DNA from: Flectonema sp. DT1601
Lineage: Eukaryota
Direction: 5' to 3'
NCBI GenBank assembly: GCA_964019425.1
Contig: OZ025781.1
Coordinates: 682,001 to 746,000 of the forward strand
Length of the DNA: 64,000 bases
Part shown: piece after piece, positions 1 to 64,000 of the stretch
How positions within the stretch are numbered: the first letter of the stretch is position 1
Layout of the letters: each line of letters begins with the position of its first letter
Made by a program: the position numbers and the translations under genes
The notes under the pieces: generated by a model
The model's database searches: none
The model's input: only the letters and a program-made list of their open reading frames with translations
Told to the model about the DNA's origin: nothing

Positions 1-464
1 CCCGGCAGTCTCTTTATGTACTGAAGGTCACGGGATTTCAATTATTACTTAGGAGTTTTTAACATGATGGGTTTCGGCAATTCTGTTTTGGTTTTATTAA
101 TTTATCTTTATTACTTGAAATTATATTTATCCTGGGAACTTGACATTAGTAGTTTGCTCCTTCAGTCTTTATTTATCACAAGATGTAGAGGGGAAGGGGG
201 GAGGGGTAGATATAATTTAACTTCGGAAGTGTTTGTCTGTTTTTCTTACAAAACCTTTTCAATAAAAATAATCAGAAATGTATTTATGACAATTATTATT
301 CTCCTTCTAACTAGTTGTTGTATAACGTACTGAGCTGGGATTTGAGGGCTTGTGTCTTAGGATTAATTAACATGGCTCTTTGGAAATAGGAAATATGATT
401 TGAAATAGGAATTATTTTTAAAAAACTTTCTTCTACTAAAGATCTCTGTTTATTAAAAAGAAAT

Positions 465-1655
465 ATGCAACACCCAGACACCATATGGACTGTTTCTATA
501 GCAGTAGCATGGATGTCATTGTTTAGCGACTACCTACTTATGACTTTGATCATTCCACTTTTTCCTATGTTGGGAGCATCGGAGATGGCGACAGGTATGC
601 TTTTTGCCTCCAAAGCATGCATGCAAATAATCGCAGCCCCATTGTTTTCTACTATAATTGATAAGTGGGGTTTGAAATTGTTGTTCGCGGGATTGATAGT
701 AGATGCTGTGTCTAACCTGAGTTTTGCCTTTTCAATGAATTATCACGTGTGGTTGTTTGCAAGGATAATGCAAGGAATTGCTTCTGCGGCAGTGATCCCG
801 GCATCACTTGGTCACATTCAGAGAATGTACAACCACGACGAAGAACTACGAGCTGATGCATTTGGTACTGTCACCACAGGAATTCTAGCTGGAGTCATGA
901 TAGGTCCTCCAATGGGAGGTATTCTATTCACAATTCATCCAGCTTTACCCTTCGTTTTGGTAACAATTATTGTTCTTATTGCTGCTGCTCTAGCATTACA
1001 CGTCATTGAACATGTGGAAGTACCTAATTCGAATCCCTCCAAAAGCACTGGAATTACTACAATGATTAAAGACAAGGACTTGTTAGTATCCTTAGGAGCT
1101 TTATTGTTTGCAAACATGGCAATTGGTGCGTTGGAAGCTACCTTTGGATTATATGGATTGGAAGCTCTTGGGTTGGGACCTTCAGCAGTTGGAATTATTT
1201 ATTTGTTTAGTACCATTCCGACTATGTTTGCTTCTAAAGCCTGCGCTCCTCTACAACGGTATTGTGGTGTCAGGTGGCATGTCGTATTCGGAGGACTAAT
1301 CATTCAAGGTGTTTCCTTTATGTTGGGACCTAAATCTAACATATTCCTTGAAATAATATCATTTATTGGTTTAGGAACTGGTATGGGTCTTATTGATGGA
1401 ACTTCACCAGAGATTAACAGCGCTATTTCTAAAGCCCGCTATGGAGGTTCGACAGCTGTTCATTCGCTGTCGATATGTGCAATACAAGTTGGGTTCATAA
1501 TCGGTCCTATTTTAGGTAATTATTTGATGAAAAATATTAACTTCTGGGGAATGTCTTTTGTTTTAGGGCTTTTCATGGTTGTGTATTCCCCAACTATGCG
1601 AAGGCTCGATAGGTTTGAAACTTCTACCAAAGAAGAGTACGAGCCACTTCTATGA
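465..1655 (+). CDS. MFS transporter, SLC18 (vesicular amine/acetylcholine transporter)-like
   Basis: 396 aa with about 12 hydrophobic segments; DYLLMTLIIPLFP and GMLFASKACMQII resemble SLC18 TM1/TM2; ARIMQGIAS is an MFS TM4-type motif. Confidence 0.85.
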   Translation: MQHPDTIWTVSIAVAWMSLFSDYLLMTLIIPLFPMLGASEMATGMLFASKACMQIIAAPLFSTIIDKWGLKLLFAGLIVDAVSNLSFAFSMNYHVWLFARIMQGIASAAVIPASLGHIQRMYNHDEELRADAFGTVTTGILAGVMIGPPMGGILFTIHPALPFVLVTIIVLIAAALALHVIEHVEVPNSNPSKSTGITTMIKDKDLLVSLGALLFANMAIGALEATFGLYGLEALGLGPSAVGIIYLFSTIPTMFASKACAPLQRYCGVRWHVVFGGLIIQGVSFMLGPKSNIFLEIISFIGLGTGMGLIDGTSPEINSAISKARYGGSTAVHSLSICAIQVGFIIGPILGNYLMKNINFWGMSFVLGLFMVVYSPTMRRLDRFETSTKEEYEPLL

Positions 1656-2896
1656 ATATTTTTGCTGTCATATATATCGTACAGACTTTGACACTGGGCT
1701 AACCCTAATATAAAAAAGGGAAGCCCTTTTTATTTTTTGGTATTCTAATCAGAGACTCGGTGGCGATCATGGAACCCGCCTGCAAGTTTCTCAGTCCGTT
1801 CTGCAACCAAACACTCGTTACTTGCTATTTTTTGTTTATGTTTTGTCGTTTTTTTTTGGTTGTTCTTTTTTGTGTTTTTCGAAAAAAAAAAAAAAAAAAA
1901 AAAAAAAAACTTTTTGATTCTTTTTAAAGCATAATGCAACTCGGATTGACACGCGATGCTTCCACCGTGTTGGAAGGAATCGTGTGGTATTATCACCGCA
2001 CTGCATCCATGTGTTGTCGATTGCGTCCCCTGCCTTTTTGCTTTCTGAGCTACACATATGCGTTACGTTAACCTCACAAGCTGTTCCGTTTTTTTTATTG
2101 TAGGTTATCCACCTATGGTCTGTGTACGTCGTGAGCAATAATGGAGGACTAGATCAAAAAATAGAAAAAAAAAAGAAGTTTTTTAGATTTCGCTGGTAGT
2201 ATATTTGTTGTTTGTTCGTTTGTTTTAGTTAGTGCCTCCCCCTTGGCTCTTCTTGTTGAGATTTTCTCAAAAGCCTCGGATATTTTCTTTTCATTGAGTT
2301 GAATTTGTGAGGGAACAAAGATTCGCCCCTCCCTGGTGGGTTGCAGAATCGAAACTTGGTTTTTTATTACTTCAATTATTGATTACACCTCGTCCATTGT
2401 GTTTGATCCGAAAGCAGTGTGTCTGCATATTCGTCCATCGCTCCCTTCTGTGTGTCGACTTCTTGTCTTAAAAAAGGAAAAAAGAAATATGATAACAACT
2501 TTCCGTCTTATCAGTGTTTGCATTTACGTAAACTATCATTCATTCAATTCTTTTTCAAAAAAGAAAAAAAAATTGGAAAAAAAAAAATCACATAAGCTTC
2601 ATGTCAATTTACCCTTCAGCAAAATACGCGAAGGCGACCGAGTGAGAGAGAAGTTTTTTCCATTTTTTTTCTTTTTTTTTTTCTTTTCCTTGATTGACAA
2701 ACGTTATGCAAGTGATTCCCTTATCTCATTTCACTCTTCGGCAGGAATTACACAAACAAAAAATCGAAATCTTAATTTCATTTTTTCTGGATTTCAAACT
2801 TTTATCAATTTTAATTAACAAATATCCTTCTTTTCTCAAAGTAATTATCGCACTACTACTACTAAGGGGTCAGAGATACTTAAGGTAGCAAAAACT

Positions 2897-3553
2897 ATGA
2901 GATTATTTTTATTCGTCACATTGGTGGTCTTGGCAGTTGCAGATCTGAAGATTCCAATCATGCCACGGTTTGTAAAAAAATTATTTTTTTTGTTTTTTTT
3001 TACACAAAAAAAAAAAAAAATCCCAAAAAAAAATAGTAAAGTCTCAACATTAGATCCAGCCCTACTACTTGAAATCGTGAAGAGCTTAGGTTATGATGCG
3101 ACCCAACGTGATAATGGTTCAGTGTACATTTATATTGCTGGAGAGAAAGAAGAAAAGAAATTGCTTGATTTGGCTTGGTCAGACCATAATACCATTCTCT
3201 TGAGAGCCGCTTGGAATAGTCCTCACACTGAACTTGGTGATCTTCCGATTATTAATACTTGGAATCAGCATTACAGATTTGCTAAGGTCTCAATCCAAGA
3301 TAATCCAAGTAGCGACTTAGCTGGGGAAGATAAGGAGCCTGGTAACACTTTGATTATTATGCACATGGATCAGTTCATGCCAATCAGAGCTGGAAAACCA
3401 GCGATTACGGACATGGTAAAAAAATCTATTAACATTTACAAGACTAGTGTAGTTGCTTTTGATAAATTTATCGTTGACATTTACGAGAAAGCTGTCAAAC
3501 TCGCCCGTGAACGTGAAGGCACCAAGAGCAACCCTGCCGGAGAAGAAGCATAA
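2897..3553 (+). CDS. Signal-peptide protein with YbjN-like (T3SS-chaperone fold) domain; probable intron 2968-3036
   Basis: Hydrophobic N-terminus MRLFLFVTLVVLAVA; INTWNQHYRFAKVSI matches the YbjN N-x-WN-x3-RF-x-K motif; removing a 69-nt GT..AG poly-T/poly-A segment keeps the frame and deletes a spurious F/K run. Confidence 0.6.
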   Translation: MRLFLFVTLVVLAVADLKIPIMPRFVKKLFFLFFFTQKKKKIPKKNSKVSTLDPALLLEIVKSLGYDATQRDNGSVYIYIAGEKEEKKLLDLAWSDHNTILLRAAWNSPHTELGDLPIINTWNQHYRFAKVSIQDNPSSDLAGEDKEPGNTLIIMHMDQFMPIRAGKPAITDMVKKSINIYKTSVVAFDKFIVDIYEKAVKLAREREGTKSNPAGEEA

Positions 3554-4173
3554 TTTTTTCTTTTTTTTTTTTTAATAGTTACTGACTCTGTAGTATAATT
3601 AAACCAATAACTGAATAACCTTTCCCTCCCTCTTATTAATTAAGGTACAAGCTTCATGATTATCCGAGAGCATTCATTCTATTCTGTGCTTAACAAGACT
3701 TTTTAGTCTGAGGGTTTTGCGGTGTCAGTTGCAAAATAGACCATTTTGGTAGGCTCTTACTAGGTAGTACGGAGGACAGTAAAACACTATCATCTTTTTA
3801 ATTTTTTTTTTTTCCCCCTTATTTTTTTTTTCTTCTTCTTTTTCTTTTTTTTATAAGTATTTTTTTTTCAAGAGAATTTAAAAAAATAAAAATAAAGTTT
3901 TAAAAAAAAAATTTAAAAAAAAAAAAAAAAACTAAACCCATCTCCCCTTTAACAATTTAAATACTTCACACTAACACGGTTTTTTTTCTAATTTTTTTTT
4001 TAAGAATAGTTAGTTATAGACAATTTAGTAGTTCAACCCCTTGCAGGAAGCTGTGAAAAAAAAACATAGCTGGAGAAAATAAGAACCGTATTTATTTGTT
4101 TTTAAAAAAAAAAATTATTTATTTTTTTCTTTATTTTTTTTTGAAAAAATGATAGGGAACAAAGGACGGCAAT

Positions 4174-4809
4174 ATGGATTTTAACTCGAGAACTCCGTCA
4201 CCTTCACAGGGAACGACCACTCGGAGTGAAAGTGTCGGCTTTAGAGATATCGCAAACAGACTTCGGTTTAGCAGAACAGCACGACTCTGCTATGTCGTCT
4301 GCGTAGTACTAGCAGCTGGATTGATATTAGTCTCTGGATCGTCTACTAATAATATGAACAAATGGTGGTATAAAGCTCTTGAGGGATTCCTCACAGTTTT
4401 ATTCCTCCTTGAAATATTAATAAAAATGTACCTCCAAGGTATAATGCCTTACCTCAGTCAAAGCAAAACAAACTTAATAGAAGCTTTAATATGCTGTTTG
4501 TGTATTACTATTTTTATTGCTTCTTTGTATGAAACGGATGGTACTGAAGAAGGAGTTGTAGAAGCTTTGTTGTTATCGTTGAGATATTTAGCGTTGTTGG
4601 GAAGGTTGTGTTTTTTTGTAAGATCGTCGTCGAGTCAGACTCCGACTTCGAGAATTGAAATTAGGCCTTATGACAATATTCACATACAGGCATCGGTATC
4701 TCAGGAACACCTCAGTGGAGCGTGGGATGACATCAGCGCGAGTGAAGACGAGCAATTAAGAGAACTTCTTAAAAGCAACGCTCCAGGATTAACATCACAA
4801 CTCGCGTAG
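4174..4809 (+). CDS. Stand-alone voltage-sensor-like (S1-S4) membrane protein
   Basis: Four hydrophobic helices; S2-type LFLLEILIKMY, S3-type NLIEALI, Arg-spaced S4 LRYLALLGRLCFFVR; no pore helices before the stop. Confidence 0.6.
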   Translation: MDFNSRTPSPSQGTTTRSESVGFRDIANRLRFSRTARLCYVVCVVLAAGLILVSGSSTNNMNKWWYKALEGFLTVLFLLEILIKMYLQGIMPYLSQSKTNLIEALICCLCITIFIASLYETDGTEEGVVEALLLSLRYLALLGRLCFFVRSSSSQTPTSRIEIRPYDNIHIQASVSQEHLSGAWDDISASEDEQLRELLKSNAPGLTSQLA

Positions 4810-5458
4810 TGTAATCCAACCTACACTTTTTAACTCAATCTAAAGCAATAGAACAAATGAAATTTAAAGAACATTGTTGTAAGTGAGTAGAACAAGTGAT
4901 AACCGAATATGCGAGCCTTTCAACTTTATTCCTTCGTTCTACCTACCTATGGTGTCTGGCTTGTCGGTATTACAGTATCTTTGTATATTGCTGGGGAACA
5001 AATGCTTCTCTTTTTTTTTCTTCTTTTTTTTTGAGTGATGTACGTATCTCGGTCCTTCTGTGAGGACATTATGAAAGTATATAAAAAAAAAAAAATCGCA
5101 ACAACTCTGAAAATTGTGCCTTTTTCTGAATACACAAAAAAACAGATGAGTTACGGTTTCCTTATGGCGTGCGTTTTTTTTTTAAAATAAATAAAAAAAA
5201 ACATATGTAGGGGAACCGATGGTGTCCGTCATTTCCCTTGTTTCTTCCACATAGCGGAGCACACCGCGCAAAGCAGAGTATTCTTCGAAAGTAGATGAAG
5301 GTCTTCAAATTACTCCAAAAAAAACACTGTCGTCTTTTTTCATTTATCAAGCAACACTAAAAAATAAATGAGAACCGCAGCTGATTACACAATCCGTCGT
5401 TGTTATTTAATTCTAATTTCTCATTCAGGTAAGTAGTTCCCTTCAGTGAACCACAACC

Positions 5459-7423
5459 ATGCTGTTGCTTTGGATTGGTATTCTGTTGGCGTTATCTATA
5501 AGTGTCAATAGCATTAATTGTAGTTCACAATTTAATGGAAATGATTGGAAGTGGTATAGATTGGGTAGTGGAAGTGTTCGAAATGATGTCAGAGAGGAGC
5601 TTCATTTACAAAGTGCGATTGGAAACTATGGAGTTTGCTTTGAGATGGGATCACAGTGGGAGAAAACAATCTATGACGGGAGCATTATTAAACTACCATT
5701 TCTTGACGGTGGAACAAAATTCTGTGCTGTTTCAGATCCACGGCTACAAACAGTTGCCGAGCTTTGCGTTCCAACAAACTGCACTGCAAACGACGTTAGA
5801 GAAATCTTATCAGCGACAGATTCAGATTTGAAAGTTTTTTGTAATACAGATGCCTCTGGGCTTGAAAAGGACGTCGGTTTTTACGTAGCCATTTCGCTGA
5901 TATTATTATCATGTGTGCTAACACTGATTGCCACAATTAGAAAACCAAGACAACAACCGAGTAAATTATCTCAAATCTTATCTGTGTGGGATGCACGTAA
6001 AAATATCATGATCCTCACTGCTGCTAGACATGACAGACCGGGAAGGTGTACATCTTGGTTAGATTTTTTGAGAGTTGTTTCCATGATATGGGTGATTATA
6101 GGGCACACATTTCTTTATATTTCTACATACCCGACCTTGTCAAATCCACATCATATGATTTCTGTTCTTCATAGTTTTTCAAGTTTTCCTATAACGTCGT
6201 CATACTATGCTATAGAAACGTTCTTATTCCTAAGTGGATACTTTGCTGCTATGACTATTATGTATAACATTGATCGTTCTCCAGACAGATACAGAAGTTT
6301 TTCATCGGGATTACTGACTACTCTTCAATCGTACTTAGTTAGGTATTTACGACTTCTGCCTCCGTTGGTGTTATGTATTCTGTTGGCTGTTCATGTCGTC
6401 CCTCAAATCTTACAAGGACCAAAATCATGGAAATATGTAAACCTACAAACCATTGAAGCCTGTGACGATAAATGGTGGGCAGCCGTCCTGTTCATTAGTA
6501 ATTTTTATCCAAAAGATTTGAATAAAACATGTCTTGAATGGACTTGGTATCTTAGTGTTGATTGGCAACTTTTTTTAATACTTCCTATTGTCCTACTTCC
6601 GTATGCACTAAACAAACCTAACAGCATCACCCCATCATCGTCATTTATACGTAAAGCAATGCCACTAAGTACGTATATAATGCTGGGGATATGTTTGTTG
6701 TCGAACTTGTTTTGGAGTGTGAAGAATGAGGTGGTTCCTGATCAGGGTCCATTACCAAATAATTACGTATGGACGAACAATCGAGGAAGTGCGTACTGCT
6801 ATGGAGTTTTATGTCAGTTGATATTGCATGGGTTGAGAATGAGAACGGCTCCATGGGCTCCGTTGAGAAGAGTTGAAAGTGAATTTGACGATTCTCCGTT
6901 TCTTCCATCAATAAATGATGATGAACCAAGAGTAGTTATGATGGGTAATATGCCTGTCACTCCCACCATGAGTACTCGGTTTAGAGTTTTATGTTACGGT
7001 GGTAGTTGTGTTTTATTACTTCAAAATGTAGTACTAAATTGGTATTCATCATCACGTCGTGTTGTTGACGACTATGAAGCAACGTGGGGTCATCGCCTAT
7101 ACAGTTTTGACTATGTCTTTGGCTGGGGTCTTGGTCTTTCTTTATTAACAATCCCCCTCACAATGGGTCATGGGCAAATGATAAAGCCATTTCTCTCTCA
7201 TCCCCTTTGGGCAGCTTTGTCACGTTTGACTCTCGGAGTTTATTTATTTCACCCTTTGATTTTACTTATTCTATTGTCGTCCGATACTCCTTTTTTACTT
7301 ACTTTGCCATCGTATTCTTCTGTTTGTTTTTCTGCTATATTCCTTTCATTTTTATTTAGTTTTTTCACGTTTTTCACATTCGAAGCTCCTCTTGGGGGGC
7401 TATGCAAAATGATGCTGAAGTGA
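5459..7423 (+). CDS. NRF-6/O-acyltransferase-like (acyltransferase_3) membrane protein
   Basis: Signal peptide, Cys-containing NRF-like region (LCVPTNCT), LDFLRVVSMIWVIIGH, ETFLFLSG, RYLRLLP, WTWYLSVDWQLF, YLFHP. Confidence 0.9.
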   Translation: MLLLWIGILLALSISVNSINCSSQFNGNDWKWYRLGSGSVRNDVREELHLQSAIGNYGVCFEMGSQWEKTIYDGSIIKLPFLDGGTKFCAVSDPRLQTVAELCVPTNCTANDVREILSATDSDLKVFCNTDASGLEKDVGFYVAISLILLSCVLTLIATIRKPRQQPSKLSQILSVWDARKNIMILTAARHDRPGRCTSWLDFLRVVSMIWVIIGHTFLYISTYPTLSNPHHMISVLHSFSSFPITSSYYAIETFLFLSGYFAAMTIMYNIDRSPDRYRSFSSGLLTTLQSYLVRYLRLLPPLVLCILLAVHVVPQILQGPKSWKYVNLQTIEACDDKWWAAVLFISNFYPKDLNKTCLEWTWYLSVDWQLFLILPIVLLPYALNKPNSITPSSSFIRKAMPLSTYIMLGICLLSNLFWSVKNEVVPDQGPLPNNYVWTNNRGSAYCYGVLCQLILHGLRMRTAPWAPLRRVESEFDDSPFLPSINDDEPRVVMMGNMPVTPTMSTRFRVLCYGGSCVLLLQNVVLNWYSSSRRVVDDYEATWGHRLYSFDYVFGWGLGLSLLTIPLTMGHGQMIKPFLSHPLWAALSRLTLGVYLFHPLILLILLSSDTPFLLTLPSYSSVCFSAIFLSFLFSFFTFFTFEAPLGGLCKMMLK

Positions 7424-8970
7424 TTCGTGTTTTGTTAAAAAATATGTTAATAAATTGACAATGTGTGTTTTTTTTTTTTAAATTTTTTTTTTTTTTTTTT
7501 AAAAAAATTAATTTCGTATATTTACTGTCAGAAAATTGTGCTTTGCGTGTGTTTTCTTTTTTTTTGTGTACATAAAAACTAAATGTTTAGTGAGGTTACG
7601 TATAATTAAGTTGAGGAAAAAAAAAAACAATGTTACAATTAAAAAAAAAAAAAAAAAGAATATTTTTGATGGGGCCCCTGAATACCCAAATTATCACAAT
7701 TCGACGACGATCTCTCTGGATACTGGTACAGGAGTATGTAATCCAATATTTTTTTTTTCTTTGGTTTTTTTTTTATTAGCTTCTAATCTAAAATTAAAAC
7801 TTAAACTCTTCTGTTAATTCTTTTTCTCTTTTTTTTTTTTCTCTTTCAGTATATTCTACATTGTTAATAATTATCACTCCCTCAGTATGGGTTTTTTGGT
7901 GAAATTTACGCAATTGAATCATACTCTGATTTATAGATGTTACATAAATACTGTGTGACTTGTGATATAAATGCAAAAGAAGAAGTATTTGAAGATGATT
8001 ACGACGACGGAACAAAAAAAAAAAAAAAAAAATTCAGATTTTTTTTTTCTTTCTTCTTTCTTTCTTTTTTTTTTTCTCTCTCTCTTCATTTCCTGTTCTT
8101 TAATTCTTCGACAGGTTCGATTTTATGGTTTGCATTGCTCTCATTTTTTTTTTTTTTTTTTGGAATATTGAAGTGGTGCAAAAGTGTGTTTTTGCATCAG
8201 ATTAGTGTTATCGTTGTATTAAGAAATAATTGATTCGCTCCGCTCCTCTTTTTTTTTCCCGTCTCTCTTTTCTTTAGTGTGTTTTTTTTTTCATTGTCGC
8301 TCGTAGACAAGATGGATTGTTTTTGTACACCATCTCTTGTTATATTTGAGACATGTGTGTGTTGTTGGGAAAAAAAATAAATAAAAAATAGTAGATTTCA
8401 TAACTGCCATTTTTTTTTTTTTTTTGGCATTTTTTTAAATTTTTTTTTTTTTTTTTTTTTAAATAAAACTATTTTTCATCGATGACACAGAAATGGTGTT
8501 CTGTTGGTGAGTACGGAACGTATACTGTAAGAATGTTCTAAAGTAACTTTTCAAATATTATTAAAAAGATAGATCTTAATTAAACTTTTTGTTTGACTAC
8601 TACTGCTGTTGGTCTGTTTGCCGCTGAATTCATTGACTTTGTGCACTTTGATCATATTTTCGTATTTTTCGTTGTGGTTTTCTCATCAATTTCCTTGAAA
8701 GGTCTCAAGTTCGAGTCCCATCTTATTGCTGAGCGTGAGCGTGAATATACACCGCGAGCGGTCGAGCAGCTGAATATTAACTTTTTTTTTTTTTTTTTTA
8801 AATATGTGAACGTCACTACACTTCACCCCCCTCTCACAGAGTAATGCATGCCACGTCGGTCTCAACCCAATGTGTGTCTTGGTGTGAAATTATTGTTATT
8901 TGAAAGGAATTCCTTACCGCGTAGTAATAAATTATCTTCTCACACACTTACAGTACCGCACTCCTACATA

Positions 8971-11670
8971 ATGGTGTGCTGTGGCTGTTTCCCGTTTATC
9001 AAGCGGCCTGTTGTTGAATGTGGTGACGATGCGTCCTGTGCAACAGGAAAGGATGCAGTTGGATCAGGTAAAACAGGAGCACAACGGGATAATATAATTA
9101 ATGCTGCTCCGAGTGGGGTTCCGAGTTTGGGTGAATTCGCAGCAGCGAAAGCAGCTCTTGACCCGTTCTTGGAATTAGGAAACGGAAGTAAGATTGTTGA
9201 GGATGAATGTGTTCCTATGTTGATGAACCTCGCAGAGTCACAATTTATATCGAAACTTAAAAGTTTATTAGTAGTACCATCAGCAGTTGATGCAGCTGGG
9301 ATTCCACAGCCACCTGCATTAGAGTTTGTCGTCGCTGTTAAAGGTCCTGAAGATGCTCTTCAACGAATCGATTACACAGCAGTCGATGCTTCTAAAGTAG
9401 TTCGGATCATCAGTCGTTGTATTGATGCTTTATTATATCCGTTAATAGAACGGGGTATTGATCTTCCAAAGAGAGAATCTGAACTAGAATCTCAACCAAT
9501 AGACTTGCCTTCACTAATTCAACAGTGTAAACAAGTCATGTCTGAAGAAGAATGGTGTTCAGGTATTATGGAACATAAAAGAGATAGCGACAGCTGTTTT
9601 GGAACACCTCAAGCAATAACATGTCTCTGTGTACGGAGTGGGTTGATGGCATTGGGATGGTTGCATGGAGTACTACCTGATGTGCAATTAGAAACATCAA
9701 AACCGATAATACATCCGGGTGCTTTTATCGTCAGCAGTATAACAACATGTGTCAATGTGATTGAAGGAACTCTTAAAAGACCGTCAGCAGGAATGGTCAG
9801 CATAGCCACTGTTATGAACGGACTTCGGCCGTTAGTGTCATTCCTAAGCATGGTTGGTATCCTGGTTGGGATGCCTGCACTTCAAACACCAACTGATGAT
9901 AATCCTCTTTCATGGTTGTTATATCTTCCATTCTTCGCTCTTGATACGGCAGCTAAACATTCACTTTTATTTATAACACTTGTGCTTAGTGGTCAAAAAC
10001 GACTTTGTGTTTCTGGAATTCAACGAGGTAACACCATTGCTAGCACTTTATCATTATTAAAGAAGTCAGGTGTGCTTCCGATGTTTGGATTCAGTTCTAA
10101 TGCGAGTGAGAAGAAGTCATATCGACTTAGTATTCAATTTGCTAACGGACAAGGTGGTCATGAGAATGGTGATGGTCAAGGACCAATAAAAGAAGCCTTC
10201 GATTCTGTAGCTGCAGAAATGACATCTCAGTGGGTTGATGTTCCGCCATCTGTAACAGAAGGGAGTTCTGCAACGTTATTAGAGGGGTCTTCGCATGTTG
10301 TGTTGACTTATCCGAGTTCTAGTAATTTACATTTGACGATAAGACCTGGATATCAATTATCATTTACTAGTTTAAGTTCAACGTTTAATCATGAGCACTT
10401 CACTGTTAATGACACCCTCAATATGATCTGTGTGAGTGTTGATCCTCCTGAAGTATTATCAGCGGAAGGAAGCAGTTCGTCAATGCAGAGTATTCGAGTG
10501 AGGTGCAGTTCTGTTAGTACTGTTTCATTACATCGATCTCAGTATTTATTATATCAGCCTGTGGTTCCAATGTTTAAGGCAGAAAGAAATAATCCAAGTG
10601 TCTGGTTTAATTTATCAATTCCAGAGCTTGGTGATTGTCCTTACTCAGCCACTGAACATCAAGATGCGTGGGTTGAAAAATATGCATTCGTTGGATGGCT
10701 TATGGCTCAGGCGATTGCAAATGGTGTGACATTACCGTTGTCATTGCCGACTGCTTTTTTTGATTTGTTAAAGCACTGGTCTTTATTTCAGTCTACTGAA
10801 AGTATTGTTACGGAAGATCATCTTCGTAGTATTGGTGATGGAAGTATGTCACTGAAATCTGTTTATGACATGTCCCCAGAGACTCTTAAAGAAGTTGCGT
10901 CACTTCAAGGATTACCATCTGACACCACACATGCTCAATATATAAAACATTTATGTCAAGAAATGATTGTTAATCAAGTTAGGTTACAAATGAGTGCTAT
11001 AGTTGATGCATTTGGAAGTTGTGGTCTTCGTTCTTCGTTAGTACTTCGACACACATCTCCATGTGAGTTGAGAAATATGATTTGTGGTCGTTCAGATGAC
11101 GTCACATCTGACTATTCTCTCAGAATAGAATTTCGAATTTTAGAAGACCCAGATCTTCATCGCTATCGTCACTCAATTGTCTTCTTGGAGTGTCTTTGGG
11201 ATGTTGTTGATGATGGTCTTGATGAACATAGTGAGCATATCTTCTACACTGCAAAGAGGCCTTCTGCGAATAAACGAAGATTCTTAAAATTCGTCACTGG
11301 TCGTAAACTTCTCCCTGCCATCCCACAACAAGAAACGTTCAGAATTGTCAGCGGATCCAATCCAATGTGTGCTGCAGCTTATGATCAATTATTGCACAGG
11401 CTACCTAGTGCACATACATGTGATAATACGCTTGATGTTCCTAACTATGCAGAAGCTGTTTTATTTCGAAGCACTTCACCTTGGTTTGACCTTCCTGGAT
11501 CTCCTCCGGTTTCCGGGACTATCGCCAATTCACATCGAGAAACTGCGTGGGACCAGTTGTGTCAGGCATCTCCAGACACAATAGAGGCGATGAGAACTGA
11601 AATACGGACGATTATTAGAAACAAGTTACTGCATGCAATATGTAACGCTGATACCTACGACCTTGATTAA
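8971..11670 (+). CDS. HECT-domain E3 ubiquitin ligase (divergent)
   Basis: GDGQGPIKEAF at HECT start, FLKFVTG, catalytic LPSAHTCDNTLDVPNY; start placed at MVCCGC (the ORF is open from 8848, so the start is uncertain). Confidence 0.8.
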   Translation: MVCCGCFPFIKRPVVECGDDASCATGKDAVGSGKTGAQRDNIINAAPSGVPSLGEFAAAKAALDPFLELGNGSKIVEDECVPMLMNLAESQFISKLKSLLVVPSAVDAAGIPQPPALEFVVAVKGPEDALQRIDYTAVDASKVVRIISRCIDALLYPLIERGIDLPKRESELESQPIDLPSLIQQCKQVMSEEEWCSGIMEHKRDSDSCFGTPQAITCLCVRSGLMALGWLHGVLPDVQLETSKPIIHPGAFIVSSITTCVNVIEGTLKRPSAGMVSIATVMNGLRPLVSFLSMVGILVGMPALQTPTDDNPLSWLLYLPFFALDTAAKHSLLFITLVLSGQKRLCVSGIQRGNTIASTLSLLKKSGVLPMFGFSSNASEKKSYRLSIQFANGQGGHENGDGQGPIKEAFDSVAAEMTSQWVDVPPSVTEGSSATLLEGSSHVVLTYPSSSNLHLTIRPGYQLSFTSLSSTFNHEHFTVNDTLNMICVSVDPPEVLSAEGSSSSMQSIRVRCSSVSTVSLHRSQYLLYQPVVPMFKAERNNPSVWFNLSIPELGDCPYSATEHQDAWVEKYAFVGWLMAQAIANGVTLPLSLPTAFFDLLKHWSLFQSTESIVTEDHLRSIGDGSMSLKSVYDMSPETLKEVASLQGLPSDTTHAQYIKHLCQEMIVNQVRLQMSAIVDAFGSCGLRSSLVLRHTSPCELRNMICGRSDDVTSDYSLRIEFRILEDPDLHRYRHSIVFLECLWDVVDDGLDEHSEHIFYTAKRPSANKRRFLKFVTGRKLLPAIPQQETFRIVSGSNPMCAAAYDQLLHRLPSAHTCDNTLDVPNYAEAVLFRSTSPWFDLPGSPPVSGTIANSHRETAWDQLCQASPDTIEAMRTEIRTIIRNKLLHAICNADTYDLD

Positions 11671-13074
11671 GAAAAGTTTTTTGAATCGACTTGTGATGAT
11701 TACATTAAAAGTAGACAGGATGTATTTCTGGATAGAAGCTATTTATCTGAAAATAAAAATTGTCAGATCTAGCGATGTATGTATACATAATAGATATGTA
11801 TAAAACTGGCCTGCCTTCTGGCATTCCTTCTATTTGGAAACAATATTTTTATTTTATTATTTTTTTTTCCGTTTTTCGTTAATACTCCAATAAATACATA
11901 TCCTATATGTGTGTTAAATGAAAATTGTCGTTTTTCGTCTTAACTTTTTTTTTTTTAGTAATAATAATTTTTTTTTTTTTTTTGTTGTTGTTTTTATAAT
12001 GGAAAAAAAAAAAAAAAGTCGTACGATTATTTGGCACTTTTTTTTATTTTTTGTTGTTGTTATTGTTGAGTTGAATTCTTGTTACCCTTCTCTTCCCCCT
12101 ATACACTCACTTACACATCTTTTAATACATTTGTTTTTTTTTTTTTATATTAGGATTTCCCCTTTTTTGTTTCTGTTAAAATATAACTTCTGCTTGCAAT
12201 ATTTTCGTTTTTCCTTCATCCTTTTTTTTTTTTTTCTTTTTTCTAGATCGAGAAGCAAAAACCAACAGCAACAAAAGGATACTTTGTCGCTGTCTTTGTT
12301 TGCCTCTATTACTTACCTTAATGGAGTCAGCACATTCTCATTACCATTTTAGATCACAGCTGCCTTAGTTGTTCCCGTCGGGCTTTATCACTAATTGGAA
12401 TGAGATTCTGAGAACTGGTAAATTGATATGTTGTTGTTCTTTTTTTTTTTTATAGTGCCCTGTGTTGGCTTTGTAATGGAATCGAGTACAAGGTTTCTCT
12501 GAAGTTACCCGATCTTGAGAGCCATCTCTTCAATAGACTTTCAGCATTATCTAAGGTTGTCATGAGATACGGACAACTGATTCCTTTTTTTTTTTTTTTT
12601 TTTTTTTTAGGTTACGTTTTCTTCCCTTCTCTCTTCCTCTCTCTATTTTTCCCTCTCCTTACGCCAAGGAAAAGAAAATTATTTTAAAAAAAAAAAAAAG
12701 GAATGTGAAGAACGCACCTTTTTAACTCTATTCATACATTTTTATACCCGTCCACAGAATCAGGATAATGCTAATAATCTATTTGGATTGGGTTGGTTGG
12801 TTGGTTAGTTTTATTTTTTTTTGGTTCATATTTGATATTTTTATACGAGGGTTTACACAGTCTGGAATGCTTTCCTTGCTAGTCAACTGTTTCGTCACAT
12901 AAATATGGTTCTATTACGCTGATTATTATTTTTACGAATATTTCTTTCATTTTTTTTTTTTTTTTTAAAAAATCTTTTTAATAAAAAAGAAAAAGAAAAA
13001 AAAAAAAAAAAAAAAAAGGCAAAAATAAATAAATAAAACCGCAATAATAATAATGTGTTCTGTTTTTTTATTTA

Positions 13075-13105
<31 letters not shown>

Positions 13106-13865
13106 TTTTTTTTTTCGATGGAAAAAAAACAATTTATCTTTTTTTTTATTATTATTAAATTCTTTAGACTTTTTCTATATCAACATATGAATTTCTTTGA
13201 TTGATGTTTTATAAAGTTGCAGCTTTGAGAATTCAAAAGCAGTAGTTGGAAAACGATTTCTTTTTTTTTTTTGTTTTTTTTTTAAAAAAAAAAAAAAAGC
13301 TACTGAGAACTATTCACAGTAGTTTTGTCAACAGAACCGTTGAAATTGAAGTAGGGTTCATTCTCTCTCCTTGTTCACCATAAATTTAACGTCAGGTATC
13401 ATATCTTAAAAAAAAAGGAATCTTTTTTTTCTTTTTTCTTTTTTTCTCAACCCTACTCGCTTCTTCTCATTTATACTTCTTTTTTTTTTTTTCTAATATT
13501 TCCCGCCCCCTCCCTTCTACCCTTTTCAATGGAATACCCTCATTCTGGATTATTGATAGTATGAGAACATGTAAAGTCATAATTAGGAATAACAGTTTAG
13601 TTTATTACAACAGGTGTTCATATTGTTATCGATTGGCATCGGTCGTTTTGGTGATAGTTTTAAAAAAAAAAAAAAAAATACTATTTTGGGATTATCTGTT
13701 GAACACACACGGAATCAATCACACGAGAGGAGGGGATTAGATAAGTCGTCACTGTTGACTATAAAAATTAAAAATAACATCTTTCAATTATTAATAATTT
13801 CTGATACCGACTACGTCGGTATTTTTAAAAAAAAAAAAAAAAAAAAAAACATTCTTGTAGACAAG

Positions 13866-15311
13866 ATGCCGTCAGAAAATGGGACATCTGGTGGAAAGAA
13901 AGGAGCAGGCGGCAAGAATGGAAAAAAAGGTAAAAAAGGAAAGAAAGGTGATGATGAAGACAGCAAGGGAAACGGAGGAGGTGATCCTAATCGCAAAGAA
14001 CAAGTTCCCTGTTCAGCATACGCATATTCACTTGTAGCAGGAACTGCTCCAAAGTGTTTAGAAATGACAAGATGGAATGGAGGTCGTAACTGTGCTGTTG
14101 GACTAATTCATCATCAATTTGAGTTTGAGCTGAGAGAATGGCATTCAAAATATCAACAGCAACACCGACATGAGATAACTGATTCAGTTCTTACAAAGAA
14201 TACCATCAAAACAATTGTTTTAGGAGATGAAAAATATGAATGGGTCATTGCTAATACCACCATCCATGAAGGAACATCCCTTCAACTAGTACCATGCAGT
14301 ATGAGAGCTGATATTGAGCCTCGTGTTCTACGTGATTTTGGATATCTTGGTGCGGCATCTCATGTGTCAACAGCTGAGGGTTTAAATGAGATTAAAGAAA
14401 CATTTGGTCAATTTGAAAGATTTATACTAATGGGATACAGTTCCCTCACCAACACTATTAGAAAGCAACACTCAGCTCTTTATAGTGATCACGTTGATTA
14501 TTTTAGTCCAAAATTTGAGGAACACATTACCACTAGACATAACACGGGACGTTCGAAGTTTTCATACGAAGATCTACAAAAGAACTCTGAACAGTTAGAA
14601 CATGAGAAAGACATGTTTATGTTAATTAATTTCAAAGTAAACAGAGCAATATATTTATTACAAAAATTATCACCTCTCTTAGCAAGCGGAGGTGTTGGTA
14701 TTTTGATTGATGAATATTACGTGTCGATGGAAATTTTTTCATTATTAAAAAAAGAATGCGTGGGAGTTAGTTGTCAAAAATTAGATTTTGACTACCTACA
14801 CTATCCCGTGTACTATCCAGGGGCAAGTATTGGAAATAGAAAATTAACAACAATAGTGTGCAAGAGCAATCCGAGTCATCCAAATGCGCTTCAGGACTCG
14901 CTGCTTTCACTGAAATGTGATGAACATTTTTTTTCTGAAAATTTTTATATTCCAAATCCGAAGCATCCAAAGCCTCATATTCTTGATTTTTCGACATCTC
15001 CAAGGGGTACTTTTGCAACTGGTGGAATCTGTACTGATCCTAGAAGGTCAGAAACAGATCCTTTATTTGACACTACTTCCATTAATCAAGAAACCCTCGC
15101 TCTTAAACGTCGTCTGGATCAGAAGCGTGCCAAGGCGATGGGCGTCAGCTATGTTCCTCCTCCAGAGGCACCTCCAAAAAAGAGAATCAAACCACCAGTG
15201 GCTAAGCTAACTAAGTATATTGATGTTGATGACGATAGCGTTACGAGTGACACAAAACCAGAACCGAATACTAACGGGAATGTTAAAGCTGAGCCGTATT
15301 CTGTTAAGTAA
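13866..15311 (+). CDS. Hypothetical protein with Gly/Lys-rich N-terminus
   Basis: Long ORF with coding-like composition from MPSENG; the upstream ORF part is poly-T/A noise; LSPLLASGGVGIL is weakly methyltransferase-like but not enough for a call. Confidence 0.7.
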   Translation: MPSENGTSGGKKGAGGKNGKKGKKGKKGDDEDSKGNGGGDPNRKEQVPCSAYAYSLVAGTAPKCLEMTRWNGGRNCAVGLIHHQFEFELREWHSKYQQQHRHEITDSVLTKNTIKTIVLGDEKYEWVIANTTIHEGTSLQLVPCSMRADIEPRVLRDFGYLGAASHVSTAEGLNEIKETFGQFERFILMGYSSLTNTIRKQHSALYSDHVDYFSPKFEEHITTRHNTGRSKFSYEDLQKNSEQLEHEKDMFMLINFKVNRAIYLLQKLSPLLASGGVGILIDEYYVSMEIFSLLKKECVGVSCQKLDFDYLHYPVYYPGASIGNRKLTTIVCKSNPSHPNALQDSLLSLKCDEHFFSENFYIPNPKHPKPHILDFSTSPRGTFATGGICTDPRRSETDPLFDTTSINQETLALKRRLDQKRAKAMGVSYVPPPEAPPKKRIKPPVAKLTKYIDVDDDSVTSDTKPEPNTNGNVKAEPYSVK

Positions 15312-15710
15312 AGTTACCCGTGTTTAATTGTCAACACGTGGATTAATAATTGTTTTTTAGGATCCCCTTTTTTTTTCGGTCAAAAAAAAAAAAAAAAAAA
15401 ACTTTTTTCAATAAGTTAAAAAAAACATGTTATTGTGTGCAGCTCACACTATATTCCTACTGCAGCATTGCCTTGAGATTGCCTTGTAAAGGTGGAGAAA
15501 GTATGATGTAGTAATCCGTAAACACGCATCAATATTTGATGCTCTAAGCTCCTGTTATGGGCGTCTTCAGCGTGTAGATTACTTTTATTTTTGATAAATT
15601 TACAAATCGAAAGCTAATTTGCCAGCAGTTCCAATAAAACAGTTGTGTTGCCTCTTTTTATCAACATGTCTCTCTCTCTCTTAGGAATTGGATGGTAAGT
15701 AAAACATTAA

Positions 15711-16949
15711 ATGGACGTGAATGACGTTTTCACGAAAACCAGAAATGTTATTCGAGAGCGAAGACCATTTGCTAGACGTCGTTCAACACGAAAACATGAA
15801 CAGAAGAATGTAACGGGCACTGTCAGGTCTGTTAGTACTTGTGATGCTTTTGATTTAGTACAAATAGCAGCTTTTTATAAACAACAACAAGGAGTGGCTG
15901 TAATTGAGTTAATGGACGTAGTGGGTGTGACAATGATTGGAGAAGGTGGATTCGACCCAACTGGTATGGAAGTTACAACAGAACTCCCAACAGAAACAAC
16001 AGCAATACGAATTGGGTTATTCGATGACATCAATCATTCTGATGACGGAACTGAATTCTACTCAACTTGGTGTTGTGGATCATCAGCACCTTTAGAAACA
16101 CCTGTCTCTCCTCCTTTACAACGAGCAACTACTCGATCTGTTCGTCTTGAATCTGATTCACTTTGTAATGTTTATGGTAAATCACCAACATTTAGAGAAA
16201 ATAATGAAAATACATATCACGTGTTGTTCTTTACTTATGGTGTTGTTGTTTGGTGGTCACGCAACCCCCCAACTCAAGATTGGGTAAATGGAGGTCGTAA
16301 TCTACTTCGGCAATTAGACCTAATGAGACACGTCTTCGAAACGGGATCTAAAGAAACACTTGAACCTGAAACAAGTCAATGGATGGTTGAAGCTGGTGAG
16401 TCACCAACTGAAGAACGTGACTGTAAGATAGATTGTGATGTTTTTAAATTTACTTCTATTGACGATGATGCTCGTCTTGCTTGCAGTTATGGACTCGCTC
16501 AATCAACAAAACTGCGAGACTTTGAAATTAGAATTGGAGAAGTCGTAAACGAAACAAAAGATTATCCTATAATGCTTCTTGAGGGTGAGGTAGTATCTCA
16601 TAACACTCTTTGTAAAAAACGGGGAGAACTGTTTCTTCACTGTTTAGACATAAACCTTCATACTGATATCCTTGACACCCCTGACTTCTTTTGGAAACGT
16701 ACCGATTTAGAACCACTTTACCATAAAGCTAGAAAGTACATGGACATATCAGATCGTGTAGATGTTTTAAACAGACGTCTTAGCGTCGTTCAAGAAATGA
16801 TGGCAGTCTTAAATGAAGAAATACAAACTAGAACAGAAAACAGGCTCGAATGGTATATAATATGGCTTCTTTTCCTTGACTTTGTTGCGACTTTCGCTCA
16901 GGTTGCGATTGAAATAATGAAAAAGAATGGTAAGAAGAAAAAGCAATAA
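15711..16949 (+). CDS. RMD1/RMND1 family (DUF155) protein
   Basis: FFTYGVVVWW, SYGLAQSTKL, ILDTPDFFW, RVDVLNRRL, RLEWYIIWL motifs and a C-terminal TM helix. Confidence 0.9.
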   Translation: MDVNDVFTKTRNVIRERRPFARRRSTRKHEQKNVTGTVRSVSTCDAFDLVQIAAFYKQQQGVAVIELMDVVGVTMIGEGGFDPTGMEVTTELPTETTAIRIGLFDDINHSDDGTEFYSTWCCGSSAPLETPVSPPLQRATTRSVRLESDSLCNVYGKSPTFRENNENTYHVLFFTYGVVVWWSRNPPTQDWVNGGRNLLRQLDLMRHVFETGSKETLEPETSQWMVEAGESPTEERDCKIDCDVFKFTSIDDDARLACSYGLAQSTKLRDFEIRIGEVVNETKDYPIMLLEGEVVSHNTLCKKRGELFLHCLDINLHTDILDTPDFFWKRTDLEPLYHKARKYMDISDRVDVLNRRLSVVQEMMAVLNEEIQTRTENRLEWYIIWLLFLDFVATFAQVAIEIMKKNGKKKKQ

Positions 16950-17090
16950 TATTATTCTTATCTAAAATTTACAAAAAAAAAAAAAAAAAAAAAGTTCTGA
17001 CACCCAGTTTTTTATATTATTCTCATTTATTTTTTTAACCTTTTTTTTTTTTTTTTTTTTTATATTCTCAATTACAGCCATATCACATAA

Positions 17091-19107
17091 ATGGATACAG
17101 GAGTCATTTATAAGAATGGCGATAGCCCTGATTGGAGATCGACATTAGAAACGTTTTATGAACAACACAACCCAAGTAAGGTTGGAGGTGTTGGCGTCTT
17201 ATTAAAACAATTCGCTGGACAAGAACGTGACTTGTGGGATGTTCTACTGGAAAAGTATGTTCTGAAGACCCCCACTCCTGGGAGCCAGCCACCTTCTTTA
17301 GAGAATTCACACACACCGAGGAGAAGTGTAACACCACAACGAACTTGTGAGGATGCTAATCCAACAACAACAACAACAACAACAACTTTAAAAACTGTAA
17401 AAACTGGACCGACTAGCAGATTGCTTGCACCAACAGCTTCGTTTTCAATGAAGGCTGCTGGTGAAGGTCATTCAGATCTTACAATAATTCGTATCGATTG
17501 TTCAAAAGTATTAAATAAAACACTTGGTATCATATGCGATGGTTTACTCATAGAGGAAGTACTTCCACACTCTGCAGCTGATAAGTCAGGAATAGTACCC
17601 GGGATGACTTTAGTATCTTTAAATGGTAAAGGTTTCCCATCAGATAACGTATCCATTAATAGAATATTACGCAACTCTCCAACGTCATTCTCACTGACTG
17701 TCAGACTGCCTGAAGGACCATCTCAGTCTCGCAAAGTTGTGTATTCATCAAATCCGATACATGTCTTGTGTTCTAAATCTCACTCAAATCAAAGGCTTAG
17801 CAAGACTGCTTCAACTACTGGAGTTCAGAGAGATACTGCTGTCACATCTGGTAGGAGGGGTAAACGTGATACCACTGTATGTGTTAAGTTGTTTTATTTT
17901 TGTATTTACAGTACTGTTTTAATATGTTTTTTGTCACTAAAAATTATCAAAACAGTGGGCTGACCGAGACTTTTGGCCTCCTGCGAAACCAAAGTGGGTT
18001 TCTACTAAAAAGGAGCAAAAACAGAACCCCCATGAACAACAGCCGCCCAATGACAGCAGTCCGACTTCGGTTGAAGACAGAGCTACAGTTTCAGCGCTTG
18101 ACGCGATGGATGAAAATAACCTTAGTGAAGAGGCTCTTTCTCCACCTCCATCGACGTCTCCTTCTGTGGGAGGTATCGCAATCGCTGTTGATATCCAAAA
18201 TGGGAATAAATCTCCAAGTGGTTCCAGACCTGGTAGTCGGGCTAATTCACCTGTTGCGAAGTTCGGTTATTCAGCTTCCCCAAAGCCTGATCCTCCGACA
18301 TCAGTGGAAGCAGACAAATCGCTTCCTAAGCAACCATCTGCTCCTCCTTCTGCTTCTCCTGAAAGAGACAGCTCTCCTGTAATTATAAATAGAGAGTTAG
18401 CTGATGAATTCGAACATAATGAACAGCTGGCTGAGGTAGCAGAGCTCCAGCGCGATATCAGCGTCGAACTTCCCCCTCCGACTGTTCGAACGGCTGAACG
18501 AATCGCCTTGACAGATGCCCCTCCAGCTCCTCGCGTACATTCTCCTGTTCCTACCCAGCAATCTTCTTTATCTAGAGAAAGGGAAGAAATCGAAGAAACA
18601 AACGCGAAACGATCTCCTTCACCTGTTCCAATACCAACAACTGAACAGCGTCCCTCTAGGATTCCACAACAGAAAGAAAAGAAACCACGGCAGTCAAGAG
18701 TTTCTTCAGCTACTCGTCGCAAGCAGCTGCTTCCTGCTGAGATGAGAACAAGACGACAGAGTGAACCCACATCCCCTCTCTCAGAACATTCAAGTCAAGT
18801 CTCAAGATGGAATTCAGTAATGACAGCTGGTATTCGGGGTCCTCTTACTCAAGTAGAAAAGTTTGAATTAGCGCTACAGCGAAAAGGAAATCAAAAGAAG
18901 CAGGCATTTGATCACTTCCGAAAGATAAAGAACGAAGAAGAGAAGCTAACTGCTATTGAACAAAGGATTACACGAAATGATGATGAGCGTGAAAAGAGAC
19001 TTCAGGCAAAGATGAGAGAGTTTGAGGAGTTAAAGAAAAGACAGGAACATGTTCACGCGCAAAGAGTTCACTCATCACGCATCAGTAGCAGGCGACCAAC
19101 CATTTAA
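17091..19107 (+). CDS. PDZ-domain protein with Pro/Ser-rich and coiled-coil tail; exons 17091-17876 and 17956-19107 (645 aa)
   Basis: PDZ-like KTLGII..IEEVLPHSAADKSGIVPGMTLVSLNG; a GTATGT..AAAACAG intron at 17877-17955 joins the two ORF-track ORFs in frame. Confidence 0.8.
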
Positions 19108-20064
19108 GTACCCGCGGCGGCTTTCATACATGTTTTGTTCTGTATTGTTCTGTTAATCACAACCTTACCTTCGAACTGTGTTTTGACAACATTCCCTCAT
19201 TCGCATTGCGTGGTGAGGCGATAAAGAATTTATTATTTTTTTCTGATATTTTTATTTGTTCCTTTTTGTGACTTTTAAAGTTTTCGTTTTCTCTGATTTC
19301 TATCCCTTTTTGATTCTTGTTCAATTGAAAAAAAAAAAAAAAAAACAAGAATAACATAATGAATAACCGTAACGTTTACGTTGTTCTTGTGTTTTCTTTG
19401 TTTTCGAGGTGCGTTCATGGGGATTATTGTTTTTTTGTTTTGAGTTTTTGCTACGATTTGATATTTCTGTTTTTTTTATTTCATAGTTTTTGCTTTTTTT
19501 TTTTTTTCCCCCATTCTCCTGGGTGTGTTACTGACCCTCGAAAAAAAAAAAAAAAAATCAACGAAATCTTTAGGCACTCTGGTAAAACTTCTTATTTATT
19601 TGTATATTCTCTCCCATTTTAAATTTTTCTTTAGAATTAGAGCTTGACTCACAGTTTGTCAGCACCCCTGCTACTGCCATTGAGTATCTGCGAACCGTAT
19701 GGAAATAGGAATTACTTGCTAGACAAGTGTTTTGAGTAACAGCTGGTCAAGGCTTTTAATAACCTTAGCTTCAGCGAATGGTCCTAAGTAGACTTAAGTT
19801 AAGTAAGTGTGTTCTTTATCTCAACAGTACAAACAAACATGTCTCTTGCTCATTATTATTATATAGTCAACTGATGTAGAACCATATTCTTACAGCGAGG
19901 GCTATGCAGTTGGAGGCTTACCTCCGTTGCTCCTGCGACTCATTTCAATTTTTGAATGAGATGGTCCGAATGGCTGATCGTTAAACTTTCTCGATTCTGA
20001 TGACTTCAATACTTCTAATAATTGATCTTCGTGTTGTCTTCTTTATCTCATATTTATCTTTTTA

Positions 20065-23000
20065 TGATGTACTAAACATACCATGCACCACTCTGATGTT
20101 TCATGATTGATATGGTTACACACACACAAATATTTTATGCTGATTAACTCTCTCTTTCTCTCTCTCTGGTATTTTTGATTTCCTGTTCTACATGAAGTTC
20201 CCCACCCATGGGTAAATTCCATGGTGAATTGTATCCCATCAGTTCGTCATGGGAGAACCCATGGAAGATTCTGTTCCCTACTTTTGATTTTCCACAGCTG
20301 TCTCACTTCCATTATCCTCACCAACCACATGATGTACTAAACATACCATGCACCACTCTGATGTTTCATGATTGATATGGTTACACACACACAAATATTT
20401 TATGCTGATTAACTCTCTCTTTCTCTCTCTCTAGTATTTTTGATTTCCTGTTCTACATGAAGTTCCCCACCCATGGGTAAATTCCATGGTGAATTGTATC
20501 CCATCAGTTCGTCATGGGAGAACCCATGGAAGATTCTTTTCCCTGCTATTGCTTTTCCACAGCTGTCTCACTTCCATTATCCTCACCAACCACATGATGT
20601 ACTAAACATACCATGCACCACTCTGATGTTTCATGATTGATATGGTTACACACACACAAATATTTTATGCTGATTGACTCTCTCTTCCTCTCTCTCTGGT
20701 ATTTTTGATTTCCTGTTCTACAAGAAGTTCCCCACCCATGGGTAAATTCCATGGTGAATTGTATCCCATCAGTTCGTCATGGGAGAACCCATGGAAGATT
20801 CTGTTCCCTACTTTTGATTTTCCACAGCTGTCTCACTTCCATTATCCTCACCAACCACATGATGTACTAAACATACCATGCACCACTCTGATGTTTCATG
20901 ATTGATATGGTTACACACACACAAATATTTTATGCTGATTAACTCTCTCTTTCTCTCTCTCTAGTATTTTTGATTTCCTGTTCTACATGAAGTTCCCCAC
21001 CCATGGGTAAATTCCATGGTGAATTGTATCCCATCAGTTCGTCATGGGAGAACCCATGGAAGATTCTTTTCCCTGCTATTGCTTTTCCACAGCTGTCTCA
21101 CTTCCATTATCCTCACCAACCACATGATGTACTAAACATACCATGCACCACTCTGATGTTTCATGATTGATATGGTTACACACACACAAATATTTTATGC
21201 TGATTGACTCTCTCTTCCTCTCTCTCTGGTATTTTTGATTTCCTGTTCTACAAGAAGTTCCCCACCCATGGGTAAATTCCATGGTGAATTGTATCCCATC
21301 AGTTCGTCATGGGAGAACCCATGGAAGATTCTTTTCCCTGCTATTGATTTTCCACAGCTGTCTCACTTCCATTGTCCTCACCAACCACATGATGTACTAA
21401 ACATACCATGCACCACTCTGATGTTTCATGATTGATATGGTTACACACACACAAATACTTTATGCTGATTGACTCTCCCATTCTCTCTCTCTCTCTCTGG
21501 TATTTGATTTCCTGTTCTACATGAAGTTCCCCACCCATGGGTAAATTCCATGGTGAATTGTATCCCATCAGTTCGTCATGGGAGAACCCATGGAAGATTC
21601 TTTTCCCTGCTATTGATTTTCCACAGCTGTCTCACTTCCATTGTCCTCACCAACCACATGATGTACTAAACATACCATGCACCACTCTGATGTTTCATGA
21701 TTGATATGGTTACACACACACAAATATTTTATGCTGATTAACTCTCCTATTCTCTCTCTCTCTCTCTGGTATTTGATTTCCTGTTCTACATGAAGTTCCC
21801 CACCCATGGGTAAATTCCATGGTGAATTGTATCCCATCAGTTCGTCATGGGAGAACCCATGGAAGATTCTGTTCCCTACTTTTGATTTTCCACAGCTGTC
21901 TCACTTCCATTATCCTCACCAACCACATGATGTACTAAACATACCATGCACCACTCTGATGTTTCATGATTGATATGGTTACACACACACAAATATTTTA
22001 TGCTGATTGACTCTCTCTTCCTCTCTCTCTGGTATTTTTGATTTCCTGTTCTACAAGAAGTTCCCCACCCATGGGTAAATTCCATGGTGAATTGTATCCC
22101 ATCAGTTCGTCATGGGAGAACCCATGGAAGATTCTTTTCCCTGCTATTGCTTTTCCACAGCTGTCTCACTTCCATTGTCCTCACCAACCACATGATGTAC
22201 TAAACATACCATGCACCACTCTGATGTTTCATGATTGATATGGTTACACACACACAAATACTTTATGCTGATTGACTCTCCCATTCTCTCTCTCTCTCTC
22301 TGGTATTTGATTTCCTGTTCTACATGAAGTTCCCCACCCATGGGTAAATTCCATGGTGAATTGTATCCCATCAGTTCGTCATGGGAGAACCCATGGAAGA
22401 TTCTGTTCCCTACTTTTGATTTTCCACAGCTGTCTCACTTCCATTATCCTCACCAACCACATGATGTACTAAACATACCATGCACCACTCTGATGTTTCA
22501 TGATTGATATGGTTACACACACACAAATATTTTATGCTGATTGACTCTCTCTTCCTCTCTCTCTGGTATTTTTGATTTCCTGTTCTACAAGAAGTTCCCC
22601 ACCCATGGGTAAATTCCATGGTGAATTGTATCCCATCAGTTCGTCATGGGAGAACCCATGGAAGATTCTTTTCCCTGCTATTGATTTTCCACAGCTGTCT
22701 CACTTCCATTGTCCTCACCAACCACATGATGTACTAAACATACCATGCACCACTCTGATGTTTCATGATTGATATGGTTACACACACACAAATACTTTAT
22801 GCTGATTGACTCTCCCATTCTCTCTCTCTCTCTCTGGTATTTGATTTCCTGTTCTACATGAAGTTCCCCACCCATGGGTAAATTCCATGGTGAATTGTAT
22901 CCCATCAGTTCGTCATGGGAGAACCCATGGAAGATTCTTTTCCCTGCTATTGATTTTCCACAGCTGTCTCACTTCCATTGTCCTCACCAACCACATGATG

Positions 23001-26000
23001 TACTAAACATACCATGCACCACTCTGATGTTTCATGATTGATATGGTTACACACACACAAATACTTTATGCTGATTGACTCTCCCATTCTCTCTCTCTCT
23101 CTCTGGTATTTGATTTCCTGTTCTACATGAAGTTCCCCACCCATGGGTAAATTCCATGGTGAATTGTATCCCATCAGTTCGTCATGGGAGAACCCATGGA
23201 AGATTCTTTTCCCTGCTATTGATTTTCCACAGCTGTCTCACTTCCATTGTCCTCACCAACCACATGATGTACTAAACATACCATGCACCACTCTGATGTT
23301 TCATGATTGATATGGTTACACACACACAAATATTTTATGCTGATTAACTCTCCTATTCTCTCTCTCTCTCTCTGGTATTTGATTTCCTGTTCTACATGAA
23401 GTTCCCCACCCATGGGTAAATTCCATGGTGAATTGTATCCCATCAGTTCGTCATGGGAGAACCCATGGAAGATTCTGTTCCCTACTTTTGATTTTCCACA
23501 GCTGTCTCACTTCCATTATCCTCACCAACCACATGATGTACTAAACATACCATGCACCACTCTGATGTTTCATGATTGATATGGTTACACACACACAAAT
23601 ATTTTATGCTGATTGACTCTCTCTTCCTCTCTCTCTGGTATTTTTGATTTCCTGTTCTACAAGAAGTTCCCCACCCATGGGTAAATTCCATGGTGAATTG
23701 TATCCCATCAGTTCGTCATGGGAGAACCCATGGAAGATTCTTTTCCCTGCTATTGCTTTTCCACAGCTGTCTCACTTCCATTGTCCTCACCAACCACATG
23801 ATGTACTAAACATACCATGCACCACTCTGATGTTTCATGATTGATATGGTTACACACACACAAATACTTTATGCTGATTGACTCTCCCATTCTCTCTCTC
23901 TCTCTCTGGTATTTGATTTCCTGTTCTACATGAAGTTCCCCACCCATGGGTAAATTCCATGGTGAATTGTATCCCATCAGTTCGTCATGGGAGAACCCAT
24001 GGAAGATTCTGTTCCCTACTTTTGATTTTCCACAGCTGTCTCACTTCCATTATCCTCACCAACCACATGATGTACTAAACATACCATGCACCACTCTGAT
24101 GTTTCATGATTGATATGGTTACACACACACAAATATTTTATGCTGATTGACTCTCTCTTCCTCTCTCTCTGGTATTTTTGATTTCCTGTTCTACAAGAAG
24201 TTCCCCACCCATGGGTAAATTCCATGGTGAATTGTATCCCATCAGTTCGTCATGGGAGAACCCATGGAAGATTCTTTTCCCTGCTATTGATTTTCCACAG
24301 CTGTCTCACTTCCATTGTCCTCACCAACCACATGATGTACTAAACATACCATGCACCACTCTGATGTTTCATGATTGATATGGTTACACACACACAAATA
24401 CTTTATGCTGATTGACTCTCTCTTCCTCTCTCTCTGGTATTTTTGATTTCCTGTTCTACATGAAGTTCCCCACCCATGGGTAAATTCCATGGTGAATTGT
24501 ATCCCATCAGTTCGTCATGGGAGAACCCATGGAAGATTCTTTTCCCTGCTATTGCTTTTCCACAGCTGTCTCACTTCCATTGTCCTCACCAACCACATGA
24601 TGTACTAAACATACCATGCACCACTCTGATGTTTCATGATTGATATGGTTACACACACACAAATACTTTATGCTGATTGACTCTCCCATTCTCTCTCTCT
24701 CTCTCTGGTATTTGATTTCCTGTTCTACATGAAGTTCCCCACCCATGGGTAAATTCCATGGTGAATTGTATCCCATCAGTTCGTCATGGGAGAACCCATG
24801 GAAGATTCTTTTCCCTGCTATTGCTTTTCCACAGCTGTCTCACTTCCATTGTCCTCACCAACCACATGATGTACTAAACATACCATGCACCACTCTGATG
24901 TTTCATGATTGATATGGTTACACACACACAAATACTTTATGCTGATTGACTCTCCCTTTCTCTCTCTCTCTCTCTGGTATTTGATTTCCTGTTCTACATG
25001 AAGTTCCCCACCCATGGGTAAATTCCATGGTGAATTGTATCCCATCAGTTCGTCATGGGAGAACCCATGGAAGATTCTTTTCCCTGCTATTGCTTTTCCA
25101 CAGCTGTCTCACTTCCATTATCCTCACCAACTACATGATGTACTAAACATACCATGCACCACTCTGATGTTTCATGATTGATATGGTTACACACACACAA
25201 ATATTTTATGCTGATTAACTCTCTCTTTCTCTCTCTCTAGTATTTTTGATTTCCTGTTCTACATGAAGTTCCCCACCCATGGGTAAATTCCATGGTGAAT
25301 TGTGTCCCATCAGTTCGTCATGGGAGAACCCATGGAAGATTCTTTTCCCTGCTATTGCTTTTCCACAGCTGTCTCACTTCCATTATCCTCACCAACTACA
25401 TGATGTACTAAACATACCATGCACCACTCTGATGTTTCATGATTGATATGGTTACACACACACAAATACTTTATGCTGATTGACTCTCCCTTTCTCTCTC
25501 TCTCTCTCTGGTATTTGATTTCCTGTTCTACATGAAGTTCCCCACCCGTGGGTAAATTCCATGGTGAATTGTATCCCATCAGTTCGTCATGGGAGAACCC
25601 ATGGAAGATTCTTTTCCCTGCTATTGCTTTTCCACAGCTGTCTCACTTCCATTATCCTCACCAACTACATGATGTACTAAACATACCATGCACCACTCTG
25701 ATGTTTCATGATTGATATGGTTACACACACACAAATATTTTATGCTGATTAACTCTCTCTTTCTCTCTCTCTAGTATTTTTGATTTCCTGTTCTACATGA
25801 AGTTCCCCACCCATGGGTAAATTCCATGGTGAATTGTGTCCCATCAGTTCGTCATGGGAGAACCCATGGAAGATTCTTTTCCCTGCTATTGCTTTTCCAC
25901 AGCTGTCTCACTTCCATTATCCTCACCAACTACATGATGTACTAAACATACCATGCACCACTCTGATGTTTCATGATTGATATGGTTACACACACACAAA

Positions 26001-26826
26001 TACTTTATGCTGATTGACTCTCCCTTTCTCTCTCTCTCTCTCTGGTATTTGATTTCCTGTTCTACATGAAGTTCCCCACCCGTGGGTAAATTCCATGGTG
26101 AATTGTATCCCATCAGTTCGTCATGGGAGAACCCATGGAAGATTCTTTTCCCTGCTATTGCTTTTCCACAGCTGTCTCACTTCCATTATCCTCACCAACT
26201 ACATGATGTACTAAACATACCATGCACCACTCTGATGATTCATGATTGATATGGTTACACACACACAAATATTTTATGCTGATTAACTCTCCCATTCTCT
26301 CTCTGGTATTTTTGATTTCCTGTTCTACAAGAAGTTCCCCACCCATGGGTAAATTCCATGGTGAATTGTATCCCATCAGTTCGTCATGGGAGAACCCATG
26401 GAAGATTCTTTTCCCTGCTATTGCTTTTCCACAGCTGTCTCACTTCCATTATCCTCACCAACTACATGATGTACTAAACATACCATGCACCACTCTGATG
26501 TTTCATGATTGATATGGTTACACACACACAAATACTTTATGCTGATTGACTCTCCCTTTCTCTCTCTCTCTCTCTGGTATTTGATTTCCTGTTCTACATG
26601 AAGTTCCCCACCCATGGGTAAATTCCATGGTGAATTGTATCCCATCAGTTCGTCATGGGAGAACCCATGGAAGATTCTTTCCCCTGCTATTGATTTTCCA
26701 CAGCTGTCTCACTTCCATTGTCCTCACCAACCACATGATGTACTAAACATACCATGCACCACTCTGATGTTTCATGATTGATATGGTTACACACACACAA
26801 ATATTTTATGCTGATTAACTCTCTCT
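20065..26826. repeat. Tandem satellite, 263-269 bp unit, 25 full copies plus a partial
   Basis: tgatgtactaaacatacc recurs at 20065, 20330, 20595 ... 26736; length variation lies in a (CT)n tract; a diverged remnant follows at about 26828-26863. Confidence 0.98.
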
Positions 26827-27010
26827 TTCCCTACCCCATGCGTAATTTCAATGGAGAATTGTAGTAGTGATATCGGGGGTGATGTACTATTTAACTTCGG
26901 TAAATTTACTTAACGAAGCACAACATTAATAACTTCTTAGAGACAAAAATATTATTTAATCACCTATTGCAGGCATCAACCTCAACTTAATAAATGAACG
27001 GGTTTGCTAA

Positions 27011-30000
27011 ATGTCGTTTCCAAGTCTCGTTCATCAGGAGGTCCGCGTTAGTATCGATGCCGTAAATCAAGAGATTAGTGGTCATGTTGTTCTGCACTTT
27101 TCAGCTGAAGACGGTAGGAATTGGATTCCCATTAATTATAAAGGAATGATCGGTAAAGTAGAAGCACTCGATCCACAAACTAATATTTGGAATGGTTGCA
27201 TATATAGTCAACAAAACACTGTAGCAAGTGAACAGGAAAAGAAAGGTGATCCGATTTGCCTCGAAACATTCAGCGCTTGGAGAATGCAACAATGTGAAGT
27301 TATAATAGAGACTTCGACGTGTAAACCAAATAATAATAATATGATCGTAATTAGAATATCTTTTTCATCTGTTTCTCCAACTGGATGTACCTTTGAGCCA
27401 GGGCTAACCAGAATAGCACCTCGACCTGATTTCGCACGTGTCTGGCTCCCTTGTATTGATAAGTTAAGTGCAAAGTGTAGTTGGGATGTTGTTGTTGACA
27501 TAGTAGCCGATCCAAACAGCGCTGGATCTCCCCGTGTGATTGGTATTCCAGTAAAGAGTGATGTCATTTCTGCATCAGAAATAATAATTGTCGTCAGCCA
27601 TGAATTAATAGTCAGAAAACCACCTGAAATAATTGGACAAAGTAGCCTATTGTGTTACTCACAAACAGCAATCAGTGATGTACCGTTTAGGTCTTTGCAT
27701 ACTGTTCATCAGCAGGTTGAGAAAATCTTTCAACACATCACAAGATCTGAACTTCCTCAGTTTGATATCAATATTGTGATTTGTAAAAGTATCTCATCAC
27801 CAATTCATGGAGCTCATGTAATTCTGCTACCGGAGACGTTTTGTTTTTATGATCCTCTTGCTGAGCCGATTTCATTTCTTCAAACTGCCTCACTGATATC
27901 AGCACAGTTACTCCTATACGCGGGTATCGGTAAAGCTGAGAAGTATTCCCTTTGGAAAGATATTTGGATACCCTGTGGAGCATCAGGAGCCATCGCATGG
28001 TTCATTCTCTCAAGGTACATCGGTGCTAATACCTCTACTGGAATGTTAAGAGAAGAGTCTATTTCAGTTAGAAGGACATTATCAACTGGTAGACCCGTTA
28101 TACTACATCCTCAGGGGGCAACATTCGATCCAGAATCGAGTTCTTTTTTTATTGGTATGGACAGTGCGTGTATTGCATTTCGAAAAGCTACTCTGTGTAT
28201 GTTACAATTATGTGCTTCTGTAGTTACATTGAGAAGGGATTCACGGCAAGACGCATGTGCTTGGTTTTCAGGAATCCCTCACCTGATAGAAGTAGTAATG
28301 ATGGTTGAAAACACTGAAGGACTTATACGACGAGTTAGTAGTATTTCTGACATGAATCTTGACCGATTTGTTGAACTTTACGTAACAACAGGATCGAATC
28401 CTGAAGTTGTAGTGTCTGTTGAATATGATGCAGCTGATAAAAAGATTATAGCATGTGCTGGACTAGATCCAAGAAAGCCATGTGAAAACCCAACAGTACC
28501 TGAAGTTGATGTTTTAATTGCAACACAAGAAGGTCATTCATACGAACCTGATTCTGATCCTCTCTCTCAAATTCATAGTTTTGTACTGACCGTATCAATA
28601 AGTGAGAATGTTGGAACAAAGGAATCACCATTTACCCATTCTGGTACTAAACCATTAAAAAGCCTTGGTATATCTACTTCTTCACCAGCAGCAGCAAGCC
28701 AAGACCCAATTCACTACATCATAGCTGATCCTTACCAACGACTACTACTCTGTGATGTTGGGGTAGTGCAACAGGGATATAAATTATTTATTCAAATTCA
28801 AAATGAGTTAACAGTTCCTGGAAAACTAAATGGACTCCAGCGAATAGCTGATGAATTGGGGAATAAAGATAGAGTCAAGAATGGAAAGATTCTAAAAACA
28901 ATATCAAATAACGACCAAGAACACTATTCAGTAAGGTCTGCAGCAGTGAGGTCGATGTCTGAGGAAGAAGGAGAGCTAACAGCTCGTGCAATGCTTCGGA
29001 CAATGGCGAGTGAATTTGATCCGAGTTGCCGTTTAGATCTTAATCAGCTTCTTCTTATTTCAGAACTATTAAAGTTCTTACCATCGGAATCAATCCCTCC
29101 TTCAGTTGATTTATCTACTCTAAGTAAATATCAATTTTCTGCAGTCTTTCGCTCCATTGTAATCGCTGCTTTTCCACCATCTTCAACACGACTTCTGTCT
29201 GAAATCATAAAACAAGATTGGAGAAAAGGAATTGAAATTTGCAGCTGCTTAGACTGGTTAGCAGAAGCAGGAGGAGAAGTACTAACTCATGTTAGTGTAC
29301 TTTCTGAGATGGATGTATCCCCAGATGTATCCGCTAAGTGTTTAGAATTAATTCTTGATCAGCATATCGACAACACTAATCTCAGTGAAACATACTTAAA
29401 GGCTGCTCCATTCCTACCCCAAAACATTGTTCTATCAACACACAACTCTGTAATACTATCAGCCATGATGCAGCGTTTTGATGAAAGAGATATATTCCAG
29501 ACACTGTTTTACTCTTACTGTGTTAATTGGGGAGGGAATGACTTATTTTCTGTTCCCTGTGCTGAAGGAAATCTCCAAGAACAAGTATTAAAAGTGTGTG
29601 ATGCTAGATGTAAGGAACTTCAAAAACTCAAACCCAACAACATAAAACCTGTGAACAAAGTTGTGGCATCCGCTAAAGAGCCTGCTCAGTTGGTTGCACG
29701 ACCGGTTGAAAAAAATAAAAAACTGGCTGCTATTCGTCTGTCATCGAAAGAAAAAAAGCTCACGCTTCAGCCTTCTTTCTGGAATTATAATTCAGTAAAA
29801 AGACTGAAAGTGCCTGTTCATCCTTCAGTGAGTTCCCTGGAGCTTAAAGTACCTTCAAATCAACTACAAGTTGTTCAACAGCAACTGCTTTCTTTAAACA
29901 GAAATAAGATTCGAACTGAACAGCGAGGACTACTTTTAGAAATAGTTGGATTCAATGATTCTAATCAAAATCATCAAATAGGTACCGTGACATCAAAAAC

Positions 30001-31263
30001 AGTCGTCATACTAATAACACACAAAGAAGTTGGAGAAATGCTCCAACGAAGTATAAGAGACATATTAGATAAGACAGAATGGATGACACCATCACTGACT
30101 ACACTGGAGTCACTTGGATTTAGTTTATGGTCTCCTCAGTGTGTTGGAGGGGAGGAATTGGAGAATACAGTTCCAGGTACAGGAAAGTGTAAATCGAATC
30201 AATTATCGTGGTTTTATGATAAGAGGCAACAAGAGCATCAGTTTATCGCGTCTTTTGCATCTGGTGATACAAACATTCCTTCTACTGCTGTTGGTGATGT
30301 TATTCATGGATCGTTATCATTCTTACCTCAGTCAACAAATATTGGAATTCGTCGTTGCTCTCAGCTGTGGTTGGTTTCTCAGTCCCAAGACTCAAGTCAC
30401 ATCGATGTTTTCACAATTGATCTGTACTCATGTTCTGTAGCATTAGAGTTACTTAAGGTAGTGGCTCCGCATAGAGGGTTGCCGTTCTCTTTCGAAAATG
30501 GAATTCTGTCTACAAAAAAACCAGTCAAATCTACACAGCTATCAAAAACTATTAGCGACCAACAACAGCGATCTCGTAGAACTCCAACAGTTAATCAGCA
30601 ACAGAGTGAACAAACTAGTTGTACTCTCCCAGTGTTTACTGTGTCCACACCACAGACAGGCACTATTCAACTCGAATTTCACCCTTCTGATACCGACGTT
30701 AAAGATCACATTGGACGTCTTCATGCTGGTGGTATTCCCAATTTAATAGGTAGGTCTATTCTAATTTGTAGACGAGCTGTCTTGTTACAATTGGTATGTT
30801 TGTTTGTTTTTTATAGACCTAAAAATAATAACGAAAAAAAATAACGATGGTAATCAAACAACAATTAAAACAGAAATCGGATAAGCTACCATTAGAAATC
30901 TGTCTAGAACTTTGTAGTAACTTTGCTTGTGATGCGTTGATTACTTGGTTGCCTGCGTTTGGGAATGCTATTGTTGGTGTTTCTCAAATGGTATTGCCAT
31001 CGATATGGGAAACACCAAAGGTTTCATTGACTGCCACAAAGCCTTCCGCTGGATGCCTCTGGGGATCTAGTAACCACGCAATAAACTTTCAAACACGATC
31101 TGCTTCTACACCAGTCAGTGGGATTCTTCTTGGTAGGCCTCGTGCAATACGAAAGTTTGGAGGATCATGGCTTCCTGGATCAGAAATGTTAAATTTAATA
31201 TCTGCTGCTACCGATGGTGTCACAGACATACCTATCGCTATAATGATTCATCATGTTTACTAG
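27011..31263 (+). CDS. TAF2-like (inactive M1 aminopeptidase fold) protein; exons 27011-30793 and 30874-31263 (1390 aa)
   Basis: ARVWLPCIDKLSAKCSWD, WKDIWIPCG and HYSVRSAA resemble TAF2 blocks; no HEXXH seen; a GTATGT..AAAACAG intron at 30794-30873 joins the ORFs in frame. Confidence 0.6.
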
Positions 31264-31439
31264 ATAGGATGAGTCATGTTTTGTTATTAATTGTTTTGTT
31301 TTATTACTTCTATACATCTCTTAACAGGTACTAATATTACTTAACTTATCCATTGATGACACGACTTTCTGTTGCTTCTGAAGCGAATCAGCCAGTTAGT
31401 CTTGAACGCCTCCGCATTCAACTTTTTCTCCAATTTTCC

Positions 31440-32237
31440 TGATGTACTAAACATACCATGCACCACTCTGATGTTTCATGATTGATATGGTTACACACAC
31501 ACAAATATTTTATGCTGATTGACTCTCTCATTCTCTCTCTCTGGTATTTGATTTCCTGTTCTACATGAAGTTCCCCACCCATGGGTAAATTCCATGGTGA
31601 ATTGTATCCCATCAGTTCGTCATGGGAGAACCCATGGAAGATTCTTTTCCCTACTTTTGATTTTCCACAGCTGTCTCACTTCCATTATCCTCACTAACCA
31701 CATGATGTACTAAACATACCATGCACCACTCTGATGTTTCATGATTGATATGGTTACACACACACAAATATTTTATGCTGATTAACTCTCTCTTTCTCTC
31801 TCTCTGGTATTTTTGATTTCCTGTTCTACAAGAAGTTCCCCACCCATGGGTAAATTCCATGGTGAATTGCATCCCATCAGTTCGTCATGGGAGAACCCAT
31901 GGAAGATTCTGTTCTCACTTCTGCTTTTCCACAGCTGTCTCACTTTCGTTGTCTTCACCAACCACATGATGTACTAAACATACCATGCACCACTCTGATG
32001 TTTCATGATTGATATGGTTACACACACACAAATATTTTATGCTGATTGACTCTCTCTTCCTCTCTCTCTGGTATTTTTGATTACCTGTTCTACATGAAGT
32101 TCCCCACCCATGGGTAAATTCCATGGTGAATTGTATCCCATCAGTTCGTCATGGGAGAACCCATGGAAGATTCTGTTCCCTACTTCTTCTTTTCCACAGC
32201 TGTCTCACTTCCATTGTCCTCACCAACCACCTGATGT
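31440..32237. repeat. Second array of the same satellite (3 units)
   Basis: Unit starts at 31440, 31703 and 31967; ends at tgatgt 32232-32237. Confidence 0.97.
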
Positions 32238-32368
32238 GTACTGGAAATCATTTTTTGTCTTATTTTTCAAAAATCACTTCTCTTGACCTTTCAGGTCTTA
32301 GTAGTGTCACCAGTGTTGGAAGCTTTTTTTTGTCTAATTGTTCACAAATCAATTCTCTTGACCTTTAG
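32238..32368 (+). pseudogene. Remnant of an LRR gene (about 2 degenerate 75-bp units)
   Basis: GNHFLSYFSKITSLDLSGLSSVTSVGSFFLSNCSQINSLDL*, joined directly to the satellite on the left and to a truncated upstream spacer on the right. Confidence 0.85.
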
Positions 32369-32658
32369 TGTGAAATCTATTACAATTAATGAAGACTTGG
32401 TTGTGGATTTACTTATTAATTTATTAGAGGATTCAGACATTCTAGTTTTTAGAGAAGAGCAAGACAGGTCATGTTATTTTATAGGAAATTACAACTACAG
32501 AATATGTTGCACTATTCAGGAATCGAAGCTGCTTTTCAGTTTTTCCTTATTACTTTACGATTGTTGCCGCCGTTTTGGAACACTTCATCAATATTAATAA
32601 ACCTTTTCGTCTCTCAGTAGATTACTAAAAAAAAGGAAAACAAAAAACAACAACAACG

Positions 32659-35600
32659 ATGCAAGTTTTTGTGACGTGTCCGGATTTGGGATTCCCTGCG
32701 GTGTCAGTCACGGTTGGTGCTGATTCTGTTGTGAGCGACGTGTTGATGGAAGCGGCTGGCGAGTGGGATGTCGATGCGGAGGAAGTTGTACTGTTGTTCG
32801 CTGGTGATGTCCTTTGTGAAAGTGAGCGGCTGGCAGATCATGGAGTGGGTGGAGACAGCGAGTTGGAAATGCGGAAGAAGCTGATTCGGATCTTCGGTAA
32901 AAACTGGTTTGTTGATGATAGAAAAAGGGAGATGCTGCTTCTTTGGATTAGAGATCACAATACGGAGGATTTATATCTGGACACTCTCACATTCTTGGAG
33001 GATGGTTGCCTCACTGTTGACAAAAGATTGCTTCCTTCAGATGCCAAACGGATTTCCTTCCGCCATTCAAACTCCAACAGCACGGTCATCTCACAAGTTA
33101 CTTCTATTGAAGATTTCTTTTTATCTAATTGTTCACAAATCACTTCTGTTGACCTTTCAGGTCTTAGTAGTGTCACCAGTATTGGATATCGTTTTTTGTC
33201 TGATTGTTCAGAAATCACTTCTCTTGACCTTTCAGGTCTTAGTAGTGTCACTAGTATTAAAGATTATTTTTTGTCTAGTTGTTCAGAAATCACTTCTCTT
33301 GACCTTTCAGGTCTCAGTAGTGTCACCAGTATTGGAAATCATTTTTTGTCTAGTTGTTCAAAAATCACTTCTCTTGACCTTTCAGGTCTTATTAGTGTCA
33401 CCAGTATTGGAAATTGTTTTTTGTCTTGGTGTTCAGAAATCACTTCTGTTAACCTTTCAGGTCTTAGTAGTGTCATCAATATTGGAAGTAATTTTTTGTC
33501 TTATTGTCAAAAAATCACTTCTCTTGACCTTTCAGGTCTTAGTAGTGTCACCAGAATTGGAGATTGTTTTTTGTCTTGGTGTTCACAAATAACTTCTGTT
33601 GACCTTTCAGGTCTTAGTAGTGTCACCAGTATTGGATATCGTTTTTTGTCTGATTGTTCAGAAATCACTTCTCTTGACCTTTCAGGTCTTAGTAGTGTCA
33701 CTAGTATTAAAGATTATTTTTTGTCTAGTTGTTCAGAAATCACTTCTCTTGACCTTTCAGGTCTCAGTAGTGTCACCAGTATTGGAAATCATTTTTTGTC
33801 TAGTTGTTCAAAAATCACTTCTCTTGACCTTTCAGGTCTTATTAGTGTCACCAGTATTGGAAATTGTTTTTTGTCTTGGTGTTCAGAAATCACTTCTGTT
33901 AACCTTTCAGGTCTTAGTAGTGTCATCAATATTGGAAGTAATTTTTTGTCTTATTGTCAAAAAATCACTTCTCTTGACCTTTCAGGTCTTAGTAGTGTCA
34001 CCAGAATTGGAGATTGTTTTTTGTCTTGGTGTTCACAAATAACTTCTGTTGACCTTTCAGGTCTTAGTAGTGTCACCAGTATTGGATATCGTTTTTTCTC
34101 TGAGTGTTCAGAAATCACTTCTCTTGACCTTTCAGGTCTTAGTAGTGTCACCAGTATTAGAAATCATTTTTTGTCTGATTGTTCAGAAATCACTTCTCTT
34201 GAACTTTCAGGTCTTAGTAGTGTCACTAGTATTGAAGGTTGTTTTTTGTCTAGTTGTTCAGAAATCACTTCTCTTGACCTTTCAGGTCTTAGTAGTGTCA
34301 CCAGTATTGGAAATTGTTTTTTGTCTAGTTGTTCAGAAATCACTTCTCTTGACCTTTCAGGTCTTAGTAGTGTCACCAGTATTGGAAATTGTTTTTTGTC
34401 TAGTTGTTCAGAAATCACTTCTCTTGACCTTTCAGGTCTTAGTAGTGTCATCAGTATTGGAAATCTTTTTTTGTCTAGTTGTTCAAAAATCACTTCTCTT
34501 GACCTTTCAGGTCTTAGTAGTGTCATCAGTATTGGAAATCTTTTTTTGTCTAGTTGTTCAGAAATCACTTCTCTTGACCTTTCAGGTCTTAGTAGTGTCA
34601 CCAGTATTGGAGATTGTTTTTTGTCTGAGTGTTCAGAAATCACTTCTCTCGACCTTTCAGGTCTTAGTAGTGTCACCAGTATTGGAGATTGTTTTTTGTC
34701 TGAGTGTTCAGAAATCACTTCTGTTAACCTTTCAGGTCTTAGTAGTGTCATCAATATTGGAAGTAATTTTTTGTCTTATTGTCAAAAAATCACTTCTCTT
34801 GACCTTTCAGGTCTTAGTAGTGTCACCAGAATTGGAGATTGTTTTTTGTCTTGGTGTTCACAAATAACTTCTGTTGACCTTTCAGGTCTTAGTAGTGTCA
34901 CCAGTATTGGATATCGTTTTTTGTCTGATTGTTCAGAAATCACTTCTCTTGACCTTTCAGGTCTTAGTAGTGTCACTAGTATTAAAGATTATTTTTTGTC
35001 TAGTTGTTCAGAAATCACTTCTCTTGACCTTTCAGGTCTCAGTAGTGTCACCAGTATTGGAAATCATTTTTTGTCTAGTTGTTCAAAAATCACTTCTCTT
35101 GACCTTTCAGGTCTTATTAGTGTCACCAGTATTGGAAATTGTTTTTTGTCTTGGTGTTCAGAAATCACTTCTGTTAACCTTTCAGGTCTTAGTAGTGTCA
35201 TCAATATTGGAAGTAATTTTTTGTCTTATTGTCAAAAAATCACTTCTCTTGACCTTTCAGGTCTTAGTAGTGTCACCAGAATTGGAGATTGTTTTTTGTC
35301 TTGGTGTTCACAAATAACTTCTGTTGACCTTTCAGGTCTTAGTAGTGTCACCAGTATTGGATATCGTTTTTTCTCTGAGTGTTCAGAAATCACTTCTCTT
35401 GACCTTTCAGGTCTTAGTAGTGTCACCAGTATTAGAAATCATTTTTTGTCTGATTGTTCAGAAATCACTTCTCTTGAACTTTCAGGTCTTAGTAGTGTCA
35501 CTAGTATTGAAGGTTGTTTTTTGTCTAGTTGTTCAGAAATCACTTCTCTTGACCTTTCAGGTCTTAGTAGTGTCACCAGTATTGGAAATTGTTTTTTGTC

Positions 35601-36063
35601 TAGTTGTTCAGAAATCACTTCTCTTGACCTTTCAGGTCTTAGTAGTGTCATCAGTATTGGAAATCTTTTTTTGTCTAGTTGTTCAAAAATCACTTCTCTT
35701 GACCTTTCAGGTCTTAGTAGTGTCATCAGTATTGGAAATCTTTTTTTGTCTAGTTGTTCAGAAATCACTTCTCTTGACCTTTCAGGTCTTAGTAGTGTCA
35801 CCAGTATTGGAGATTGTTTTTTGTCTGAGTGTTCAGAAATCACTTCTCTCGACCTTTCAGGTCTTAGTAGTGTCACCAGTATTGGAGATTGTTTTTTGTC
35901 TGAGTGTTCAGAAATCACTTCTGTTGACCTTTCAGGTCTTAGTGATGTTGAAGAAATTGGTGTGGCCTTCTTCGATAATTGCAGTGCCCTGAAATCTGTT
36001 CAGCTGCCTGAAAATAATGGAGCTCTCTTTGAACCGTCTGTGAAAGCTGCGATTAATCATTAA
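32659..36063 (+). CDS. UBL-LRR protein copy 1: ubiquitin-like domain + 38 x 25-aa BspA/TpLRR-type repeats
   Basis: MQVFV..LLFAGDVL..RLADHGVGGDSELEM aligns by eye with ubiquitin; ITSLDLSGLSSVTSIGxxFLSxCSx units with exact 75-bp period from 33151 to 35926; C-cap ending AAINH. Confidence 0.92.
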   Translation: MQVFVTCPDLGFPAVSVTVGADSVVSDVLMEAAGEWDVDAEEVVLLFAGDVLCESERLADHGVGGDSELEMRKKLIRIFGKNWFVDDRKREMLLLWIRDHNTEDLYLDTLTFLEDGCLTVDKRLLPSDAKRISFRHSNSNSTVISQVTSIEDFFLSNCSQITSVDLSGLSSVTSIGYRFLSDCSEITSLDLSGLSSVTSIKDYFLSSCSEITSLDLSGLSSVTSIGNHFLSSCSKITSLDLSGLISVTSIGNCFLSWCSEITSVNLSGLSSVINIGSNFLSYCQKITSLDLSGLSSVTRIGDCFLSWCSQITSVDLSGLSSVTSIGYRFLSDCSEITSLDLSGLSSVTSIKDYFLSSCSEITSLDLSGLSSVTSIGNHFLSSCSKITSLDLSGLISVTSIGNCFLSWCSEITSVNLSGLSSVINIGSNFLSYCQKITSLDLSGLSSVTRIGDCFLSWCSQITSVDLSGLSSVTSIGYRFFSECSEITSLDLSGLSSVTSIRNHFLSDCSEITSLELSGLSSVTSIEGCFLSSCSEITSLDLSGLSSVTSIGNCFLSSCSEITSLDLSGLSSVTSIGNCFLSSCSEITSLDLSGLSSVISIGNLFLSSCSKITSLDLSGLSSVISIGNLFLSSCSEITSLDLSGLSSVTSIGDCFLSECSEITSLDLSGLSSVTSIGDCFLSECSEITSVNLSGLSSVINIGSNFLSYCQKITSLDLSGLSSVTRIGDCFLSWCSQITSVDLSGLSSVTSIGYRFLSDCSEITSLDLSGLSSVTSIKDYFLSSCSEITSLDLSGLSSVTSIGNHFLSSCSKITSLDLSGLISVTSIGNCFLSWCSEITSVNLSGLSSVINIGSNFLSYCQKITSLDLSGLSSVTRIGDCFLSWCSQITSVDLSGLSSVTSIGYRFFSECSEITSLDLSGLSSVTSIRNHFLSDCSEITSLELSGLSSVTSIEGCFLSSCSEITSLDLSGLSSVTSIGNCFLSSCSEITSLDLSGLSSVISIGNLFLSSCSKITSLDLSGLSSVISIGNLFLSSCSEITSLDLSGLSSVTSIGDCFLSECSEITSLDLSGLSSVTSIGDCFLSECSEITSVDLSGLSDVEEIGVAFFDNCSALKSVQLPENNGALFEPSVKAAINH

Positions 36064-37933
36064 ATGTAAAGTGTTGAATTGATTCTTGGTTGTCATGTAT
36101 TTTATATTTTTAATGTTTTGTTGTCAATAAAACGTGGTATCAACTTTTACCAAGTGACGAGACCTCGGAATCTATGATTCTCCTCGCGTCTCATCACTTC
36201 TCTTCCGATGATATTATTCTGCCAAGTTATCTTTTTTTCCCTGAGCGTTTGCTAGTAATACTGTTTGCGATTATGCAAAAATCTACGTCTGTTTTCTGAG
36301 TAATCTTTTTTTTTTGTTCCGACGAAGTCGGAAAAGAAACTATTCAGATTGAAAGTCGATATTTCTTATGGTCATGATTAATTTTCACCATGCGACAGGA
36401 TTTTGTCCCCCCGAATTGCCAGATTCGACAACGTCTTCTGGTCAGTAAGACGAAAAATAGTTTTTTTTTCATTTTTATGTTTTCTTTTTTGTTTTTTCTA
36501 AACGTAATTATTCTTTGATTAACAATTACAAATATTTTTCAGTCAAGTACTTGATATTAATTTTGTTTTTAATACCTAAAGTTATTACTGTTTTTACATT
36601 GTAAAAGTAGCACCCCATGCGACAGGATTTTATCTGTGTTTAACGAAATATAAGGCTGATCTGAATGGTTTTTTTGTACTTATTTTGTTTCACACCCCGT
36701 CCTTGGATCTGACAGGTATTTTTCAGTTGAGTACTTTGATATTAATTTAATTTTAATACCAAAATTCCATGTTGGTAACGTGCCGCTAACAATGAATGAA
36801 GAGGGAGAAAAGCTTCTGTTTGGTTGGGTCAACCAACTGAACGTTTCTCCGCCGATATCGGGACGGAAATTATTTACAAGATATTCGTAAAATGTATCAA
36901 GCGAAAGTTATTTTGTAGTGTTCATTCTTTTATCAGACTTTCAAGCCTTTCCCCGTTTTCAATAATAAATCTTAATCCCACCCGCCATTCCTCGTAGTGC
37001 CGATCCTCCCCAAGGGAAGATCGGCACATTAATGTTCATGAAGCAGATACTCTAAGGCAGACGTCTACTCGTCGTCAAGGGTAGACCGCCAAGTTGACGA
37101 CCCTATATGTATATGATTACCGAGTGAATTGTTTTCTATCCTTCATCATCATCTTTCTTTCTTCAGGTGCAAAAAGAATGCAATAGTTGATTACCGAGTA
37201 CAACAAAGTTTTTATATTTATCACTCTAATTTACTAACTCAGTAGATGTAAATTCATGTAGCGTTGGTGCATCAAAGTAGTTGAGAATTTGAATCGAAAC
37301 TGCCTCAAAGATTCTGTTTTTAAGTTGTCAAAGTTTCACCCCAACCTTCGGATTTAATAAAAGAGCTGTTTTATTATTTTTAATATAAGCTAACTCATTT
37401 GTTTGAAAAAAATGATTTCCAATTAATGTCTTTGCTGAAAAAACCCGTCGATGCCACCACCCCGACATTATTTGTTAGGATTATACAGCCCCCTCATGTT
37501 TTCTAACTGAATTCTGGATAACACTACCATAATTTATGTAAAGTGAGTACTCCGCTATTAGTGTTACTACGAACTAGCAATATGGGTAGGCCATCAAATC
37601 CTGATGGATAGATTAGGGGGGTGTGTGTCCTGTCGGTTCCGAATGTGAAATCTATTACAATTAATGAAGACTTGGTTGTGGATTTACTTATTAATTTATT
37701 AGAGGATTCAGACATTCTAGTTTTTAGAGAAGAGCAAGACGGGTCATGTTATTTTATAGGAAATTACAACTACAGAATATGTTGCACTATTCAGGAATCG
37801 AAGCTGCTTTTCAGTTTTTCCTTATTACTTTACGATTGTTGCCGCCGTTTTGGAACACTTCATCAATATTAATAAACCTTTTCGTCTCTCAGTAGATTAC
37901 TAAAAAAAAGGAAAACAAAAAACAACAACAACA
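36064..37933. repeat. Conserved intergenic spacer of the UBL-LRR tandem unit (also 48818-50687, 53643-55401, 57682-59500)
   Basis: Four near-identical copies of 1870, 1870, 1759 and 1819 bp; the third has an internal deletion, the fourth lacks the segment just before the ATG. Confidence 0.95.
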
Positions 37934-40220
37934 ATGCAAGTTTTTGTGACGTGTCCGGATTTAGGATTCCCTGCGGTGTCAGTCACGGTTGGTGCTGATT
38001 CTGTTGTGAGCGACGTGTTGATGGAAGCGGCTGGCGAGTGGGATGTCGATGCGGAGGAAGTTGTACTGTTGTTCGCTGGTGATGTCCTTTGTGAAAGTGA
38101 GCGGCTGGCAGATCATGGAGTGGGTGGAGACAGCGAGTTGGAAATTCGGAAGAAGCTGATTCGGATCTTCGGTAAAAACTGGTTTGTTGATGATAGAAAA
38201 AGGGAGATGCTGCTTCTTTGGATTAGAGATCACAATACGGAGGATTTATATCTGGACACTCCCACATTCTTGGAGGATGGTTGCCTCACTATTGACAAAA
38301 GATTGCTTCCTTCAGATGCCAAACGGATTTCCTTCCGCCATTCAAACTCCAACAGCACGGTCATCTCACAAGTTACTTCTATTGAAGATTTCTTTTTATC
38401 TGAGTGTTCAGAAATCACTTCTGTTGACCTTTCAGGTCTTAGTAGTATCACCAGTATTGGAGATGATTTTTTGTCTTATTGTTCAAAAATCACTTCTGTT
38501 GACCTTTCAGGTCTTAGTAGTGTCACCAGTATTGGAAATCATTTTTTATTTCGTTGTTCAGAAATCACTTCTCTTGACCTTTCAGGTCTTAGTAGTGTCA
38601 CCAGTATTGGAAATCATTTTTTATTTCGTTGTTCAGAAATCACTTCTGTTGACCTTTCAGGTCTTATTGGTATCACCAGTATTGAAAATTACTTTTTAAA
38701 TAATTGTTTACAAATCACTTCTGTTGACCTTTCAGGTCTTAGTAGTGTCACCAGTATTGGATATCATTTTTTGTCTGAGTGTTCAGAAATCACTTCTCTT
38801 GACCTTTCAGGTCTTAGTAGTGTCACCAGTATTGGAGATTATTTTTTGTCTAGTTGTTCAGAAATCACTTCTCTTGACCTTTCAGGTCTTAGTAGTGTCA
38901 CTAGTATTAAAGATTATTTTTTGTCTAGTTGTTCAGAAATCACTTCTCTTGACCTTTCAGGTCTTAGTAGTGTCATCAGTATTGGAAATCTTTTTTTGTC
39001 TAGTTGTTCAAAAATCACTTCTCTTGACCTTTCAGGTCTTATTAGTGTCACCAGTATTGGAAATTGTTTTTTGTCTTGGTGTTCAGAAATCACTTCTGTT
39101 AACCTTTCAGGTCTTAGTAGTGTCATCAATATTGGAAGTAATTTTTTGTCTTATTGTCAAAAAATCACTTCTCTTGACCTTTCAGGTCTTAGTAGTGTCA
39201 CCAGAATTGGAGATTGTTTTTTGTCTTGGTGTTCACAAATAACTTCTGTTGACCTTTCAGGTCTTAGTAGTGTCACCAGTATTGGATATCGTTTTTTCTC
39301 TGAGTGTTCAGAAATCACTTCTCTTGACCTTTCAGGTCTTAGTAGTGTCACCAGTATTAGAAATCATTTTTTGTCTGATTGTTCAGAAATCACTTCTCTT
39401 GAACTTTCAGGTCTTAGTAGTGTCACTAGTATTGAAGGTTGTTTTTTGTCTAGTTGTTCAGAAATCACTTCTCTTGACCTTTCAGGTCTTAGTAGTGTCA
39501 TCAGTATTGGAAATTGTTTTTTGTCTTGGTGTTCACAAATAACTTCTGTTGACCTTTCAGGTCTTAGTAGTGTCACCAGTATTGGATATCGTTTTTTCTC
39601 TGAGTGTTCAGAAATCACTTCTCTTGACCTTTCAGGTCTTAGTAGTGTCACCAGTATTAGAAATCATTTTTTATTTCGTTGTTCAGAAATCACTTCTCTT
39701 GACCTTTCAGGTCTTAGTAGTGTCACCAGTATTAAAAGTTCTTTTTTGTCTTATTGTTCAGAAATCACTTCTCTTGACCTTTCAGGTCTTAGTAGTGTCA
39801 CCAGTATTAAAAGTTCTTTTTTGTCTTATTGTTCAGAAATCACTTCTCTTGACCTTTCAGGTCTTAGTAGTGTCACCAGTATTGGATATCAATTTTTGTC
39901 TAATTGTTCAGAAATCACTTCTGTTGACCTTTCAGGTCTTAGTAGTGTCACTAGTATTGGAAATGATTTTTTATTTCGTTGTTCAGAAATCACTTCTCTT
40001 GACCTTTCAGGTCTTAGTAGTGTCACCAGTATTAAAAGTTCTTTTTTGTCTTATTGTTCAGAAATCACTTCTCTTGACCTTTCAGGTCTTAGTAGTGTCA
40101 CCAGTATTGGATATCAATTTTTGTCTAATTGTTCAGAAATCACTTCTGTTGACCTTTCAGGTCTTAGTAGTGTCACCAGTATTGGAGATTGTTTTTTGTC
40201 TTATTGTTCAGAAATCACTT
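37934..40220 (+). CDS. UBL-LRR copy 2, 5' part (24 repeats), interrupted by and fused in frame to retrotransposon ORF1
   Basis: Same UBL and LRR units; repeats stop at gaaatcactt (40220) while the frame stays open to 43243. Confidence 0.88.
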
Positions 40221-40288
40221 GGGATCACGACACCTGCCTCCTCGCGGCGGTCCCGGACGACTTCGATAGGGGTCGACAAAACAGTGTC
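40221..40288 (+). ncRNA. HDV-like self-cleaving ribozyme (predicted)
   Basis: P1 GGGAUC/GGUCCC, P2 GACAC(C)U/AGUGUC, P3 GCC/GGC with L3 UCCUCGC, GG for P1.1, P4 CGACUUC-GAUA-GGGGUCG, J4/2 ACAAAAC; starts at the first base of the element. Confidence 0.8.
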
Positions 40289-40576
40289 AAACACAAGAGA
40301 TGCCAACAACATCAAAACCATCAAAACCAGCTACAACATCCAGAGCATACAAACCCTGGCTTGTCAAATAAAGAACGGAATAAACTAGCCCATGCCTTGA
40401 ATGGCAATGGTGGACCAGGAAAGGACAGCAGAGACCGACGCCCGCGAGACGATACTCGCGACAGGGACGAAAACCGTCCAAACAAGGAGGAACGTCGCAT
40501 AGCGAAGCTCGAGAAAGAGAAACTCGACTCGCTAGACGAGATAGAGGAAGAGAAGCAACGACTGGGGCAGCAGAGA

Positions 40577-43243
40577 ATGGCCATGGAACAGCACCACCAC
40601 CAGAAGGAAACCAACCTTCAAGGACAAGAAAAACAGTTGGAACAGCAACGCCAACACCAACAACAAGAACTGCAAAGTCAGTACCACCAACAACAGCAGC
40701 AACTGCAAAGCCATCATCAGCTGAAGGAAACGGAAAGTTTCCAGAAGGAGCAAAACCTACAGGCTCAACTCAAGGAGCGACACCAGCACCAACAGAAGGA
40801 ATTGGAGAAGCAATACCGCCAACAACAACAGCAACTGGAAAGCCAACAGCAGAAGAAGGACGCCGAGTCTGAACAGCAAACACATCTGACTCGGTTACAA
40901 CTACAGAAGGAAAAGGAATCCTTCCAGACAGAGAAGGAACGGCTCCACCTCCAGCTGGATCAGCAGTTGAAGAACGAGAAGGAGCACCTCCACCAACAAC
41001 TCCAACAGAAGGAAGACGAGGTTCGTAAAGAAAAGTTAGCAGAGAGAATAGAACTCCAACAACTACGAGATGAACTAACTCAACAAGAACAGAACATCCA
41101 ACGACGTGAGGAAGAGGTGAACCGAGGACAGCACCAACTACACCAACAACAACAACAACTAGAGCAGCAGCAACAGCAATCGCAACATCAGCAACTGGAA
41201 CTACAACAACAACGGCAACAACAGCAACAGCAACAACAGCATCAACAACTGGAACTACAACAACAACAACAACAACAGCACCAACAACAGCATCAACAAC
41301 TGGAACTGGAACAACAACAACTACAACAGCAACAGCAACTGCAACAACATCGACAACCGCAACAACAACCGCAACAGCAACCCGTACACTACATGCAACA
41401 TCAACCGTATGCAACGTACGACACCTACGCCCAGCAGCAGCAGTCTTCCCACTACGAAGGGCTACAACAGGAACTGAAGCGCGAAAGAGAGGAGAAGAGC
41501 GAACTACGCGAGATGCTCCGAACTCTCCAACAACAACTGGACGGATTGAGAGAAGAACTCAAGGCCCAACATGCTGAGGCGAAGAGGCAGCAGGAAACGG
41601 CGGGACGAGAAGCGAGAGAGATGCAAGAACGTTTCTTGCTAGAACTCGAAGCGGAACGGGTCCAGATCAGAGGGCTCAACTCGCTGAGAGAAGAGGAAGA
41701 GGAACTTCAGATGGACACCACCCCTGATCAGGAAGCAAACACGGAAGTGAAGCAAACGCCACCGGTGAAGCTGCCCCAAGACGGTATGAGGGAGCTGGAC
41801 GCCTCACGCAAGAAGCTGATGAAAGAAATCAATGAAGGGCAGGTAGCCGGACGATCGGCCATCCAAGAGCAGATGGTCCGAGAGGCCGGGAGACTGGCGC
41901 AGACTCAGAAGAGCTGGGAGAACGCAGCACGCAAGGAGCGATCCAGGGTGGATAACCTCTCGCTGGCACCGGAATACTGGCCAGAGGGAATGGCGATCAC
42001 GAAGGAGCAGTACGACGCCGGTGCAAAGGGAGTACACCTCACCACCAGAGAGGAGGCAAGGAAGAGGATGTCGGGAACACCTCCGGGAGCCTGGGAAACG
42101 TTATCCCTGGTAACCCTGGAACCACCATCAAGCACGGCCCAAAAAGTACAAGTGGTACTGAAGGAGACGACGAGCGACGGCGAGAAGAGAATTCTCAAGC
42201 AGCTCTGGATGACAACACTGGGAAGAGTGGTTGTACCATCCGGAACAGACGTCGTGCGGACGGAAAGCACGAGGGAGATGGTTGTCCGAGTGGACAAAAA
42301 ATGGTCCGGAGAGAAGAGATGGTCGGAAGTGAAGCGCTCCCCGTTCAGAGCAACGGAGGAATTGAAGAAGATGCCGGGGTACGTCGATACGTACAACCCG
42401 CGGATCGGAGACCAGAGCGTGACCGTGATGCTCAGGGTGAAGGTAGCCGAAGTGAAGAACTTCCTCCGAGAATCGGGGAAGGACGGCGTCTTCACCAAGG
42501 AAAAGGATCCGAGAGAGGAACGAGCAGTGAAGGCGGCGGTCATTTGGCTACCGAAGGACGAGACGCTCGGAATCGCTCGGGACAAGGCTGTAGAAGTCGA
42601 TGGAGGGCTGGGACTCGTGGTAAACGAACACGGACTCGGGCTTCGAGTGACCAGCTGGCAGGAAACGGCGGCGAGGGAGAAACTGCACCTGCCGGCTAAG
42701 CTACCGGAAACAAAGATCACGGGGATACCGATCGGCACAACCACCGACGAAGCGATCAAGTGGCTGATCACGAAGGAAGGCTGGGAAGTGAGGAAGACGA
42801 AGGAAGGCGTACGGAACGGCATGCGATGGATGGTCGTCCGCGGTCCGGTGAGAACGCAGGAAACCATCACAGTGGATGGCGTCCTGTGCATGGTGGAGGC
42901 TGGGAAACAGAAGGAGGAAGTCGACCCGAAACGGAAGGAGACCAAACGCCCGAATGCGACACCGACGAAACCAGAGAAAAGGCGTGACCCGACGGAGGGA
43001 ACGGGAGGAAAGTGGTACACTCGATTGGAGTTCATCGAGTTTCATGGGAAGAAGAAGGGACAACGCCTATGGTTAGAAGCCAGCAACCCAACACCAACTA
43101 CGACGGCACCTACGAAGGCAGCGACCGCAACGACAACAGCGAAAAAGGAGCCCAAGTCGACAAAAAAGAAGGAGAACAGCTCAGTGGACGAGAGATTGGA
43201 CCGACTGGAACGTCTACTGATGGCGTTCATGGAACGGAATTGA
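40577..43243 (+). CDS. Retrotransposon ORF1 (Gln/Glu-rich coiled coil plus basic C-terminal half); true start uncertain
   Basis: Frame is open from the element's 5' end; first in-frame ATG at 40577; long Q/E-rich helical region; TGA at 43241-43243. Confidence 0.8.
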   Translation: MAMEQHHHQKETNLQGQEKQLEQQRQHQQQELQSQYHQQQQQLQSHHQLKETESFQKEQNLQAQLKERHQHQQKELEKQYRQQQQQLESQQQKKDAESEQQTHLTRLQLQKEKESFQTEKERLHLQLDQQLKNEKEHLHQQLQQKEDEVRKEKLAERIELQQLRDELTQQEQNIQRREEEVNRGQHQLHQQQQQLEQQQQQSQHQQLELQQQRQQQQQQQQHQQLELQQQQQQQHQQQHQQLELEQQQLQQQQQLQQHRQPQQQPQQQPVHYMQHQPYATYDTYAQQQQSSHYEGLQQELKREREEKSELREMLRTLQQQLDGLREELKAQHAEAKRQQETAGREAREMQERFLLELEAERVQIRGLNSLREEEEELQMDTTPDQEANTEVKQTPPVKLPQDGMRELDASRKKLMKEINEGQVAGRSAIQEQMVREAGRLAQTQKSWENAARKERSRVDNLSLAPEYWPEGMAITKEQYDAGAKGVHLTTREEARKRMSGTPPGAWETLSLVTLEPPSSTAQKVQVVLKETTSDGEKRILKQLWMTTLGRVVVPSGTDVVRTESTREMVVRVDKKWSGEKRWSEVKRSPFRATEELKKMPGYVDTYNPRIGDQSVTVMLRVKVAEVKNFLRESGKDGVFTKEKDPREERAVKAAVIWLPKDETLGIARDKAVEVDGGLGLVVNEHGLGLRVTSWQETAAREKLHLPAKLPETKITGIPIGTTTDEAIKWLITKEGWEVRKTKEGVRNGMRWMVVRGPVRTQETITVDGVLCMVEAGKQKEEVDPKRKETKRPNATPTKPEKRRDPTEGTGGKWYTRLEFIEFHGKKKGQRLWLEASNPTPTTTAPTKAATATTTAKKEPKSTKKKENSSVDERLDRLERLLMAFMERN

Positions 43244-43285
43244 CCGGCGGAGGACGGAAGGAACTGGGCGGAGACACGGAGACGT

Positions 43286-43327
43286 CTCCTGCTACAAGCT
43301 GGCGACGTTGAGAGGAACCCCGGACCG
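43286..43327 (+). other. 2A-like (StopGo) ribosomal skipping peptide LLLQAGDVERNPG/P
   Basis: Translation from 43244 gives PAEDGRNWAETRRRLLLQAGDVERNPGPRPRIDGLTVGTINV, matching D(V/I)ExNPGP, in frame with both ORFs. Confidence 0.9.
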
Positions 43328-46300
43328 AGACCACGAATCGATGGGCTCACCGTGGGAACAATCAATGTCACCACACTAGAAGGAAAAATAGATGCCATCA
43401 CAGATCTGAACCTAGATCTGATAGCTCTACAGGAAACTTCTCTGACGGGCCCACAGCAACGCCAGATGAAAAAACAGCTCGGTGAGAGAGGATGGGAAGC
43501 GACGTTCGGGTTAGAGTGCAAATTACTAACCGATGGGCAAAAGACGTGGACGGCGGCGGGAGGCGTGGCCATCTTGACGCGCACTGGTACACCGGTGAGA
43601 AGGATAAAACACGATCGGCTCGACAACACGGGACGATTCGTACACGCGGGAGTGTCGTACGGAAATGGCAAGGTACTGCACGTTTTCTCGTTCTACGGAG
43701 ACGTACGTTCGGCGGTCTACACGGAAGAGTTGATTGCGGAGATGCTCGTGGAAGCAGCAGCTCTGGGTGATGTTCCCGTATTTATAGCGGGGGACTTCAA
43801 CGTCGAAACAACGGAATCGCCGGCGCTTCTGTCGGCTTTCGCACACGGACTCTGGATAGATGCCGCCGTCTCGATGGGAAACATGACACCGACAAGCGAA
43901 GCGGGAAAAGGACTTCGTAGAATCGATGCGATTCTGATGAACCGCGGGGCGGCGACAGCAATCTCGAATGACACAACGATCCATGTGCATAAGAGTGAGC
44001 TGATCCCGACACACAAGCCGGTCATCATTAGAAAGCTCAACATCTCACGCTACAACGAGAAGGCTCCTAGGCTGATAGTACCGAAACAGTTGGATACCTC
44101 CGAGACAACGGACCCGAGTGAGGGGAAGGCCGAAAGGCAACTCCACTGGACGCGAGCTGTAGCGACGGAAGATCCTGACAAGATGCTGGAGGCGCTTGGA
44201 GAGATCATCGAAAGATACCTTCTGACGGGAAAGCTGGAGATAAGTAACCCAGCCAAGTACAAGGGACGCGGGAAGAAGCGTGAGCCTGTGATGTGGACGA
44301 ACGCGGCGAAACAAGACGGGAGAGGAGCGACGTGCAGGGAAACGCGGAGAAGACTGCAGAAGATACGTGTTCTGGAGGAAGTGATGAAAATCACAAAGCA
44401 ACGCGATGGTCCGACGGTGCCGTCCCACGAAGTAATGAAACTCTGGAAAAAATTACGAAAACTCGATCCGACGACGGGATCCGAAATACCACAGACGGAG
44501 GAGCTTCGGATACTACTACAACAAGCGAGACAGGAGCAAGCGATAGAAAGCAAGAAGCTCCGAACTGAACGCATCCGCATGTGGAAACGGAATGTTGTCG
44601 ACAATTGGAATGACGACCGCACGAAGGTTTTCCAGTGGATCAGGAACGTCGAGCAATCGAAGACTGTTCTGATGGAAAAGGCAGATGGAAGCTGGACGGC
44701 CAACTGCTCCGAGATGGATGAGGCCATGCACGCGGCATGGGACCCCATACTCAAAAAGTACTTATCAGACCCGGAACCAGACTGGATGAAGTTCGAAGAA
44801 CGGTACAGCAACTACATCGAGGAACACCCGATGCGATGCGAAGATATCACCGGGGAGGACGTTGCAAAAGCCCTCAGAAGGACTAGCTCGCGCAAAGCAG
44901 CTGGGGTAGACGGCTTCAGGATATCGGAGCTCAAGTCGCTACCGGAGGACATGATCCAGATGATAGCGGAATTCTACAACATAGTGGAGAGAACACACTG
45001 GCCGGAAGCACTTCTCACGGCACTGGTGTCGGCCATACCCAAAGGGGCAGGGACGAAACCACTGGAGCAGAGACCCATTACGGTGACATCCGCACTCTAC
45101 AGGCTATGGGGCTGTATACGTATGGAAAAGGATGTAATGGAGTGGCAAGAGAAGTGGGCTCACGACGGGCAGTACGGCTACCGGAAGGGGAGATCTACGC
45201 TCGACCTCAGCTGGAAGATAGCACTAGACGTGGAACACGCAACTCTCTACGGAGAAGAGATTGCTGGAGTGACCACGGACTTCAGGAAGTGTTTTGACCT
45301 GATCCCGCACGACATCCTCCTGAAATTAGTGAAGGAATTGGGCCTAAGTGATAAGATCCTGAAAACTGTGACGGATGTCTACCGGCGACTCAGAAGGAGA
45401 TTCAAGTTCCCGAGCGGCGTCGGAGAAGAATTTGCCACCACCAACGGAATACTGCAAGGATGCCCGCTCAGCGTGGTGCTCTTCAATGCGCTGAGCTCGA
45501 TACTCAGCAAAGCAATCGAGAGGGAAGCCGATGTGACGCCCGGATCGTATGCGGACGACCTGACATTGTTTGGATCACGAACGAAGCTACAAGAAGGCGT
45601 AGAAGTCGTTGCGGAGTTCTGCACCCTGACCGGACAAGAACTCGCGCCTCAGAAATGCAAGTGGTTCTCGAACAGAGACCAGGGCCAGACCAACATCACA
45701 ATGGGGGACACAACACTGGACTTCGATGACAGTGTCGATATCGTGGGATGCCACCTCAGTATGAAAGGAACCACCAAGCAGATGGGGAGGATCACGGAAG
45801 AAGTGCTCGATAGAGCGAGGCGAATCCAGTTACTTCCGCTCAGATACCAAGCGAAGGAACAGATAGCTGCAGCTAGTGTCATGCCCAAGGCGCTCTTCGG
45901 AACGGCACTGTACGATCCCGATGCGACGCGACTCGGACTGCTGAGAAGAGCAATGGCAACGGGGATTTTCCGCAAACTTGGAGGGAAAAGAACTAAGATG
46001 TCGCACACCATGGGCCTAACGCTACTCTGCAAGGGACATTGTGTGGATCCCGCGACGTACATTAGGTACAACAGACTCCTTGCACTCACCAGAATGCTAC
46101 CGAAGCTAACTGAGAGGATACGCAGGGTATGGGAACACCTGCAAGAGCACACTGAAGCGACGAGAGGACCAGTCGGCCTCGCCCTGAGTACTCTGAAGGA
46201 ACTTGGATGGGAATGGTCAACTTTCTCGGTCTTCGAAGGTCCGGGAGGGACGACCGAACACGGAAGGCTGGATGCGGGGCGCTGGCGGCACGATGTCAGA

Positions 46301-47980
46301 GAGGCGTGCAGGCGTTTCACCTGGAACAAAACAATTGCGGAAACGAGACGGGTAAACCTGAGAGGTATTGAAGCGGGCATCGACCGGAAAGAGACCCTGA
46401 AGGTCCTGAAGGAAGGAAAGGGCGACCCCTACCTGCGCGGAGTAGTGAAGCACTGCCTCCTGGACAACGTGTACACTGGCTCGATGAAGGCGGGAAACAA
46501 GAACTGCGCGCACTGCGAGGAGGTTGACGACGTAGAGAGGACGGAGACCCTCGAGCACGTGAACTGGGATTGCAGAGCTTATGACACAATCCGACAGGAA
46601 TACCCGCAAGTGATGCTACAAGTTCGAAGCGATTGGCCCAATTGCCTGAGGCTACTCGGCATCAAGCCCGACAATGTGGAACTGCCGGCGGGGCTCACCG
46701 GAGACCTACAACGAATGTTCGCACGGATCAGGCTCCGCAGGGACGACTACCAACAACTGGAGGAGAGACGGCTGACGGTTGTGGAATACGCTGGGAACAA
46801 GGAACCGGAAGTAGTTATGCGATACAACAACAAACTGGAAAAGTACATGCCAGTATACACCCAATGGCCCGAAGCCCTTGGATTGACCTTGTACTTAGCG
46901 CTTGCGAGCTACCTGAGGGAACTGAAGTGGCCTCGACAGCCAGACGGGGTCGGAGTCACCTTCCTGGAATTAGCGATCGACTTCGAAGCGTATGCGGGGG
47001 TTGACATACCGACCACAGTCCACGAAGGCCACGTAGCGAAGTGCACCAAAGACAGAGCCGCCGGGAAGAAAGCTGACGTCATGTGTGGACTGATGCTAAG
47101 ATTGAACTTGGTTCACAAGCATTTAGAAGGCGAGGAACAAAGAACCTTTCCCGACTACTGCGTAGGAAGCAACAAAGCCTTACGTCCACTAGGAGCCCCG
47201 GTACTGAAAGGTTTGAAGAAACGACCAGCTTTTCTGATGGGAGACGAAACAGTAGACACAATTCGGAGGACGGTCCAGGAGGCGAACGACGGAAAAGCTG
47301 ACAAAATCAGATTCGGCTTCGAGACTGAGTGCAGGCACTCGAGCGAGAGGGAAGGGAGAGCGGAGAAATGGATAACCGCGGCACGACTTTTCCCATCAAA
47401 GGAAAAAGACGTACAGCTGAGGAGGGAGCTCTGCGAGCGAGGACCGACACGCCCGCCACCCGAGGTCGTCAAGAGACCGGGCATCGCGGAGGGACAAGGA
47501 ACGATGAACTCGACGTGCTACGGACACTTCAAGAAGAAATGCAATAGTTGTCGACGGGCCGGAAACACCATCTACCAGTGCTGCCACAACCATCACACTC
47601 TGGGGGATGAAGATGGACAAATACCGATATGGGACTTTTGCAGCAAGCACAAGCTTACTCCATGTGCAGTCTGCATAGTGATCGGCAGAGGATCTGAGCA
47701 ATGTTGCAGAAACAGCCACCACCGATGCCGTCACCACGAGATGGCTCCCTGCAACGACTGCAAGCGGAATCCGGATCCGGAACAACGGACTGCCACGAAA
47801 TGCTGCAACAAAAAGCATCACGGGCCAATTATAAGGACGTTGACGAGGAGGGCGAAGCAGCCGACGAAGCATGATATGCAAACCAGCACATCGCTTCTAA
47901 AATTAGGTTTCACCAAACAAATGAAACCGAAAGCAGAGGAAACCCCGGAAAGGGAACCACAGGACAAGGGGTTAACTTAG
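43325..47980 (+). CDS. Retrotransposon ORF2: APE endonuclease + reverse transcriptase + CCHC knuckle + Cys/His repeats (start given at the 2A proline)
   Basis: APE: GTINV, IALQET, GGVAIL, IAGDFN, RIDAIL, PTH. RT: AAGVDG, RPITV, QYGYRKGRS, DFRKCFD, GILQGCPLS, YADD. CAHC..ETLEHVNWDC knuckle. No stops or frameshifts. Confidence 0.95.
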   Translation, partial: PRPRIDGLTVGTINVTTLEGKIDAITDLNLDLIALQETSLTGPQQRQMKKQLGERGWEATFGLECKLLTDGQKTWTAAGGVAILTRTGTPVRRIKHDRLDNTGRFVHAGVSYGNGKVLHVFSFYGDVRSAVYTEELIAEMLVEAAALGDVPVFIAGDFNVETTESPALLSAFAHGLWIDAAVSMGNMTPTSEAGKGLRRIDAILMNRGAATAISNDTTIHVHKSELIPTHKPVIIRKLNISRYNEKAPRLIVPKQLDTSETTDPSEGKAERQLHWTRAVATEDPDKMLEALGEIIERYLLTGKLEISNPAKYKGRGKKREPVMWTNAAKQDGRGATCRETRRRLQKIRVLEEVMKITKQRDGPTVPSHEVMKLWKKLRKLDPTTGSEIPQTEELRILLQQARQEQAIESKKLRTERIRMWKRNVVDNWNDDRTKVFQWIRNVEQSKTVLMEKADGSWTANCSEMDEAMHAAWDPILKKYLSDPEPDWMKFEERYSNYIEEHPMRCEDITGEDVAKALRRTSSRKAAGVDGFRISELKSLPEDMIQMIAEFYNIVERTHWPEALLTALVSAIPKGAGTKPLEQRPITVTSALYRLWGCIRMEKDVMEWQEKWAHDGQYGYRKGRSTLDLSWKIALDVEHATLYGEEIAGVTTDFRKCFDLIPHDILLKLVKELGLSDKILKTVTDVYRRLRRRFKFPSGVGEEFATTNGILQGCPLSVVLFNALSSILSKAIEREADVTPGSYADDLTLFGSRTKLQEGVEVVAEFCTLTGQELAPQKCKWFSNRDQGQTNITMGDTTLDFDDSVDIVGCHLSMKGTTKQMGRITEEVLDRARRIQLLPLRYQAKEQIAAASVMPKALFGTALYDPDATRLGLLRRAMATGIFRKLGGKRTKMSHTMGLTLLCKGHCVDPATYIRYNRLLALTRMLPKLTERIRRVWEHLQEHTEATRGPVGLALSTLKELGWEWSTFSVFEGPGGTTEHGRLDAGRWRHDVREACRRFTWNKTIAETRRVNLRGIEAGIDRKETLKVLKEGKGDPYLRGVVKHCLLDNVYTGSMKAGNKNCAHCEEVDDVERTETLEHVNWDCRAYDTIRQEYPQVMLQVRSDWPNCLRLLGIKPDNVELPAGLTGDLQRMFARIRLRRDDYQQLEERRLTVVEYAGNKEPEVVMRYNNKLEKYMPVYTQWPEALGLTLYLALASYLRELKWPRQPDGVGVTFLELAIDFEAYAGVDIPTTVHEGHVAKCTKDRAAGKKADVMCGLMLRLNLVHKHLEGEEQRTFPDYCVGSNKALRPLGAPVLKGLKKRPAFLMGDETVDTIRRTVQEANDGKADKIRFGFETECRHSSEREGRAEKWITAARLFPSKEKDVQLRRELCERGPTRPPPEVVKRPGIAEGQGTMNSTCYGHFKKKCNSCRRAGNTIYQCCHNHHTLGDEDGQIPIWDFCSKHKLTPCAVCIVIGRGSEQCCRNSHHRCRHHEMAPCNDCKRNPDPEQRTATKCCNKKHHGPIIRTLTRRAKQPTKHDMQTSTSLLKLGFTKQMKPKAEETPEREPQDKGLT

Positions 47981-48054
47981 GTTGGCCGAACCAGTGCCTC
48001 GTCATCTCACCGTGCTAGCAAGCCTGAATGACAGCACTCAAAATGGTACATATA

Positions 48055-48817
48055 TTGGTGTTCACAAATAACTTCTGTTGACCTTTCAGGTCTTAGTAGT
48101 GTCACCAGTATTGGATATCGTTTTTTCTCTGAGTGTTCAGAAATCACTTCTCTTGACCTTTCAGGTCTTAGTAGTGTCACCAGTATTAGAAATCATTTTT
48201 TGTCTGATTGTTCAGAAATCACTTCTCTTGAACTTTCAGGTCTTAGTAGTGTCACTAGTATTGAAGGTTGTTTTTTGTCTAGTTGTTCAGAAATCACTTC
48301 TCTTGACCTTTCAGGTCTTAGTAGTGTCACCAGTATTGGAAATTGTTTTTTGTCTAGTTGTTCAGAAATCACTTCTCTTGACCTTTCAGGTCTTAGTAGT
48401 GTCATCAGTATTGGAAATCTTTTTTTGTCTAGTTGTTCAAAAATCACTTCTCTTGACCTTTCAGGTCTTAGTAGTGTCATCAGTATTGGAAATCTTTTTT
48501 TGTCTAGTTGTTCAGAAATCACTTCTCTTGACCTTTCAGGTCTTAGTAGTGTCACCAGTATTGGAGATTGTTTTTTGTCTGAGTGTTCAGAAATCACTTC
48601 TCTCGACCTTTCAGGTCTTAGTAGTGTCACCAGTATTGGAGATTGTTTTTTGTCTGAGTGTTCAGAAATCACTTCTGTTGACCTTTCAGGTCTTAGTGAT
48701 GTTGAAGAAATTGGTGTGGCCTTCTTCGATAATTGCAGTGCCCTGAAATCTGTTCAGCTGCCTGAAAATAATGGAGCTCTCTTTGAACCGTCTGTGAAAG
48801 CTGCGATTAATCATTAA
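48055..48817 (+). pseudogene. Orphaned 3' part of a UBL-LRR gene (9 repeats + C-cap) downstream of the retrotransposon
   Basis: Matches 35301-36063 of copy 1 (both 763 bp); has no start codon of its own. Confidence 0.88.
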
Positions 48818-50687
48818 ATGTAAAGTGTTGAATTGATTCTTGGTTGTCATGTATTTTATATTTTTAATGTTTTGTTGTCAATAAAACGTGGTATCAACTT
48901 TTACCAAGTGACGAGACCTCGGAATCTATGATTCTCCTCGCGTCTCATCACTTCTCTTCCGATGATATTATTCTGCCAAGTTATCTTTTTTTCCCTGAGC
49001 GTTTGCTAGTAATACTGTTTGCGATTATGCAAAAATCTACGTCTGTTTTCTGAGTAATCTTTTTTTTTTGTTCCGACGAAGTCGGAAAAGAAACTATTCA
49101 GATTGAAAGTCGATATTTCTTATGGTCATGATTAATTTTCACCATGCGACAGGATTTTGTCCCCCCGAATTGCCAGATTCGACAACGTCTTCTGGTCAGT
49201 AAGACGAAAAATAGTTTTTTTTTCATTTTTATGTTTTCTTTTTTGTTTTTTCTAAACGTAATTATTCTTTGATTAACAATTACAAATATTTTTCAGTCAA
49301 GTACTTGATATTAATTTTGTTTTTAATACCTAAAGTTATTACTGTTTTTACATTGTAAAAGTAGCACCCCATGCGACAGGATTTTATCTGTGTTTAACGA
49401 AATATAAGGCTGATCTGAATGGTTTTTTTGTACTTATTTTGTTTCACACCCCGTCCTTGGATCTGACAGGTATTTTTCAGTTGAGTACTTTGATATTAAT
49501 TTAATTTTAATACCAAAATTCCATGTTGGTAACGTGCCGCTAACAATGAATGAAGAGGGAGAAAAGCTTCTGTTTGGTTGGGTCAACCAACTGAACGTTT
49601 CTCCGCCGATATCGGGACGGAAATTATTTACAAGATATTCGTAAAATGTATCAAGCGAAAGTTATTTTGTAGTGTTCATTCTTTTATCAGACTTTCAAGC
49701 CTTTCCCCGTTTTCAATAATAAATCTTAATCCCACCCGCCATTCCTCGTAGTGCCGATCCTCCCCAAGGGAAGATCGGCACATTAATGTTCATGAAGCAG
49801 ATACTCTAAGGCAGACGTCTACTCGTCGTCAAGGGTAGACCGCCAAGTTGACGACCCTATATGTATATGATTACCGAGTGAATTGTTTTCTATCCTTCAT
49901 CATCATCTTTCTTTCTTCAGGTGCAAAAAGAATGCAATAGTTGATTACCGAGTACAACAAAGTTTTTATATTTATCACTCTAATTTACTAACTCAGTAGA
50001 TGTAAATTCATGTAGCGTTGGTGCATCAAAGTAGTTGAGAATTTGAATCGAAACTGCCTCAAAGATTCTGTTTTTAAGTTGTCAAAGTTTCACCCCAACC
50101 TTCGGATTTAATAAAAGAGCTGTTTTATTATTTTTAATATAAGCTAACTCATTTGTTTGAAAAAAATGATTTCCAATTAATGTCTTTGCTGAAAAAACCC
50201 GTCGATGCCACCACCCCGACATTATTTGTTAGGATTATACAGCCCCCTCATGTTTTCTAACTGAATTCTGGATAACACTACCATAATTTATGTAAAGTGA
50301 GTACTCCGCTATTAGTGTTACTACGAACTAGCAATATGGGTAGGCCATCAAATCCTGATGGATAGATTAGGGGGGTGTGTGTCCTGTCGGTTCCGAATGT
50401 GAAATCTATTACAATTAATGAAGACTTGGTTGTGGATTTACTTATTAATTTATTAGAGGATTCAGACATTCTAGTTTTTAGAGAAGAGCAAGACGGGTCA
50501 TGTTATTTTATAGGAAATTACAACTACAGAATATGTTGCACTATTCAGGAATCGAAGCTGCTTTTCAGTTTTTCCTTATTACTTTACGATTGTTGCCGCC
50601 GTTTTGGAACACTTCATCAATATTAATAAACCTTTTCGTCTCTCAGTAGATTACTAAAAAAAAGGAAAACAAAAAACAACAACAACA

Positions 50688-53642
50688 ATGCAAGTTTTTG
50701 TGACGTGTCCGGATTTAGGATTCCCTGCGGTGTCAGTCACGGTTGGTGCTGATTCTGTTGTGAGCGACGTGTTGATGGAAGCGGCTGGCGAGTGGGATGT
50801 CGATGCGGAGGAAGTTGTACTGTTGTTCGCTGGTGATGTCCTTTGTGAAAGTGAGCGGCTGGCAGATCATGGAGTGGGTGGAGACAGCGAGTTGGAAATT
50901 CGGAAGAAGCTGATTCGGATCTTCGGTAAAAACTGGTTTGTTGATGATAGAAAAAGGGAGATGCTGCTTCTTTGGATTAGAGATCACAATACGGAGGATT
51001 TATATCTGGACACTCCCACATTCTTGGAGGATGGTTGCCTCACTATTGACAAAAGATTGCTTCCTTCAGATGCCAAACGGATTTCCTTCCGCCATTCAAA
51101 CTCCAACAGCACGGTCATCTCACAAGTTACTTCTATTGAAGATTTCTTTTTATCTGAGTGTTCAGAAATCACTTCTGTTGACCTTTCAGGTCTTAGTAGT
51201 ATCACCAGTATTGGAGATGATTTTTTGTCTTATTGTTCAAAAATCACTTCTGTTGACCTTTCAGGTCTTAGTAGTGTCACCAGTATTGGAAATCATTTTT
51301 TATTTCGTTGTTCAGAAATCACTTCTCTTGACCTTTCAGGTCTTAGTAGTGTCACCAGTATTGGAAATCATTTTTTATTTCGTTGTTCAGAAATCACTTC
51401 TGTTGACCTTTCAGGTCTTATTGGTATCACCAGTATTGAAAATTACTTTTTAAATAATTGTTTACAAATCACTTCTGTTGACCTTTCAGGTCTTAGTAGT
51501 GTCACCAGTATTGGATATCATTTTTTGTCTGAGTGTTCAGAAATCACTTCTCTTGACCTTTCAGGTCTTAGTAGTGTCACCAGTATTGGAGATTATTTTT
51601 TGTCTAGTTGTTCAGAAATCACTTCTCTTGACCTTTCAGGTCTTAGTAGTGTCACTAGTATTAAAGATTATTTTTTGTCTAGTTGTTCAGAAATCACTTC
51701 TCTTGACCTTTCAGGTCTTAGTAGTGTCATCAGTATTGGAAATCTTTTTTTGTCTAGTTGTTCAAAAATCACTTCTCTTGACCTTTCAGGTCTTATTAGT
51801 GTCACCAGTATTGGAAATTGTTTTTTGTCTTGGTGTTCAGAAATCACTTCTGTTAACCTTTCAGGTCTTAGTAGTGTCATCAATATTGGAAGTAATTTTT
51901 TGTCTTATTGTCAAAAAATCACTTCTCTTGACCTTTCAGGTCTTAGTAGTGTCACCAGAATTGGAGATTGTTTTTTGTCTTGGTGTTCACAAATAACTTC
52001 TGTTGACCTTTCAGGTCTTAGTAGTGTCACCAGTATTGGATATCGTTTTTTCTCTGAGTGTTCAGAAATCACTTCTCTTGACCTTTCAGGTCTTAGTAGT
52101 GTCACCAGTATTAGAAATCATTTTTTGTCTGATTGTTCAGAAATCACTTCTCTTGAACTTTCAGGTCTTAGTAGTGTCACTAGTATTGAAGGTTGTTTTT
52201 TGTCTAGTTGTTCAGAAATCACTTCTCTTGACCTTTCAGGTCTTAGTAGTGTCATCAGTATTGGAAATTGTTTTTTGTCTTGGTGTTCACAAATAACTTC
52301 TGTTGACCTTTCAGGTCTTAGTAGTGTCACCAGTATTGGATATCGTTTTTTCTCTGAGTGTTCAGAAATCACTTCTCTTGACCTTTCAGGTCTTAGTAGT
52401 GTCACCAGTATTAGAAATCATTTTTTGTCTGATTGTTCAGAAATCACTTCTCTTGAACTTTCAGGTCTTAGTAGTGTCACTAGTATTGAAGGTTGTTTTT
52501 TGTCTAGTTGTTCAGAAATCACTTCTCTTGACCTTTCAGGTCTTAGTAGTGTCATCAGTATTGGAAATTGTTTTTTGTCTTGGTGTTCACAAATAACTTC
52601 TGTTGACCTTTCAGGTCTTAGTAGTGTCACCAGTATTGGATATCGTTTTTTCTCTGAGTGTTCAGAAATCACTTCTCTTGACCTTTCAGGTCTTAGTAGT
52701 GTCACCAGTATTAGAAATCATTTTTTGTCTGATTGTTCAGAAATCACTTCTCTTGAACTTTCAGGTCTTAGTAGTGTCACTAGTATTGAAGGTTGTTTTT
52801 TGTCTAGTTGTTCAGAAATCACTTCTCTTGACCTTTCAGGTCTTAGTAGTGTCATCAGTATTGGAAATTGTTTTTTGTCTAGTTGTTCAGAAATCACTGC
52901 TCTTGACCTTTCAGGTCTTAGTAGTGTCATCAGTATTGGAAATCTTTTTTTGTCTTGTTGTTCAAAAATCACTTCTCTTGACCTTTCAGGTCTTAGTAGT
53001 GTCACCAGTATTGGAAATTGTTTTTTGTCTAGTTGTTCAGAAATCACTGCTCTTGACCTTTCAGGTCTTAGTAGTGTCATCAGTATTGGAGATGATTTTT
53101 TGTCTTGTTGTTCAAAAATCACTTCTCTTGACCTTTCAGGTCTTAGTAGTGTCATCAGTATTGGAAATCTTTTTTTGTCTTGTTGTTCAAAAATCACTTC
53201 TCTTGACCTTTCAGGTCTTAGTAGTGTCACCAGTATTGGAAATTGTTTTTTATTTAGTTGTTCAGAAATCACTTCTCTTGACCTTTCAGGTCTTAGTAGT
53301 GTCACCAGTATTGGAAATCATTTTTTATTTCGTTGTTCAGAAATGACTTCTCTCGACCTTTCAGGTCTTAGTAGTGTCACCAGTATTGGAGATTGTTTTT
53401 TGTCTGAGTGTTCAGAAATCACTTCTCTCGACCTTTCAGGTCTTAGTAGTGTCACCAGTATTGGAGATTGTTTTTTGTCTGAGTGTTCAGAAATCACTTC
53501 TGTTGACCTTTCAGGTCTTAGTGATGTTGAAGAAATTGGTGTGGCCTTCTTCGATAATTGCAGTGCCCTGAAATCTGTTCAGCTGCCTGAAAATAATGGA
53601 GCTCTCTTTGAACCGTCTGTGAAAGCTGCGATTAATCATTAA
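50688..53642 (+). CDS. UBL-LRR protein copy 3 (32 repeats)
   Basis: Intact 984-aa ORF with the same architecture as copy 1. Confidence 0.92.
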   Translation: MQVFVTCPDLGFPAVSVTVGADSVVSDVLMEAAGEWDVDAEEVVLLFAGDVLCESERLADHGVGGDSELEIRKKLIRIFGKNWFVDDRKREMLLLWIRDHNTEDLYLDTPTFLEDGCLTIDKRLLPSDAKRISFRHSNSNSTVISQVTSIEDFFLSECSEITSVDLSGLSSITSIGDDFLSYCSKITSVDLSGLSSVTSIGNHFLFRCSEITSLDLSGLSSVTSIGNHFLFRCSEITSVDLSGLIGITSIENYFLNNCLQITSVDLSGLSSVTSIGYHFLSECSEITSLDLSGLSSVTSIGDYFLSSCSEITSLDLSGLSSVTSIKDYFLSSCSEITSLDLSGLSSVISIGNLFLSSCSKITSLDLSGLISVTSIGNCFLSWCSEITSVNLSGLSSVINIGSNFLSYCQKITSLDLSGLSSVTRIGDCFLSWCSQITSVDLSGLSSVTSIGYRFFSECSEITSLDLSGLSSVTSIRNHFLSDCSEITSLELSGLSSVTSIEGCFLSSCSEITSLDLSGLSSVISIGNCFLSWCSQITSVDLSGLSSVTSIGYRFFSECSEITSLDLSGLSSVTSIRNHFLSDCSEITSLELSGLSSVTSIEGCFLSSCSEITSLDLSGLSSVISIGNCFLSWCSQITSVDLSGLSSVTSIGYRFFSECSEITSLDLSGLSSVTSIRNHFLSDCSEITSLELSGLSSVTSIEGCFLSSCSEITSLDLSGLSSVISIGNCFLSSCSEITALDLSGLSSVISIGNLFLSCCSKITSLDLSGLSSVTSIGNCFLSSCSEITALDLSGLSSVISIGDDFLSCCSKITSLDLSGLSSVISIGNLFLSCCSKITSLDLSGLSSVTSIGNCFLFSCSEITSLDLSGLSSVTSIGNHFLFRCSEMTSLDLSGLSSVTSIGDCFLSECSEITSLDLSGLSSVTSIGDCFLSECSEITSVDLSGLSDVEEIGVAFFDNCSALKSVQLPENNGALFEPSVKAAINH

Positions 53643-55401
53643 ATGTAAAGTGTTGAATTGATTCTTGGTTGTCATGTATTTTATATTTTTAATGTTTTGT
53701 TGTCAATAAAACGTGGTATCAACTTTTACCAAGTGACGAGACCTCGGAATCTATGATTCTCCTCGCGTCTCATCACTTCTCTTCCGATGATATTATTCTG
53801 CCAAGTTATCTTTTTTTCCCTGAGCGTTTGCTAGTAATACTGTTTGCGATTATACAAAAATCTACGTCTGTTTTCTGAGTAATCTTTTTTTTTTGTTCCG
53901 ACGAAGTCGGAAAAGAAACTATTCAGATTGAAAGTCGATATTTCTTATGGTCATGATTAATTTTCACCATGCGACAGGATTTTGTCCCCCCGAATTGCCA
54001 GATTCGACAACGTCTTGTGGTCAGTAAGACGAAAAATAGTTTTTTTTTCATTTTTATATTTTCTTTTTTGTTTTTTCTAAACGTAATTATTCTTTGATTA
54101 ACAATTACAAATATTTTTCAGTCAAGTACTTGATATTAATTTTGTTTTTAATACCTAAAGTTATTACTGTTTTTACATTGTAAAAGTAGCACCCCATGCG
54201 ACAGGATTTTATCTGTGTTTAACGAAATATAAGGCTGATCTGAATGGTTTTTTTGTACTTATTTTGTTTCACACCCCGTCCTTGGATCTGACAGGTATTT
54301 TTCAGTTGGGTACTTTGATATTAATTTAATTTCAAATTATTTACAAGATATTCGTAAAATGTATCAAGCGAAAGTTATTTTGTAGTGTTCATTCTTTTAT
54401 CAGACTTTCAAGCCTTTCCCCGTTTTCAATAATAAATCTTAATCCCACCCGCCATTCCTCGTAGTGCCGATCCTCCCCAAGGGAAGATCGGCACATCAAT
54501 GTTCATGAAGCAGATACTCTAAGGCAGACGTCTACTCGTCGTCAAGGGTAGACCGCCAAGTTGACGACCCTATATGTATATGATTACCGAGTGAATTGTT
54601 TTCTATCCTTCATCATCATCTTTCTTTCATCAGGGGCAAAAAGAATGCAATAGTTGATTACCGAGTACAACAAAGTTTTTATATTTATCACTCTAATTTA
54701 CTACACTCAGTAGATGTAAATTCATGTAGCGTTGGTGCATCAAAGTAGTTGAGAATTTGAATCGAAACTGCCTCAAAGATTCTGTTTTTAAGTTGTCAAA
54801 GTTTCACCCCAACCTTCGGATTTAATAAAAGAGCTGTTTTATTATTTTTAATATAAGCTAACTCATTTGTTTGAAAAAAATGATTTCCAATTAATGTCTT
54901 TGCTGAAAAAACCCGTCGATGCCACCACCCCAACATTATTTGTTAGGATTATACAGCCCCCTCATGTTTTCTAACTGAATTCTGGATAACACTACCATAA
55001 TTTATGTAAAGTGAGTACTCCGCTATTAGTGTTACTACGAACTAGCAATATGGGTAGGCCATCAAATCCTGATGGATAGATTAGGGGGGTGTGTGTCCTG
55101 TCGGTTCCGAATGTGAAATCTATTACAATTAATGAAGACTTGGTTGTGGATTTACTTATTAATTTATTAGAGGATTCAGACATTCTAGTTTTCAGAGAGG
55201 AGCAAGACAGGTCATGTTATTTTATAGGAAATTACAACTACAGAATATGTTGCACTATTCAGGAATCGAAGCTGCTTTTCAGTTTTTCCTTATTACTTTA
55301 CGATTGTTGCCGCCGTTTTGGAACACTTCATCAATATTAATAAACCTTTTCGTCTCTCAGTAGATTACTAAAAAAAAGGAAAACAAAAAACAACAACAAC
55401 A

Positions 55402-57681
55402 ATGCAAGTTTTTGTGACGTGTCCGGATTTGGGATTCCCTGCGGTGTCAGTCACGGTTGGTGCTGATTCTGTTGTGAGCGACGTGTTGACGGAAGCGGCT
55501 GGCGAGTGGGATGTCGATGCGGAGGAAGTTGTACTGTTGTTCGCTGGTGATGTCCTTTGTGAAAGTGAGCGGCTGGCAGATCATGGAGTGGGTGGAGACA
55601 GCGAGTTGGAAATGCGGAAGAAGCTGATTCGGATCTTCGGTAAAAACTGGTTTGTTGATGATAGAAAAAGGGAGATGCTGCTTCTTTGGATTAGAGATCA
55701 CAATACGGAGGATTTATATCTGGACACTCCCACATTCTTGGAGGATGGTTGCCTCACTGTTGACAAAAGATTGCTTCCTTCAGATGCCAAACGGATTTCC
55801 TTCCGCCATTCAAACTCCAACAGCACGGTCATCTCACAAGTTACTTCTATTGAAGATTTCTTTTTATCTAATTGTTCACAAATCACTTCTCTTGACCTTT
55901 CAGGTCTTAGTAGTATCACCAGTATTGGAAATAGTTTTTTGTCTGAGTGTTCACAAATCACTTCTGTTGACCTTTCAGGTCTTAGTAGTGTCACCAGTAT
56001 TGGAAATAGTTTTTTGTCTGAGTGTTCAGAAATCACTTCTCTTGACCTTTCAGGTCTTAGTAGTGTCATCAATATTGGAAGTAATTTTTTGTCTTATTGT
56101 TCAGAAATCACTTCTCTTGACCTTTCAGGTCTCAGTAGTGTCACCAGTATTGGAAAGCATTTTTTGTCTAGTTGTTCAGAAATCACTTCTGTTGACCTTT
56201 CAGGTCTTATTAGTGTCACCAGTATTGGAAATCGTTTTTTGTCTTATTGTTCAGAAATCACTTCTCTTGACCTTTCAGGTCTCAGTAGTGTCGCCAGTAT
56301 TGGAAATAGTTTTTTGTCTGAGTGTTCAGAAATCACTTCTCTTAACCTTTCAGGTCTTAGTAGTGTCAGTAGTATTGGAAATCATTTTTTGTATATTTGT
56401 TCCAAAATCACTTCTGTTGACCTTTCAGGTCTTAGAAGTGTCACCAGTATTGGAAATTCTTTTTTGTCTTGGTGTTCAGAAATCACTTCTGTTGACCTTT
56501 CAGGTATTAGTAGTGTCATCAATATTGGAAGTAATTTTTTGTCTTATTGTCAAGAAATCACTTCTCTTGACCTTTCAGGTCTTAGTAGTGTCACCAGAAT
56601 TGGAGATTGTTTTTTGTCTGAGTGTTCACAAATAACTTCTGTTGACCTTTCAGGTCTTAGTAGTGTCACCAGTATTGGAGATGATTTTTTGTCTTGTTGT
56701 TCAAAAATCACTTCTCTTGACCTTTCGGGTCTTAGTAGTATCATCAGTATTGGAAATTGTTTTTTGTGTTATTGTTCAAAAATCACTTCTGTTGACCTTT
56801 CAGGTCTTAGTAGTGTCACCAGTATTGGAGATTATTTTTTGTCTTATTGTTCAAAAATCACTTCTCTTGACCTTTCAGGTCTTAGTAGTGTCATCAGTAT
56901 TGGAGATGATTTTTTGTCTTGTTGTTCAAAAATCACTTCTCTTGACCTTTCAGGTCTTAGTAGTGTCACCAGTATTGGAAATCATTTTTTATTTCGTTGT
57001 TCAGAAATGACTTCTCTTGACCTTTCAGGTCTTATTGGTATCACCAGTATTGAAAATTACTTTTTAAATAATTGTTCACAAATCACTTCTCTTGACCTTT
57101 CAAGTCTTAGTAGTGTCACCAGTATTGGATATCGTTTTTTGTCTGAGTGTTCAGAAATCACTTCTCTTGACCTTTCAGGTCTTAGTAGTGTCATCAGTAT
57201 TGGAAATTGTTTTTTGTCTAGTTGTTCAAAAATCACTTCTCTTGACCTTTCAGGTCTTTGTAGTGTCACCAGTATTGACGATTATTTTTTGTCTTGTTGT
57301 TCAAAAATCACTTCTCTTGACCTTTCAGGTCTTAGTAGTGTCACCAGTATTGGATATCGTTTTTTGTCTGAGTGTTCAGAAATCACTTCTCTTGACCTTT
57401 CAGGTCTTAGTAGTGTCACCAGTATTGGAGATTGTTTTTTGTCTGAGTGTTCAGAAATCACTTCTCTTGACCTTTCAGGTCTTAGTAGTGTCACCAGAAT
57501 TGGAGATTGTTTTTTGTCTGAGTGTTCACAAATAACTTCTGTTGACCTTTCAGGTCTTAGTGATGTTGAAAAAATTGGTGTGGCCTTCTTCGATAATTGC
57601 AGTGCCCTGAAATCTGTTCAGCTGCCTGAAAATAATGGAGCTCTCTTTGAACCGTCTGTGAAAGCTGCGATTAATCATTAA
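55402..57681 (+). CDS. UBL-LRR protein copy 4 (23 repeats)
   Basis: Intact 759-aa ORF with the same architecture and a different order of repeat variants. Confidence 0.92.
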   Translation: MQVFVTCPDLGFPAVSVTVGADSVVSDVLTEAAGEWDVDAEEVVLLFAGDVLCESERLADHGVGGDSELEMRKKLIRIFGKNWFVDDRKREMLLLWIRDHNTEDLYLDTPTFLEDGCLTVDKRLLPSDAKRISFRHSNSNSTVISQVTSIEDFFLSNCSQITSLDLSGLSSITSIGNSFLSECSQITSVDLSGLSSVTSIGNSFLSECSEITSLDLSGLSSVINIGSNFLSYCSEITSLDLSGLSSVTSIGKHFLSSCSEITSVDLSGLISVTSIGNRFLSYCSEITSLDLSGLSSVASIGNSFLSECSEITSLNLSGLSSVSSIGNHFLYICSKITSVDLSGLRSVTSIGNSFLSWCSEITSVDLSGISSVINIGSNFLSYCQEITSLDLSGLSSVTRIGDCFLSECSQITSVDLSGLSSVTSIGDDFLSCCSKITSLDLSGLSSIISIGNCFLCYCSKITSVDLSGLSSVTSIGDYFLSYCSKITSLDLSGLSSVISIGDDFLSCCSKITSLDLSGLSSVTSIGNHFLFRCSEMTSLDLSGLIGITSIENYFLNNCSQITSLDLSSLSSVTSIGYRFLSECSEITSLDLSGLSSVISIGNCFLSSCSKITSLDLSGLCSVTSIDDYFLSCCSKITSLDLSGLSSVTSIGYRFLSECSEITSLDLSGLSSVTSIGDCFLSECSEITSLDLSGLSSVTRIGDCFLSECSQITSVDLSGLSDVEKIGVAFFDNCSALKSVQLPENNGALFEPSVKAAINH

Positions 57682-59500
57682 ATGTAAAGTGTTGAATTGA
57701 TTCTTGGTTGTCATGTATTTTATATTTTTAATGTTTTGTTGTCAATAAAACGTGGTATCAACTTTTACCAAGTGACGAGACCTCGGAATCTATGATTCTC
57801 CTCGCGTCTCATCACTTCTCTTCCGATGATATTATTCTGCCAAGTTATCTTTTTTTCCCTGAGCGTTTGCTAGTAATACTGTTTGCGATTATACAAAAAT
57901 CTACGTCTGTTTTCTGAGTAATCTTTTTTTTTTGTTCCGACGAAGTCGGAAAAGAAACTATTCAGATTGAAAGTCGATATTTCTTATGGTCATGATTAAT
58001 TTTCACCATGCGACAGGATTTTGTCCCCCCGAATTGCCAGATTCGACAACGTCTTGTGGTCAGTAAGACGAAAAATAGTTTTTTTTTCATTTTTATATTT
58101 TCTTTTTTGTTTTTTCTAAACGTAATTATTCTTTGATTAACAATTACAAATATTTTTCAGTCAAGTACTTGATATTAATTTTGTTTTTAATACCTAAAGT
58201 TATTACTGTTTTTACATTGTAAAAGTAGCACCCCATGCGACAGGATTTTATCTGTGTTTAACGAAATATAAGGCTGATCTGAATGGTTTTTTTGTACTTA
58301 TTTTGTTTCACACCCCGTCCTTGGATCTGACAGGTATTTTTCAGTTGAGTACTTTGATATTAATTTAATTTTAATACCAAAATTCCATGTTGGTAACGTG
58401 CCGCTAACAATGAATGAAGAGGGAGAAAAGCTTCTGTTTGGTTGGGTCAACCAACTGAACGTTTCTCCGCCGATATCGGGACGGAAATTATTTACAAGAT
58501 ATTCGTAAAATGTATCAAGCGAAAGTTATTTTGTAGTGTTCATTCTTTTATCAGACTTTCAAGCCTTTCCCCGTTTTCAATAAATCTTAATCCCACCCGC
58601 CATTCCTCGTAGTGCCGATCCTCCCCAAGGGAAGATCGGCACATTAATGTTCATGAAGCAGATACTCTAAGGCAGACGTCTACTCGTCGTCAAGGGTAGA
58701 CCGCCAAGTTGACGACCCTATATGTATATGATTACCGAGTGAATTGTTTTCTATCCTTCATCATCATCTTTCTTTCATCAGGTGCAAAAAGAATGCAATA
58801 GTTGATTACCGAGTACAACAAAGTTTTTATATTTATCACTCTAATTTACTACACTCAGTAGATGTAAATTCATGTAGCGTTGGTGCATCAAAGTAGTTGA
58901 GAATTTGAATCAAAACTGCCTCGAAGATTCTGTTTTTAAGTTGTCAAAGTTTCACCCCAACCTTCGGATTTAATAAAAGAGCTGTTTTATTATTTTTAAT
59001 ATAAGCTAACTCATTTGTTTGAAAAAAATGATTTCCAATTAATGTCTTTGCTGAAAAAACCCGTCGATGCCACCACCCCAACATTATTTGTTAGGATTAT
59101 ACAGCCCCCTCATGTTTTCTAACTGAATTCTGGATAACACTACCATAATTTATGTAAAGTGAGTACTCCGCTATTAGTGTTACTACGAACTAGCAATATG
59201 GGTAGGCCATCAAATCCTGATGGATAGATTAGGGGGGTGTGTGTCCTGTCGGTTCCGAATGTGAAATCTATTACAATTAATGAAGACTTGGTTGTGGATT
59301 TACTTATTAATTTATTAGAGGATTCAGACATTCTAGTTTTTAGAGAAGAGCAAGACGGGTCATGTTATTTTATAGGAAATTACAACTACAGAATATGTTG
59401 CACTATTCAGGAATCGAAGCTGCTTTTCAGTTTTTCCTTATTACTTTACGATTGTTGCCGCCGTTTTGGAACACTTCATCAATATTAATATCTCTCACCA

Positions 59501-60027
59501 ATGCAAGTTTTTGTGACGTGTCCGGATTTGGGATTCCCTGCGGTGTCAGTCACGGTTGGTGCTGATTCTGTTGTGAGCGACGTGTTGACGGAAGCGGCTG
59601 GCGAGTGGGATGTCGATGCGGAGGAAGTTGTACTGTTGTTCGCTGGTGATGTCCTTTGTGAAAGTGAGCGGCTGGCAGATCATGGAGTGGGTGGAGACAG
59701 CGAGTTGGAAATGCGGAAGAAGCTGATTCGGATCTTCGGTAAAAACTGGTTTGTTGATGATAGAAAAAGGCAGATGCTGCTTCTTTGGATTAGAGACCAC
59801 AATACGGAGGATTTATATCTGGACACTCCCGCATTCTTGGAGGATGGTTGCCTCACTGTTGACAAAAGATTGCTTCCTTCAGATGCCAAACGGATTTCCT
59901 TCCGCCATTCAAACTCCAACAGCACGGTCATCTCACAAGTTACTTCTATTGAAGATCTTTTTTTATCTAATTGTTCACAAATCACTTCTCTTGACCTTTC
60001 AGGTCTTAGTAGTACCAGTATTGGAAA
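59501..60027 (+). pseudogene. Truncated UBL-LRR copy 5
   Basis: UBL, linker and one repeat (with a 3-nt deletion), then unrelated sequence; a repeat remnant resumes at about 60877-60918; the upstream pyrimidine-AG segment is deleted. Confidence 0.85.
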
Positions 60028-60876
60028 TGTATTCTTTTATCCCCGTTTTATTTTCTGGTAGCCTAACCTTTAAAAAAAAAGGACAACATAGCAGCAGGTC
60101 AGGTGATCCTGGCCCGTGATACTCAGGCACCCAGAGCTCACAGGGGCACCGGATTTTTATTTTTTCCTTAGTGGCATGATTTCCCTTTACCCCCATTTCC
60201 TTCAAACTTCCCCCGTTTCGTCTTTTCACGCATGGGGGGATTATAAGTTCAGGTCGCCTGAAATATATTAACAGTATCAGCCCCGCGAGTTACTCGGGGA
60301 GCTCCCATGCAATGTGTGGAGAAAGAGGCCATCCCTGTAGCTCCCGTACTGGGGGTTATGATTGTTGAAAATTACAACCCGTTGTATCAAGACTTGTGCT
60401 CTAGTAATGGTGGTAATGGAGCCCTGCTATTAGGCTCCTTCATTGGGGCTGAACGCGCTTACGTGTTAACCATACGCATACGGGTCGACCACCGAAGTTA
60501 CTGTGAACAAACCAGCGTGTTCAAAGCAGGCGTTCGTCTTGTATGATAAAGCATGGAATAACAAGGGATCGATTCTCTCGGTCATTTTTGTTCCCCCTAC
60601 CTCTCTGCTTTACTACGTCGTTTTTTGTGGCATTTCTTTTCTTATTTTCTTTTCTTTTCCATCCTGTTCCTTCACATGCAGTTTTTCGAGCGGTTGTGAA
60701 CCACCTTGGGTCTCTTACGGTCTCCAAGCTACTGTTGTGCGAAGAAACAAATCTGTTGGTGCGGTGGCCTTCCGACGCCACCTGGGCCGCAACTCGTTCA
60801 CAGTGCCCTACCCGGTTCTCCACCGGACCGCCTGAGCGACGGGATCCATGGGATTCAAACCCCTAAACACTGGTTA
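60028..60876. mobile_element. Unclassified insertion of about 850 bp inside an LRR unit
   Basis: Non-LRR, GC-richer sequence between ttggaaa and ttttattgttcagaaatc; TGT..ACA ends (60028/60869) followed by cTGG; no credible ORF and no TSD seen. Confidence 0.45.
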
Positions 60877-60917
60877 ATTTTTTTTTATTGTTCAGAAATC
60901 ACTTCTGTTGACCTTTC

Positions 60918-61092
60918 ATGTACGAAACATACCATGCACCACTCTGATGTTTCATGATTGATATGGTTACACACACACAAATATTTTATGCTGATTAACT
61001 CTCCCATTCTCTCTCTCTGGTATTTTTGATTTCCTGTTCTACATGAAGTTCCCCACCCATGGGTAAATTCCATGGTGAATTGTATCCCATCA
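60918..61092. repeat. Partial unit of the 265-bp satellite
   Basis: atgtacgaaacatacc...gaattgtatcccatca matches the first two thirds of the unit. Confidence 0.93.
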
Positions 61093-61228
61093 TGGAAAAT
61101 TCTACTCACGCCGTCCAATTACCATCTACTTTGACCAATCTGATGTTTCGGATCGATGTAGTTACACACATTGTTGAACGTCTAGGTTGCCGTTAGTTCT
61201 AATTATTTTTACAGAATATTATAATAGA

Positions 61229-61780
61229 ATGCCTGCGTGTTGTGTACTACAAGACAACAAGTGGAGGTTAAACACTTTACAACACAGTGATCTACTAGAT
61301 GTGTTTTCTGAGTGGACAATACCTGAATTAATAGGTGATGAGATACCTGTTGAATATTACCAAAAACAATGTAAAGAATTGAAAATAAGAAACAAACAGA
61401 AAATTGAAGAATTACTATTTGTCAAACAGACATCGTTGGACTTGTCGAAGAGTTTTGTAGGGAGGGTTGGAATACTTCCTATTTTTGGAGTTTTATCGTT
61501 ATTGAATAATTTGAAAGAAATAAACCTATCTCACAGTCAATTAGAATCTCCAATTATTACTATTCTGGCTAAAATATTATCACGTCATCCTTCACTAGAG
61601 TCGGTTGATGTGTCGTATAATCCATTTTCATCATTGGGAGTGCAAGCTTTATTAGAAGCTGCGGTATTCAATTCAAACCTCTCTGTGATAACATTAACAG
61701 GAGTCGATGCTGTTTCTAGTCTTGTTCGTAGATTAAACGAACGATTGCAACTTAATCAACGTCAAAAACAACACAGTTAA
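61229..61780 (+). CDS. Small RNI-like leucine-rich repeat protein (unrelated to the 25-aa family)
   Basis: LDLSKSFVG, LKEINLSHSQL, HPSLESVDVSYNPF units at about 28-aa spacing. Confidence 0.7.
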   Translation: MPACCVLQDNKWRLNTLQHSDLLDVFSEWTIPELIGDEIPVEYYQKQCKELKIRNKQKIEELLFVKQTSLDLSKSFVGRVGILPIFGVLSLLNNLKEINLSHSQLESPIITILAKILSRHPSLESVDVSYNPFSSLGVQALLEAAVFNSNLSVITLTGVDAVSSLVRRLNERLQLNQRQKQHS

Positions 61781-61922
61781 GATAATTCATTTCTTGGTAG
61801 AGAATTTACATTCTCTAATCTCTAATTAAGATAGAATTATTATCGATGTAATACACAAGTCAGTGCGTATAATTTGTTATGGTGTTCATAATTATTTTTA
61901 TCAAAGCGATTCAACGTTTAAA

Positions 61923-62765
61923 ATGGATCGCCGAGCTGTAAGAGAACAACTCAACAGGGATGCATTATCACCTCATGAACCACCTCGAAAATCAAAAGCG
62001 AGGGAAGCACCAATGATGGTGTTGTCGGAAGGCGTTTCATCTGACGCAACTCGACTACTTCAAGAAATTGAGAGAAAACCAGCCATACTACTCCCTGAAC
62101 CGGCGATGATCGCAACCAGAGAAGAGAAGAAAAAAAGGAGAGCTCGTCGATATAAAACGACAGTGCCGTTAGAAAGAAAGAAAAATCCACCGAACTTTAT
62201 TCCAATGCGCAATTCACTTGGGGAAATAACGAACAAGAACGTCATCAATCAAAAAAGGAACAGCAAAGAGAAGGCTAGCGACATATTCACATCTGAACTA
62301 CGGAGACTATTAGACGTTCTTGTCGATGAGGGAACATCTTGTGATTCCACTATCGTCAATCGACAACGGAACAGAAAGTGTCCTCCTCCGCTTCCTGTTC
62401 GTGTGAAGACCCCCGCCGGAGGGAATATTGTTACGATTTGTCAGTCAAAAAATACAAAAATAAGCAAAGCTACGCAGCCACTACAAAAGAGATCTCACGA
62501 TTTTGTACAACTGACAGGTTGTCCTGCACAACTATCAGCATCGTCACCGTATATACAACTCGATAATAGATCAACATCTCAAGAATTAGCGCATCTAATG
62601 CGAGTTCGTACTCCGCTATTAGGAAATCGTCGATCAATAGCAAAGAAGGTTCCAAAAGCTTCGATTGCAACAGGTCGAAGCATATCAACAATAATATCAT
62701 CTGGCAACTATTGGGGAAGGTCTATCTTGGCTCCATTTGCAATGTCTAGTTTAGCTAATTTATGA
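61923..62765 (+). CDS. Hypothetical basic protein
   Basis: 280-aa ORF from MDRRAV with coding-like composition; no recognised motif. Confidence 0.55.
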   Translation: MDRRAVREQLNRDALSPHEPPRKSKAREAPMMVLSEGVSSDATRLLQEIERKPAILLPEPAMIATREEKKKRRARRYKTTVPLERKKNPPNFIPMRNSLGEITNKNVINQKRNSKEKASDIFTSELRRLLDVLVDEGTSCDSTIVNRQRNRKCPPPLPVRVKTPAGGNIVTICQSKNTKISKATQPLQKRSHDFVQLTGCPAQLSASSPYIQLDNRSTSQELAHLMRVRTPLLGNRRSIAKKVPKASIATGRSISTIISSGNYWGRSILAPFAMSSLANL

Positions 62766-62954
62766 AGAATCCATATTTTCTTTTTTTTTTTTTAAAATAA
62801 AATTAAATATATAAATTTACACGAATGCCTCACCTTCCTCGCGTTGCCACGAGAGGAACTGTTTCTTTTATTGGCTGCTTTTTGTTTCTTCTGAGAAGAG
62901 TGTGAGAGTGTTTCAACATAATAATAAATTATATTACTTTCTAAGGTCAACAAA

Positions 62955-64000
62955 ATGCAGAACGGAATTCGTCATCTCCGTCACATAAGAATATGGTTTC
63001 GACCTGATGTACCTCGTGGTGACAGATGGCATGGTGGAATGCTTCAATACATACAGGATTACTTACCAAAGTTCCAAGATCAAAACCCTGAAGTAAAAAT
63101 AGAAACTCACACTCTCGTTGAGCAACATGAGAAATATGGTAACGAACAATTCCCTAAAATTGTTGGATACTATTTGAACGGAACTGCTGTGACCATCAGA
63201 GCATGGAAAATGAACCCTGAAGGTATTCATCAACACATTCACGAATTGAGGAATCGCTGTAACGACGTCGAACAACGACCACATCAAACCAGAGTAATAA
63301 AATCAGATCAAGAATCAATTCAAGGTTCATACACTCCTTTATTATGGTTGAAGGAGGACTACCTACCAGAGCCATACAACTATGATGAGTTGTGGAAGGA
63401 TGAGGTAAAAGACATTGCGAAATTCGTTCGCAGAAAGAAACAACACAGAGAGCAAGAATTCAACAAAAAATATTTCGTCCAAGTCGAGACTAGAAAGAAG
63501 ATGGAGAAGAGATGGAAAGACACAGTCTTTCCATACACTATCGGAAGCAACATGGAAGCAGTACCTGGAAGAATGCATCTCGAAGACACTAAAACCATTT
63601 TCCAAGAGGCTGGTTCATCACCTCCACAATCAGCCCTTGAAAGGGGAGGAGGAGGTTTCATGGGTGGGTTTGTCTCTCCATATTCAGCCAGTGAGAAGTC
63701 TGCCTTGACGAGTGGTGGAGGAAACAAAGTACGTATTTCATTATTTATACCTCGAAAAAAAATATTAATTTATCCCTATAGTTACTGCGACACGGATTAT
63801 TATTACACTGTTATAATTAACAAAAAAAAAAAAAAAAAAAAAAAAAAAACAGTACGACGTTGATGGGCATGAGGTTGGTGGAAAAGTTCCACCGTTTGCG
63901 GGAGCTCCTTACCAATCGGGTTACGGTGATTATGAAAATTTTTGGAAGAATTGGGATCTATTTCACTACTCTTCAGCATCTTACCGTCCTCATCCTAAAG
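62955..64000 (+). CDS. MRPL43: Mitochondrial ribosomal protein mL43-like (L51/S25/CI-B8 domain) with C-terminal extension; intron 63729-63852; runs off the window
   Basis: MQNGIRHLRHIRIWF, GMLQYIQDYLPKFQDQNPEV, PKIVGYYLNG; after a GTACGT..AAACAG intron the frame stays open (YDVDGHEV...) to the window end. Confidence 0.8.

Follow-up and report, generated by a model that had tools for sequence, protein, structure and literature searches.

The window, a 64,000-nucleotide stretch of contig OZ025781.1, carries a cluster of five tandem paralogues on the forward strand, of which three are intact, one is split by a retrotransposon and one is truncated. As blastn with spacer 3 as the query shows, the tandemly duplicated segment starts 289 nt upstream of gene 1 (32369..32658), where the window is 99.3% identical to the 3′ ends of the inter-gene spacers. 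Gene 1 (32659..36063) is intact and encodes 1134 amino acids, arranged as a ubiquitin-like domain (UBL; residues about 1-75), a helical linker with a leucine-rich repeat (LRR) N-cap (about 80-153), 38 units of 25 residues and a C-cap. The 5′ part of gene 2 (37934..40220) specifies the UBL, the linker, 24 units and then 28 nt of unit 25 (FLSYCSEIT), where it stops at an insert; its 3′ part (48059..48817) supplies the rest of the interrupted unit (CSQITSVDLSGLSSVTSIGYR), followed by 8 units, the C-cap and the stop codon. Genes 3 (50688..53642; 984 amino acids, 32 units) and 4 (55402..57681; 759 amino acids, 23 units) are intact. The four long genes match Pfam LRR_5 with E values from 1e-72 to 1e-128 (9.9e-128 for gene 1), and each joins a UBL head to 23-38 BspA-type LRRs. 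Gene 5 (59501..60061; 186 amino acids), which lies beyond the interval treated in an earlier note on this DNA, retains the UBL, the linker and one damaged unit, followed by unrelated sequence at the cluster end.

The 75-bp arrays delimited by TRF span 33118-35943 (37.7 copies), 38393-40220 (24.4), 48058-48697 (8.5), 51147-53522 (31.7) and 55861-57561 (22.7), in agreement with the repeat numbers of 38, 24+9, 32 and 23 given in the earlier note. That note also described the UBL, linker, C-cap and spacers as nearly invariant, and the alignments bear this out: over the first 459 coding nt the five copies are separated by 0-9 differences, the inter-gene spacers are 99.1-100% identical, and the gene 4 C-cap is unchanged.

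The ubiquitin-like head and the wider family

A profile built from 60 family members matches PDB ubiquitin chains over profile positions 9-80. In an AlphaFold model from the 60-member alignment (pLDDT 94.8, pTM 0.83) the head adopts a beta-beta-alpha-beta-beta-beta order, and the best 50 Foldseek matches in PDB are all ubiquitin or UBLs, with single-domain target TM scores of 0.84-0.92. The two approaches thus agree on the ubiquitin fold that had been proposed for the N-terminus. This UBL has no GG tail and lacks all seven ubiquitin lysines that were compared (K6, K11, K27, K29, K33, K48 and K63). Two of the three positions of the ubiquitin hydrophobic patch are kept (L10 and L46), with Arg72 in place of V70 by extension of the alignment. 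Residue 1 already lies in the first strand of the fold and the best Kyte-Doolittle 19-mer scores 1.4, so that, as previously noted, no signal peptide or transmembrane segment is suggested. Many Trichomonas BspA-like proteins likewise have no known signal peptide or transmembrane segment.

The repeats are of the BspA/TpLRR type (Pfam LRR_5, PF13306), a class that the earlier note had not identified. The 60-member profile matches the solved LRR_5 proteins 4gt6, 4fs7 and 4h09 and the TpLRR protein 6mlx, and LRR_5 is present in 57 of the 60 aligned members. The weaker PDB matches of the same profile include GALA proteins. A query with the 150-residue N-terminus retrieved 110 proteins at E<=1e-3, 80 of them in a single stretch, and 69 cover the UBL plus linker, mostly in proteins of 300-450 residues. 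The family is lineage-specific, with many diverged members elsewhere: about 70 diverged clusters in a related genome hold the full architecture including the C-cap, and in P0049, whose N-terminus is 38% identical, a second homogenised array varies at the same IG-xx-FL-xx-C positions. Large BspA-like families are described in Trichomonas and Entamoeba (PMC2843621). The present proteins resemble these in repeat class and in forming a large lineage-specific protist family, but their repeat has 25 residues, two of them extra after LDLS, they add the UBL and the conserved linker/N-cap, and their arrays by far exceed those of typical members in length and uniformity.

The retrotransposon splitting gene 2

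The insert that splits the array of gene 2 into 24+9 units, which the earlier note had not recognised, is a non-LTR retrotransposon of 7,838 bp (40221..48058), delimited by composition and junction sequences and lying in the sense orientation. Its GC content is 50-56%, compared with about 37% in the surroundings, and it is present as a single copy in the window. The element has no poly-A tail and is flanked by a candidate 16-bp target duplication (40205-40220 and 48059-48074, 14/16 identical); its left junction is bridged by a contig of run X1. ORF1 (43243 being its last position, from 40223; forward strand) encodes a Q-rich, coiled-coil-like protein with homologues P0004, P0006 and P0122, and is open in the frame of gene 2 from the junction, with the first Met about 120 codons in. 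ORF2 (43352..47980) encodes an apurinic-type endonuclease (Exo_endo_phos, E 1.9e-6), a reverse transcriptase (RVT_1, E 1.1e-23; LINE-1 ORF2p structures, E 4e-17) and a Cys/His-rich tail.

The 5′ end of the element contains a candidate HDV-like self-cleaving ribozyme (40221..40291). Its full-model match to Rfam RF00094 scores 20.6 bits against a gathering threshold of 50 (E 1.1), and that to RF02682 scores 12.8 bits. In a manual assignment of P1, P1.1, P2, P3 and P4, each of the 20 pairs is a standard one. The predicted cut, between 40220 and 40221, coincides with the host/element junction. In all five copies of the element whose 5′ junction can be seen, the insertion point is the identical nucleotide of the repeat, from which it appears that the retrotransposon targets the LRR repeat itself. 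5′ HDV-like ribozymes free site-specific non-LTR elements such as R2 in 28S rDNA (PMC3774820) and L1Tc/ingi (PMC3185411, PMC4035085), and ingi/RIME elements insert in RHS genes (PMC7563717). The gene 2 element resembles these in its fixed insertion point within a multicopy target, its sense orientation and a candidate ribozyme cut on the 5′ junction, and ingi/RIME in particular in having a multigene protein family as target and leaving pseudogenes. It differs from them in inserting into a 75-bp coding repeat that belongs to an LRR protein, from R2 in that its endonuclease is apurinic-type rather than restriction-like, and from the 5′ HDV-like ribozyme elements in that the candidate ribozyme falls below the Rfam threshold and its cleavage is only predicted.

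Homogenised repeats that vary at three codons

We compiled 121 full units, excluding the one interrupted by the insert and, from all four arrays, the final unit next to the cap, and numbered them in the register F1 L2 S3 x4 C5 ... I22 G23 x24 x25. Among them, 56 different sequences occur at the DNA level and 55 at the protein level. Codon 4 takes nine residue types (S, E, Y, N, R, C, W, D, I), codon 24 six (N, D, Y, S, G, K) and codon 25 nine (C, H, R, D, Y, L, N, S, Q); in all three the third base is nearly always T. Core positions F1, C5, T9, L13 and I22 are invariant, and across the 56 distinct units the ITSLDLS strand is nearly so (I 54/56, T 56/56, S 54/56, L/V 40/16, D 52/56, L 56/56, S 56/56). 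These counts uphold the earlier view that variability is high at the IGxxF pair and the residue before C, and that it lies off the LxxLxL strand.

The repeat DNA is homogenised, and blocks of it have been duplicated and exchanged from gene to gene. The first 17 unit types of gene 3 are those of gene 2, in the same DNA and order, and genes 1-3 have blocks of nucleotide-identical units in common. Thus, unit order does differ between genes, as had been claimed, but much of the difference among genes 1-3 reflects block duplication and exchange; the identity of the common units also implies that, over the period since the latest duplications, units have not diversified quickly. In gene 4, all 23 units are private at the DNA level, even though its flanks share 99-100% identity with the gene 3 flanks.

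Nonsynonymous change predominates by every comparison applied, a result that refers to repeats of a few genes in one genome and not to alleles. Pairwise Nei-Gojobori counts over units give a pN/pS of 2.27. Of the changes on a spanning tree of units, 150 are nonsynonymous and 16 synonymous (omega 2.8; binomial p 7e-6), and codon maximum likelihood on a fixed FastTree topology gives a whole-unit omega of 2.52 (lnL -899.01 versus -905.74 at omega=1; 2dlnL 13.5), both tests assuming a tree, an assumption that recombination between units breaks. The excess is concentrated at the three codons of IG-xx-FLS-x-C, which account for 75 nonsynonymous and 0 synonymous changes on the spanning tree, or 10.3 times the unit-wide silent rate. 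Gene 4 units differ from their nearest counterparts in genes 1-3 at 4.3% of sites, by 69 nonsynonymous and 6 synonymous changes. Outside the repeats of gene 4 there are 4/459 differences in the N-terminus, 0/96 in the C-cap, and 4/500 and 0/500 in the 500-nt flanks. Silent divergence in the array, about 1.5% by arithmetic from this comparison, is near flank level, and silent sites are therefore not unusually constrained. The per-codon nonsynonymous excess suggested previously is thus real by pairwise, spanning-tree, maximum-likelihood and gene 4 comparisons. Long DNA-uniform arrays in which only two or three residues of each repeat vary recall the TAL effectors, which have near-identical repeats with repeat-variable di-residues and a known ligand and code, but whose fold is helical and not an LRR solenoid.

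Possible roles of the family

The three variable positions probably form one exposed face, because they follow the second short strand and flank F-L-S, tolerate polar, charged and aromatic residues, and have an analogue in the FGxxFN/FNIP LRR proteins of giant viruses and Dictyostelium. In those proteins (PMC9525666), each genome has a large repertoire of near-identical repeat arrays in which the xx of G-x-x-F is most variable, and some members carry F-boxes, read by the authors as selecting proteins for degradation. The cluster matches what is described there in its uniform arrays, variable G-x-x-F pair, large repertoire and fused ubiquitin-system module; it differs in having 25-residue LRR_5 repeats rather than the 22-residue FNIP subclass, a UBL rather than an F-box, and a documented third variable position (x before Cys) with a measured nonsynonymous excess. 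Position 24 is largely N, D, S or Y, which are turn-forming, and part of its variation may be structurally neutral.

Our favoured reading, to which we would give slightly less than an even chance, is that the family combines a predicted, non-conjugatable UBL with an LRR array serving as a fast-evolving ligand-binding stripe, the UBL coupling the ligand to the ubiquitin-proteasome machinery. Unequal crossing-over and gene conversion would homogenise the 75-bp framework and rearrange its units, while selection would maintain, and would have driven apart, residues 4, 24 and 25 of every repeat. Lying off the canonical LxxLxL strand and beside the second short strand, these residues would make one long variable surface over 23-38 stacked turns. 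Such a surface might bind ligands, which the UBL might link to degradation by analogy with LRR+UBL cofactor E-like proteins, UBL shuttle factors and F-box-LRR receptors. TBCEL, for example, has been proposed to help direct alpha-tubulin, its bound client, to the proteasome (PMC3789837). TBCE and TBCEL are likewise soluble proteins with LRRs and an integral ubiquitin-like domain, but the domain is C-terminal, the few conserved LRRs are of another class and the genes are single-copy housekeeping genes; no sequence relationship between them and the cluster proteins was found. The absence of the GG tail, of the lysines and of V70 in the UBL weighs against a link to degradation, and the results support neither the proteasome routing nor the intracellular defence role suggested in the earlier note.

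Positive selection and a large lineage-specific family would fit offence as well as defence. The proteins could be effectors or manipulators of a parasitic or predatory protist, the LRR stripe tracking host or prey targets and the UBL hijacking the ubiquitin system. In bacteria, LRR effectors that carry F-box or E3 modules act on the target cell's ubiquitin system in this way; the pairing of LRRs with ubiquitin-system modules is a known effector design, and GALA matches the profile weakly. We nonetheless consider this unlikely, since the sequences show neither a signal peptide nor another export signal and residue 1 falls within the UBL fold. Similarly improbable is a purely structural role without a variable ligand, in which unequal crossing-over expands and shuffles the solenoid, the three sites are the least constrained on its surface and the UBL is an N-terminal cap or dimerisation module. 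The conservation of E35 and W36, which are invariant or near-invariant across the family, together with the high pTM, suggests a fixed UBL-linker packing, such that the UBL may be a structural cap that is not free to dock. The identical blocks common to genes 1-3 are consistent with this role, as are 66 units from diverged paralogues, in which codons 4, 24 and 25 are among the most variable and so are 3, 6, 10, 17 and 21. Relaxed constraint, however, would give an omega near 1, not 10 at three codons or 2.5 unit-wide, with silent divergence at flank level.

It is more doubtful still that the family is mainly a multicopy target of the site-specific retrotransposon, its copies decaying under little protein-level selection. 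The single insertion point, the two broken genes among five and the precedent of trypanosome RHS genes (PMC7563717) would suit such a view, but three genes hold open frames of 759-1134 codons through 23-38 repeats, the core positions are invariant, the pattern of change is codon-aware, and the full architecture persists in the diverged clusters. Least probable is the somatic assembly or mutation of cassettes into many receptors per clone, the variable-receptor likeness drawn in the earlier note: the resemblance to lamprey VLRs (mentioned in PMC9525666) extends to a uniform LRR framework with concentrated variability and gene-specific unit number and order, but the genes are complete in germline sequence, the common blocks are nucleotide-identical and bear no trace of continuing hypermutation or of cassettes being assembled, no flanking cassette library, deaminase, recombinase or signal peptide was seen in the window, and the variable residues lie off the concave strand.

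Full-text literature searches returned no description of a UBL fused to BspA-type LRRs. With three residues per repeat changing about ten times faster than silent sites, these are likely to be fast-evolving binding proteins, possibly tied to degradation.

A tandem cluster encoding ubiquitin-like heads and leucine-rich repeats

The window is AT-rich by composition (GC content of ∼37%) and has a eukaryotic gene content, comprising a LINE and genes for a HECT ligase, a mitoribosomal mL43-like protein and a DUF155/RMND1 protein. Atlas matches to the DUF155 protein are eukaryotic in a generic way, and the mL43-like protein shows weak matches to Polytomella and kinetoplastid chains. Between 32369 and ∼60040 lies a tandem series of a ∼4.5–5.5-kb segment, each copy of which contains one gene and a spacer of ∼1.8 kb. 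Genes 1 to 4 (32659–36063, 37934–48817, 50688–53642 and 55402–57681) carry a predicted ubiquitin-like (UBL) head followed by an array of 75-bp leucine-rich repeat (LRR) units. Gene 5 (59501–60061) is truncated, with the UBL, the linker and one damaged unit giving way to unrelated DNA at the 3′ edge of the cluster. The repeat counts of 38, 24+9, 32 and 23 in the earlier note agree with the arrays found by TRF (37.7, 24.4+8.5, 31.7 and 22.7 copies). Its description of the N-termini and spacers as nearly invariant also holds, with 0–9 nucleotide differences among the gene copies in the first 459 coding nucleotides and spacer identities of 99.1–100%.

The genes of the window form a co-directional, apparently intronless cluster, as in organisms with polycistronic transcription. 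No Rfam family reaches its gathering score anywhere in the window, and no tRNAs were found there. Several other features were noted nearby. A ∼113-nt segment is present in three of the four spacers (36754–36866, 49508–49620 and 58372–58484) and is missing from spacer 3 (53643–55401). The HECT-domain ubiquitin ligase gene lies at 8848–11670, ∼21 kb upstream of the cluster. Satellite DNA that repeats every ∼264–269 bp occupies 20064–26827 (25.3 copies) and 31440–32237 (3.0 copies), its copies showing 94–95% matches and a strong C-over-G skew, and both blocks border a 1277-residue ORF (27011–30844) that has no Pfam match. Outside the insert in gene 2, all ORFs of at least 200 amino acids in 1–64000 are on the + strand, without interruption.

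Pfam assigns the arrays of genes 1–4 to LRR_5 (PF13306) with 242–420 bits against a gathering threshold of 27.7 (E 1e-72 to 1e-128), and 57 of 60 aligned relatives match the same model. A family profile built from the 60 aligned members also matches solved LRR_5 structures (4gt6, E 4.7e-25; 4fs7, 7.4e-24; 4h09, 4.6e-14) and TpLRR 6mlx (E 3e-9). As judged by these similarities, the repeats are BspA/TpLRR-type leucine-rich repeats, with the 25-residue consensus F-L-S-x-C-S-E-I-T-S-L-D-L-S-G-L-S-S-V-T-S-I-G-x-x. The BspA family name implies a cell-surface location. In the UBL–LRR protein, no 19-mer exceeds 1.43 on the Kyte–Doolittle scale, and residue 1 already lies within the UBL fold.

The N-terminal 150 residues fall below the Pfam gathering thresholds for ubiquitin (18.0 bits vs 25.4, E 2.4e-3) and Rad60-SLD (19.9 bits vs 23.8, E 6.4e-4). 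Profile positions 9–80, however, match ubiquitin and UBL chains of the PDB in single stretches (2mlb_A, a mono-ubiquitin variant, E 2.1e-4; ubiquilin-2, 1.5e-3), and match polyubiquitins through a summed score (E 1.4e-24). When supplied with the family alignment, AlphaFold returns a model with a pLDDT of 94.8 and a pTM of 0.83, with residues 1–75 at 94–97; in the single-sequence model made without the alignment, the N-terminus has a pLDDT <50 and is not modelled. The order of elements in the modelled head is that of a beta-grasp, and ubiquitin or UBLs make up all of the best 50 PDB matches in Foldseek, the single-domain matches giving target TM scores of 0.84–0.92 and an rmsd of 1.1–2.1 Å to ubiquitin. 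The profile matches and the model thus favor the ubiquitin fold that had been proposed for the N-terminus.

An alignment with ubiquitin, extended by hand at both ends, places Arg-Ile at the positions of G75–G76, such that the Gly-Gly is absent. Because the chain moreover runs on into a helical linker and then the LRR N-cap, the UBL is an integral domain and not a modifier. K48 is replaced by Asp; of the hydrophobic patch, L8 and I44 are retained (L10 and L46 in the UBL) and V70 is Arg, so that the patch is kept in part. Proteasome-shuttling UBL proteins (Rad23/Dsk2 type, TBCEL) are defined by a UBL for proteasome receptors and a second module for the client. Pfam detects neither UBA nor CAP-Gly domains in the UBL–LRR proteins.

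In a library of 1.8 billion proteins, the N-terminal 150 residues find 110 proteins, 80 of them as single-stretch matches and 30 as polyubiquitin-like multi-stretch matches. The UBL part and the linker are covered in 69 of the 80, which are mostly 300–450 amino acids long with LRR_5 repeats behind. Another homogenised LRR array, in the distant member P0049, varies at the IG-xx-FL-xx-C positions that are also variable in the window. It is followed by ∼650 unrelated residues, and in another protein, P0020, the UBL of this family is joined to a different C-terminal region. An Atlas search with the N-terminus yielded leads only, below 0.8 (clusters with ubiquitin+DUF285 and with FNIP+LRR_5), and no relative of the N-terminus was found in the JGI metagenomes. 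Full-text searches of openly accessible papers gave no description of a UBL–BspA fusion.

A nonsynonymous excess at three codons of the repeat unit

For the analysis of unit variation we took 121 complete units, with the cap-adjacent final unit excluded from all four arrays, along with the one that the insert interrupts. Counted once each, they amount to 56 different DNA sequences and 55 different proteins. Across these 56 units, codons 4, 24 and 25 sample nine, six and nine residues, respectively, with position 24 being mostly N, D, S or Y, while F1, C5, T9, L13 and I22 are invariant. In the three variable codons, the third base is a T with few exceptions.

Four estimates point in the same direction. 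Pairwise Nei–Gojobori counts give a pN/pS of 2.27, the three codons having pN values of 0.61, 0.31 and 0.52 where the pooled pS is 0.055. A minimum spanning tree has 150 nonsynonymous against 16 synonymous changes, for an omega of 2.8 (p 7e-6). Of these, 75 and 0, respectively, fall in the three variable codons, which change 10.3 times as fast as the silent sites of the unit; the remaining 22 codons have an omega of 1.6. Fitting a GY codon model to a fixed FastTree topology gives an omega of 2.52, with lnL −899.01 vs −905.74 at omega = 1 (2dlnL 13.5; p ∼2e-4 from a chi-square table with 1 d.f., 3.7e-4 with 2 d.f.), although no tree is strictly valid for these units because they recombine.

Gene 4 serves as an internal control. 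Its 23 units are all private at the DNA level. Compared with the nearest units of genes 1–3, they differ at 4.3% of sites, with 69 nonsynonymous and 6 synonymous differences. By our own arithmetic this corresponds to a silent divergence of ∼1.5% in the array, close to that of the flanks: gene 4 and gene 3 differ at 4/459 nucleotides in the N-terminus, 0/96 in the C-cap, and 4/500 and 0/500 in the 500-nt flanks. The excess is therefore not an artefact of frozen silent sites. The four estimates agree that nonsynonymous changes are in excess, in a comparison made among the repeats of one genome and not among alleles, and the excess is codon-specific. The per-codon count thus bears out the nonsynonymous excess that the earlier note expected at these codons.

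The arrays also differ in repeat number and order, as had been noticed, and the differences involve whole blocks. Long blocks of unit types are common to genes 1–3, with identical nucleotides and unchanged order; genes 2 and 3 agree throughout their first 17 units, and block duplications are present inside the array of gene 1. Blocks shared between genes and duplicated within one indicate that number and order change by unequal crossing-over or conversion. No sign of a fast mutator is seen.

Both AlphaFold models place a three-residue strand at S10-L11-D12, the canonical concave strand, and a short second strand at S21-I22 in each repeat; a third strand at L2-S3 appears in the single-sequence model only. 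Residues 24 and 25 come after the second strand and residue 4 follows F-L-S. All three are 7–13 residues away from the concave strand, and they tolerate charged, polar and large aromatic side chains. The proposal that variation avoids the LxxLxL strand is upheld, in that ITSLDLS is nearly fixed among units. In diverged paralogues (66 ungapped units from 259 matches in 68 proteins), many other surface positions vary too, whereas the units of the window vary strongly only at positions 4, 24 and 25. Because of this restriction, and because the array of P0049 varies at the same positions, we infer from the models that residues 4, 24 and 25 form an exposed stripe on the non-concave side.

A VLR-type reading of the variable receptor repertoire in the earlier note is not supported. 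VLR-type receptors combine variability on the concave LxxLxL strand with somatic cassette assembly. In contrast, the UBL–LRR genes of this one assembly keep that strand nearly constant and are complete in the germline, with identical blocks shared among them.

A retrotransposon that targets the repeat

The array of gene 2 is split into 24+9 units by a non-LTR retrotransposon at 40221–48058, inserted in the sense (+) orientation, with a length of 7,838 bp and a GC content of 50–56%. ORF1 is in frame with gene 2 and open from the junction, and ORF2 encodes an apurinic-type endonuclease (Exo_endo_phos) and a reverse transcriptase (RVT_1) as identified by Pfam. The element lacks a poly-A tail, and its flanks, TGTTCAGAAATCACTT and TGTTCACAAATAACTT, are identical at 14 of 16 positions. 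The left junction is spanned by one contig of sequencing run X1; the contigs of runs X1–X3, mostly short pieces, contain no usable polymorphism and no empty-site allele. A 2A-like peptide in ORF1 was considered and dropped, as the NPG-L motif is not kept in other copies.

The protein collection contains P0004, P0006 and P0122 as ORF1 homologues; P0122 belongs to the P0006 cluster. All four ORF1-bearing copies with a visible 5′ junction, the window copy included, are inserted after C-x-x-I-T of an LRR unit, in four unit contexts; three cluster members that begin inside ORF1 and one fragment were left out of this count. P0009 and a loose end of X1 at 48355 show a fifth junction, identically placed in the unit but with a different 5′ sequence, bringing the agreement to five of five copies. 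The P0009 junction protein reads ...CPQIT|WVTKLGQ..., and this insert may represent another element subfamily on the same target. The three database ORF1 copies are 92–96% identical to one another, whereas identity between two of their host genes is 68%, which argues that the insertions are independent and younger than the genes. Judged from these junctions, the element is a site-specific non-LTR retrotransposon.

Over its first 71 nt, the element matches the full Rfam model of the HDV ribozyme (RF00094) with 20.6 bits against a gathering threshold of 50, an E of 1.1 for 501 nt searched against all 4227 families, and a second HDV-type Rfam model matches the same span. RF00094 places the cleavage point between 40220 and 40221, coinciding with the independently determined junction. 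HDV-like ribozymes are recognized by a nested double pseudoknot of P1–P4 plus P1.1, a catalytic C and cleavage 5′ of G1. In the single DNA copy at hand, 20 of 20 hand-assigned pairs in P1, P1.1, P2, P3 and P4 are standard and L3 is UCCUCGC, a post hoc check, given that this same sequence served to derive the structure. Minimum free energy folding, a model that does not cover pseudoknots, rates the 5′ end of the element no better than shuffles (z −0.29), and the JGI metagenomes contain no exact match to the ribozyme core. We consider this 5′ end a candidate HDV-like ribozyme with a predicted cut on the host junction. In this respect the element would resemble R2 in rDNA and L1Tc, which use a 5′ HDV-like ribozyme strategy (PMC3774820, PMC3185411 and PMC4035085).

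The RHS family of trypanosomes is likewise a multigene protein family that serves as a retrotransposon target (PMC7563717). The present element adds the coding repeat of a protein family to the multicopy targets of site-specific retrotransposons.

Possible functions of the variable stripe

The variable stripe presumably binds something. By analogy, the UBL might link a stripe-bound partner to degradation, as in UBL shuttle factors and F-box–LRR receptors. TBCEL, which combines an LRR with a UBL, provides a further analogue (PMC3789837). FGxxFN repeats, for which there is a crystal structure, have the same habit as the UBL–LRR units, with almost identical repeats in which the xx pair is most variable; FGxxFN proteins with F-box fusions are read by the authors as choosing proteins for degradation (PMC9525666). 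The role of the variable LRR proteins may be defence, offence or some other recognition.

A far more elaborate scheme, built by analogy, strikes us as a long shot. Each repeat would contribute a three-residue specificity code in the style of the variable di-residues of TAL effectors, and 23–38 repeats would read a long ligand, either periodic or linear, on a non-concave stripe of 110–180 Å, with the UBL handing the target straight to the proteasome. Such a germline degradation receptor, reprogrammable by recombination, would act in protist innate immunity, and the retrotransposon, specialised on the repeat, would be freed from the host transcript by its ribozyme.

Because the 75/0 signal is unusually clean in homogenised DNA, the family seems well suited as a natural model of how repeat proteins keep their specificity residues distinct under concerted evolution. 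Should the proposed reading be right, these genes would constitute a soluble LRR family with specificity located off the concave sheet and refreshed through ordinary recombination plus positive selection. A UBL head in place of an F-box would then make direct, ligase-free delivery to degradation a testable idea for a protist that has been little studied.

Follow-up and report, generated by a model that had tools for sequence, protein, structure and literature searches.

The window analysed here, 64,000 nucleotides of contig OZ025781.1 of Flectonema sp. DT1601, contains a tandem family of LRR genes, one of which is interrupted by a full-length LINE. Gene A (32659–36063, plus strand) was delimited by its ORF and a table of repeat units, and encodes a ubiquitin-like N-terminus followed by 38 BspA-type LRR units of 25 aa. 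No element interrupts this intact gene at 35300/35301, and it matches the BspA-type LRR family (PF13306, LRR_5) in Pfam with an E-value of 9.9e-128. The 5' part of gene B (37934–40220, plus strand) is interrupted by the element, and its reading frame continues into ORF1 of the latter, giving an open frame of 1769 codons (37934–43243) that matches the same family with E = 1.2e-72. On the other side of the element, the unit table places an orphan 3' fragment of gene A (48055–48817, plus strand) with the final 8.5 LRR units and the C-terminus. It is followed, according to ORFs and unit table, by gene B2 (50688–53642, plus strand), an intact copy of gene B whose initial 1739 bp are the same as those of B, by the next intact member of the tandem family, gene D (55402–57681, plus strand), and by a truncated member downstream of gene D (59501–60061). 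The first-pass annotation had called these receptor genes, a label for which we found no basis; they encode a ubiquitin-like N-terminus and BspA-type LRRs.

The interrupting element spans 40221–48054 on the plus strand (7834 bp). Its GC content is 50–56% versus 36% in the surrounding context, a poly(A) tail is absent, and no further fragments of this LINE occur in the 64-kb window. ORF1 (40223–43243, plus strand; 1006 codons, ending in TGA) is open from the third base of the element onward, continues the reading frame of the host LRR gene, and has its first methionine at codon 118. It contains a Q-rich coiled-coil in the middle and a conserved C-terminal half. No Pfam family was matched in ORF1, and an AlphaFold model of its C-terminal part (mean pLDDT 55, pTM 0.29) was too poor for fold comparison. 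In the same frame, 20 codons past the ORF1 TGA and with no ATG in between, lies a 2A/StopGo motif, DVERNPGP (43304–43327, plus strand). It fits the canonical C-terminal 2A motif D-x-E-x-N-P-G-P (as defined in a passage of PMC3894237), and both UGA read-through and 2A activity are predicted. An alternative genetic code as the explanation for the in-frame TGA was rejected because 5 of the 17 host ORFs terminate in TGA. A second 2A candidate, HPEHTNPGL near the ORF1 N-terminus, was also discarded, as neither the final P nor the D-x-E is present and the sequence is not conserved in two related proteins from another genome (P0010 and P0018).

ORF2 (43244–47980, plus strand) contains a predicted APE domain (approximately 43556–43960), an RT domain (approximately 45059–45685), and a Cys/His-rich C-terminus. 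The RT matches Pfam RVT_1 with E = 1.1e-23 (84.5 bits, cut-off 29.6). Residues 31–165 match Exo_endo_phos with 18.7 bits (E = 0.0015), which is below the cut-off of 24.5, and the precomputed Pfam annotation of the protein collection used for comparison gives PF03372 for the proteins P0001–P0004. In a search against the PDB, ORF2 matched L1 ORF2p (4e-17) and R2 (2.8e-10), and it is 99.5–99.7% identical to four intact 1542-aa copies from a related genome. The earlier assignment of the element to the LINEs was borne out by the RVT_1 match and the similarity to L1 ORF2p, and on its predicted domains we class it as an APE-type LINE. The accompanying analogy with R2 does not extend to the kind of element: there are two ORFs, the N-terminal domain is APE-like, the target is an LRR unit, and the RT is nearer to human L1 ORF2p than to R2.

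The first 68 nt of the element (40221–40288, plus strand) form a predicted HDV-like self-cleaving ribozyme according to a descriptor scan and Rfam. The helices P1 (1–6/29–34), P2 (9–13/64–68), P3 (16–18/26–28), P1.1 (20–21/35–36), and P4 (38–41/52–55) complete a nested double pseudoknot that can be drawn in full, with the L3 sequence UCCUCGC and C57 in J4/2. The predicted cut at 40220/40221 coincides with the element/LRR boundary, and the cleavage product would start at element base 1. The ribozyme proposed in the first-pass annotation can thus be drawn exactly where the element meets the LRR units, its activity being a prediction. The descriptor has a single plus-strand match in the 64 kb, at 40221, but it is loose, with nine minus-strand matches and 4.0 matches per shuffled window; the 9-mer spanning L3/P3 has one plus-strand occurrence. 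An Rfam scan of 120 nt returned only the HDV families RF00094 (20.6 bits, E = 0.27, gathering score 50) and RF02682 (12.8 bits, gathering score 44), both of which align over their full length, place the cut at 40220/40221, and score below gathering. An Rfam search of 8.1 kb including the whole element gave no HDV family at E ≤ 1. The first 19 codons of ORF1 are the same in three copies, while the following approximately 40 codons are its most variable part. Read in another frame, the nucleotides of the ribozyme segment give the N-termini of sister families (MPPRGG...). Among ten metagenome loci with ORF2 relatives (28–57% identity), none has a ribozyme core at the 5' end, and an L3-like word in one of them is located inside the ORF.

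The two copies of an exact duplication meet at the element. Positions 35301–39672 are repeated at 48055–52426, at an offset of 12754, with 4372 of 4372 positions the same and 0 mismatches in a pairwise comparison, and neither end of the match can be extended by even a single base. The left copy (plus strand) runs from within gene A, whose 3' part it includes, across the 1870-bp spacer and 1739 bp into gene B. The right copy (plus strand) begins with the base directly 3' of the element end (48054/48055), so that the element occupies exactly the joint of the two direct copies and its 3' end matches the right-copy boundary to the base. Both the identity of the copies at this offset and the start of the right copy at the 3' end of the element had been noted on first reading, and both were confirmed. 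The duplicated spacer pair shows 100% identity over 1870 bp, and the remaining inter-gene spacers of the array have a mutual identity of 99.0%–99.4%, which sets the match apart from chance and from ordinary paralogy. With 0 differences in 4372 positions versus 0.6%–1.0% between paralogous spacers, the duplication is younger than any other in the array. Its left boundary is an in-register switch within 12 nt common to the RNH and NHFLFRC unit types. Past 39672, the next 548 bp align in register with gene B2 at the same offset of 12754 with 83%–96% identity, which is the generic unit-to-unit similarity.

The same structure can be read as a tandem duplication with a period of 4225 bp, whose joint lies in 288 bp common to genes A and B. 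This is the sole long A/B identity at the 4225-bp offset; the joint falls inside it, and the insert at the joint (8382 bp, consisting of 548 bp of foreign LRR units and the element) divides it into 160 and 275 bp. Gene A at 35288–35447 equals gene B at 39513–39672 exactly (160 bp), and a 147-bp direct repeat on the left flank of the insert (39526–39672, plus strand) is identical to both 48055–48201 and 35301–35447. The locus can therefore be read without a 4.4-kb stagger, in that the 147-bp flanking repeat and a 4225-bp unequal exchange within the 288-bp stretch would suffice. We rejected a long stagger without imported units, which would correspond to a 4920-bp target-site duplication, on the ground that the right copy does not have the odd units found next to the element. 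Gene A contains internal exact repeats of 300–947 bp, indicating that unequal exchange or conversion is frequent in these arrays, possibly independently of the element.

These odd units, 7.3 LRR units of 75 bp in register (39673–40220, plus strand), were delimited with the unit table and k-mers. Their order is FLFRC, KSSF, KSSF, GYQF, (ND)FLFRC, KSSF, GYQF, GDCFLSYCSEIT. When matched to the rest of the 125 units in the table, the three KSSF and two GYQF units score 70/75 and 71/75 at best, compared to a median best match of 74/75 in the same table for the ordinary units of genes A, B, and B2. Diagnostic k-mers of KSSF and GYQF are confined to 39731–40124 within the 64-kb window. The initial claim that the odd units are unique in the window hence holds for the KSSF and GYQF types but not for the FLFR type, which is also found at 38534, 38609, 51288, 51363, 53313, and 56977 and of which only the N-D variant is private. 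The protein collection, which does not contain the window's four LRR proteins, yielded no donor locus in which KSSF/GYQF units adjoin an element. With the odd units as a protein query, the best match among the 7998 candidates scored in this collection had 58% identity. Fusions of ORF1 of this element family to LRRs occurred in the collection only in the P0010 cluster.

Insertion into LRR units appears to be position-specific. In the window copy as in P0010 and P0018, ...C-x-x-I-T is directly followed by W-D-H-D-T-C, i.e. all three visible 5' ends lie in three different LRR genes at the same base, in the same frame, and in sense orientation. P0010 and P0018 are known as proteins only, from a related genome, and the comparison covers 5' junctions; the remaining four of the six ORF1-cluster members begin within ORF1 and are uninformative on this point. 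Sense insertion in the same register, as suggested in the first-pass annotation, is accordingly seen at 3/3 visible 5' ends, in frame. The idea that the element imports repeats as a rule did not stand, as the last LRR unit is not the same in the three 5' flanks and all of them stop precisely at the ribozyme cut, which implies that normal insertions come without donor units. In the window, the left flank ends in ...GDCFLSYCSEIT and the right flank begins with WCSQITSVDL. The two overlap by 20 bp in unit register and match at 15 of 20 positions, and they therefore come from different units. From the register only, we infer a target-site duplication of probably 18–20 bp.

We tentatively favour, as possible rather than probable, an explanation in which a single event both inserted the LINE at a fixed LRR base and produced the duplication. 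In its favour are the exactness of the duplication and the position of its boundaries, the different units at the two flanks, the shared 5' target, the predicted ribozyme, and the location of the joint in the 288-bp A/B identity. The LINE would be co-transcribed with its host LRR gene and normally released by the predicted 5' ribozyme. The endonuclease would nick the bottom strand at the FLS/WCSQIT unit of gene A (35300/35301) and prime reverse transcription. The cDNA would likely extend upstream by at least 548 nt into the LRR units of the donor locus, because, as we propose, the co-transcript had remained uncleaved. The LRR tail would pair in register with GYRFFSEC-RNHFL, a segment that genes A and B have in common, but it would use the copy in the neighbouring gene B (on the same or the sister chromatid) and not gene A's own, and repair synthesis would copy 35301–39672 a second time. 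The order of the outcome would be an intact gene A, a chimera of the 5' part of gene B, foreign units, and ORF1, the orphan 3' end of gene A, and an intact gene B2. Both main steps have parallels: L1 cDNA can invade the sister chromatid downstream of the integration site and produce an L1-bridged tandem duplication (described in part of PMC7058536), and leftover upstream target sequence on R2 cDNA anneals to the target and primes second-strand synthesis (from a section of PMC3774820). Several findings count against a single event, namely the lack of a donor locus and the low best match of the odd units in the protein collection, the conservation of the ribozyme-coding segment together with normal insertions that carry no donor units, and the very dynamic nature of the arrays, in which ordinary unequal exchange is frequent. 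In addition, the structure of the locus rests on one assembly. A wider interpretation would make the element an obligate passenger of LRR genes, perhaps using them for translation as well as transcription, whose ribozyme failures transfer LRR blocks between paralogues and cause local duplications. Such a role as cassette shuffler and gene duplicator seems quite improbable to us.

Two independent events would also account for the locus, if an unequal crossover between genes A and B in the 288-bp stretch created the 4225-bp duplication and a B/A hybrid, and the element was inserted there coincidentally, before or after. This is consistent with a joint that falls in the single long stretch of A/B identity at this offset and with the long exact repeats inside gene A, which point to frequent and recent unequal exchange or conversion; moreover, the WCSQIT unit type preferred by the element occurs approximately ten times in the window. 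Nevertheless, we consider the coincidence unlikely, since the insertion would have had to land in a group of about 4 units out of 125 (~3%), the chance rising to roughly 1 in 10 if the targets are restricted to WCSQIT, and both events would have to be younger than any point mutation across the 4.4 kb. The odd units would still need a separate source, and if the insertion came first, an element-free homologue would be required because gene A is intact here. A crossover is also the core of a third explanation, already named as the alternative in the first-pass annotation: ectopic recombination between an element at 35300/35301 on one homologue and an element in a B allele with odd units on the other, by unequal exchange within the 7.8-kb elements. 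It yields exactly the observed topology, and the family targets these arrays, is multi-copy, and, with 99.5–99.7% identity between copies, would be a good recombination substrate; in the related assembly, a single contig of 492,556 bp carries two full-length ORF2 copies. However, neighbouring genes on opposite homologues would both have to have received a recent insertion, the B allele would have to be structurally different, and a crossover would be required as well, all without one substitution in 4.4 kb. If both elements were on one chromosome, the product would have three elements, and the window has one. We therefore regard ectopic recombination as very unlikely.

The locus could also be an assembly artefact, in which the 4372 bp were used twice and two haplotypes or near-identical arrays, one of them with the element, were threaded together. 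Double use of reads would give a perfect 4.4-kb identity, LRR arrays are difficult to assemble, and the spacers of this array are 99.0–99.4% alike. Since the large protein collection does not include the proteins of the window, the single assembly stands alone. A public sequencing run (X1), which contains 0.86 of the window's words and may derive from the sample of the window's own assembly, gave contigs at a depth of approximately 2; no RNA run was among the public runs that contain the window. Run X1 includes a GYQF unit and also the 5' element junction, which a 1070-nt contig bridges with 0 mismatches, and both findings argue against an artefact. Compared with 34001–54000, the contigs leave 47562–48667, including the 3' junction, without cover at this depth, and no joints were reported. 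In the contigs over 39501–40420, the 39672/39673 position has no specific confirmation: the sole contig across it (57 nt, 1 mismatch) could equally derive from the unit at 38534. The KSSF-specific bin 39718–39748 has no contig cover. Against an artefact, the spacer upstream of gene A has only its last 289 bp in common with the A–B spacer. Reads running leftward from the element through the 5' part of gene B and the spacer into the 3' end of gene A would thus imply a real second copy, unless they were shorter than about 5 kb. Contigs of the related assembly reach 0.5–1.3 Mb, suggesting long-read data for the group. Taken together, we assign a low probability to an artefact.

Target-specific LINEs have been described that insert into rRNA, small-RNA, and spliced-leader genes, microsatellites, and telomeres, as well as into the RHS genes of trypanosomes. 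We found no LINE targeting BspA-type or other LRR coding repeats in the open-access literature at the level of abstracts. A 75-bp coding unit that is present in tens of copies per gene and in many genes would offer the element thousands of safe sites, and every insertion would yield an in-frame LRR–ORF1 fusion. The proposed transfer of donor units resembles L1 5' transduction, in which the upstream flank of a donor copy is moved to a new locus; here, however, the read-through would result from ribozyme failure in a host co-transcript and not from an upstream promoter. R2 of animal 28S rDNA likewise occupies a single position in a tandemly repeated, transcribed target, and its co-transcription, its HDV-like 5' ribozyme whose cut sets the RNA 5' end, and the annealing of upstream target sequence on its cDNA (PMC3774820, in the sections on these steps) correspond to features predicted or proposed for the element. 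In contrast, R2 encodes a restriction-like endonuclease at the C-terminus of a single ORF, whereas the element described here has two ORFs and a predicted N-terminal APE domain, and its target is a protein-coding LRR unit that is entered in frame.

Ingi/RIME and L1Tc are APE-type LINEs with a fixed site within a protein-coding multigene family, the trypanosome RHS genes, where gene halves and chimeric pseudogenes have been attributed to crossing-over upstream of the retroelement (in part of PMC7563717). Members of the L1Tc/ingi clade have an HDV-like ribozyme at the 5' end (PMC4035085, in part) and a 2A peptide (PMC3894237, in part), but they have a single ORF with an N-terminal 2A, while here the 2A motif follows ORF1 and an in-frame UGA. 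The target also differs, being a 75-bp tandem coding repeat with tens of sites per gene, and the comparison is one of features. In L1-bridged tandem duplications of human tumours, too, the two copies meet at the element, whose 3' end marks the endonuclease site, but these duplications are somatic, megabase-scale, and use a pre-existing break (according to the portion of PMC7058536 on these rearrangements). The duplication in the window measures 4.2–4.4 kb and belongs to a genome assembly, and repeat homology between neighbouring genes would have guided it. If it is a by-product of the insertion, it would be a clean heritable case, outside cancer, of a LINE making a gene duplicate and a chimeric repeat gene, and if it arose in a single event, the imported repeat block of 548 bp would be the mark of that event. 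The element combines a ribozyme, an ORF open from the 5' end, and the arrangement ORF1-UGA-2A-ORF2, i.e. three predicted recoding or processing devices in one element. 2A-like motifs also precede the APE domain in its metagenome relatives L001 and L007.

The LRR genes form a head-to-tail family on the plus strand, and their products combine a ubiquitin-like N-terminus with downstream BspA-type LRR units of 25 aa (Pfam LRR_5; gene A product, E = 9.9e-128). Genes A (32659-36063), B2 (50688-53642), and D (55402-57681) are intact, and a fifth member (59501-60061) is cut short by a frame break that follows its second unit. Of gene B, only the 5' part is present (37934-40220), followed by a GC-rich element of 7834 bp (40221-48054, plus strand) and an orphan 3' end of gene A (48055-48817). 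Gene A contains an internal exact repeat of 947 bp (33429-34375 and 34704-35650) along with several 300-bp blocks that are 100% identical, and the LRR arrays are undergoing very recent homogenisation or expansion. All plausible long ORFs of the window (1-64000) are on the plus strand, and every listed minus-strand ORF lies inside the LRR arrays or the element; such a one-direction gene cluster would ease co-transcription of a sense insertion. Just upstream of the array lies a satellite with a 269/264-bp unit (20064-26827, 25.3 copies; 31440-32237, 3.0 copies; 94-95% matches). It is strongly skewed towards C over G (about -0.30) and contains a (CT)n run.

The first-pass annotation had interpreted the element as a LINE targeting LRR repeats, with R2 elements as the model. 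The targeting is borne out by the junctions described below, but the element is not of R2 type, as the endonuclease domain is APE-like and the reverse transcriptase is nearer to that of L1. ORF2 matches RVT_1 (E = 1.1e-23) and, at its N-terminus and below threshold, Exo_endo_phos (both Pfam), and its nearest solved structures are human L1 ORF2p (4e-17) before R2 (2.8e-10); on these similarities, the element is classified as an APE-type LINE. The ORF1 frame, which continues that of the upstream LRR gene, is open from element base 3 to 43240 and has its first Met at codon 118; a 117-codon open frame survives in 220 of 20000 composition-matched shuffles. ORF1 ends in TGA followed by C, and the frame then runs on for 20 codons, none of them ATG, to DVERNPGP (arrangement at 43225-43345), a canonical 2A/StopGo motif (as defined in PMC3894237) immediately 5' of the endonuclease domain. 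Since TGA ends five of 17 host ORFs, it serves as a stop here, and expression of ORF2 would need stop-codon read-through and then 2A skipping. Among ten distant metagenome relatives, two (loci L001 and L007) also have 2A-like motifs before the APE domain. In a related assembly, intact 1542-aa copies differ from ORF2 at 6-8 (P0019, P0020, P0032) or 23 (P0001) of 1541 aligned residues, as expected of a young family; the ORF2 cluster of this assembly has 22 member sequences, with four of full length among the 15 members listed.

Because the ORFs of the protein collection run upstream to the first start codon, fusions of ORF1 with host genes expose the 5' flank of a copy. Two of the six ORF1 cluster members reach the element 5' end, with the junctions ...GDYFLYTCERIT|WDHDTC... 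(P0010) and ...GNSFLYRCSRIT|WDHDTC... (P0018, a complete gene of the MQVFVTCPDLG family); the other four begin at an internal Met and give no 5' flank. Together with the window copy (...GDCFLSYCSEIT|WDHDTC...), the three visible 5' junctions represent three separate LRR genes, and each places the element in frame and in sense at one and the same base, in agreement with the proposed sense insertion at a fixed register. The 3' junction, seen in the window copy only (...FLS|WCSQIT...), lies 20 bp upstream of the 5' junction by unit register, which predicts a target-site duplication of 18-20 bp, with two T's ambiguous. The 20 bp on each side of the element share this register and agree at only 15 of 20 positions. 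On the right, the flank is gene A from 35301 on; on the left, it is gene B and then foreign units. Such flanks are not what a simple insertion would give.

The duplication of 35301-39672 at 48055-52426, noticed in the first-pass annotation, was confirmed by direct comparison: all 4372 positions are identical, and the match ends at both edges. Over the next 548 bp at the same offset (39673-40220 and 52427-52974), the sequences are 83-96% alike, which is the usual likeness of in-register LRR units, and beyond 40220 the likeness falls to background. Whereas the other inter-gene spacers are 99.0-99.4% identical in four pairwise comparisons, the two duplicated spacers agree at 100% over 1870 bp, so the duplication is either far younger than the remaining array or not real. 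Gene A shares 160 bp exactly with gene B (35288-35447 and 39513-39672) and 288 bp with gene B2 (35288-35575 and 52267-52554), so that the left copy ends in the same 147 bp with which the right copy starts. One reading of the locus is that of a tandem duplication with a period of 4225 bp. Its joint lies in the sole long A/B identity at that offset and holds 8382 bp of inserted sequence, made up of 548 bp of foreign LRR units and the 7834-bp element, between the two copies of a 147-bp direct repeat (4225 + 8382 + 147 = 12754, the observed offset). This repeat and the shared joint are absent from the first-pass annotation.

The 7.3 units left of the element (39673-40220) run FLFRC, KSSF, KSSF, GYQF, (ND)FLFRC, KSSF, GYQF, and GDCFLSYCSEIT. 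They had been described as private to this segment, which holds for the KSSF and GYQF units, whose diagnostic k-mers are restricted to 39731-40124, but not for the FLFRC type, which is also present in B, B2, and D. Among 125 tabulated units, the best matches elsewhere are 70/75 for KSSF and 71/75 for GYQF units, vs. a median of 74/75 for the ordinary A, B, and B2 units.

The first 68 nt of the element are predicted to fold as an HDV-like nested double pseudoknot, with P1 (element positions 1-6 with 29-34), P2 (9-13 with 64-68), P3 (16-18 with 26-28), the 7-nt loop L3 (UCCUCGC), P1.1 (20-21 with 35-36), P4 (38-41 with 52-55), and a C at position 57 in J4/2. A descriptor scan of the 64-kb window gave a single plus-strand match, starting at 40221. 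The descriptor is loose (nine minus-strand matches; a mean of 4.0 matches per shuffled window), and what counts is that the match coincides with the element boundary and that the loop word is present just once on the plus strand. An Rfam scan of the whole element gave no HDV match at E<=1; when 120 nt were scanned, HDV_ribozyme (20.6 bits, E 0.27) and HDV-F-prausnitzii (12.8 bits) were the sole matches among 4227 families, both far below gathering scores, with full-length alignments and a predicted cut at 40220/40221. ORF1 residues 1-19, which overlie the putative ribozyme, are identical across the three copies with a 5' end, and variability within the protein is highest over the next ~40 residues, which carry two in-frame indels. 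In another frame, the ribozyme nucleotides encode LPPRGGPGRLR, matching the N-termini MPPRGGLGRLRPTK of the sister families P0011, P0013, and P0041; this argues, as judged from protein sequences, for conservation of the region as RNA and not as protein.

In the best reading, which refines the first-pass idea, insertion and duplication occurred in a single event; we give this slightly less than an even chance and infer every step after the nick. The endonuclease would nick the WCSQIT unit of gene A, and target-primed reverse transcription would copy an RNA that, left uncut by the ribozyme, retained the upstream LRR units of its donor gene. With this LRR tail, the cDNA would then pair in register not with the GYRFFSEC-RNHFL segment of gene A but with the identical one of the neighbouring gene B, and repair synthesis would copy 35301-39672 again. 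Comparable steps are described for the R2 model, where 28S sequence from upstream, carried by the cDNA, anneals to the target (PMC3774820), and for L1-bridged tandem duplications, where the sister chromatid is invaded downstream of the integration site (PMC7058536). Several points count against a single event: protein-collection searches found no donor for the foreign units, the three 5' flanks differ, so that unit import would be exceptional, and the 947-bp exact repeat in gene A indicates that the arrays often recombine unaided.

An unequal crossover and an independent element insertion would also produce the locus, but would require a positional coincidence of roughly 3-10%, and we consider this unlikely. 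We grant a similarly small chance to an assembly artefact, as the available contigs span the 5' junction only. Crossover between two heterozygous element copies is more improbable still, since it requires four recent events without substitutions. Most likely, though not demonstrably, the bridged duplication is the element's own doing. A 6325-nt contig from the public sequencing run X1 covers 41385-47561 and ends there in 23 loose letters, which resemble an oligo for cDNA amplification. Should they derive from one, X1 may be cDNA, and its contig over the 5' junction would be an uncleaved LRR-element transcript.

In function, the element resembles R2 (repeat-targeted and, as predicted here, co-transcribed and ribozyme-released), but it differs in endonuclease type and ORF structure and falls outside R2. 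The nearest described situation is that of Ingi/RIME in trypanosome RHS genes, a protein-coding multigene family with a fixed insertion site, whose chimeric pseudogenes are ascribed to crossing-over upstream of the retroelement (PMC7563717). The L1Tc/ingi clade is also reported to carry an HDV-like ribozyme (PMC4035085) and 2A (PMC3894237). According to the latter source, a review, 2A acquisition in LINEs correlates with ORF1 absence, whereas the window element has both ORF1 and a 2A motif. Literature searches at the level of listings and abstracts brought up no LINE reported to target BspA-type or other LRR units; the element counts as a target-specific LINE, and its class of target is new. 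Sister LINE families in the related assembly (P0012, P0037, P0046, P0044) share the ribozyme-encoding start. Their 5'-truncated copies are preceded by K runs (A-rich DNA), and in one copy, part of the 5' end is duplicated, which suggests that a sister family may target a different, A-rich site.

Follow-up and report, generated by a model that had tools for sequence, protein, structure and literature searches.

A candidate HDV-like ribozyme at the 5′ boundary of a diplonemid non-LTR retrotransposon

The 64,000-nucleotide stretch of DNA analysed here (the window) carries a non-LTR retrotransposon whose first 68 nucleotides (40221–40288, + strand; GGGAUCACGACACCUGCCUCCUCGCGGCGGUCCCGGACGACUUCGAUAGGGGUCGACAAAACAGUGUC) probably constitute a functional 5′ HDV-like ribozyme. 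As predicted from its sequence, this ribozyme would cut 5′ of G40221, that is, between nucleotides 40220 and 40221, and the predicted cut coincides with the 5′ boundary of the element. The assignment draws on pairing read from the sequence, on alignment to the Rfam HDV model (RF00094), and on the sole match in the window to a structural descriptor. HDV-like ribozymes at the 5′ ends of LINEs are established for R2, L1Tc/ingi, and a few other clades; the candidate described here appears to be of this known kind and would add a host group.

Insertion site and element

Protein similarity places the host among the diplonemids, as a relative of Flectonema. An RMND1-like protein encoded in the window shares 78% identity with a Flectonema neradi protein and 36–41% with the Rhynchopus and Lacrimia proteins and with those of two species of Diplonema. 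Open reading frames (ORFs) of at least 250 amino acids outside the element all lie on the + strand; the minus strand carries just two of this size, both within the element. A BspA-type LRR gene built of 75-bp units is present in the window as four paralogues arranged in tandem (32659–36063; 37934–40220 plus 48075–~48750; 50688–53642; and 55402–57681), of which the second harbors the insertion and is 97% identical to the next one. Elsewhere, a satellite-like array between genes (20064–26827) consists of 25.3 copies of a 269-bp tandem repeat (95% matches); its GC skew is strongly negative.

The retrotransposon insertion spans nucleotides 40221–48074 on the + strand (7.85 kb), with the end of the element proper at either 48054 or 48074, and lies in sense orientation inside the LRR gene. 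Its GC content is 52–58%, compared with ~36% for the host DNA. Judged from the domains that it encodes, the element is an intact LINE with an APE endonuclease and a reverse transcriptase (RT). Both flanks belong to a BspA-type LRR array with a 75-bp period (Pfam PF13306). The upstream part of the interrupted gene (37934–40220, + strand) is built of 75-bp units and is in frame with ORF1; the downstream part (+ strand) runs from 48075 to an approximate end at ~48750.

The 5′ boundary was located by two comparisons. When nucleotides 40151–48100 were compared with the window by BLAST, 113 of the 260 rows were LRR units that aligned to query positions 1–70 and ended at 40220. When nucleotides 40221–48074 were excised, the rejoined gene aligned to the paralogue at 50688–53095 with 97.2% identity over 2408 nucleotides, spanning the 40220|48075 join. 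Because this alignment crosses the join free of gaps, the non-host DNA begins at G40221, the base with which P1 opens. HDV-like ribozymes are described as cleaving at the first nucleotide of P1 (PMC4908430); in the candidate, at the level of DNA, P1 begins with the first base that does not belong to the host. The original prediction had placed the start of P1 at the insertion junction, and the BLAST boundary and the paralogue alignment together bear this out. It had also proposed that the copy is full length. With ORF1 and the 1542-residue, APE- and RT-containing ORF2 intact and both boundaries defined, the copy indeed looks full length.

On the 3′ side, the last non-LRR base is 48054. It is followed by a 20-nucleotide segment (48055–48074) that is either an LRR-like tail or a copy of a target-site duplication; a poly(A) tail is absent from the 3′ end of the element. 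This segment (ttggTGTTCACAAATAACTT) and nucleotides 40201–40220 (ttatTGTTCAGAAATCACTT) form an in-phase repeat with 4 differences in 20 positions. Both versions are natural variants of the LRR unit, and the downstream TGTTCACAAATAACTT occurs 11 further times in the window. The repeat is compatible with LRR sequence that the element RNA brought along from a donor copy and that was used for joining by homology; if true, this reading would suggest insertion that is homology-guided or site-specific. It is explained equally well as a target-site duplication that was later changed by conversion between repeat units. These observations bear on an earlier suggestion that inefficient cleavage would allow transduction of upstream LRR sequence. 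The suggestion found no direct support in this copy, the non-host DNA of which starts exactly at G1, and we regard the path from slow cleavage to LRR transduction as speculation.

The interrupted LRR gene and ORF1 together form one open frame of 1769 amino acids (37934–43243). As this frame is uninterrupted, an uncleaved co-transcript could encode an LRR-ORF1 fusion; the chance of an in-frame junction is 1 in 3.

Fold of the ribozyme candidate

The nested double pseudoknot originally proposed for nucleotides 40221–40288 was recovered in full: standard pairs suffice to draw all five helices, in canonical order and each in place. P1 pairs 40221–40226 (GGGAUC) with 40249–40254 (GGUCCC) through 6 bp (GC, GC, GC, AU, UG, and CG), and P2 pairs 40229–40233 (GACAC) with 40284–40288 (GUGUC) through 5 bp (duplex energy −4.8 kcal/mol). 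P3 joins 40236–40238 (GCC) to 40246–40248 (GGC) in 3 bp and encloses L3 (40239–40245, UCCUCGC). P1.1 comprises two pairs, G40255–C40241 and G40256–C40240. P4 pairs 40258–40264 with 40269–40275 through 7 bp, two of them U·G, around a GAUA loop (−8.9 kcal/mol), and is present in the minimum free energy (MFE) fold as well. J4/2 (40277–40283, CAAAACA) is 7 nucleotides long and begins with C40277, the candidate catalytic cytosine. All of these parts are read on the + strand.

The sequence of L3 had been singled out as HDV-like, and the comparison with RF00094 agrees. All 13 of the aligned P3-L3-P3 bases equal the consensus, and one consensus base is absent. The conserved U and G of L3, which are reverse-wobble partners, are both there (U40239 and G40244); the importance of the L3 G in HDV-like ribozymes has been described (PMC3774820). 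The first position of the J4/2 junction is given as the catalytic C in a description of HDV-like ribozymes (PMC10879173). C40277, which the original prediction had named as the catalytic base, aligns with the catalytic C of the model, within the model's GGCuAA, and a 2-nucleotide insertion is placed in J4/2. Unpaired A40276 lies between P4 and C40277. Since C40277 is the second base past the last Watson–Crick pair of P4, an A40257·A40276 mismatch must be assumed.

Two departures from the usual form, a short P1 and a long J4/2, had been pointed out beforehand, and both are real. The usual J4/2 junction in HDV-like ribozymes is C-N-R-A. The junction of the candidate exceeds a cytosine plus three bases leading into P2 by 3 nucleotides and is a true oddity. 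One possible reading of the sequence accommodates its extra bases as a U40235–A40281 pair plus, at P2's inner end, a 1×2 internal loop, which would leave CAAA. P1 has 6 bp and is closed by G1–C, with no G·U wobble. A seventh P1 pair with the flank, U40220·G40255, is possible; the U at −1 can thereby lengthen P1 if one P1.1 pair is given up, and our descriptor (see below) finds the seventh pair only if P1.1 is allowed a single pair. Such P1 extensions are described as lowering cleavage in L1Tc (PMC3185411). Slow cleavage had been raised as a possibility from these features. The deviations stand and slowness is possible, but it does not follow from a P1 of 6 bp, which is ordinary in R2, where P1 is typically 6 or 7 bp long (PMC3774820).

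The same departures could be taken to mean that the sequence is a genuine HDV-like descendant that is catalytically weak or dead, the element's 5′ terminus being set instead by a +1 internal promoter or by a host nuclease. In addition to the three extra bases of J4/2, the 6-bp P1, and the pairing of G1 to C, this reading can call on L1Tc, in which a promoter (Pr77) and a ribozyme occupy the same 77 nucleotides (PMC3383444), and on R2, some slightly defective ribozymes of which are described as inactive in vitro (PMC3774820). We nevertheless consider it unlikely. The conserved core positions are all intact in what appears to be an intact element of a young, multi-copy family; R2 ribozymes can accommodate a P1 of 6 bp as well as P2 mismatches, the latter being common among them (PMC3774820); and the extra J4/2 bases may be accommodated by the internal loop and the U40235–A40281 pair. 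An active ribozyme remains the preferred reading of the fold.

The free energy of the nested fold (P1, P3, and P4) is −19.8 kcal/mol, compared with −19.9 kcal/mol for the MFE. This energy is unremarkable, in that 149 of 200 shuffles were at least as stable (z 0.61 and 0.56). With 60 nucleotides of upstream flank added, the MFE structure pairs the flank with P4.

Support from models and descriptors

Rfam was run in E-value mode with 4227 families on nucleotides 40000–40500 (501 nucleotides). RF00094 was the best match among these families, with a score of 20.6 bits at 40219–40291 (model positions 1–89; gathering threshold 50) and an E-value of 1.1, which corresponds to ~3e-4 for one family when divided by the 4227 families. 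A second, independent HDV-type model, RF02682, scored 12.8 bits at 40220–40289 (gathering threshold 44); each of the two alignments spans its model from end to end. At gathering thresholds, Rfam gave no match anywhere in the 64-kb window. A yardstick for these scores is provided by a near-canonical HDV-like ribozyme on a metagenome contig (L044, 974–1068, minus strand), which also scores below the RF00094 gathering threshold (33.6 bits). The L044 ribozyme has a fully paired 6-bp P1, GGGCAAC after P1, and C-AGA before P2; the proteins of L044 are unrelated to the diplonemid element.

Our own descriptor called for a P1 of 6–7 bp, a P3 of three Watson–Crick pairs, a 7-nucleotide L3 of the form U....G., a P1.1 of two pairs, a P4 of 4 bp or more, a C at most 1 nucleotide after P4 followed by 3–6 more junction bases, and a P2 of at least 5 bp. 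It matched once in the two strands of the window taken together (128 kb), at 40221. Dinucleotide shuffles of the element gave 0 matches in 1000, and shuffles of the host part gave 9 matches in 8 of 300; the resulting expectation is ~0.03 matches per window, or ~1e-7 per position. Decoy descriptors in which A, G, or U replaced the catalytic C gave 0 matches. The descriptor was written after the candidate was known and its rates are therefore optimistic; despite this optimism, the margin over the shuffles is large. Stricter versions, with J4/2 restricted to C plus three bases or P1 restricted to 7 bp, do not match the candidate. Very loose versions match 8 to 45 times in the window, and specificity thus rests on the conserved core.

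A DNA pattern scan with GG-N13-GCCTCCTCGCGGC-N4-CCGG (a 19-base pattern) found 1 viral locus and at least 120 metagenome loci. When 121 of these loci were examined, all 6 P1 pairs could be formed in 1, 5 pairs in 25, 4 in 51, 3 in 33, and 2 in 11, and none of the 121 encoded relatives of ORF1 or ORF2. Most of the loci lie in GC-rich sequences and have a poorly paired P1; these are taken to be chance matches.

Could the candidate itself be a chance likeness in a GC-rich 5′ untranslated or coding stretch? Rfam scores below thresholds, the numerous hits of very loose descriptors, the ordinary energy of the nested fold, and the recurrence of the 19-base pattern in unrelated metagenome contigs, with P1 fully paired in a single examined locus, would all fit this explanation. 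It would leave unaccounted for why a full layout so rarely expected in shuffles is found at the very position that matters, and why two Rfam HDV models agree on its span. We judge chance to be a very improbable explanation and retain that of an HDV-like ribozyme.

Open reading frames and their expression

The ORF1 frame (40223–43243, + strand) is open from element nucleotide 3, has its first in-frame ATG at 40577, and ends at a TGA (43241–43243). Its protein is Q-rich/coiled-coil, and searches with it returned no Pfam family, no solved relative, and Atlas scores of at most 0.76. The frame runs through the ribozyme and contains no in-frame ATG for 118 codons; 93 of 5000 shuffles were equally open. 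A lone early ATG (40300) is out of the ORF1 frame and is followed by a stop in its own frame at 40369. Initiation of ORF1 may be non-AUG or ribozyme-assisted.

The open frame and the late AUG also invite the explanation that the 68-nucleotide fold serves translation, and HDV-like ribozymes are mentioned in connection with translation initiation of retrotransposons (PMC4908430). Such a function does not explain why P1 starts at the exact first base of the element. Moreover, it is compatible with cleavage and is no true alternative to it. As the account of the fold it strikes us as quite improbable, and a self-cleaving ribozyme is preferred.

ORF2 (43352–47980, + strand) encodes 1542 amino acids comprising an APE endonuclease (PF03372, E 1.9e-6), a reverse transcriptase (PF00078, E 1.1e-23), and C-terminal Cys/His-rich repeats. 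Among solved proteins, human L1 ORF2p (E 3.8e-17) comes closest to it, and R2 proteins (E 2.6e-10) also rank among the best matches. The C-terminus contains two C-x2-C-x10-14-CC-x3-HH motifs (47663–47821) and a similar third one upstream (~47540–47600), to which no Pfam family matched.

ORF1 and ORF2 lie in one frame, split by the single TGA at 43241–43243 (AAT TGA C). The sequence after the TGA and directly before the APE domain reads ...RRRLLLQAGDVERNPGP, with the 2A-type motif LLLQAGDVERNPGP. This ribosome-skipping motif (DVERNPGP; 43304–43327, + strand) is located in the shared ORF1/ORF2 frame. The arrangement suggests that ORF2p would be made by read-through of the stop followed by ribosome skipping. 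The motif is kept in Flectonema neradi P0005 as NLLLQANDVEENPGP, where the ORF is uninterrupted, and is degenerate (NPGL) in P0004; 1 of 149 other top ORF2 representatives (P0099) has it. 2A peptides are described from Ingi, L1Tc, and several metazoan LINE clades (PMC3708506). The Flectonema transcripts P0004 and P0005 share a conserved N-terminal domain of ~190 amino acids (MH..PG.GRHALECGWA.LNW...), located before 2A/APE in the same ORF. This domain (residues 1–~190) is unlike the C-terminus of ORF1 of the diplonemid element.

Copies and relatives

Four other full-length ORF2 products of 1542 amino acids were found, 98.4–99.5% identical to that of the element, together with fragments; these copies probably come from the same assembly as the window. 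More distant relatives are 59–61% identical in Flectonema transcripts and 52% and 30% identical in two further clusters. A total of 387 ORF2 representatives were found at E ≤1e-30. Among the best 10 of these, the 3 named clusters are all diplonemid (Rhynchopus and Diplonema ambulator). In the ORF2 protein search, none of 12 matches was named as trypanosomatid. From these sequence comparisons, the element appears to belong to a young, multi-copy, active-looking family within a diplonemid-wide LINE lineage.

Searches of Logan contigs (X1–X3) with nucleotides 40181–40980 and 40100–48200 returned, for the 5′ end and for ORF1/ORF2, one contig apiece at a depth of ~2, and no variant copies over either region. 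Protein-guided searches with ORF2 yielded no relative among 78 pattern matches in metagenome_contigs, among 5 (ORF2 alone) and 90 (alignment A1) in viral_contigs, or among 53 (ORF2 alone) in genome_contigs. The search of genome_contigs with alignment A1 gave 26 loci, 25 of which cover the endonuclease part only (residues 1–226) and belong to records with bacterial titles. The remaining locus, L122 (358–3831), is a LINE ORF2 that is 32% identical over residues 3–1113. It resides on a 5-kb contig of a MAG labelled 'uncultured actinobacterium' and probably represents a eukaryotic (diplonemid-type) contaminant in that bin. The 357 nucleotides upstream of the L122 ORF2 gave no HDV-like match with Rfam or the descriptor; one very loose descriptor match falls inside the RT coding region.

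Discussion

The position of the candidate suggests how it may act. Self-release from host read-through transcripts is predicted at the junction because an HDV-type fold begins exactly there. Polycistronic transcription is known in other Euglenozoa. In the scheme that we propose, RNA polymerase would read through the LRR gene or a polycistron and thereby place the element in a co-transcript. P1, P1.1, P2, P3, and P4 would then fold, and C40277 and a bound Mg2+ would catalyse attack by the 2′-OH of U40220. The 3′ product would carry a 5′-OH at G40221, would be of unit length, and would retain the whole ribozyme, so that copies made by target-primed reverse transcription would inherit the ribozyme without upstream host sequence. 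New copies would have a precise 5′ end, since the 3′ product would start at +1 and keep the ribozyme; the 5′ end of the present copy, at 40221, agrees with this scheme. Translation, too, may benefit from a 5′ end that is structured and uncapped. Analogy makes release from host co-transcripts likely: the 5′ HDV-like ribozyme of L1Tc is described as freeing that element from polycistronic transcripts (PMC3383444), and that of R2 as freeing it from rRNA co-transcripts (PMC3774820).

In several respects, the candidate resembles the trypanosomatid L1Tc ribozyme (L1TcRz, in the Pr77 hallmark of L1Tc/ingi elements). Both are HDV-like and occupy the first ~70–77 nucleotides of a euglenozoan APE-type LINE, and the cleavage of L1TcRz at +1, its retention on the element RNA, and its proposed role in release (PMC3185411, PMC3383444) are the properties predicted for the candidate. 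A 2A peptide lies ahead of the APE domain in both elements (PMC3708506), and the pairing of ribozyme and 2A parallels that of L1Tc. The two differ in the core: the L1Tc ribozyme is described with C1 and a one-pair P1.1 (PMC3185411), whereas the diplonemid element has G1 and a two-pair P1.1. Trypanosomatid ribozymes are reported to depart from HDV and R2 in the GC orientation of P1 and in P1.1 (PMC4035085), in contrast to the HDV-type core found here. The core sequence thus seems closer to HDV and R2 than to L1Tc, with L1Tc judged from its published description. Unlike L1Tc, the diplonemid element has two ORFs split by an in-frame UGA and no 3′ poly(A), and the named relatives of its ORF2 (3 of the best 10) are diplonemid, with none trypanosomatid.

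R2, an element of insects and other animals, likewise carries a 5′ HDV-like ribozyme that processes a host co-transcript and whose active-site sequence converges on that of HDV; its P1 of 6 or 7 bp, P2 of at least 5 bp, and variable P4 (PMC3774820) are like those of the candidate. R2 differs in having 28S rDNA as its specific target, and many of its ribozymes have their cleavage site upstream, within the 28S sequence; the diplonemid element has an APE endonuclease, two ORFs, an insertion site in a BspA-type LRR gene, and a P1 wholly within the element. Compared with the genomic HDV ribozyme (RF00094), the candidate has the same nested double pseudoknot, a matching P3-L3-P3, GG for P1.1 after P1, and an aligned C followed by A-A in J4/2. 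It is unlike HDV in that L3 is shorter by one base, P1 has 6 bp instead of 7, P4 is short, and J4/2 carries three additional bases. P1 of the HDV ribozyme opens with a G1·U wobble, in place of which the candidate has G1–C.

Diplonemids are a very abundant, little-studied marine group whose transposons are, to our knowledge, uncharacterised. The literature that we searched, judged by titles, contained nothing on ribozymes in diplonemid retrotransposons, and the word 'ribozyme' is absent from the Diplonema papillatum genome paper. The candidate is apparently the first HDV-like retrotransposon ribozyme in diplonemids.

It is tempting to speculate further that diplonemid and trypanosomatid elements share an ancient design of euglenozoan LINEs, in which a 5′ HDV-like ribozyme is paired with a 2A peptide placed ahead of the endonuclease. 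In the present element, this design would be joined by an AUG-less ORF1, open from ribozyme nucleotide 3, with cap-independent, ribozyme-coupled initiation; by read-through of UGA-C into 2A-ORF2; and by a 20-nucleotide LRR copy at the 3′ end that guides in-phase insertion into BspA-type LRR arrays. We regard this composite picture as doubtful.

If the 5′ ribozyme is genuine, diplonemids would join the groups whose LINEs carry HDV-like ribozymes at their 5′ ends, and annotation of this LINE family would gain a defined 5′ end. Structure-function studies could also draw on the candidate as a natural variant whose J4/2 is long. The ribozyme, the 2A motif, and the UGA, taken together, would offer a way to ask whether an expression strategy of the L1Tc type predates the split between kinetoplastids and diplonemids.

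Follow-up and report, generated by a model that had tools for sequence, protein, structure and literature searches.

An APE-type LINE within a leucine-rich-repeat gene

The window, the whole 64-kb stretch of DNA analysed, carries a LINE of the APE/RT type at about 40220-48057 (~7.8 kb), inserted in a leucine-rich-repeat (LRR) gene of a protist whose nearest relatives with data are the diplonemids. All features described here lie on the + strand. The 5' part of the host gene (37904..40219) encodes BspA-type 25-aa leucine-rich repeats, the 75-nt units of which are shared with paralogous arrays, and its frame continues without interruption into LINE ORF1 (40220..43240), giving one open frame at 37904-43243. 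ORF1 has ~1007 codons. Its Q-rich region resembles a coiled coil and precedes a conserved C-terminal domain, and the frame ends at a TGA (43241..43243). A linker of four codons (PAED; 43244..43255) leads to a 2A/StopGo-like peptide (43256..43327). Past the predicted skip site, ORF2 (43325..47977) encodes an APE endonuclease (about 43391-43960) and a reverse transcriptase (about 45059-45685), and its C-terminus is rich in Cys/His; the last residues (...REPQDKGLT, before a TAG at 47978..47980) are common to the relatives in Flectonema. After a short 3' tail (47981..48057) the host LRR gene restarts at about 48058, its 3' part occupying 48058..48817.

ORF2 matches PF03372 at residues 50-239 (E 1.9e-06, above the cut-off), PF00078 at residues 606-814 (E 1.2e-23) and LINE-1 ORF2p structures (E 4e-17). 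One ORF with an APE endonuclease at its N-terminus and a reverse transcriptase in its middle, together with dispersed near-identical copies, some of them 5'-truncated or broken, identifies the element as an APE-type LINE. The ORF2 cluster has 22 members on contigs of several lengths, many being fragments, and the ORF1 cluster has 8. An A-run marking a poly(A) or simple-repeat tail was sought at 47981-48057 and none was found; poly(A) is missing in some LINE clades. The flanking LRR words are unlike (TGTTCAGAAATCACTT vs TGTTCACAAATAACTT) and form no clean target-site duplication. No tRNA genes were found across the 64-kb window, and an Rfam search of 39800-48300 gave one chance-level match (E 0.18) and no SECIS, ribozyme or read-through element.

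ORF1 matched no Pfam family. Its AlphaFold2 model is poor (mean pLDDT 55), Foldseek found nothing in the PDB at E <= 0.001, and the top score in an ESM Atlas search was 0.75. The equivalent LRR-ORF1 fusion protein P0020 matches PF13306 (LRR_5). At the host/ORF1 junction the GC content climbs from ~35% to ~54%. The junction itself, ...CSEIT/WDHDTCLLAAVPDDFDRGRQ, is common to P0020, P0179 and P0180. In four copies and in Flectonema, ORF1 continues the frame of a host LRR gene, and the join falls at an identical point of the repeat. No ATG occurs in the first ~118 codons of ORF1, although conserved residues fall there. According to PMC10161547, every diplonemid mRNA is made by trans-splicing from a polycistronic precursor. 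Because ORF1 is without an AUG and in frame with the host LRR part, and because the organism's nearest relatives with data, the diplonemids, co-transcribe and trans-splice their genes, the whole element may be translated from the start codon of the host LRR gene. This in-frame, position-specific insertion may represent a new target specificity, and it may allow a retrotransposon that has no start codons to rely on initiation at a host gene in an organism that trans-splices.

The ORF1 stop and the 2A peptide

The 3' end of ORF1 reads cgg aat TGA c, with C as the +4 base at 43244. Past the stop the same frame stays open for 1578 codons, from 43244 to the TAG at 47978-47980; codons 1-28 encode PAEDGRNWAETRRRLLLQAGDVERNPGP, and 27 codons separate the stop from the glycine of the predicted skip site. 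The sequence thus bears out the original prediction of an AAT TGA C end, a shared frame and 27 codons to NPG/P. It had also placed no ATG ahead of the first APE motifs, and indeed the first in-frame ATG of ORF2 is at 43466..43468 (codon 75), 3' of N41 (TINVTTL) and E64 (LQET), both invariant in the APE alignment. This ATG was rejected as the start of ORF2 because the two motifs lie upstream, and its product would lose them. The first ATG, GTG or TTG of any kind past the stop is a GTG at 43352..43354, which gene callers take as the ORF2 start in other copies (M[GE]TINV...). A single in-frame stop therefore divides two coding regions, the downstream one having no start codon, which is the anatomy expected of a read-through gene.

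The end of ORF1 is strongly conserved at the protein level. Six of the eight proteins compared in the ORF1 subfamily reach the C-terminus and all six end ...MAFMERN, the other two breaking off earlier. In a second ORF1 subfamily (57-63% identical), the alignment puts the last residues of 22/22 proteins (...LVG[SG]K) at the corresponding position, and the same is true of the three ORF1 isoforms of the diplonemid Flectonema neradi (3/3, ...MMQRN). Of the 15 ORF2 cluster members listed, eight include the N-terminus, and in all of these other copies (8/8) it coincides with the first GTG past the 2A, pointing to a stop ahead of it. No ORF1-ORF2 fusion protein was found among proteins of 867-2762 aa. 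Judged from these proteins, the position of the ORF1 stop is fixed in every other copy or relative with a visible ORF1 end, a conservation that the original prediction had asked to be checked and that a read-through site should display.

Assembled contigs from four runs were also compared with 42400-44000. They contained one identical contig of 6325 nt, which is probably the source, as well as a stretch of 149 identical nt under a second organism label, with no variant at the ORF1 stop in the contigs matched to this interval. Copies of this LINE are 98.5-99.6% identical; they are thus too young to reveal selection on the ORF1-stop-2A-ORF2 arrangement, and their intact ORFs are no proof of selection.

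The 2A ahead of ORF2 is canonical (RRRLLLQAGDVERNPG/P). Its full block, GRNWAETRRRLLLQAGDVERNPG/P, has a predicted skip between G (43322-43324) and P (43325-43327), and its C-terminal motif, GDVERNPGP, fits D(V/I)ExNPG/P with every consensus residue intact. The upstream tract, NWAETRRRLLLQAG, has the length of about 18-23 residues and the Leu-rich, helix-prone character that bioRxiv 10.64898/2026.06.17.732966 describes for such tracts. The relative P0002, which is 53% identical overall, keeps the motif (DRNWAEIKRNLLLQANDVEENPGP); conservation extends over the 23 residues that precede the skip site, with 17/24 positions of the block identical when counted by hand. Since the ORF1 stop lies only four codons 5' of this conserved block, the 2A unit has been retained in full. 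Among 174 related proteins, 32 contain NPGP, with 33 occurrences in all, and in 24 of these the motif stands <=60 residues N-terminal to the first APE motif. On these sequence comparisons, a 2A-like NPGP just 5' of the APE domain is a trait of the clade, in line with the original prediction of a 2A upstream of APE. The motif is beyond chance, because it is kept in P0002 and recurs in related proteins. A stop lies 27 codons upstream with no AUG between; that the tract is translated and the 2A active is our inference. Every eukaryotic system in which 2A has been tried supports its function (PMC3894237).

Routes to the ORF2 protein

Because the frame is shared, the stop is conserved and no start codon precedes the 2A or the enzyme, ORF2 is likely to be made by stop read-through, and we assign a probability of roughly 45% to the full reading in which read-through of the ORF1 UGA is combined with StopGo at the 2A. 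Ribosomes would translate ORF1 and mostly end at the conserved UGA-C. ORF2 itself lacks a start codon; an occasional ribosome would read through the UGA, and 27 codons later the 2A would free the extended ORF1 protein while the same ribosome carried on with ORF2. The free ORF2 protein would begin at Pro-43325 (PRPRIDG..., predicted N-terminal peptide PRPRIDGLTVGTINVTTLEGK), and a leaky stop followed by an active 2A would let the level of read-through set the ORF1:ORF2 ratio. The original prediction knew of no described LINE with this combination. The literature search turned up no report of a LINE in which ribosomes pass from ORF1 to ORF2 by read-through.

In several eukaryotes no stop context is leakier than UGA with a C after it, and the +4 C is the sole match to such a context here. 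The following codons are CCG GCG, and the extended read-through motifs CUAG and CARYYA were sought after the stop and are absent. The two halves of the predicted GGAGAC/GTCTCC hairpin are present at 43270-43275 and 43284-43289, beginning 27 nt past the stop, and can form a weak, bulged hairpin (43267..43293; 9 bp, -13.1 kcal/mol) that begins 24 nt after it, with z = -2.7 for the hairpin alone in a test window picked after the hairpin was seen. In larger contexts it is non-significant, folding no better than shuffles (z -0.86 and 0.06; -0.15 for 43238-43360). Known read-through stimulators sit ~8 nt after the stop. Neither the folding against shuffles nor Rfam pointed to a stimulatory 3' structure near the ORF1 stop; none stands out, and the hairpin lies farther than ~8 nt. 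As for the shared ORF1/ORF2 frame, it had a 1 in 3 chance of arising anyway.

Termination-reinitiation is a serious contender, though on the whole an unlikely one. Ribosomes would stop at the UGA and a fraction would restart within a few codons, independently of an AUG, with the 2A removing a short leader and/or damping ORF2 output. This is a documented route to LINE ORF2, reported for L1 (Alisch 2006) and SART1 (Kojima 2005) as cited in PMC3708506 and PMC3894237, and LINE ORF2s often carry an N-terminal 2A behind a short leader (PMC3894237), a pattern also seen among clade members here. It fits the lack of a read-through stimulator near the ORF1 stop, and AUG-independent restarting accounts for the same anatomy, except for the shared frame, which it leaves unexplained. 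There is also no ATG in frame or nearby, save two within ORF1 that run into the same stop, and no TURBS-like TGGGA within 190 nt upstream, the nearest being 196 nt upstream. ORF1 and the host part together exceed 1000 codons, and long upstream ORFs have been argued to disfavour reinitiation (PMC3894237). A stop-start of the SART1/calicivirus type (UAAUG-like) does not fit, as no ATG occurs at or after the stop before the in-frame one at 43466.

The relatives of the element suggest another origin for its layout. In its closest relatives, P0002 and P0003 of Flectonema, ORF2 has its own Met and a ~190-aa leader; in P0002 a Cys/His leader is followed by the 2A, and in P0003 the leader is followed by a degenerate 2A. 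The match of this leader to Pfam Josephin (E 0.012) is below the cut-off and a weak assignment, and a PDB sequence search with it gave no meaningful match. The LINE in the window is without this leader, having only four codons from the stop to the 2A block, and its layout may thus reflect a recent leader deletion. Elsewhere in the clade, a decayed relative (L001, 35% identical) likewise has a TGA as its nearest upstream in-frame stop, 36 codons before G/P and with no ATG between, which favours read-through; L012, L002 and L005 have their own ATG ahead of the 2A, which speaks against it. A profile scan of public collections gave 15 loci, all distant, GC-rich and mostly decayed, and they therefore carry little weight. 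A metagenome scan with the ORF1 C-terminal alignment gave 363 pattern matches with no relative among them, and a scan of viral contigs found no relatives. No intact ORF2 for the second ORF1 subfamily was found among proteins of 867-2762 aa and 518-2000 aa.

The deletion could have left a crippled derivative, in which the ORF2 start and the Josephin-like Cys/His leader have recently been lost, the 2A is a relic and ORF2 is hardly translated, the young copies having spread either with enzyme provided in trans or during a single short burst. The leaders of the Flectonema relatives agree with this, as do the many fragmentary members of the ORF2 cluster, and copies as similar as these need no selection to keep intact frames. 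We nevertheless consider it improbable. No other intact ORF2 of the clade, a possible helper, was found from the same source in the two protein size ranges above; at least 8 copies share the leaderless layout, in addition to a divergent intact copy (P0001) at 98.5%; and the 2A consensus is complete.

Removal of the stop at the RNA level is very unlikely. Editing of the UGA, a tiny intron or an alternative trans-spliced mRNA would yield some transcripts, a minority, in which ORF1 and ORF2 are fused or can be translated separately. Nuclear mRNA editing of stops is not known to occur in this group, and no pyrimidine tract of >=8 nt, the mark of a splice acceptor, lies within 42800-43500. The trans-splicing of all diplonemid mRNAs (PMC10161547) speaks for this route, but a trans-spliced ORF2 mRNA would still be without an AUG.

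The original prediction had also allowed for a nonsense mutation, that is, a single dead copy of an element that normally has one ORF1-2A-ORF2 frame. Stop-free ORF1p-2A-ORF2p fusions are described in Cordylochernes scorpioides (bioRxiv 10.64898/2026.06.17.732966), and locus L008 may be one long frame, which at 72% GC is a weak indication. This alternative fails because ORF1 ends at the same place in copies and relatives (6/6, 22/22 and 3/3), and it was rejected on these ends and on the N-termini of all eight other ORF2 copies, which begin past the stop; it is scarcely plausible. The idea that TGA is a sense codon in the source organism, suggested by stop reassignment in some Euglenozoa (Blastocrithidia), deserves next to no credence and was rejected, since host LRR part, ORF1 and ORF2 together (3357 codons) hold 50 TGG and no TGA but the ORF1 stop, indicating a standard genetic code, and since gene callers reading TGA as a stop yield ORF1 ends that agree across relatives.

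If read-through with StopGo is joined to the LRR fusion, the element becomes a LINE without a start codon on either ORF, living as an in-frame piece of host LRR genes: a host-AUG LRR-ORF1 fusion, read-through of the UGA and a 2A hand-off of free endonuclease/RT. We offer this wider reading tentatively and regard it as somewhat doubtful. If it is true, all protein expression of the element rests on host initiation and two consecutive recoding events.

Comparison with known systems

How LINE ORF2 is translated is a long-standing open question, with reinitiation in L1 and SART1 as the only documented answer. An ORF2 without an AUG, in frame behind a conserved UGA and with a canonical 2A at its head, would be a directly testable, retrovirus-like device for setting a protein ratio and, if true, the first coupling of read-through with StopGo in the literature searched.

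Among the LINEs with a 2A are L1Tc/ingi of trypanosomes and CR1, L2, Rex1, Crack and STR of animals (Odon et al. 2013, PMC3708506; Luke et al. 2013, PMC3894237). As these papers describe them, the 2A lies inside an AUG-started ORF and correlates with the loss of ORF1, only a few elements such as CR1-26_BF having both. The host group of the present element is related to that of L1Tc/ingi (Euglenozoa). Unlike L1Tc/ingi and the animal 2A LINEs, however, it keeps a conserved ORF1 of ~1000 codons, its ORF2 lacks an AUG, and 27 codons before the skip stands a UGA that is conserved and in frame; it is thus not a single-ORF 2A LINE of the L1Tc/ingi type, and its possession of ORF1 together with a 2A runs counter to the published link of 2A gain with ORF1 loss. 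Josephin/OTU DUB-2A-ORF2p LINEs and ORF1p-2A-ORF2p fusions are described in bioRxiv 10.64898/2026.06.17.732966. They resemble the present element in placing a 2A between an upstream protein module and APE-RT, and the Flectonema relatives have such a Cys/His leader. The fusions in that preprint are uninterrupted ORFs, whereas here a conserved stop parts ORF1 from the 2A and the leader is missing, the four codons between stop and 2A block setting the window element apart from the DUB(Josephin)-2A-ORF2p type.

With human L1 and SART1 the element shares a bicistronic LINE RNA in which ORF2 would depend on ribosomes fresh from ORF1, independently of an AUG in the case of L1. In contrast, those ORFs need not share a frame and have no 2A, and SART1 relies on an overlapping AUG of a kind that the present element lacks. 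Gammaretrovirus Gag-stop-Pol and alphavirus UGA-C sites place a structural or abundant protein and a polymerase in one frame, with a leaky stop setting their ratio; their read-through makes use of a defined pseudoknot or stem-loop located about 8 nt 3' of the stop, and the enzyme is released by a protease. The present element likewise has two proteins in one frame with a single intervening stop, but no such RNA structure was found near it, and the 2A would replace the protease. Finally, cardioviruses combine StopGo with a -1 frameshift closely after it in a virus polyprotein, as reported in PMC5009743. Both cases would involve two recoding events a few codons apart on one mRNA; in the cardiovirus the 2A comes first and the frameshift second, whereas here read-through would precede the 2A, and in a retrotransposon.

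A LINE joined in frame to a host repeat gene

The retrotransposon copy spans about 40220-48057 on the forward strand, encloses the ORF1/ORF2 boundary, and is the only copy of the element in the window. Its G+C content is 52-58%, against about 34-38% in the surrounding host region. The long downstream frame, ORF2 (43244-47977, forward strand, 1578 codons), contains an APE endonuclease (Pfam PF03372, residues 50-239, counted from the first codon past the ORF1 stop) and a reverse transcriptase (PF00078, residues 606-814), and solved LINE-1 ORF2p structures match it by sequence (E 4e-17). By these matches, the element is classified as an APE-type LINE. Cys/His clusters in the ORF2 C-terminus (CCHNHH, CCRNSHHRC and CCNKKHH, about 47300-47850), kept in the Flectonema relatives, may form a zinc-binding module. 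The 3' end (47981-48057) has neither a poly(A) run nor a simple repeat, and no clean target-site duplication is visible, the flanking repeat words being similar and not identical. A run labelled as another organism and study contains a contig piece of 149 nt that matches the APE region (43469-43617) exactly; the remainder of 42400-44000 has no coverage there.

The interrupted host gene encodes BspA-type leucine-rich repeats (LRRs) with a unit of 75 nt (25 aa) and has paralogous arrays at about 33.1-35.9, 51.1-53.5 and 55.8-57.5 kb. The segments of this tandem family (33105-35943, 38380-40220, 48059-48697, 51134-53522 and 55848-57538) are built of units 87-96% identical to one another. An N-terminal module, MQVFVTCP..., is common to the interrupted gene and the proteins of two other copies, P0179 and P0180.

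In all four copies with a visible 5' end, ORF1 is joined in frame to the LRR at one fixed point of the repeat, following C-x-x-I/L-T/V. The junctions (marked by a slash) read ...CSEIT/WDHD in the window (40217-40225), ...CERIT/WDHD in P0020, ...CSRIT/WDHD in P0179 and ...CSQIT/RDHD in P0180; Flectonema neradi transcripts P0026 and P0200 carry the same join (...CTSLV/WDRV). Because the LRR contexts differ among copies, the LRR is host sequence outside the element. The first ~118 codons of ORF1 lack an ATG yet contain conserved residues (SNKERNKLAHALNGNG versus SSKQRNKLAHTINGNG and SNKKRNKEAHITNGNG). Together with the in-frame join at a fixed repeat position, this suggests a target-specific LINE read from the start codon of its host gene, for which a literature search returned no descriptive paper. 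According to the available text of PMC10161547, diplonemids co-transcribe their genes and trans-splice all mRNAs. Reading from a host start would fit this arrangement if the organism is diplonemid-like, as its nearest relatives suggest.

A conserved stop in a shared frame

ORF1 ends ...LLMAFMERN (codons cgg aat TGA c), with the TGA at 43241-43243 on the forward strand. As the original prediction stated, the same frame continues past this TGA-C for 27 codons, reading PAEDGRNWAETRRRLLLQAGDVERNPG/P RPRIDGLTVGTINVTTLEG..., to the last Gly of a canonical 2A motif, GD(V/I)ExNPGP; this Gly occupies 43322-43324 and the Pro after it 43325-43327. It also held that no ATG precedes the first APE motifs, and the earliest in-frame ATG indeed lies at 43466 (codon 75), beyond Asn41 and Glu64; neither residue varies among nine aligned clade members, and the two correspond to catalytic motif residues of the L1 endonuclease. 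The proposed GGAGAC/GTCTCC pairing 27 nt past the stop is possible, as a 9-bp bulged hairpin (43267-43293, -13.1 kcal/mol), but its z-score of -2.7 arises only in a 31-nt window cut around the hairpin itself, and folding energy is ordinary in 57-, 87- and 123-nt contexts (z -0.86, 0.06 and -0.15).

Conservation of the stop was judged from the predicted proteins of other copies, public contigs having given one identical contig only. The window's ORF1 subfamily has eight members of about 98-99% identity; the six that reach the C-terminus all end ...LLMAFMERN, and the other two break off sooner. A second subfamily, of like source and 57-63% identical to the window's, has 22 members, and at the aligned position every one of them ends ...RLERLL(L/M)(S/T)LVG(S/G)K. 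In the diplonemid Flectonema neradi (EukProt, 36-40% identical), each of three transcript isoforms ends ...MTQMMQRN there. Among the 15 listed members of a 22-member ORF2 cluster, eight retain the N-terminus, and each begins M(G/E)TINV at GTG 43352-43354, the first ATG/GTG/TTG past the stop, a choice that gene callers make when a stop closely precedes. A search through proteins of 867-2762 aa, a range below that of fusions including the host LRR, turned up no ORF1-ORF2 fusion. At the protein level the ORF1 end is thus fixed in every copy and relative that reaches it, and a private nonsense mutation, raised earlier as an alternative, is ruled out. Use of TGA as a sense codon is likewise ruled out, since the host LRR part, ORF1 and ORF2 together hold 50 TGG and no further TGA in 3357 codons.

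Members of the second ORF1 subfamily (P0022-P0025, P0181-P0198) begin at a Met of their own (MPPRGGLGR...) and are not fused to an LRR. Among proteins of 867-2762 aa and 518-2000 aa, none was an intact ORF2 for this subfamily; P0028, a 295-aa protein with 52% identity to the APE region of the window, is a possible remnant of one.

A 2A block without its leader

A HMMER search of the whole library, with residues 1-450 of ORF2 as query, recovered 439 relatives (E <= 0.001). NPGP occurs 33 times in 32 of the 174 related proteins examined, and 24 of these occurrences precede the first APE motif by at most 60 residues, so a 2A-like peptide right before the APE domain is, by its sequence distribution, a trait of the clade. 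This agrees with 2A peptides already reported in LINE ORF2 (PMC3894237; likewise the available portions of PMC3708506 and bioRxiv 10.64898/2026.06.17.732966 and 10.64898/2026.09.24.754024). The pre-APE variants are GDVE(R/Q/E)NPGP, GD(V/I)HPNPGP and (T)DGEA(S/A/K)NPGP; non-canonical forms occur in P0033, P0043, P0044, P0053, P0081, P0083 and others, and some clade loci have NPGK, HPGK or LPGP instead.

The closest ORF2 relatives, P0002 and P0003 of Flectonema neradi, start at a Met of their own, which opens a leader of ~190 aa containing Cys and His motifs; this leader is followed by a 2A in P0002 and by a degenerate NPGL (...KNPGL) in P0003. The leader scores below the cut-off against Pfam Josephin (E 0.012) and has no PDB sequence match. 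The 23 residues ahead of the skip site are conserved with P0002 (DRNWAEIKRNLLLQANDVEENPGP); by manual count 17/24 positions of the 2A block are identical, compared with 53% for the whole proteins. Unlike these relatives, the window's subfamily has neither leader nor AUG, and the conserved ORF1 stop stands in frame four codons ahead of the conserved 2A block. The simplest history would be loss of spacer and leader by deletion.

Routes to ORF2 and known systems

What needs explanation is how a leaderless, AUG-less ORF2 is made. UGA-C read-through followed by StopGo is favoured, at a probability of about 0.45, because the frame is shared, no AUG is available and a whole 2A unit is kept directly behind the stop; the 2A would thereby gain an obvious job. 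Some ribosomes would pass the UGA-C in the ORF2 frame, and the 2A would then free ORF2p from an ORF1 product of roughly 1000 or more residues. Two distant loci from a public metagenome scan resemble this layout: L001 (decayed, 35% identical) has an in-frame TGA 36 codons ahead of G/P, and L007 a TGA-C 73 codons ahead of NPGP, with no ATG between in either. They are given little weight because they are GC-rich and short. In both (L001, 1-300; L007, 1-700) the nearest upstream in-frame stop is a TGA and the frame is open beyond it too; KSPAHKK, in frame upstream of the L001 stop, is shared with L012.

Against read-through, a shared frame arises by chance one time in three, and other clade members (L012, L002, L005) have an ATG of their own ahead of the 2A. 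Of a leaky stop context only the +4 C fits; folding in context revealed no stimulatory structure near the stop, and no Rfam element was found. At 98.5-99.6% identity to the ORF2 of the window, the other copies are too young to prove selection.

The main rival, AUG-independent reinitiation just past the stop, is the sole mechanism documented for LINE ORF2; here, however, an adjacent AUG is absent, no TGGGA motif lies within 190 nt upstream and the ORF that precedes is very long, and it is held less likely than read-through. A crippled derivative left by the deletion is less likely again, and removal of the stop at the RNA level is improbable.

The sequence observation is robust, and read-through with StopGo is a proposal built on it. 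A 2A before APE is already in print, as are the Josephin-DUB-2A-ORF2p architecture of Haematococcus LINEs and the ORF1p-2A-ORF2p fusions of a pseudoscorpion (both in the available text of 10.64898/2026.06.17.732966). As far as searches show, the pairing of an AUG-less ORF2 with a 2A that has a conserved in-frame stop immediately before it is not; in keeping with the original remark that the combination was not familiar from described LINEs, no title or abstract found concerned read-through between LINE ORFs. The closest parallel for two recoding events side by side comes from a cardiovirus, described in the available text of PMC5009743, in which StopGo is followed by a -1 frameshift.
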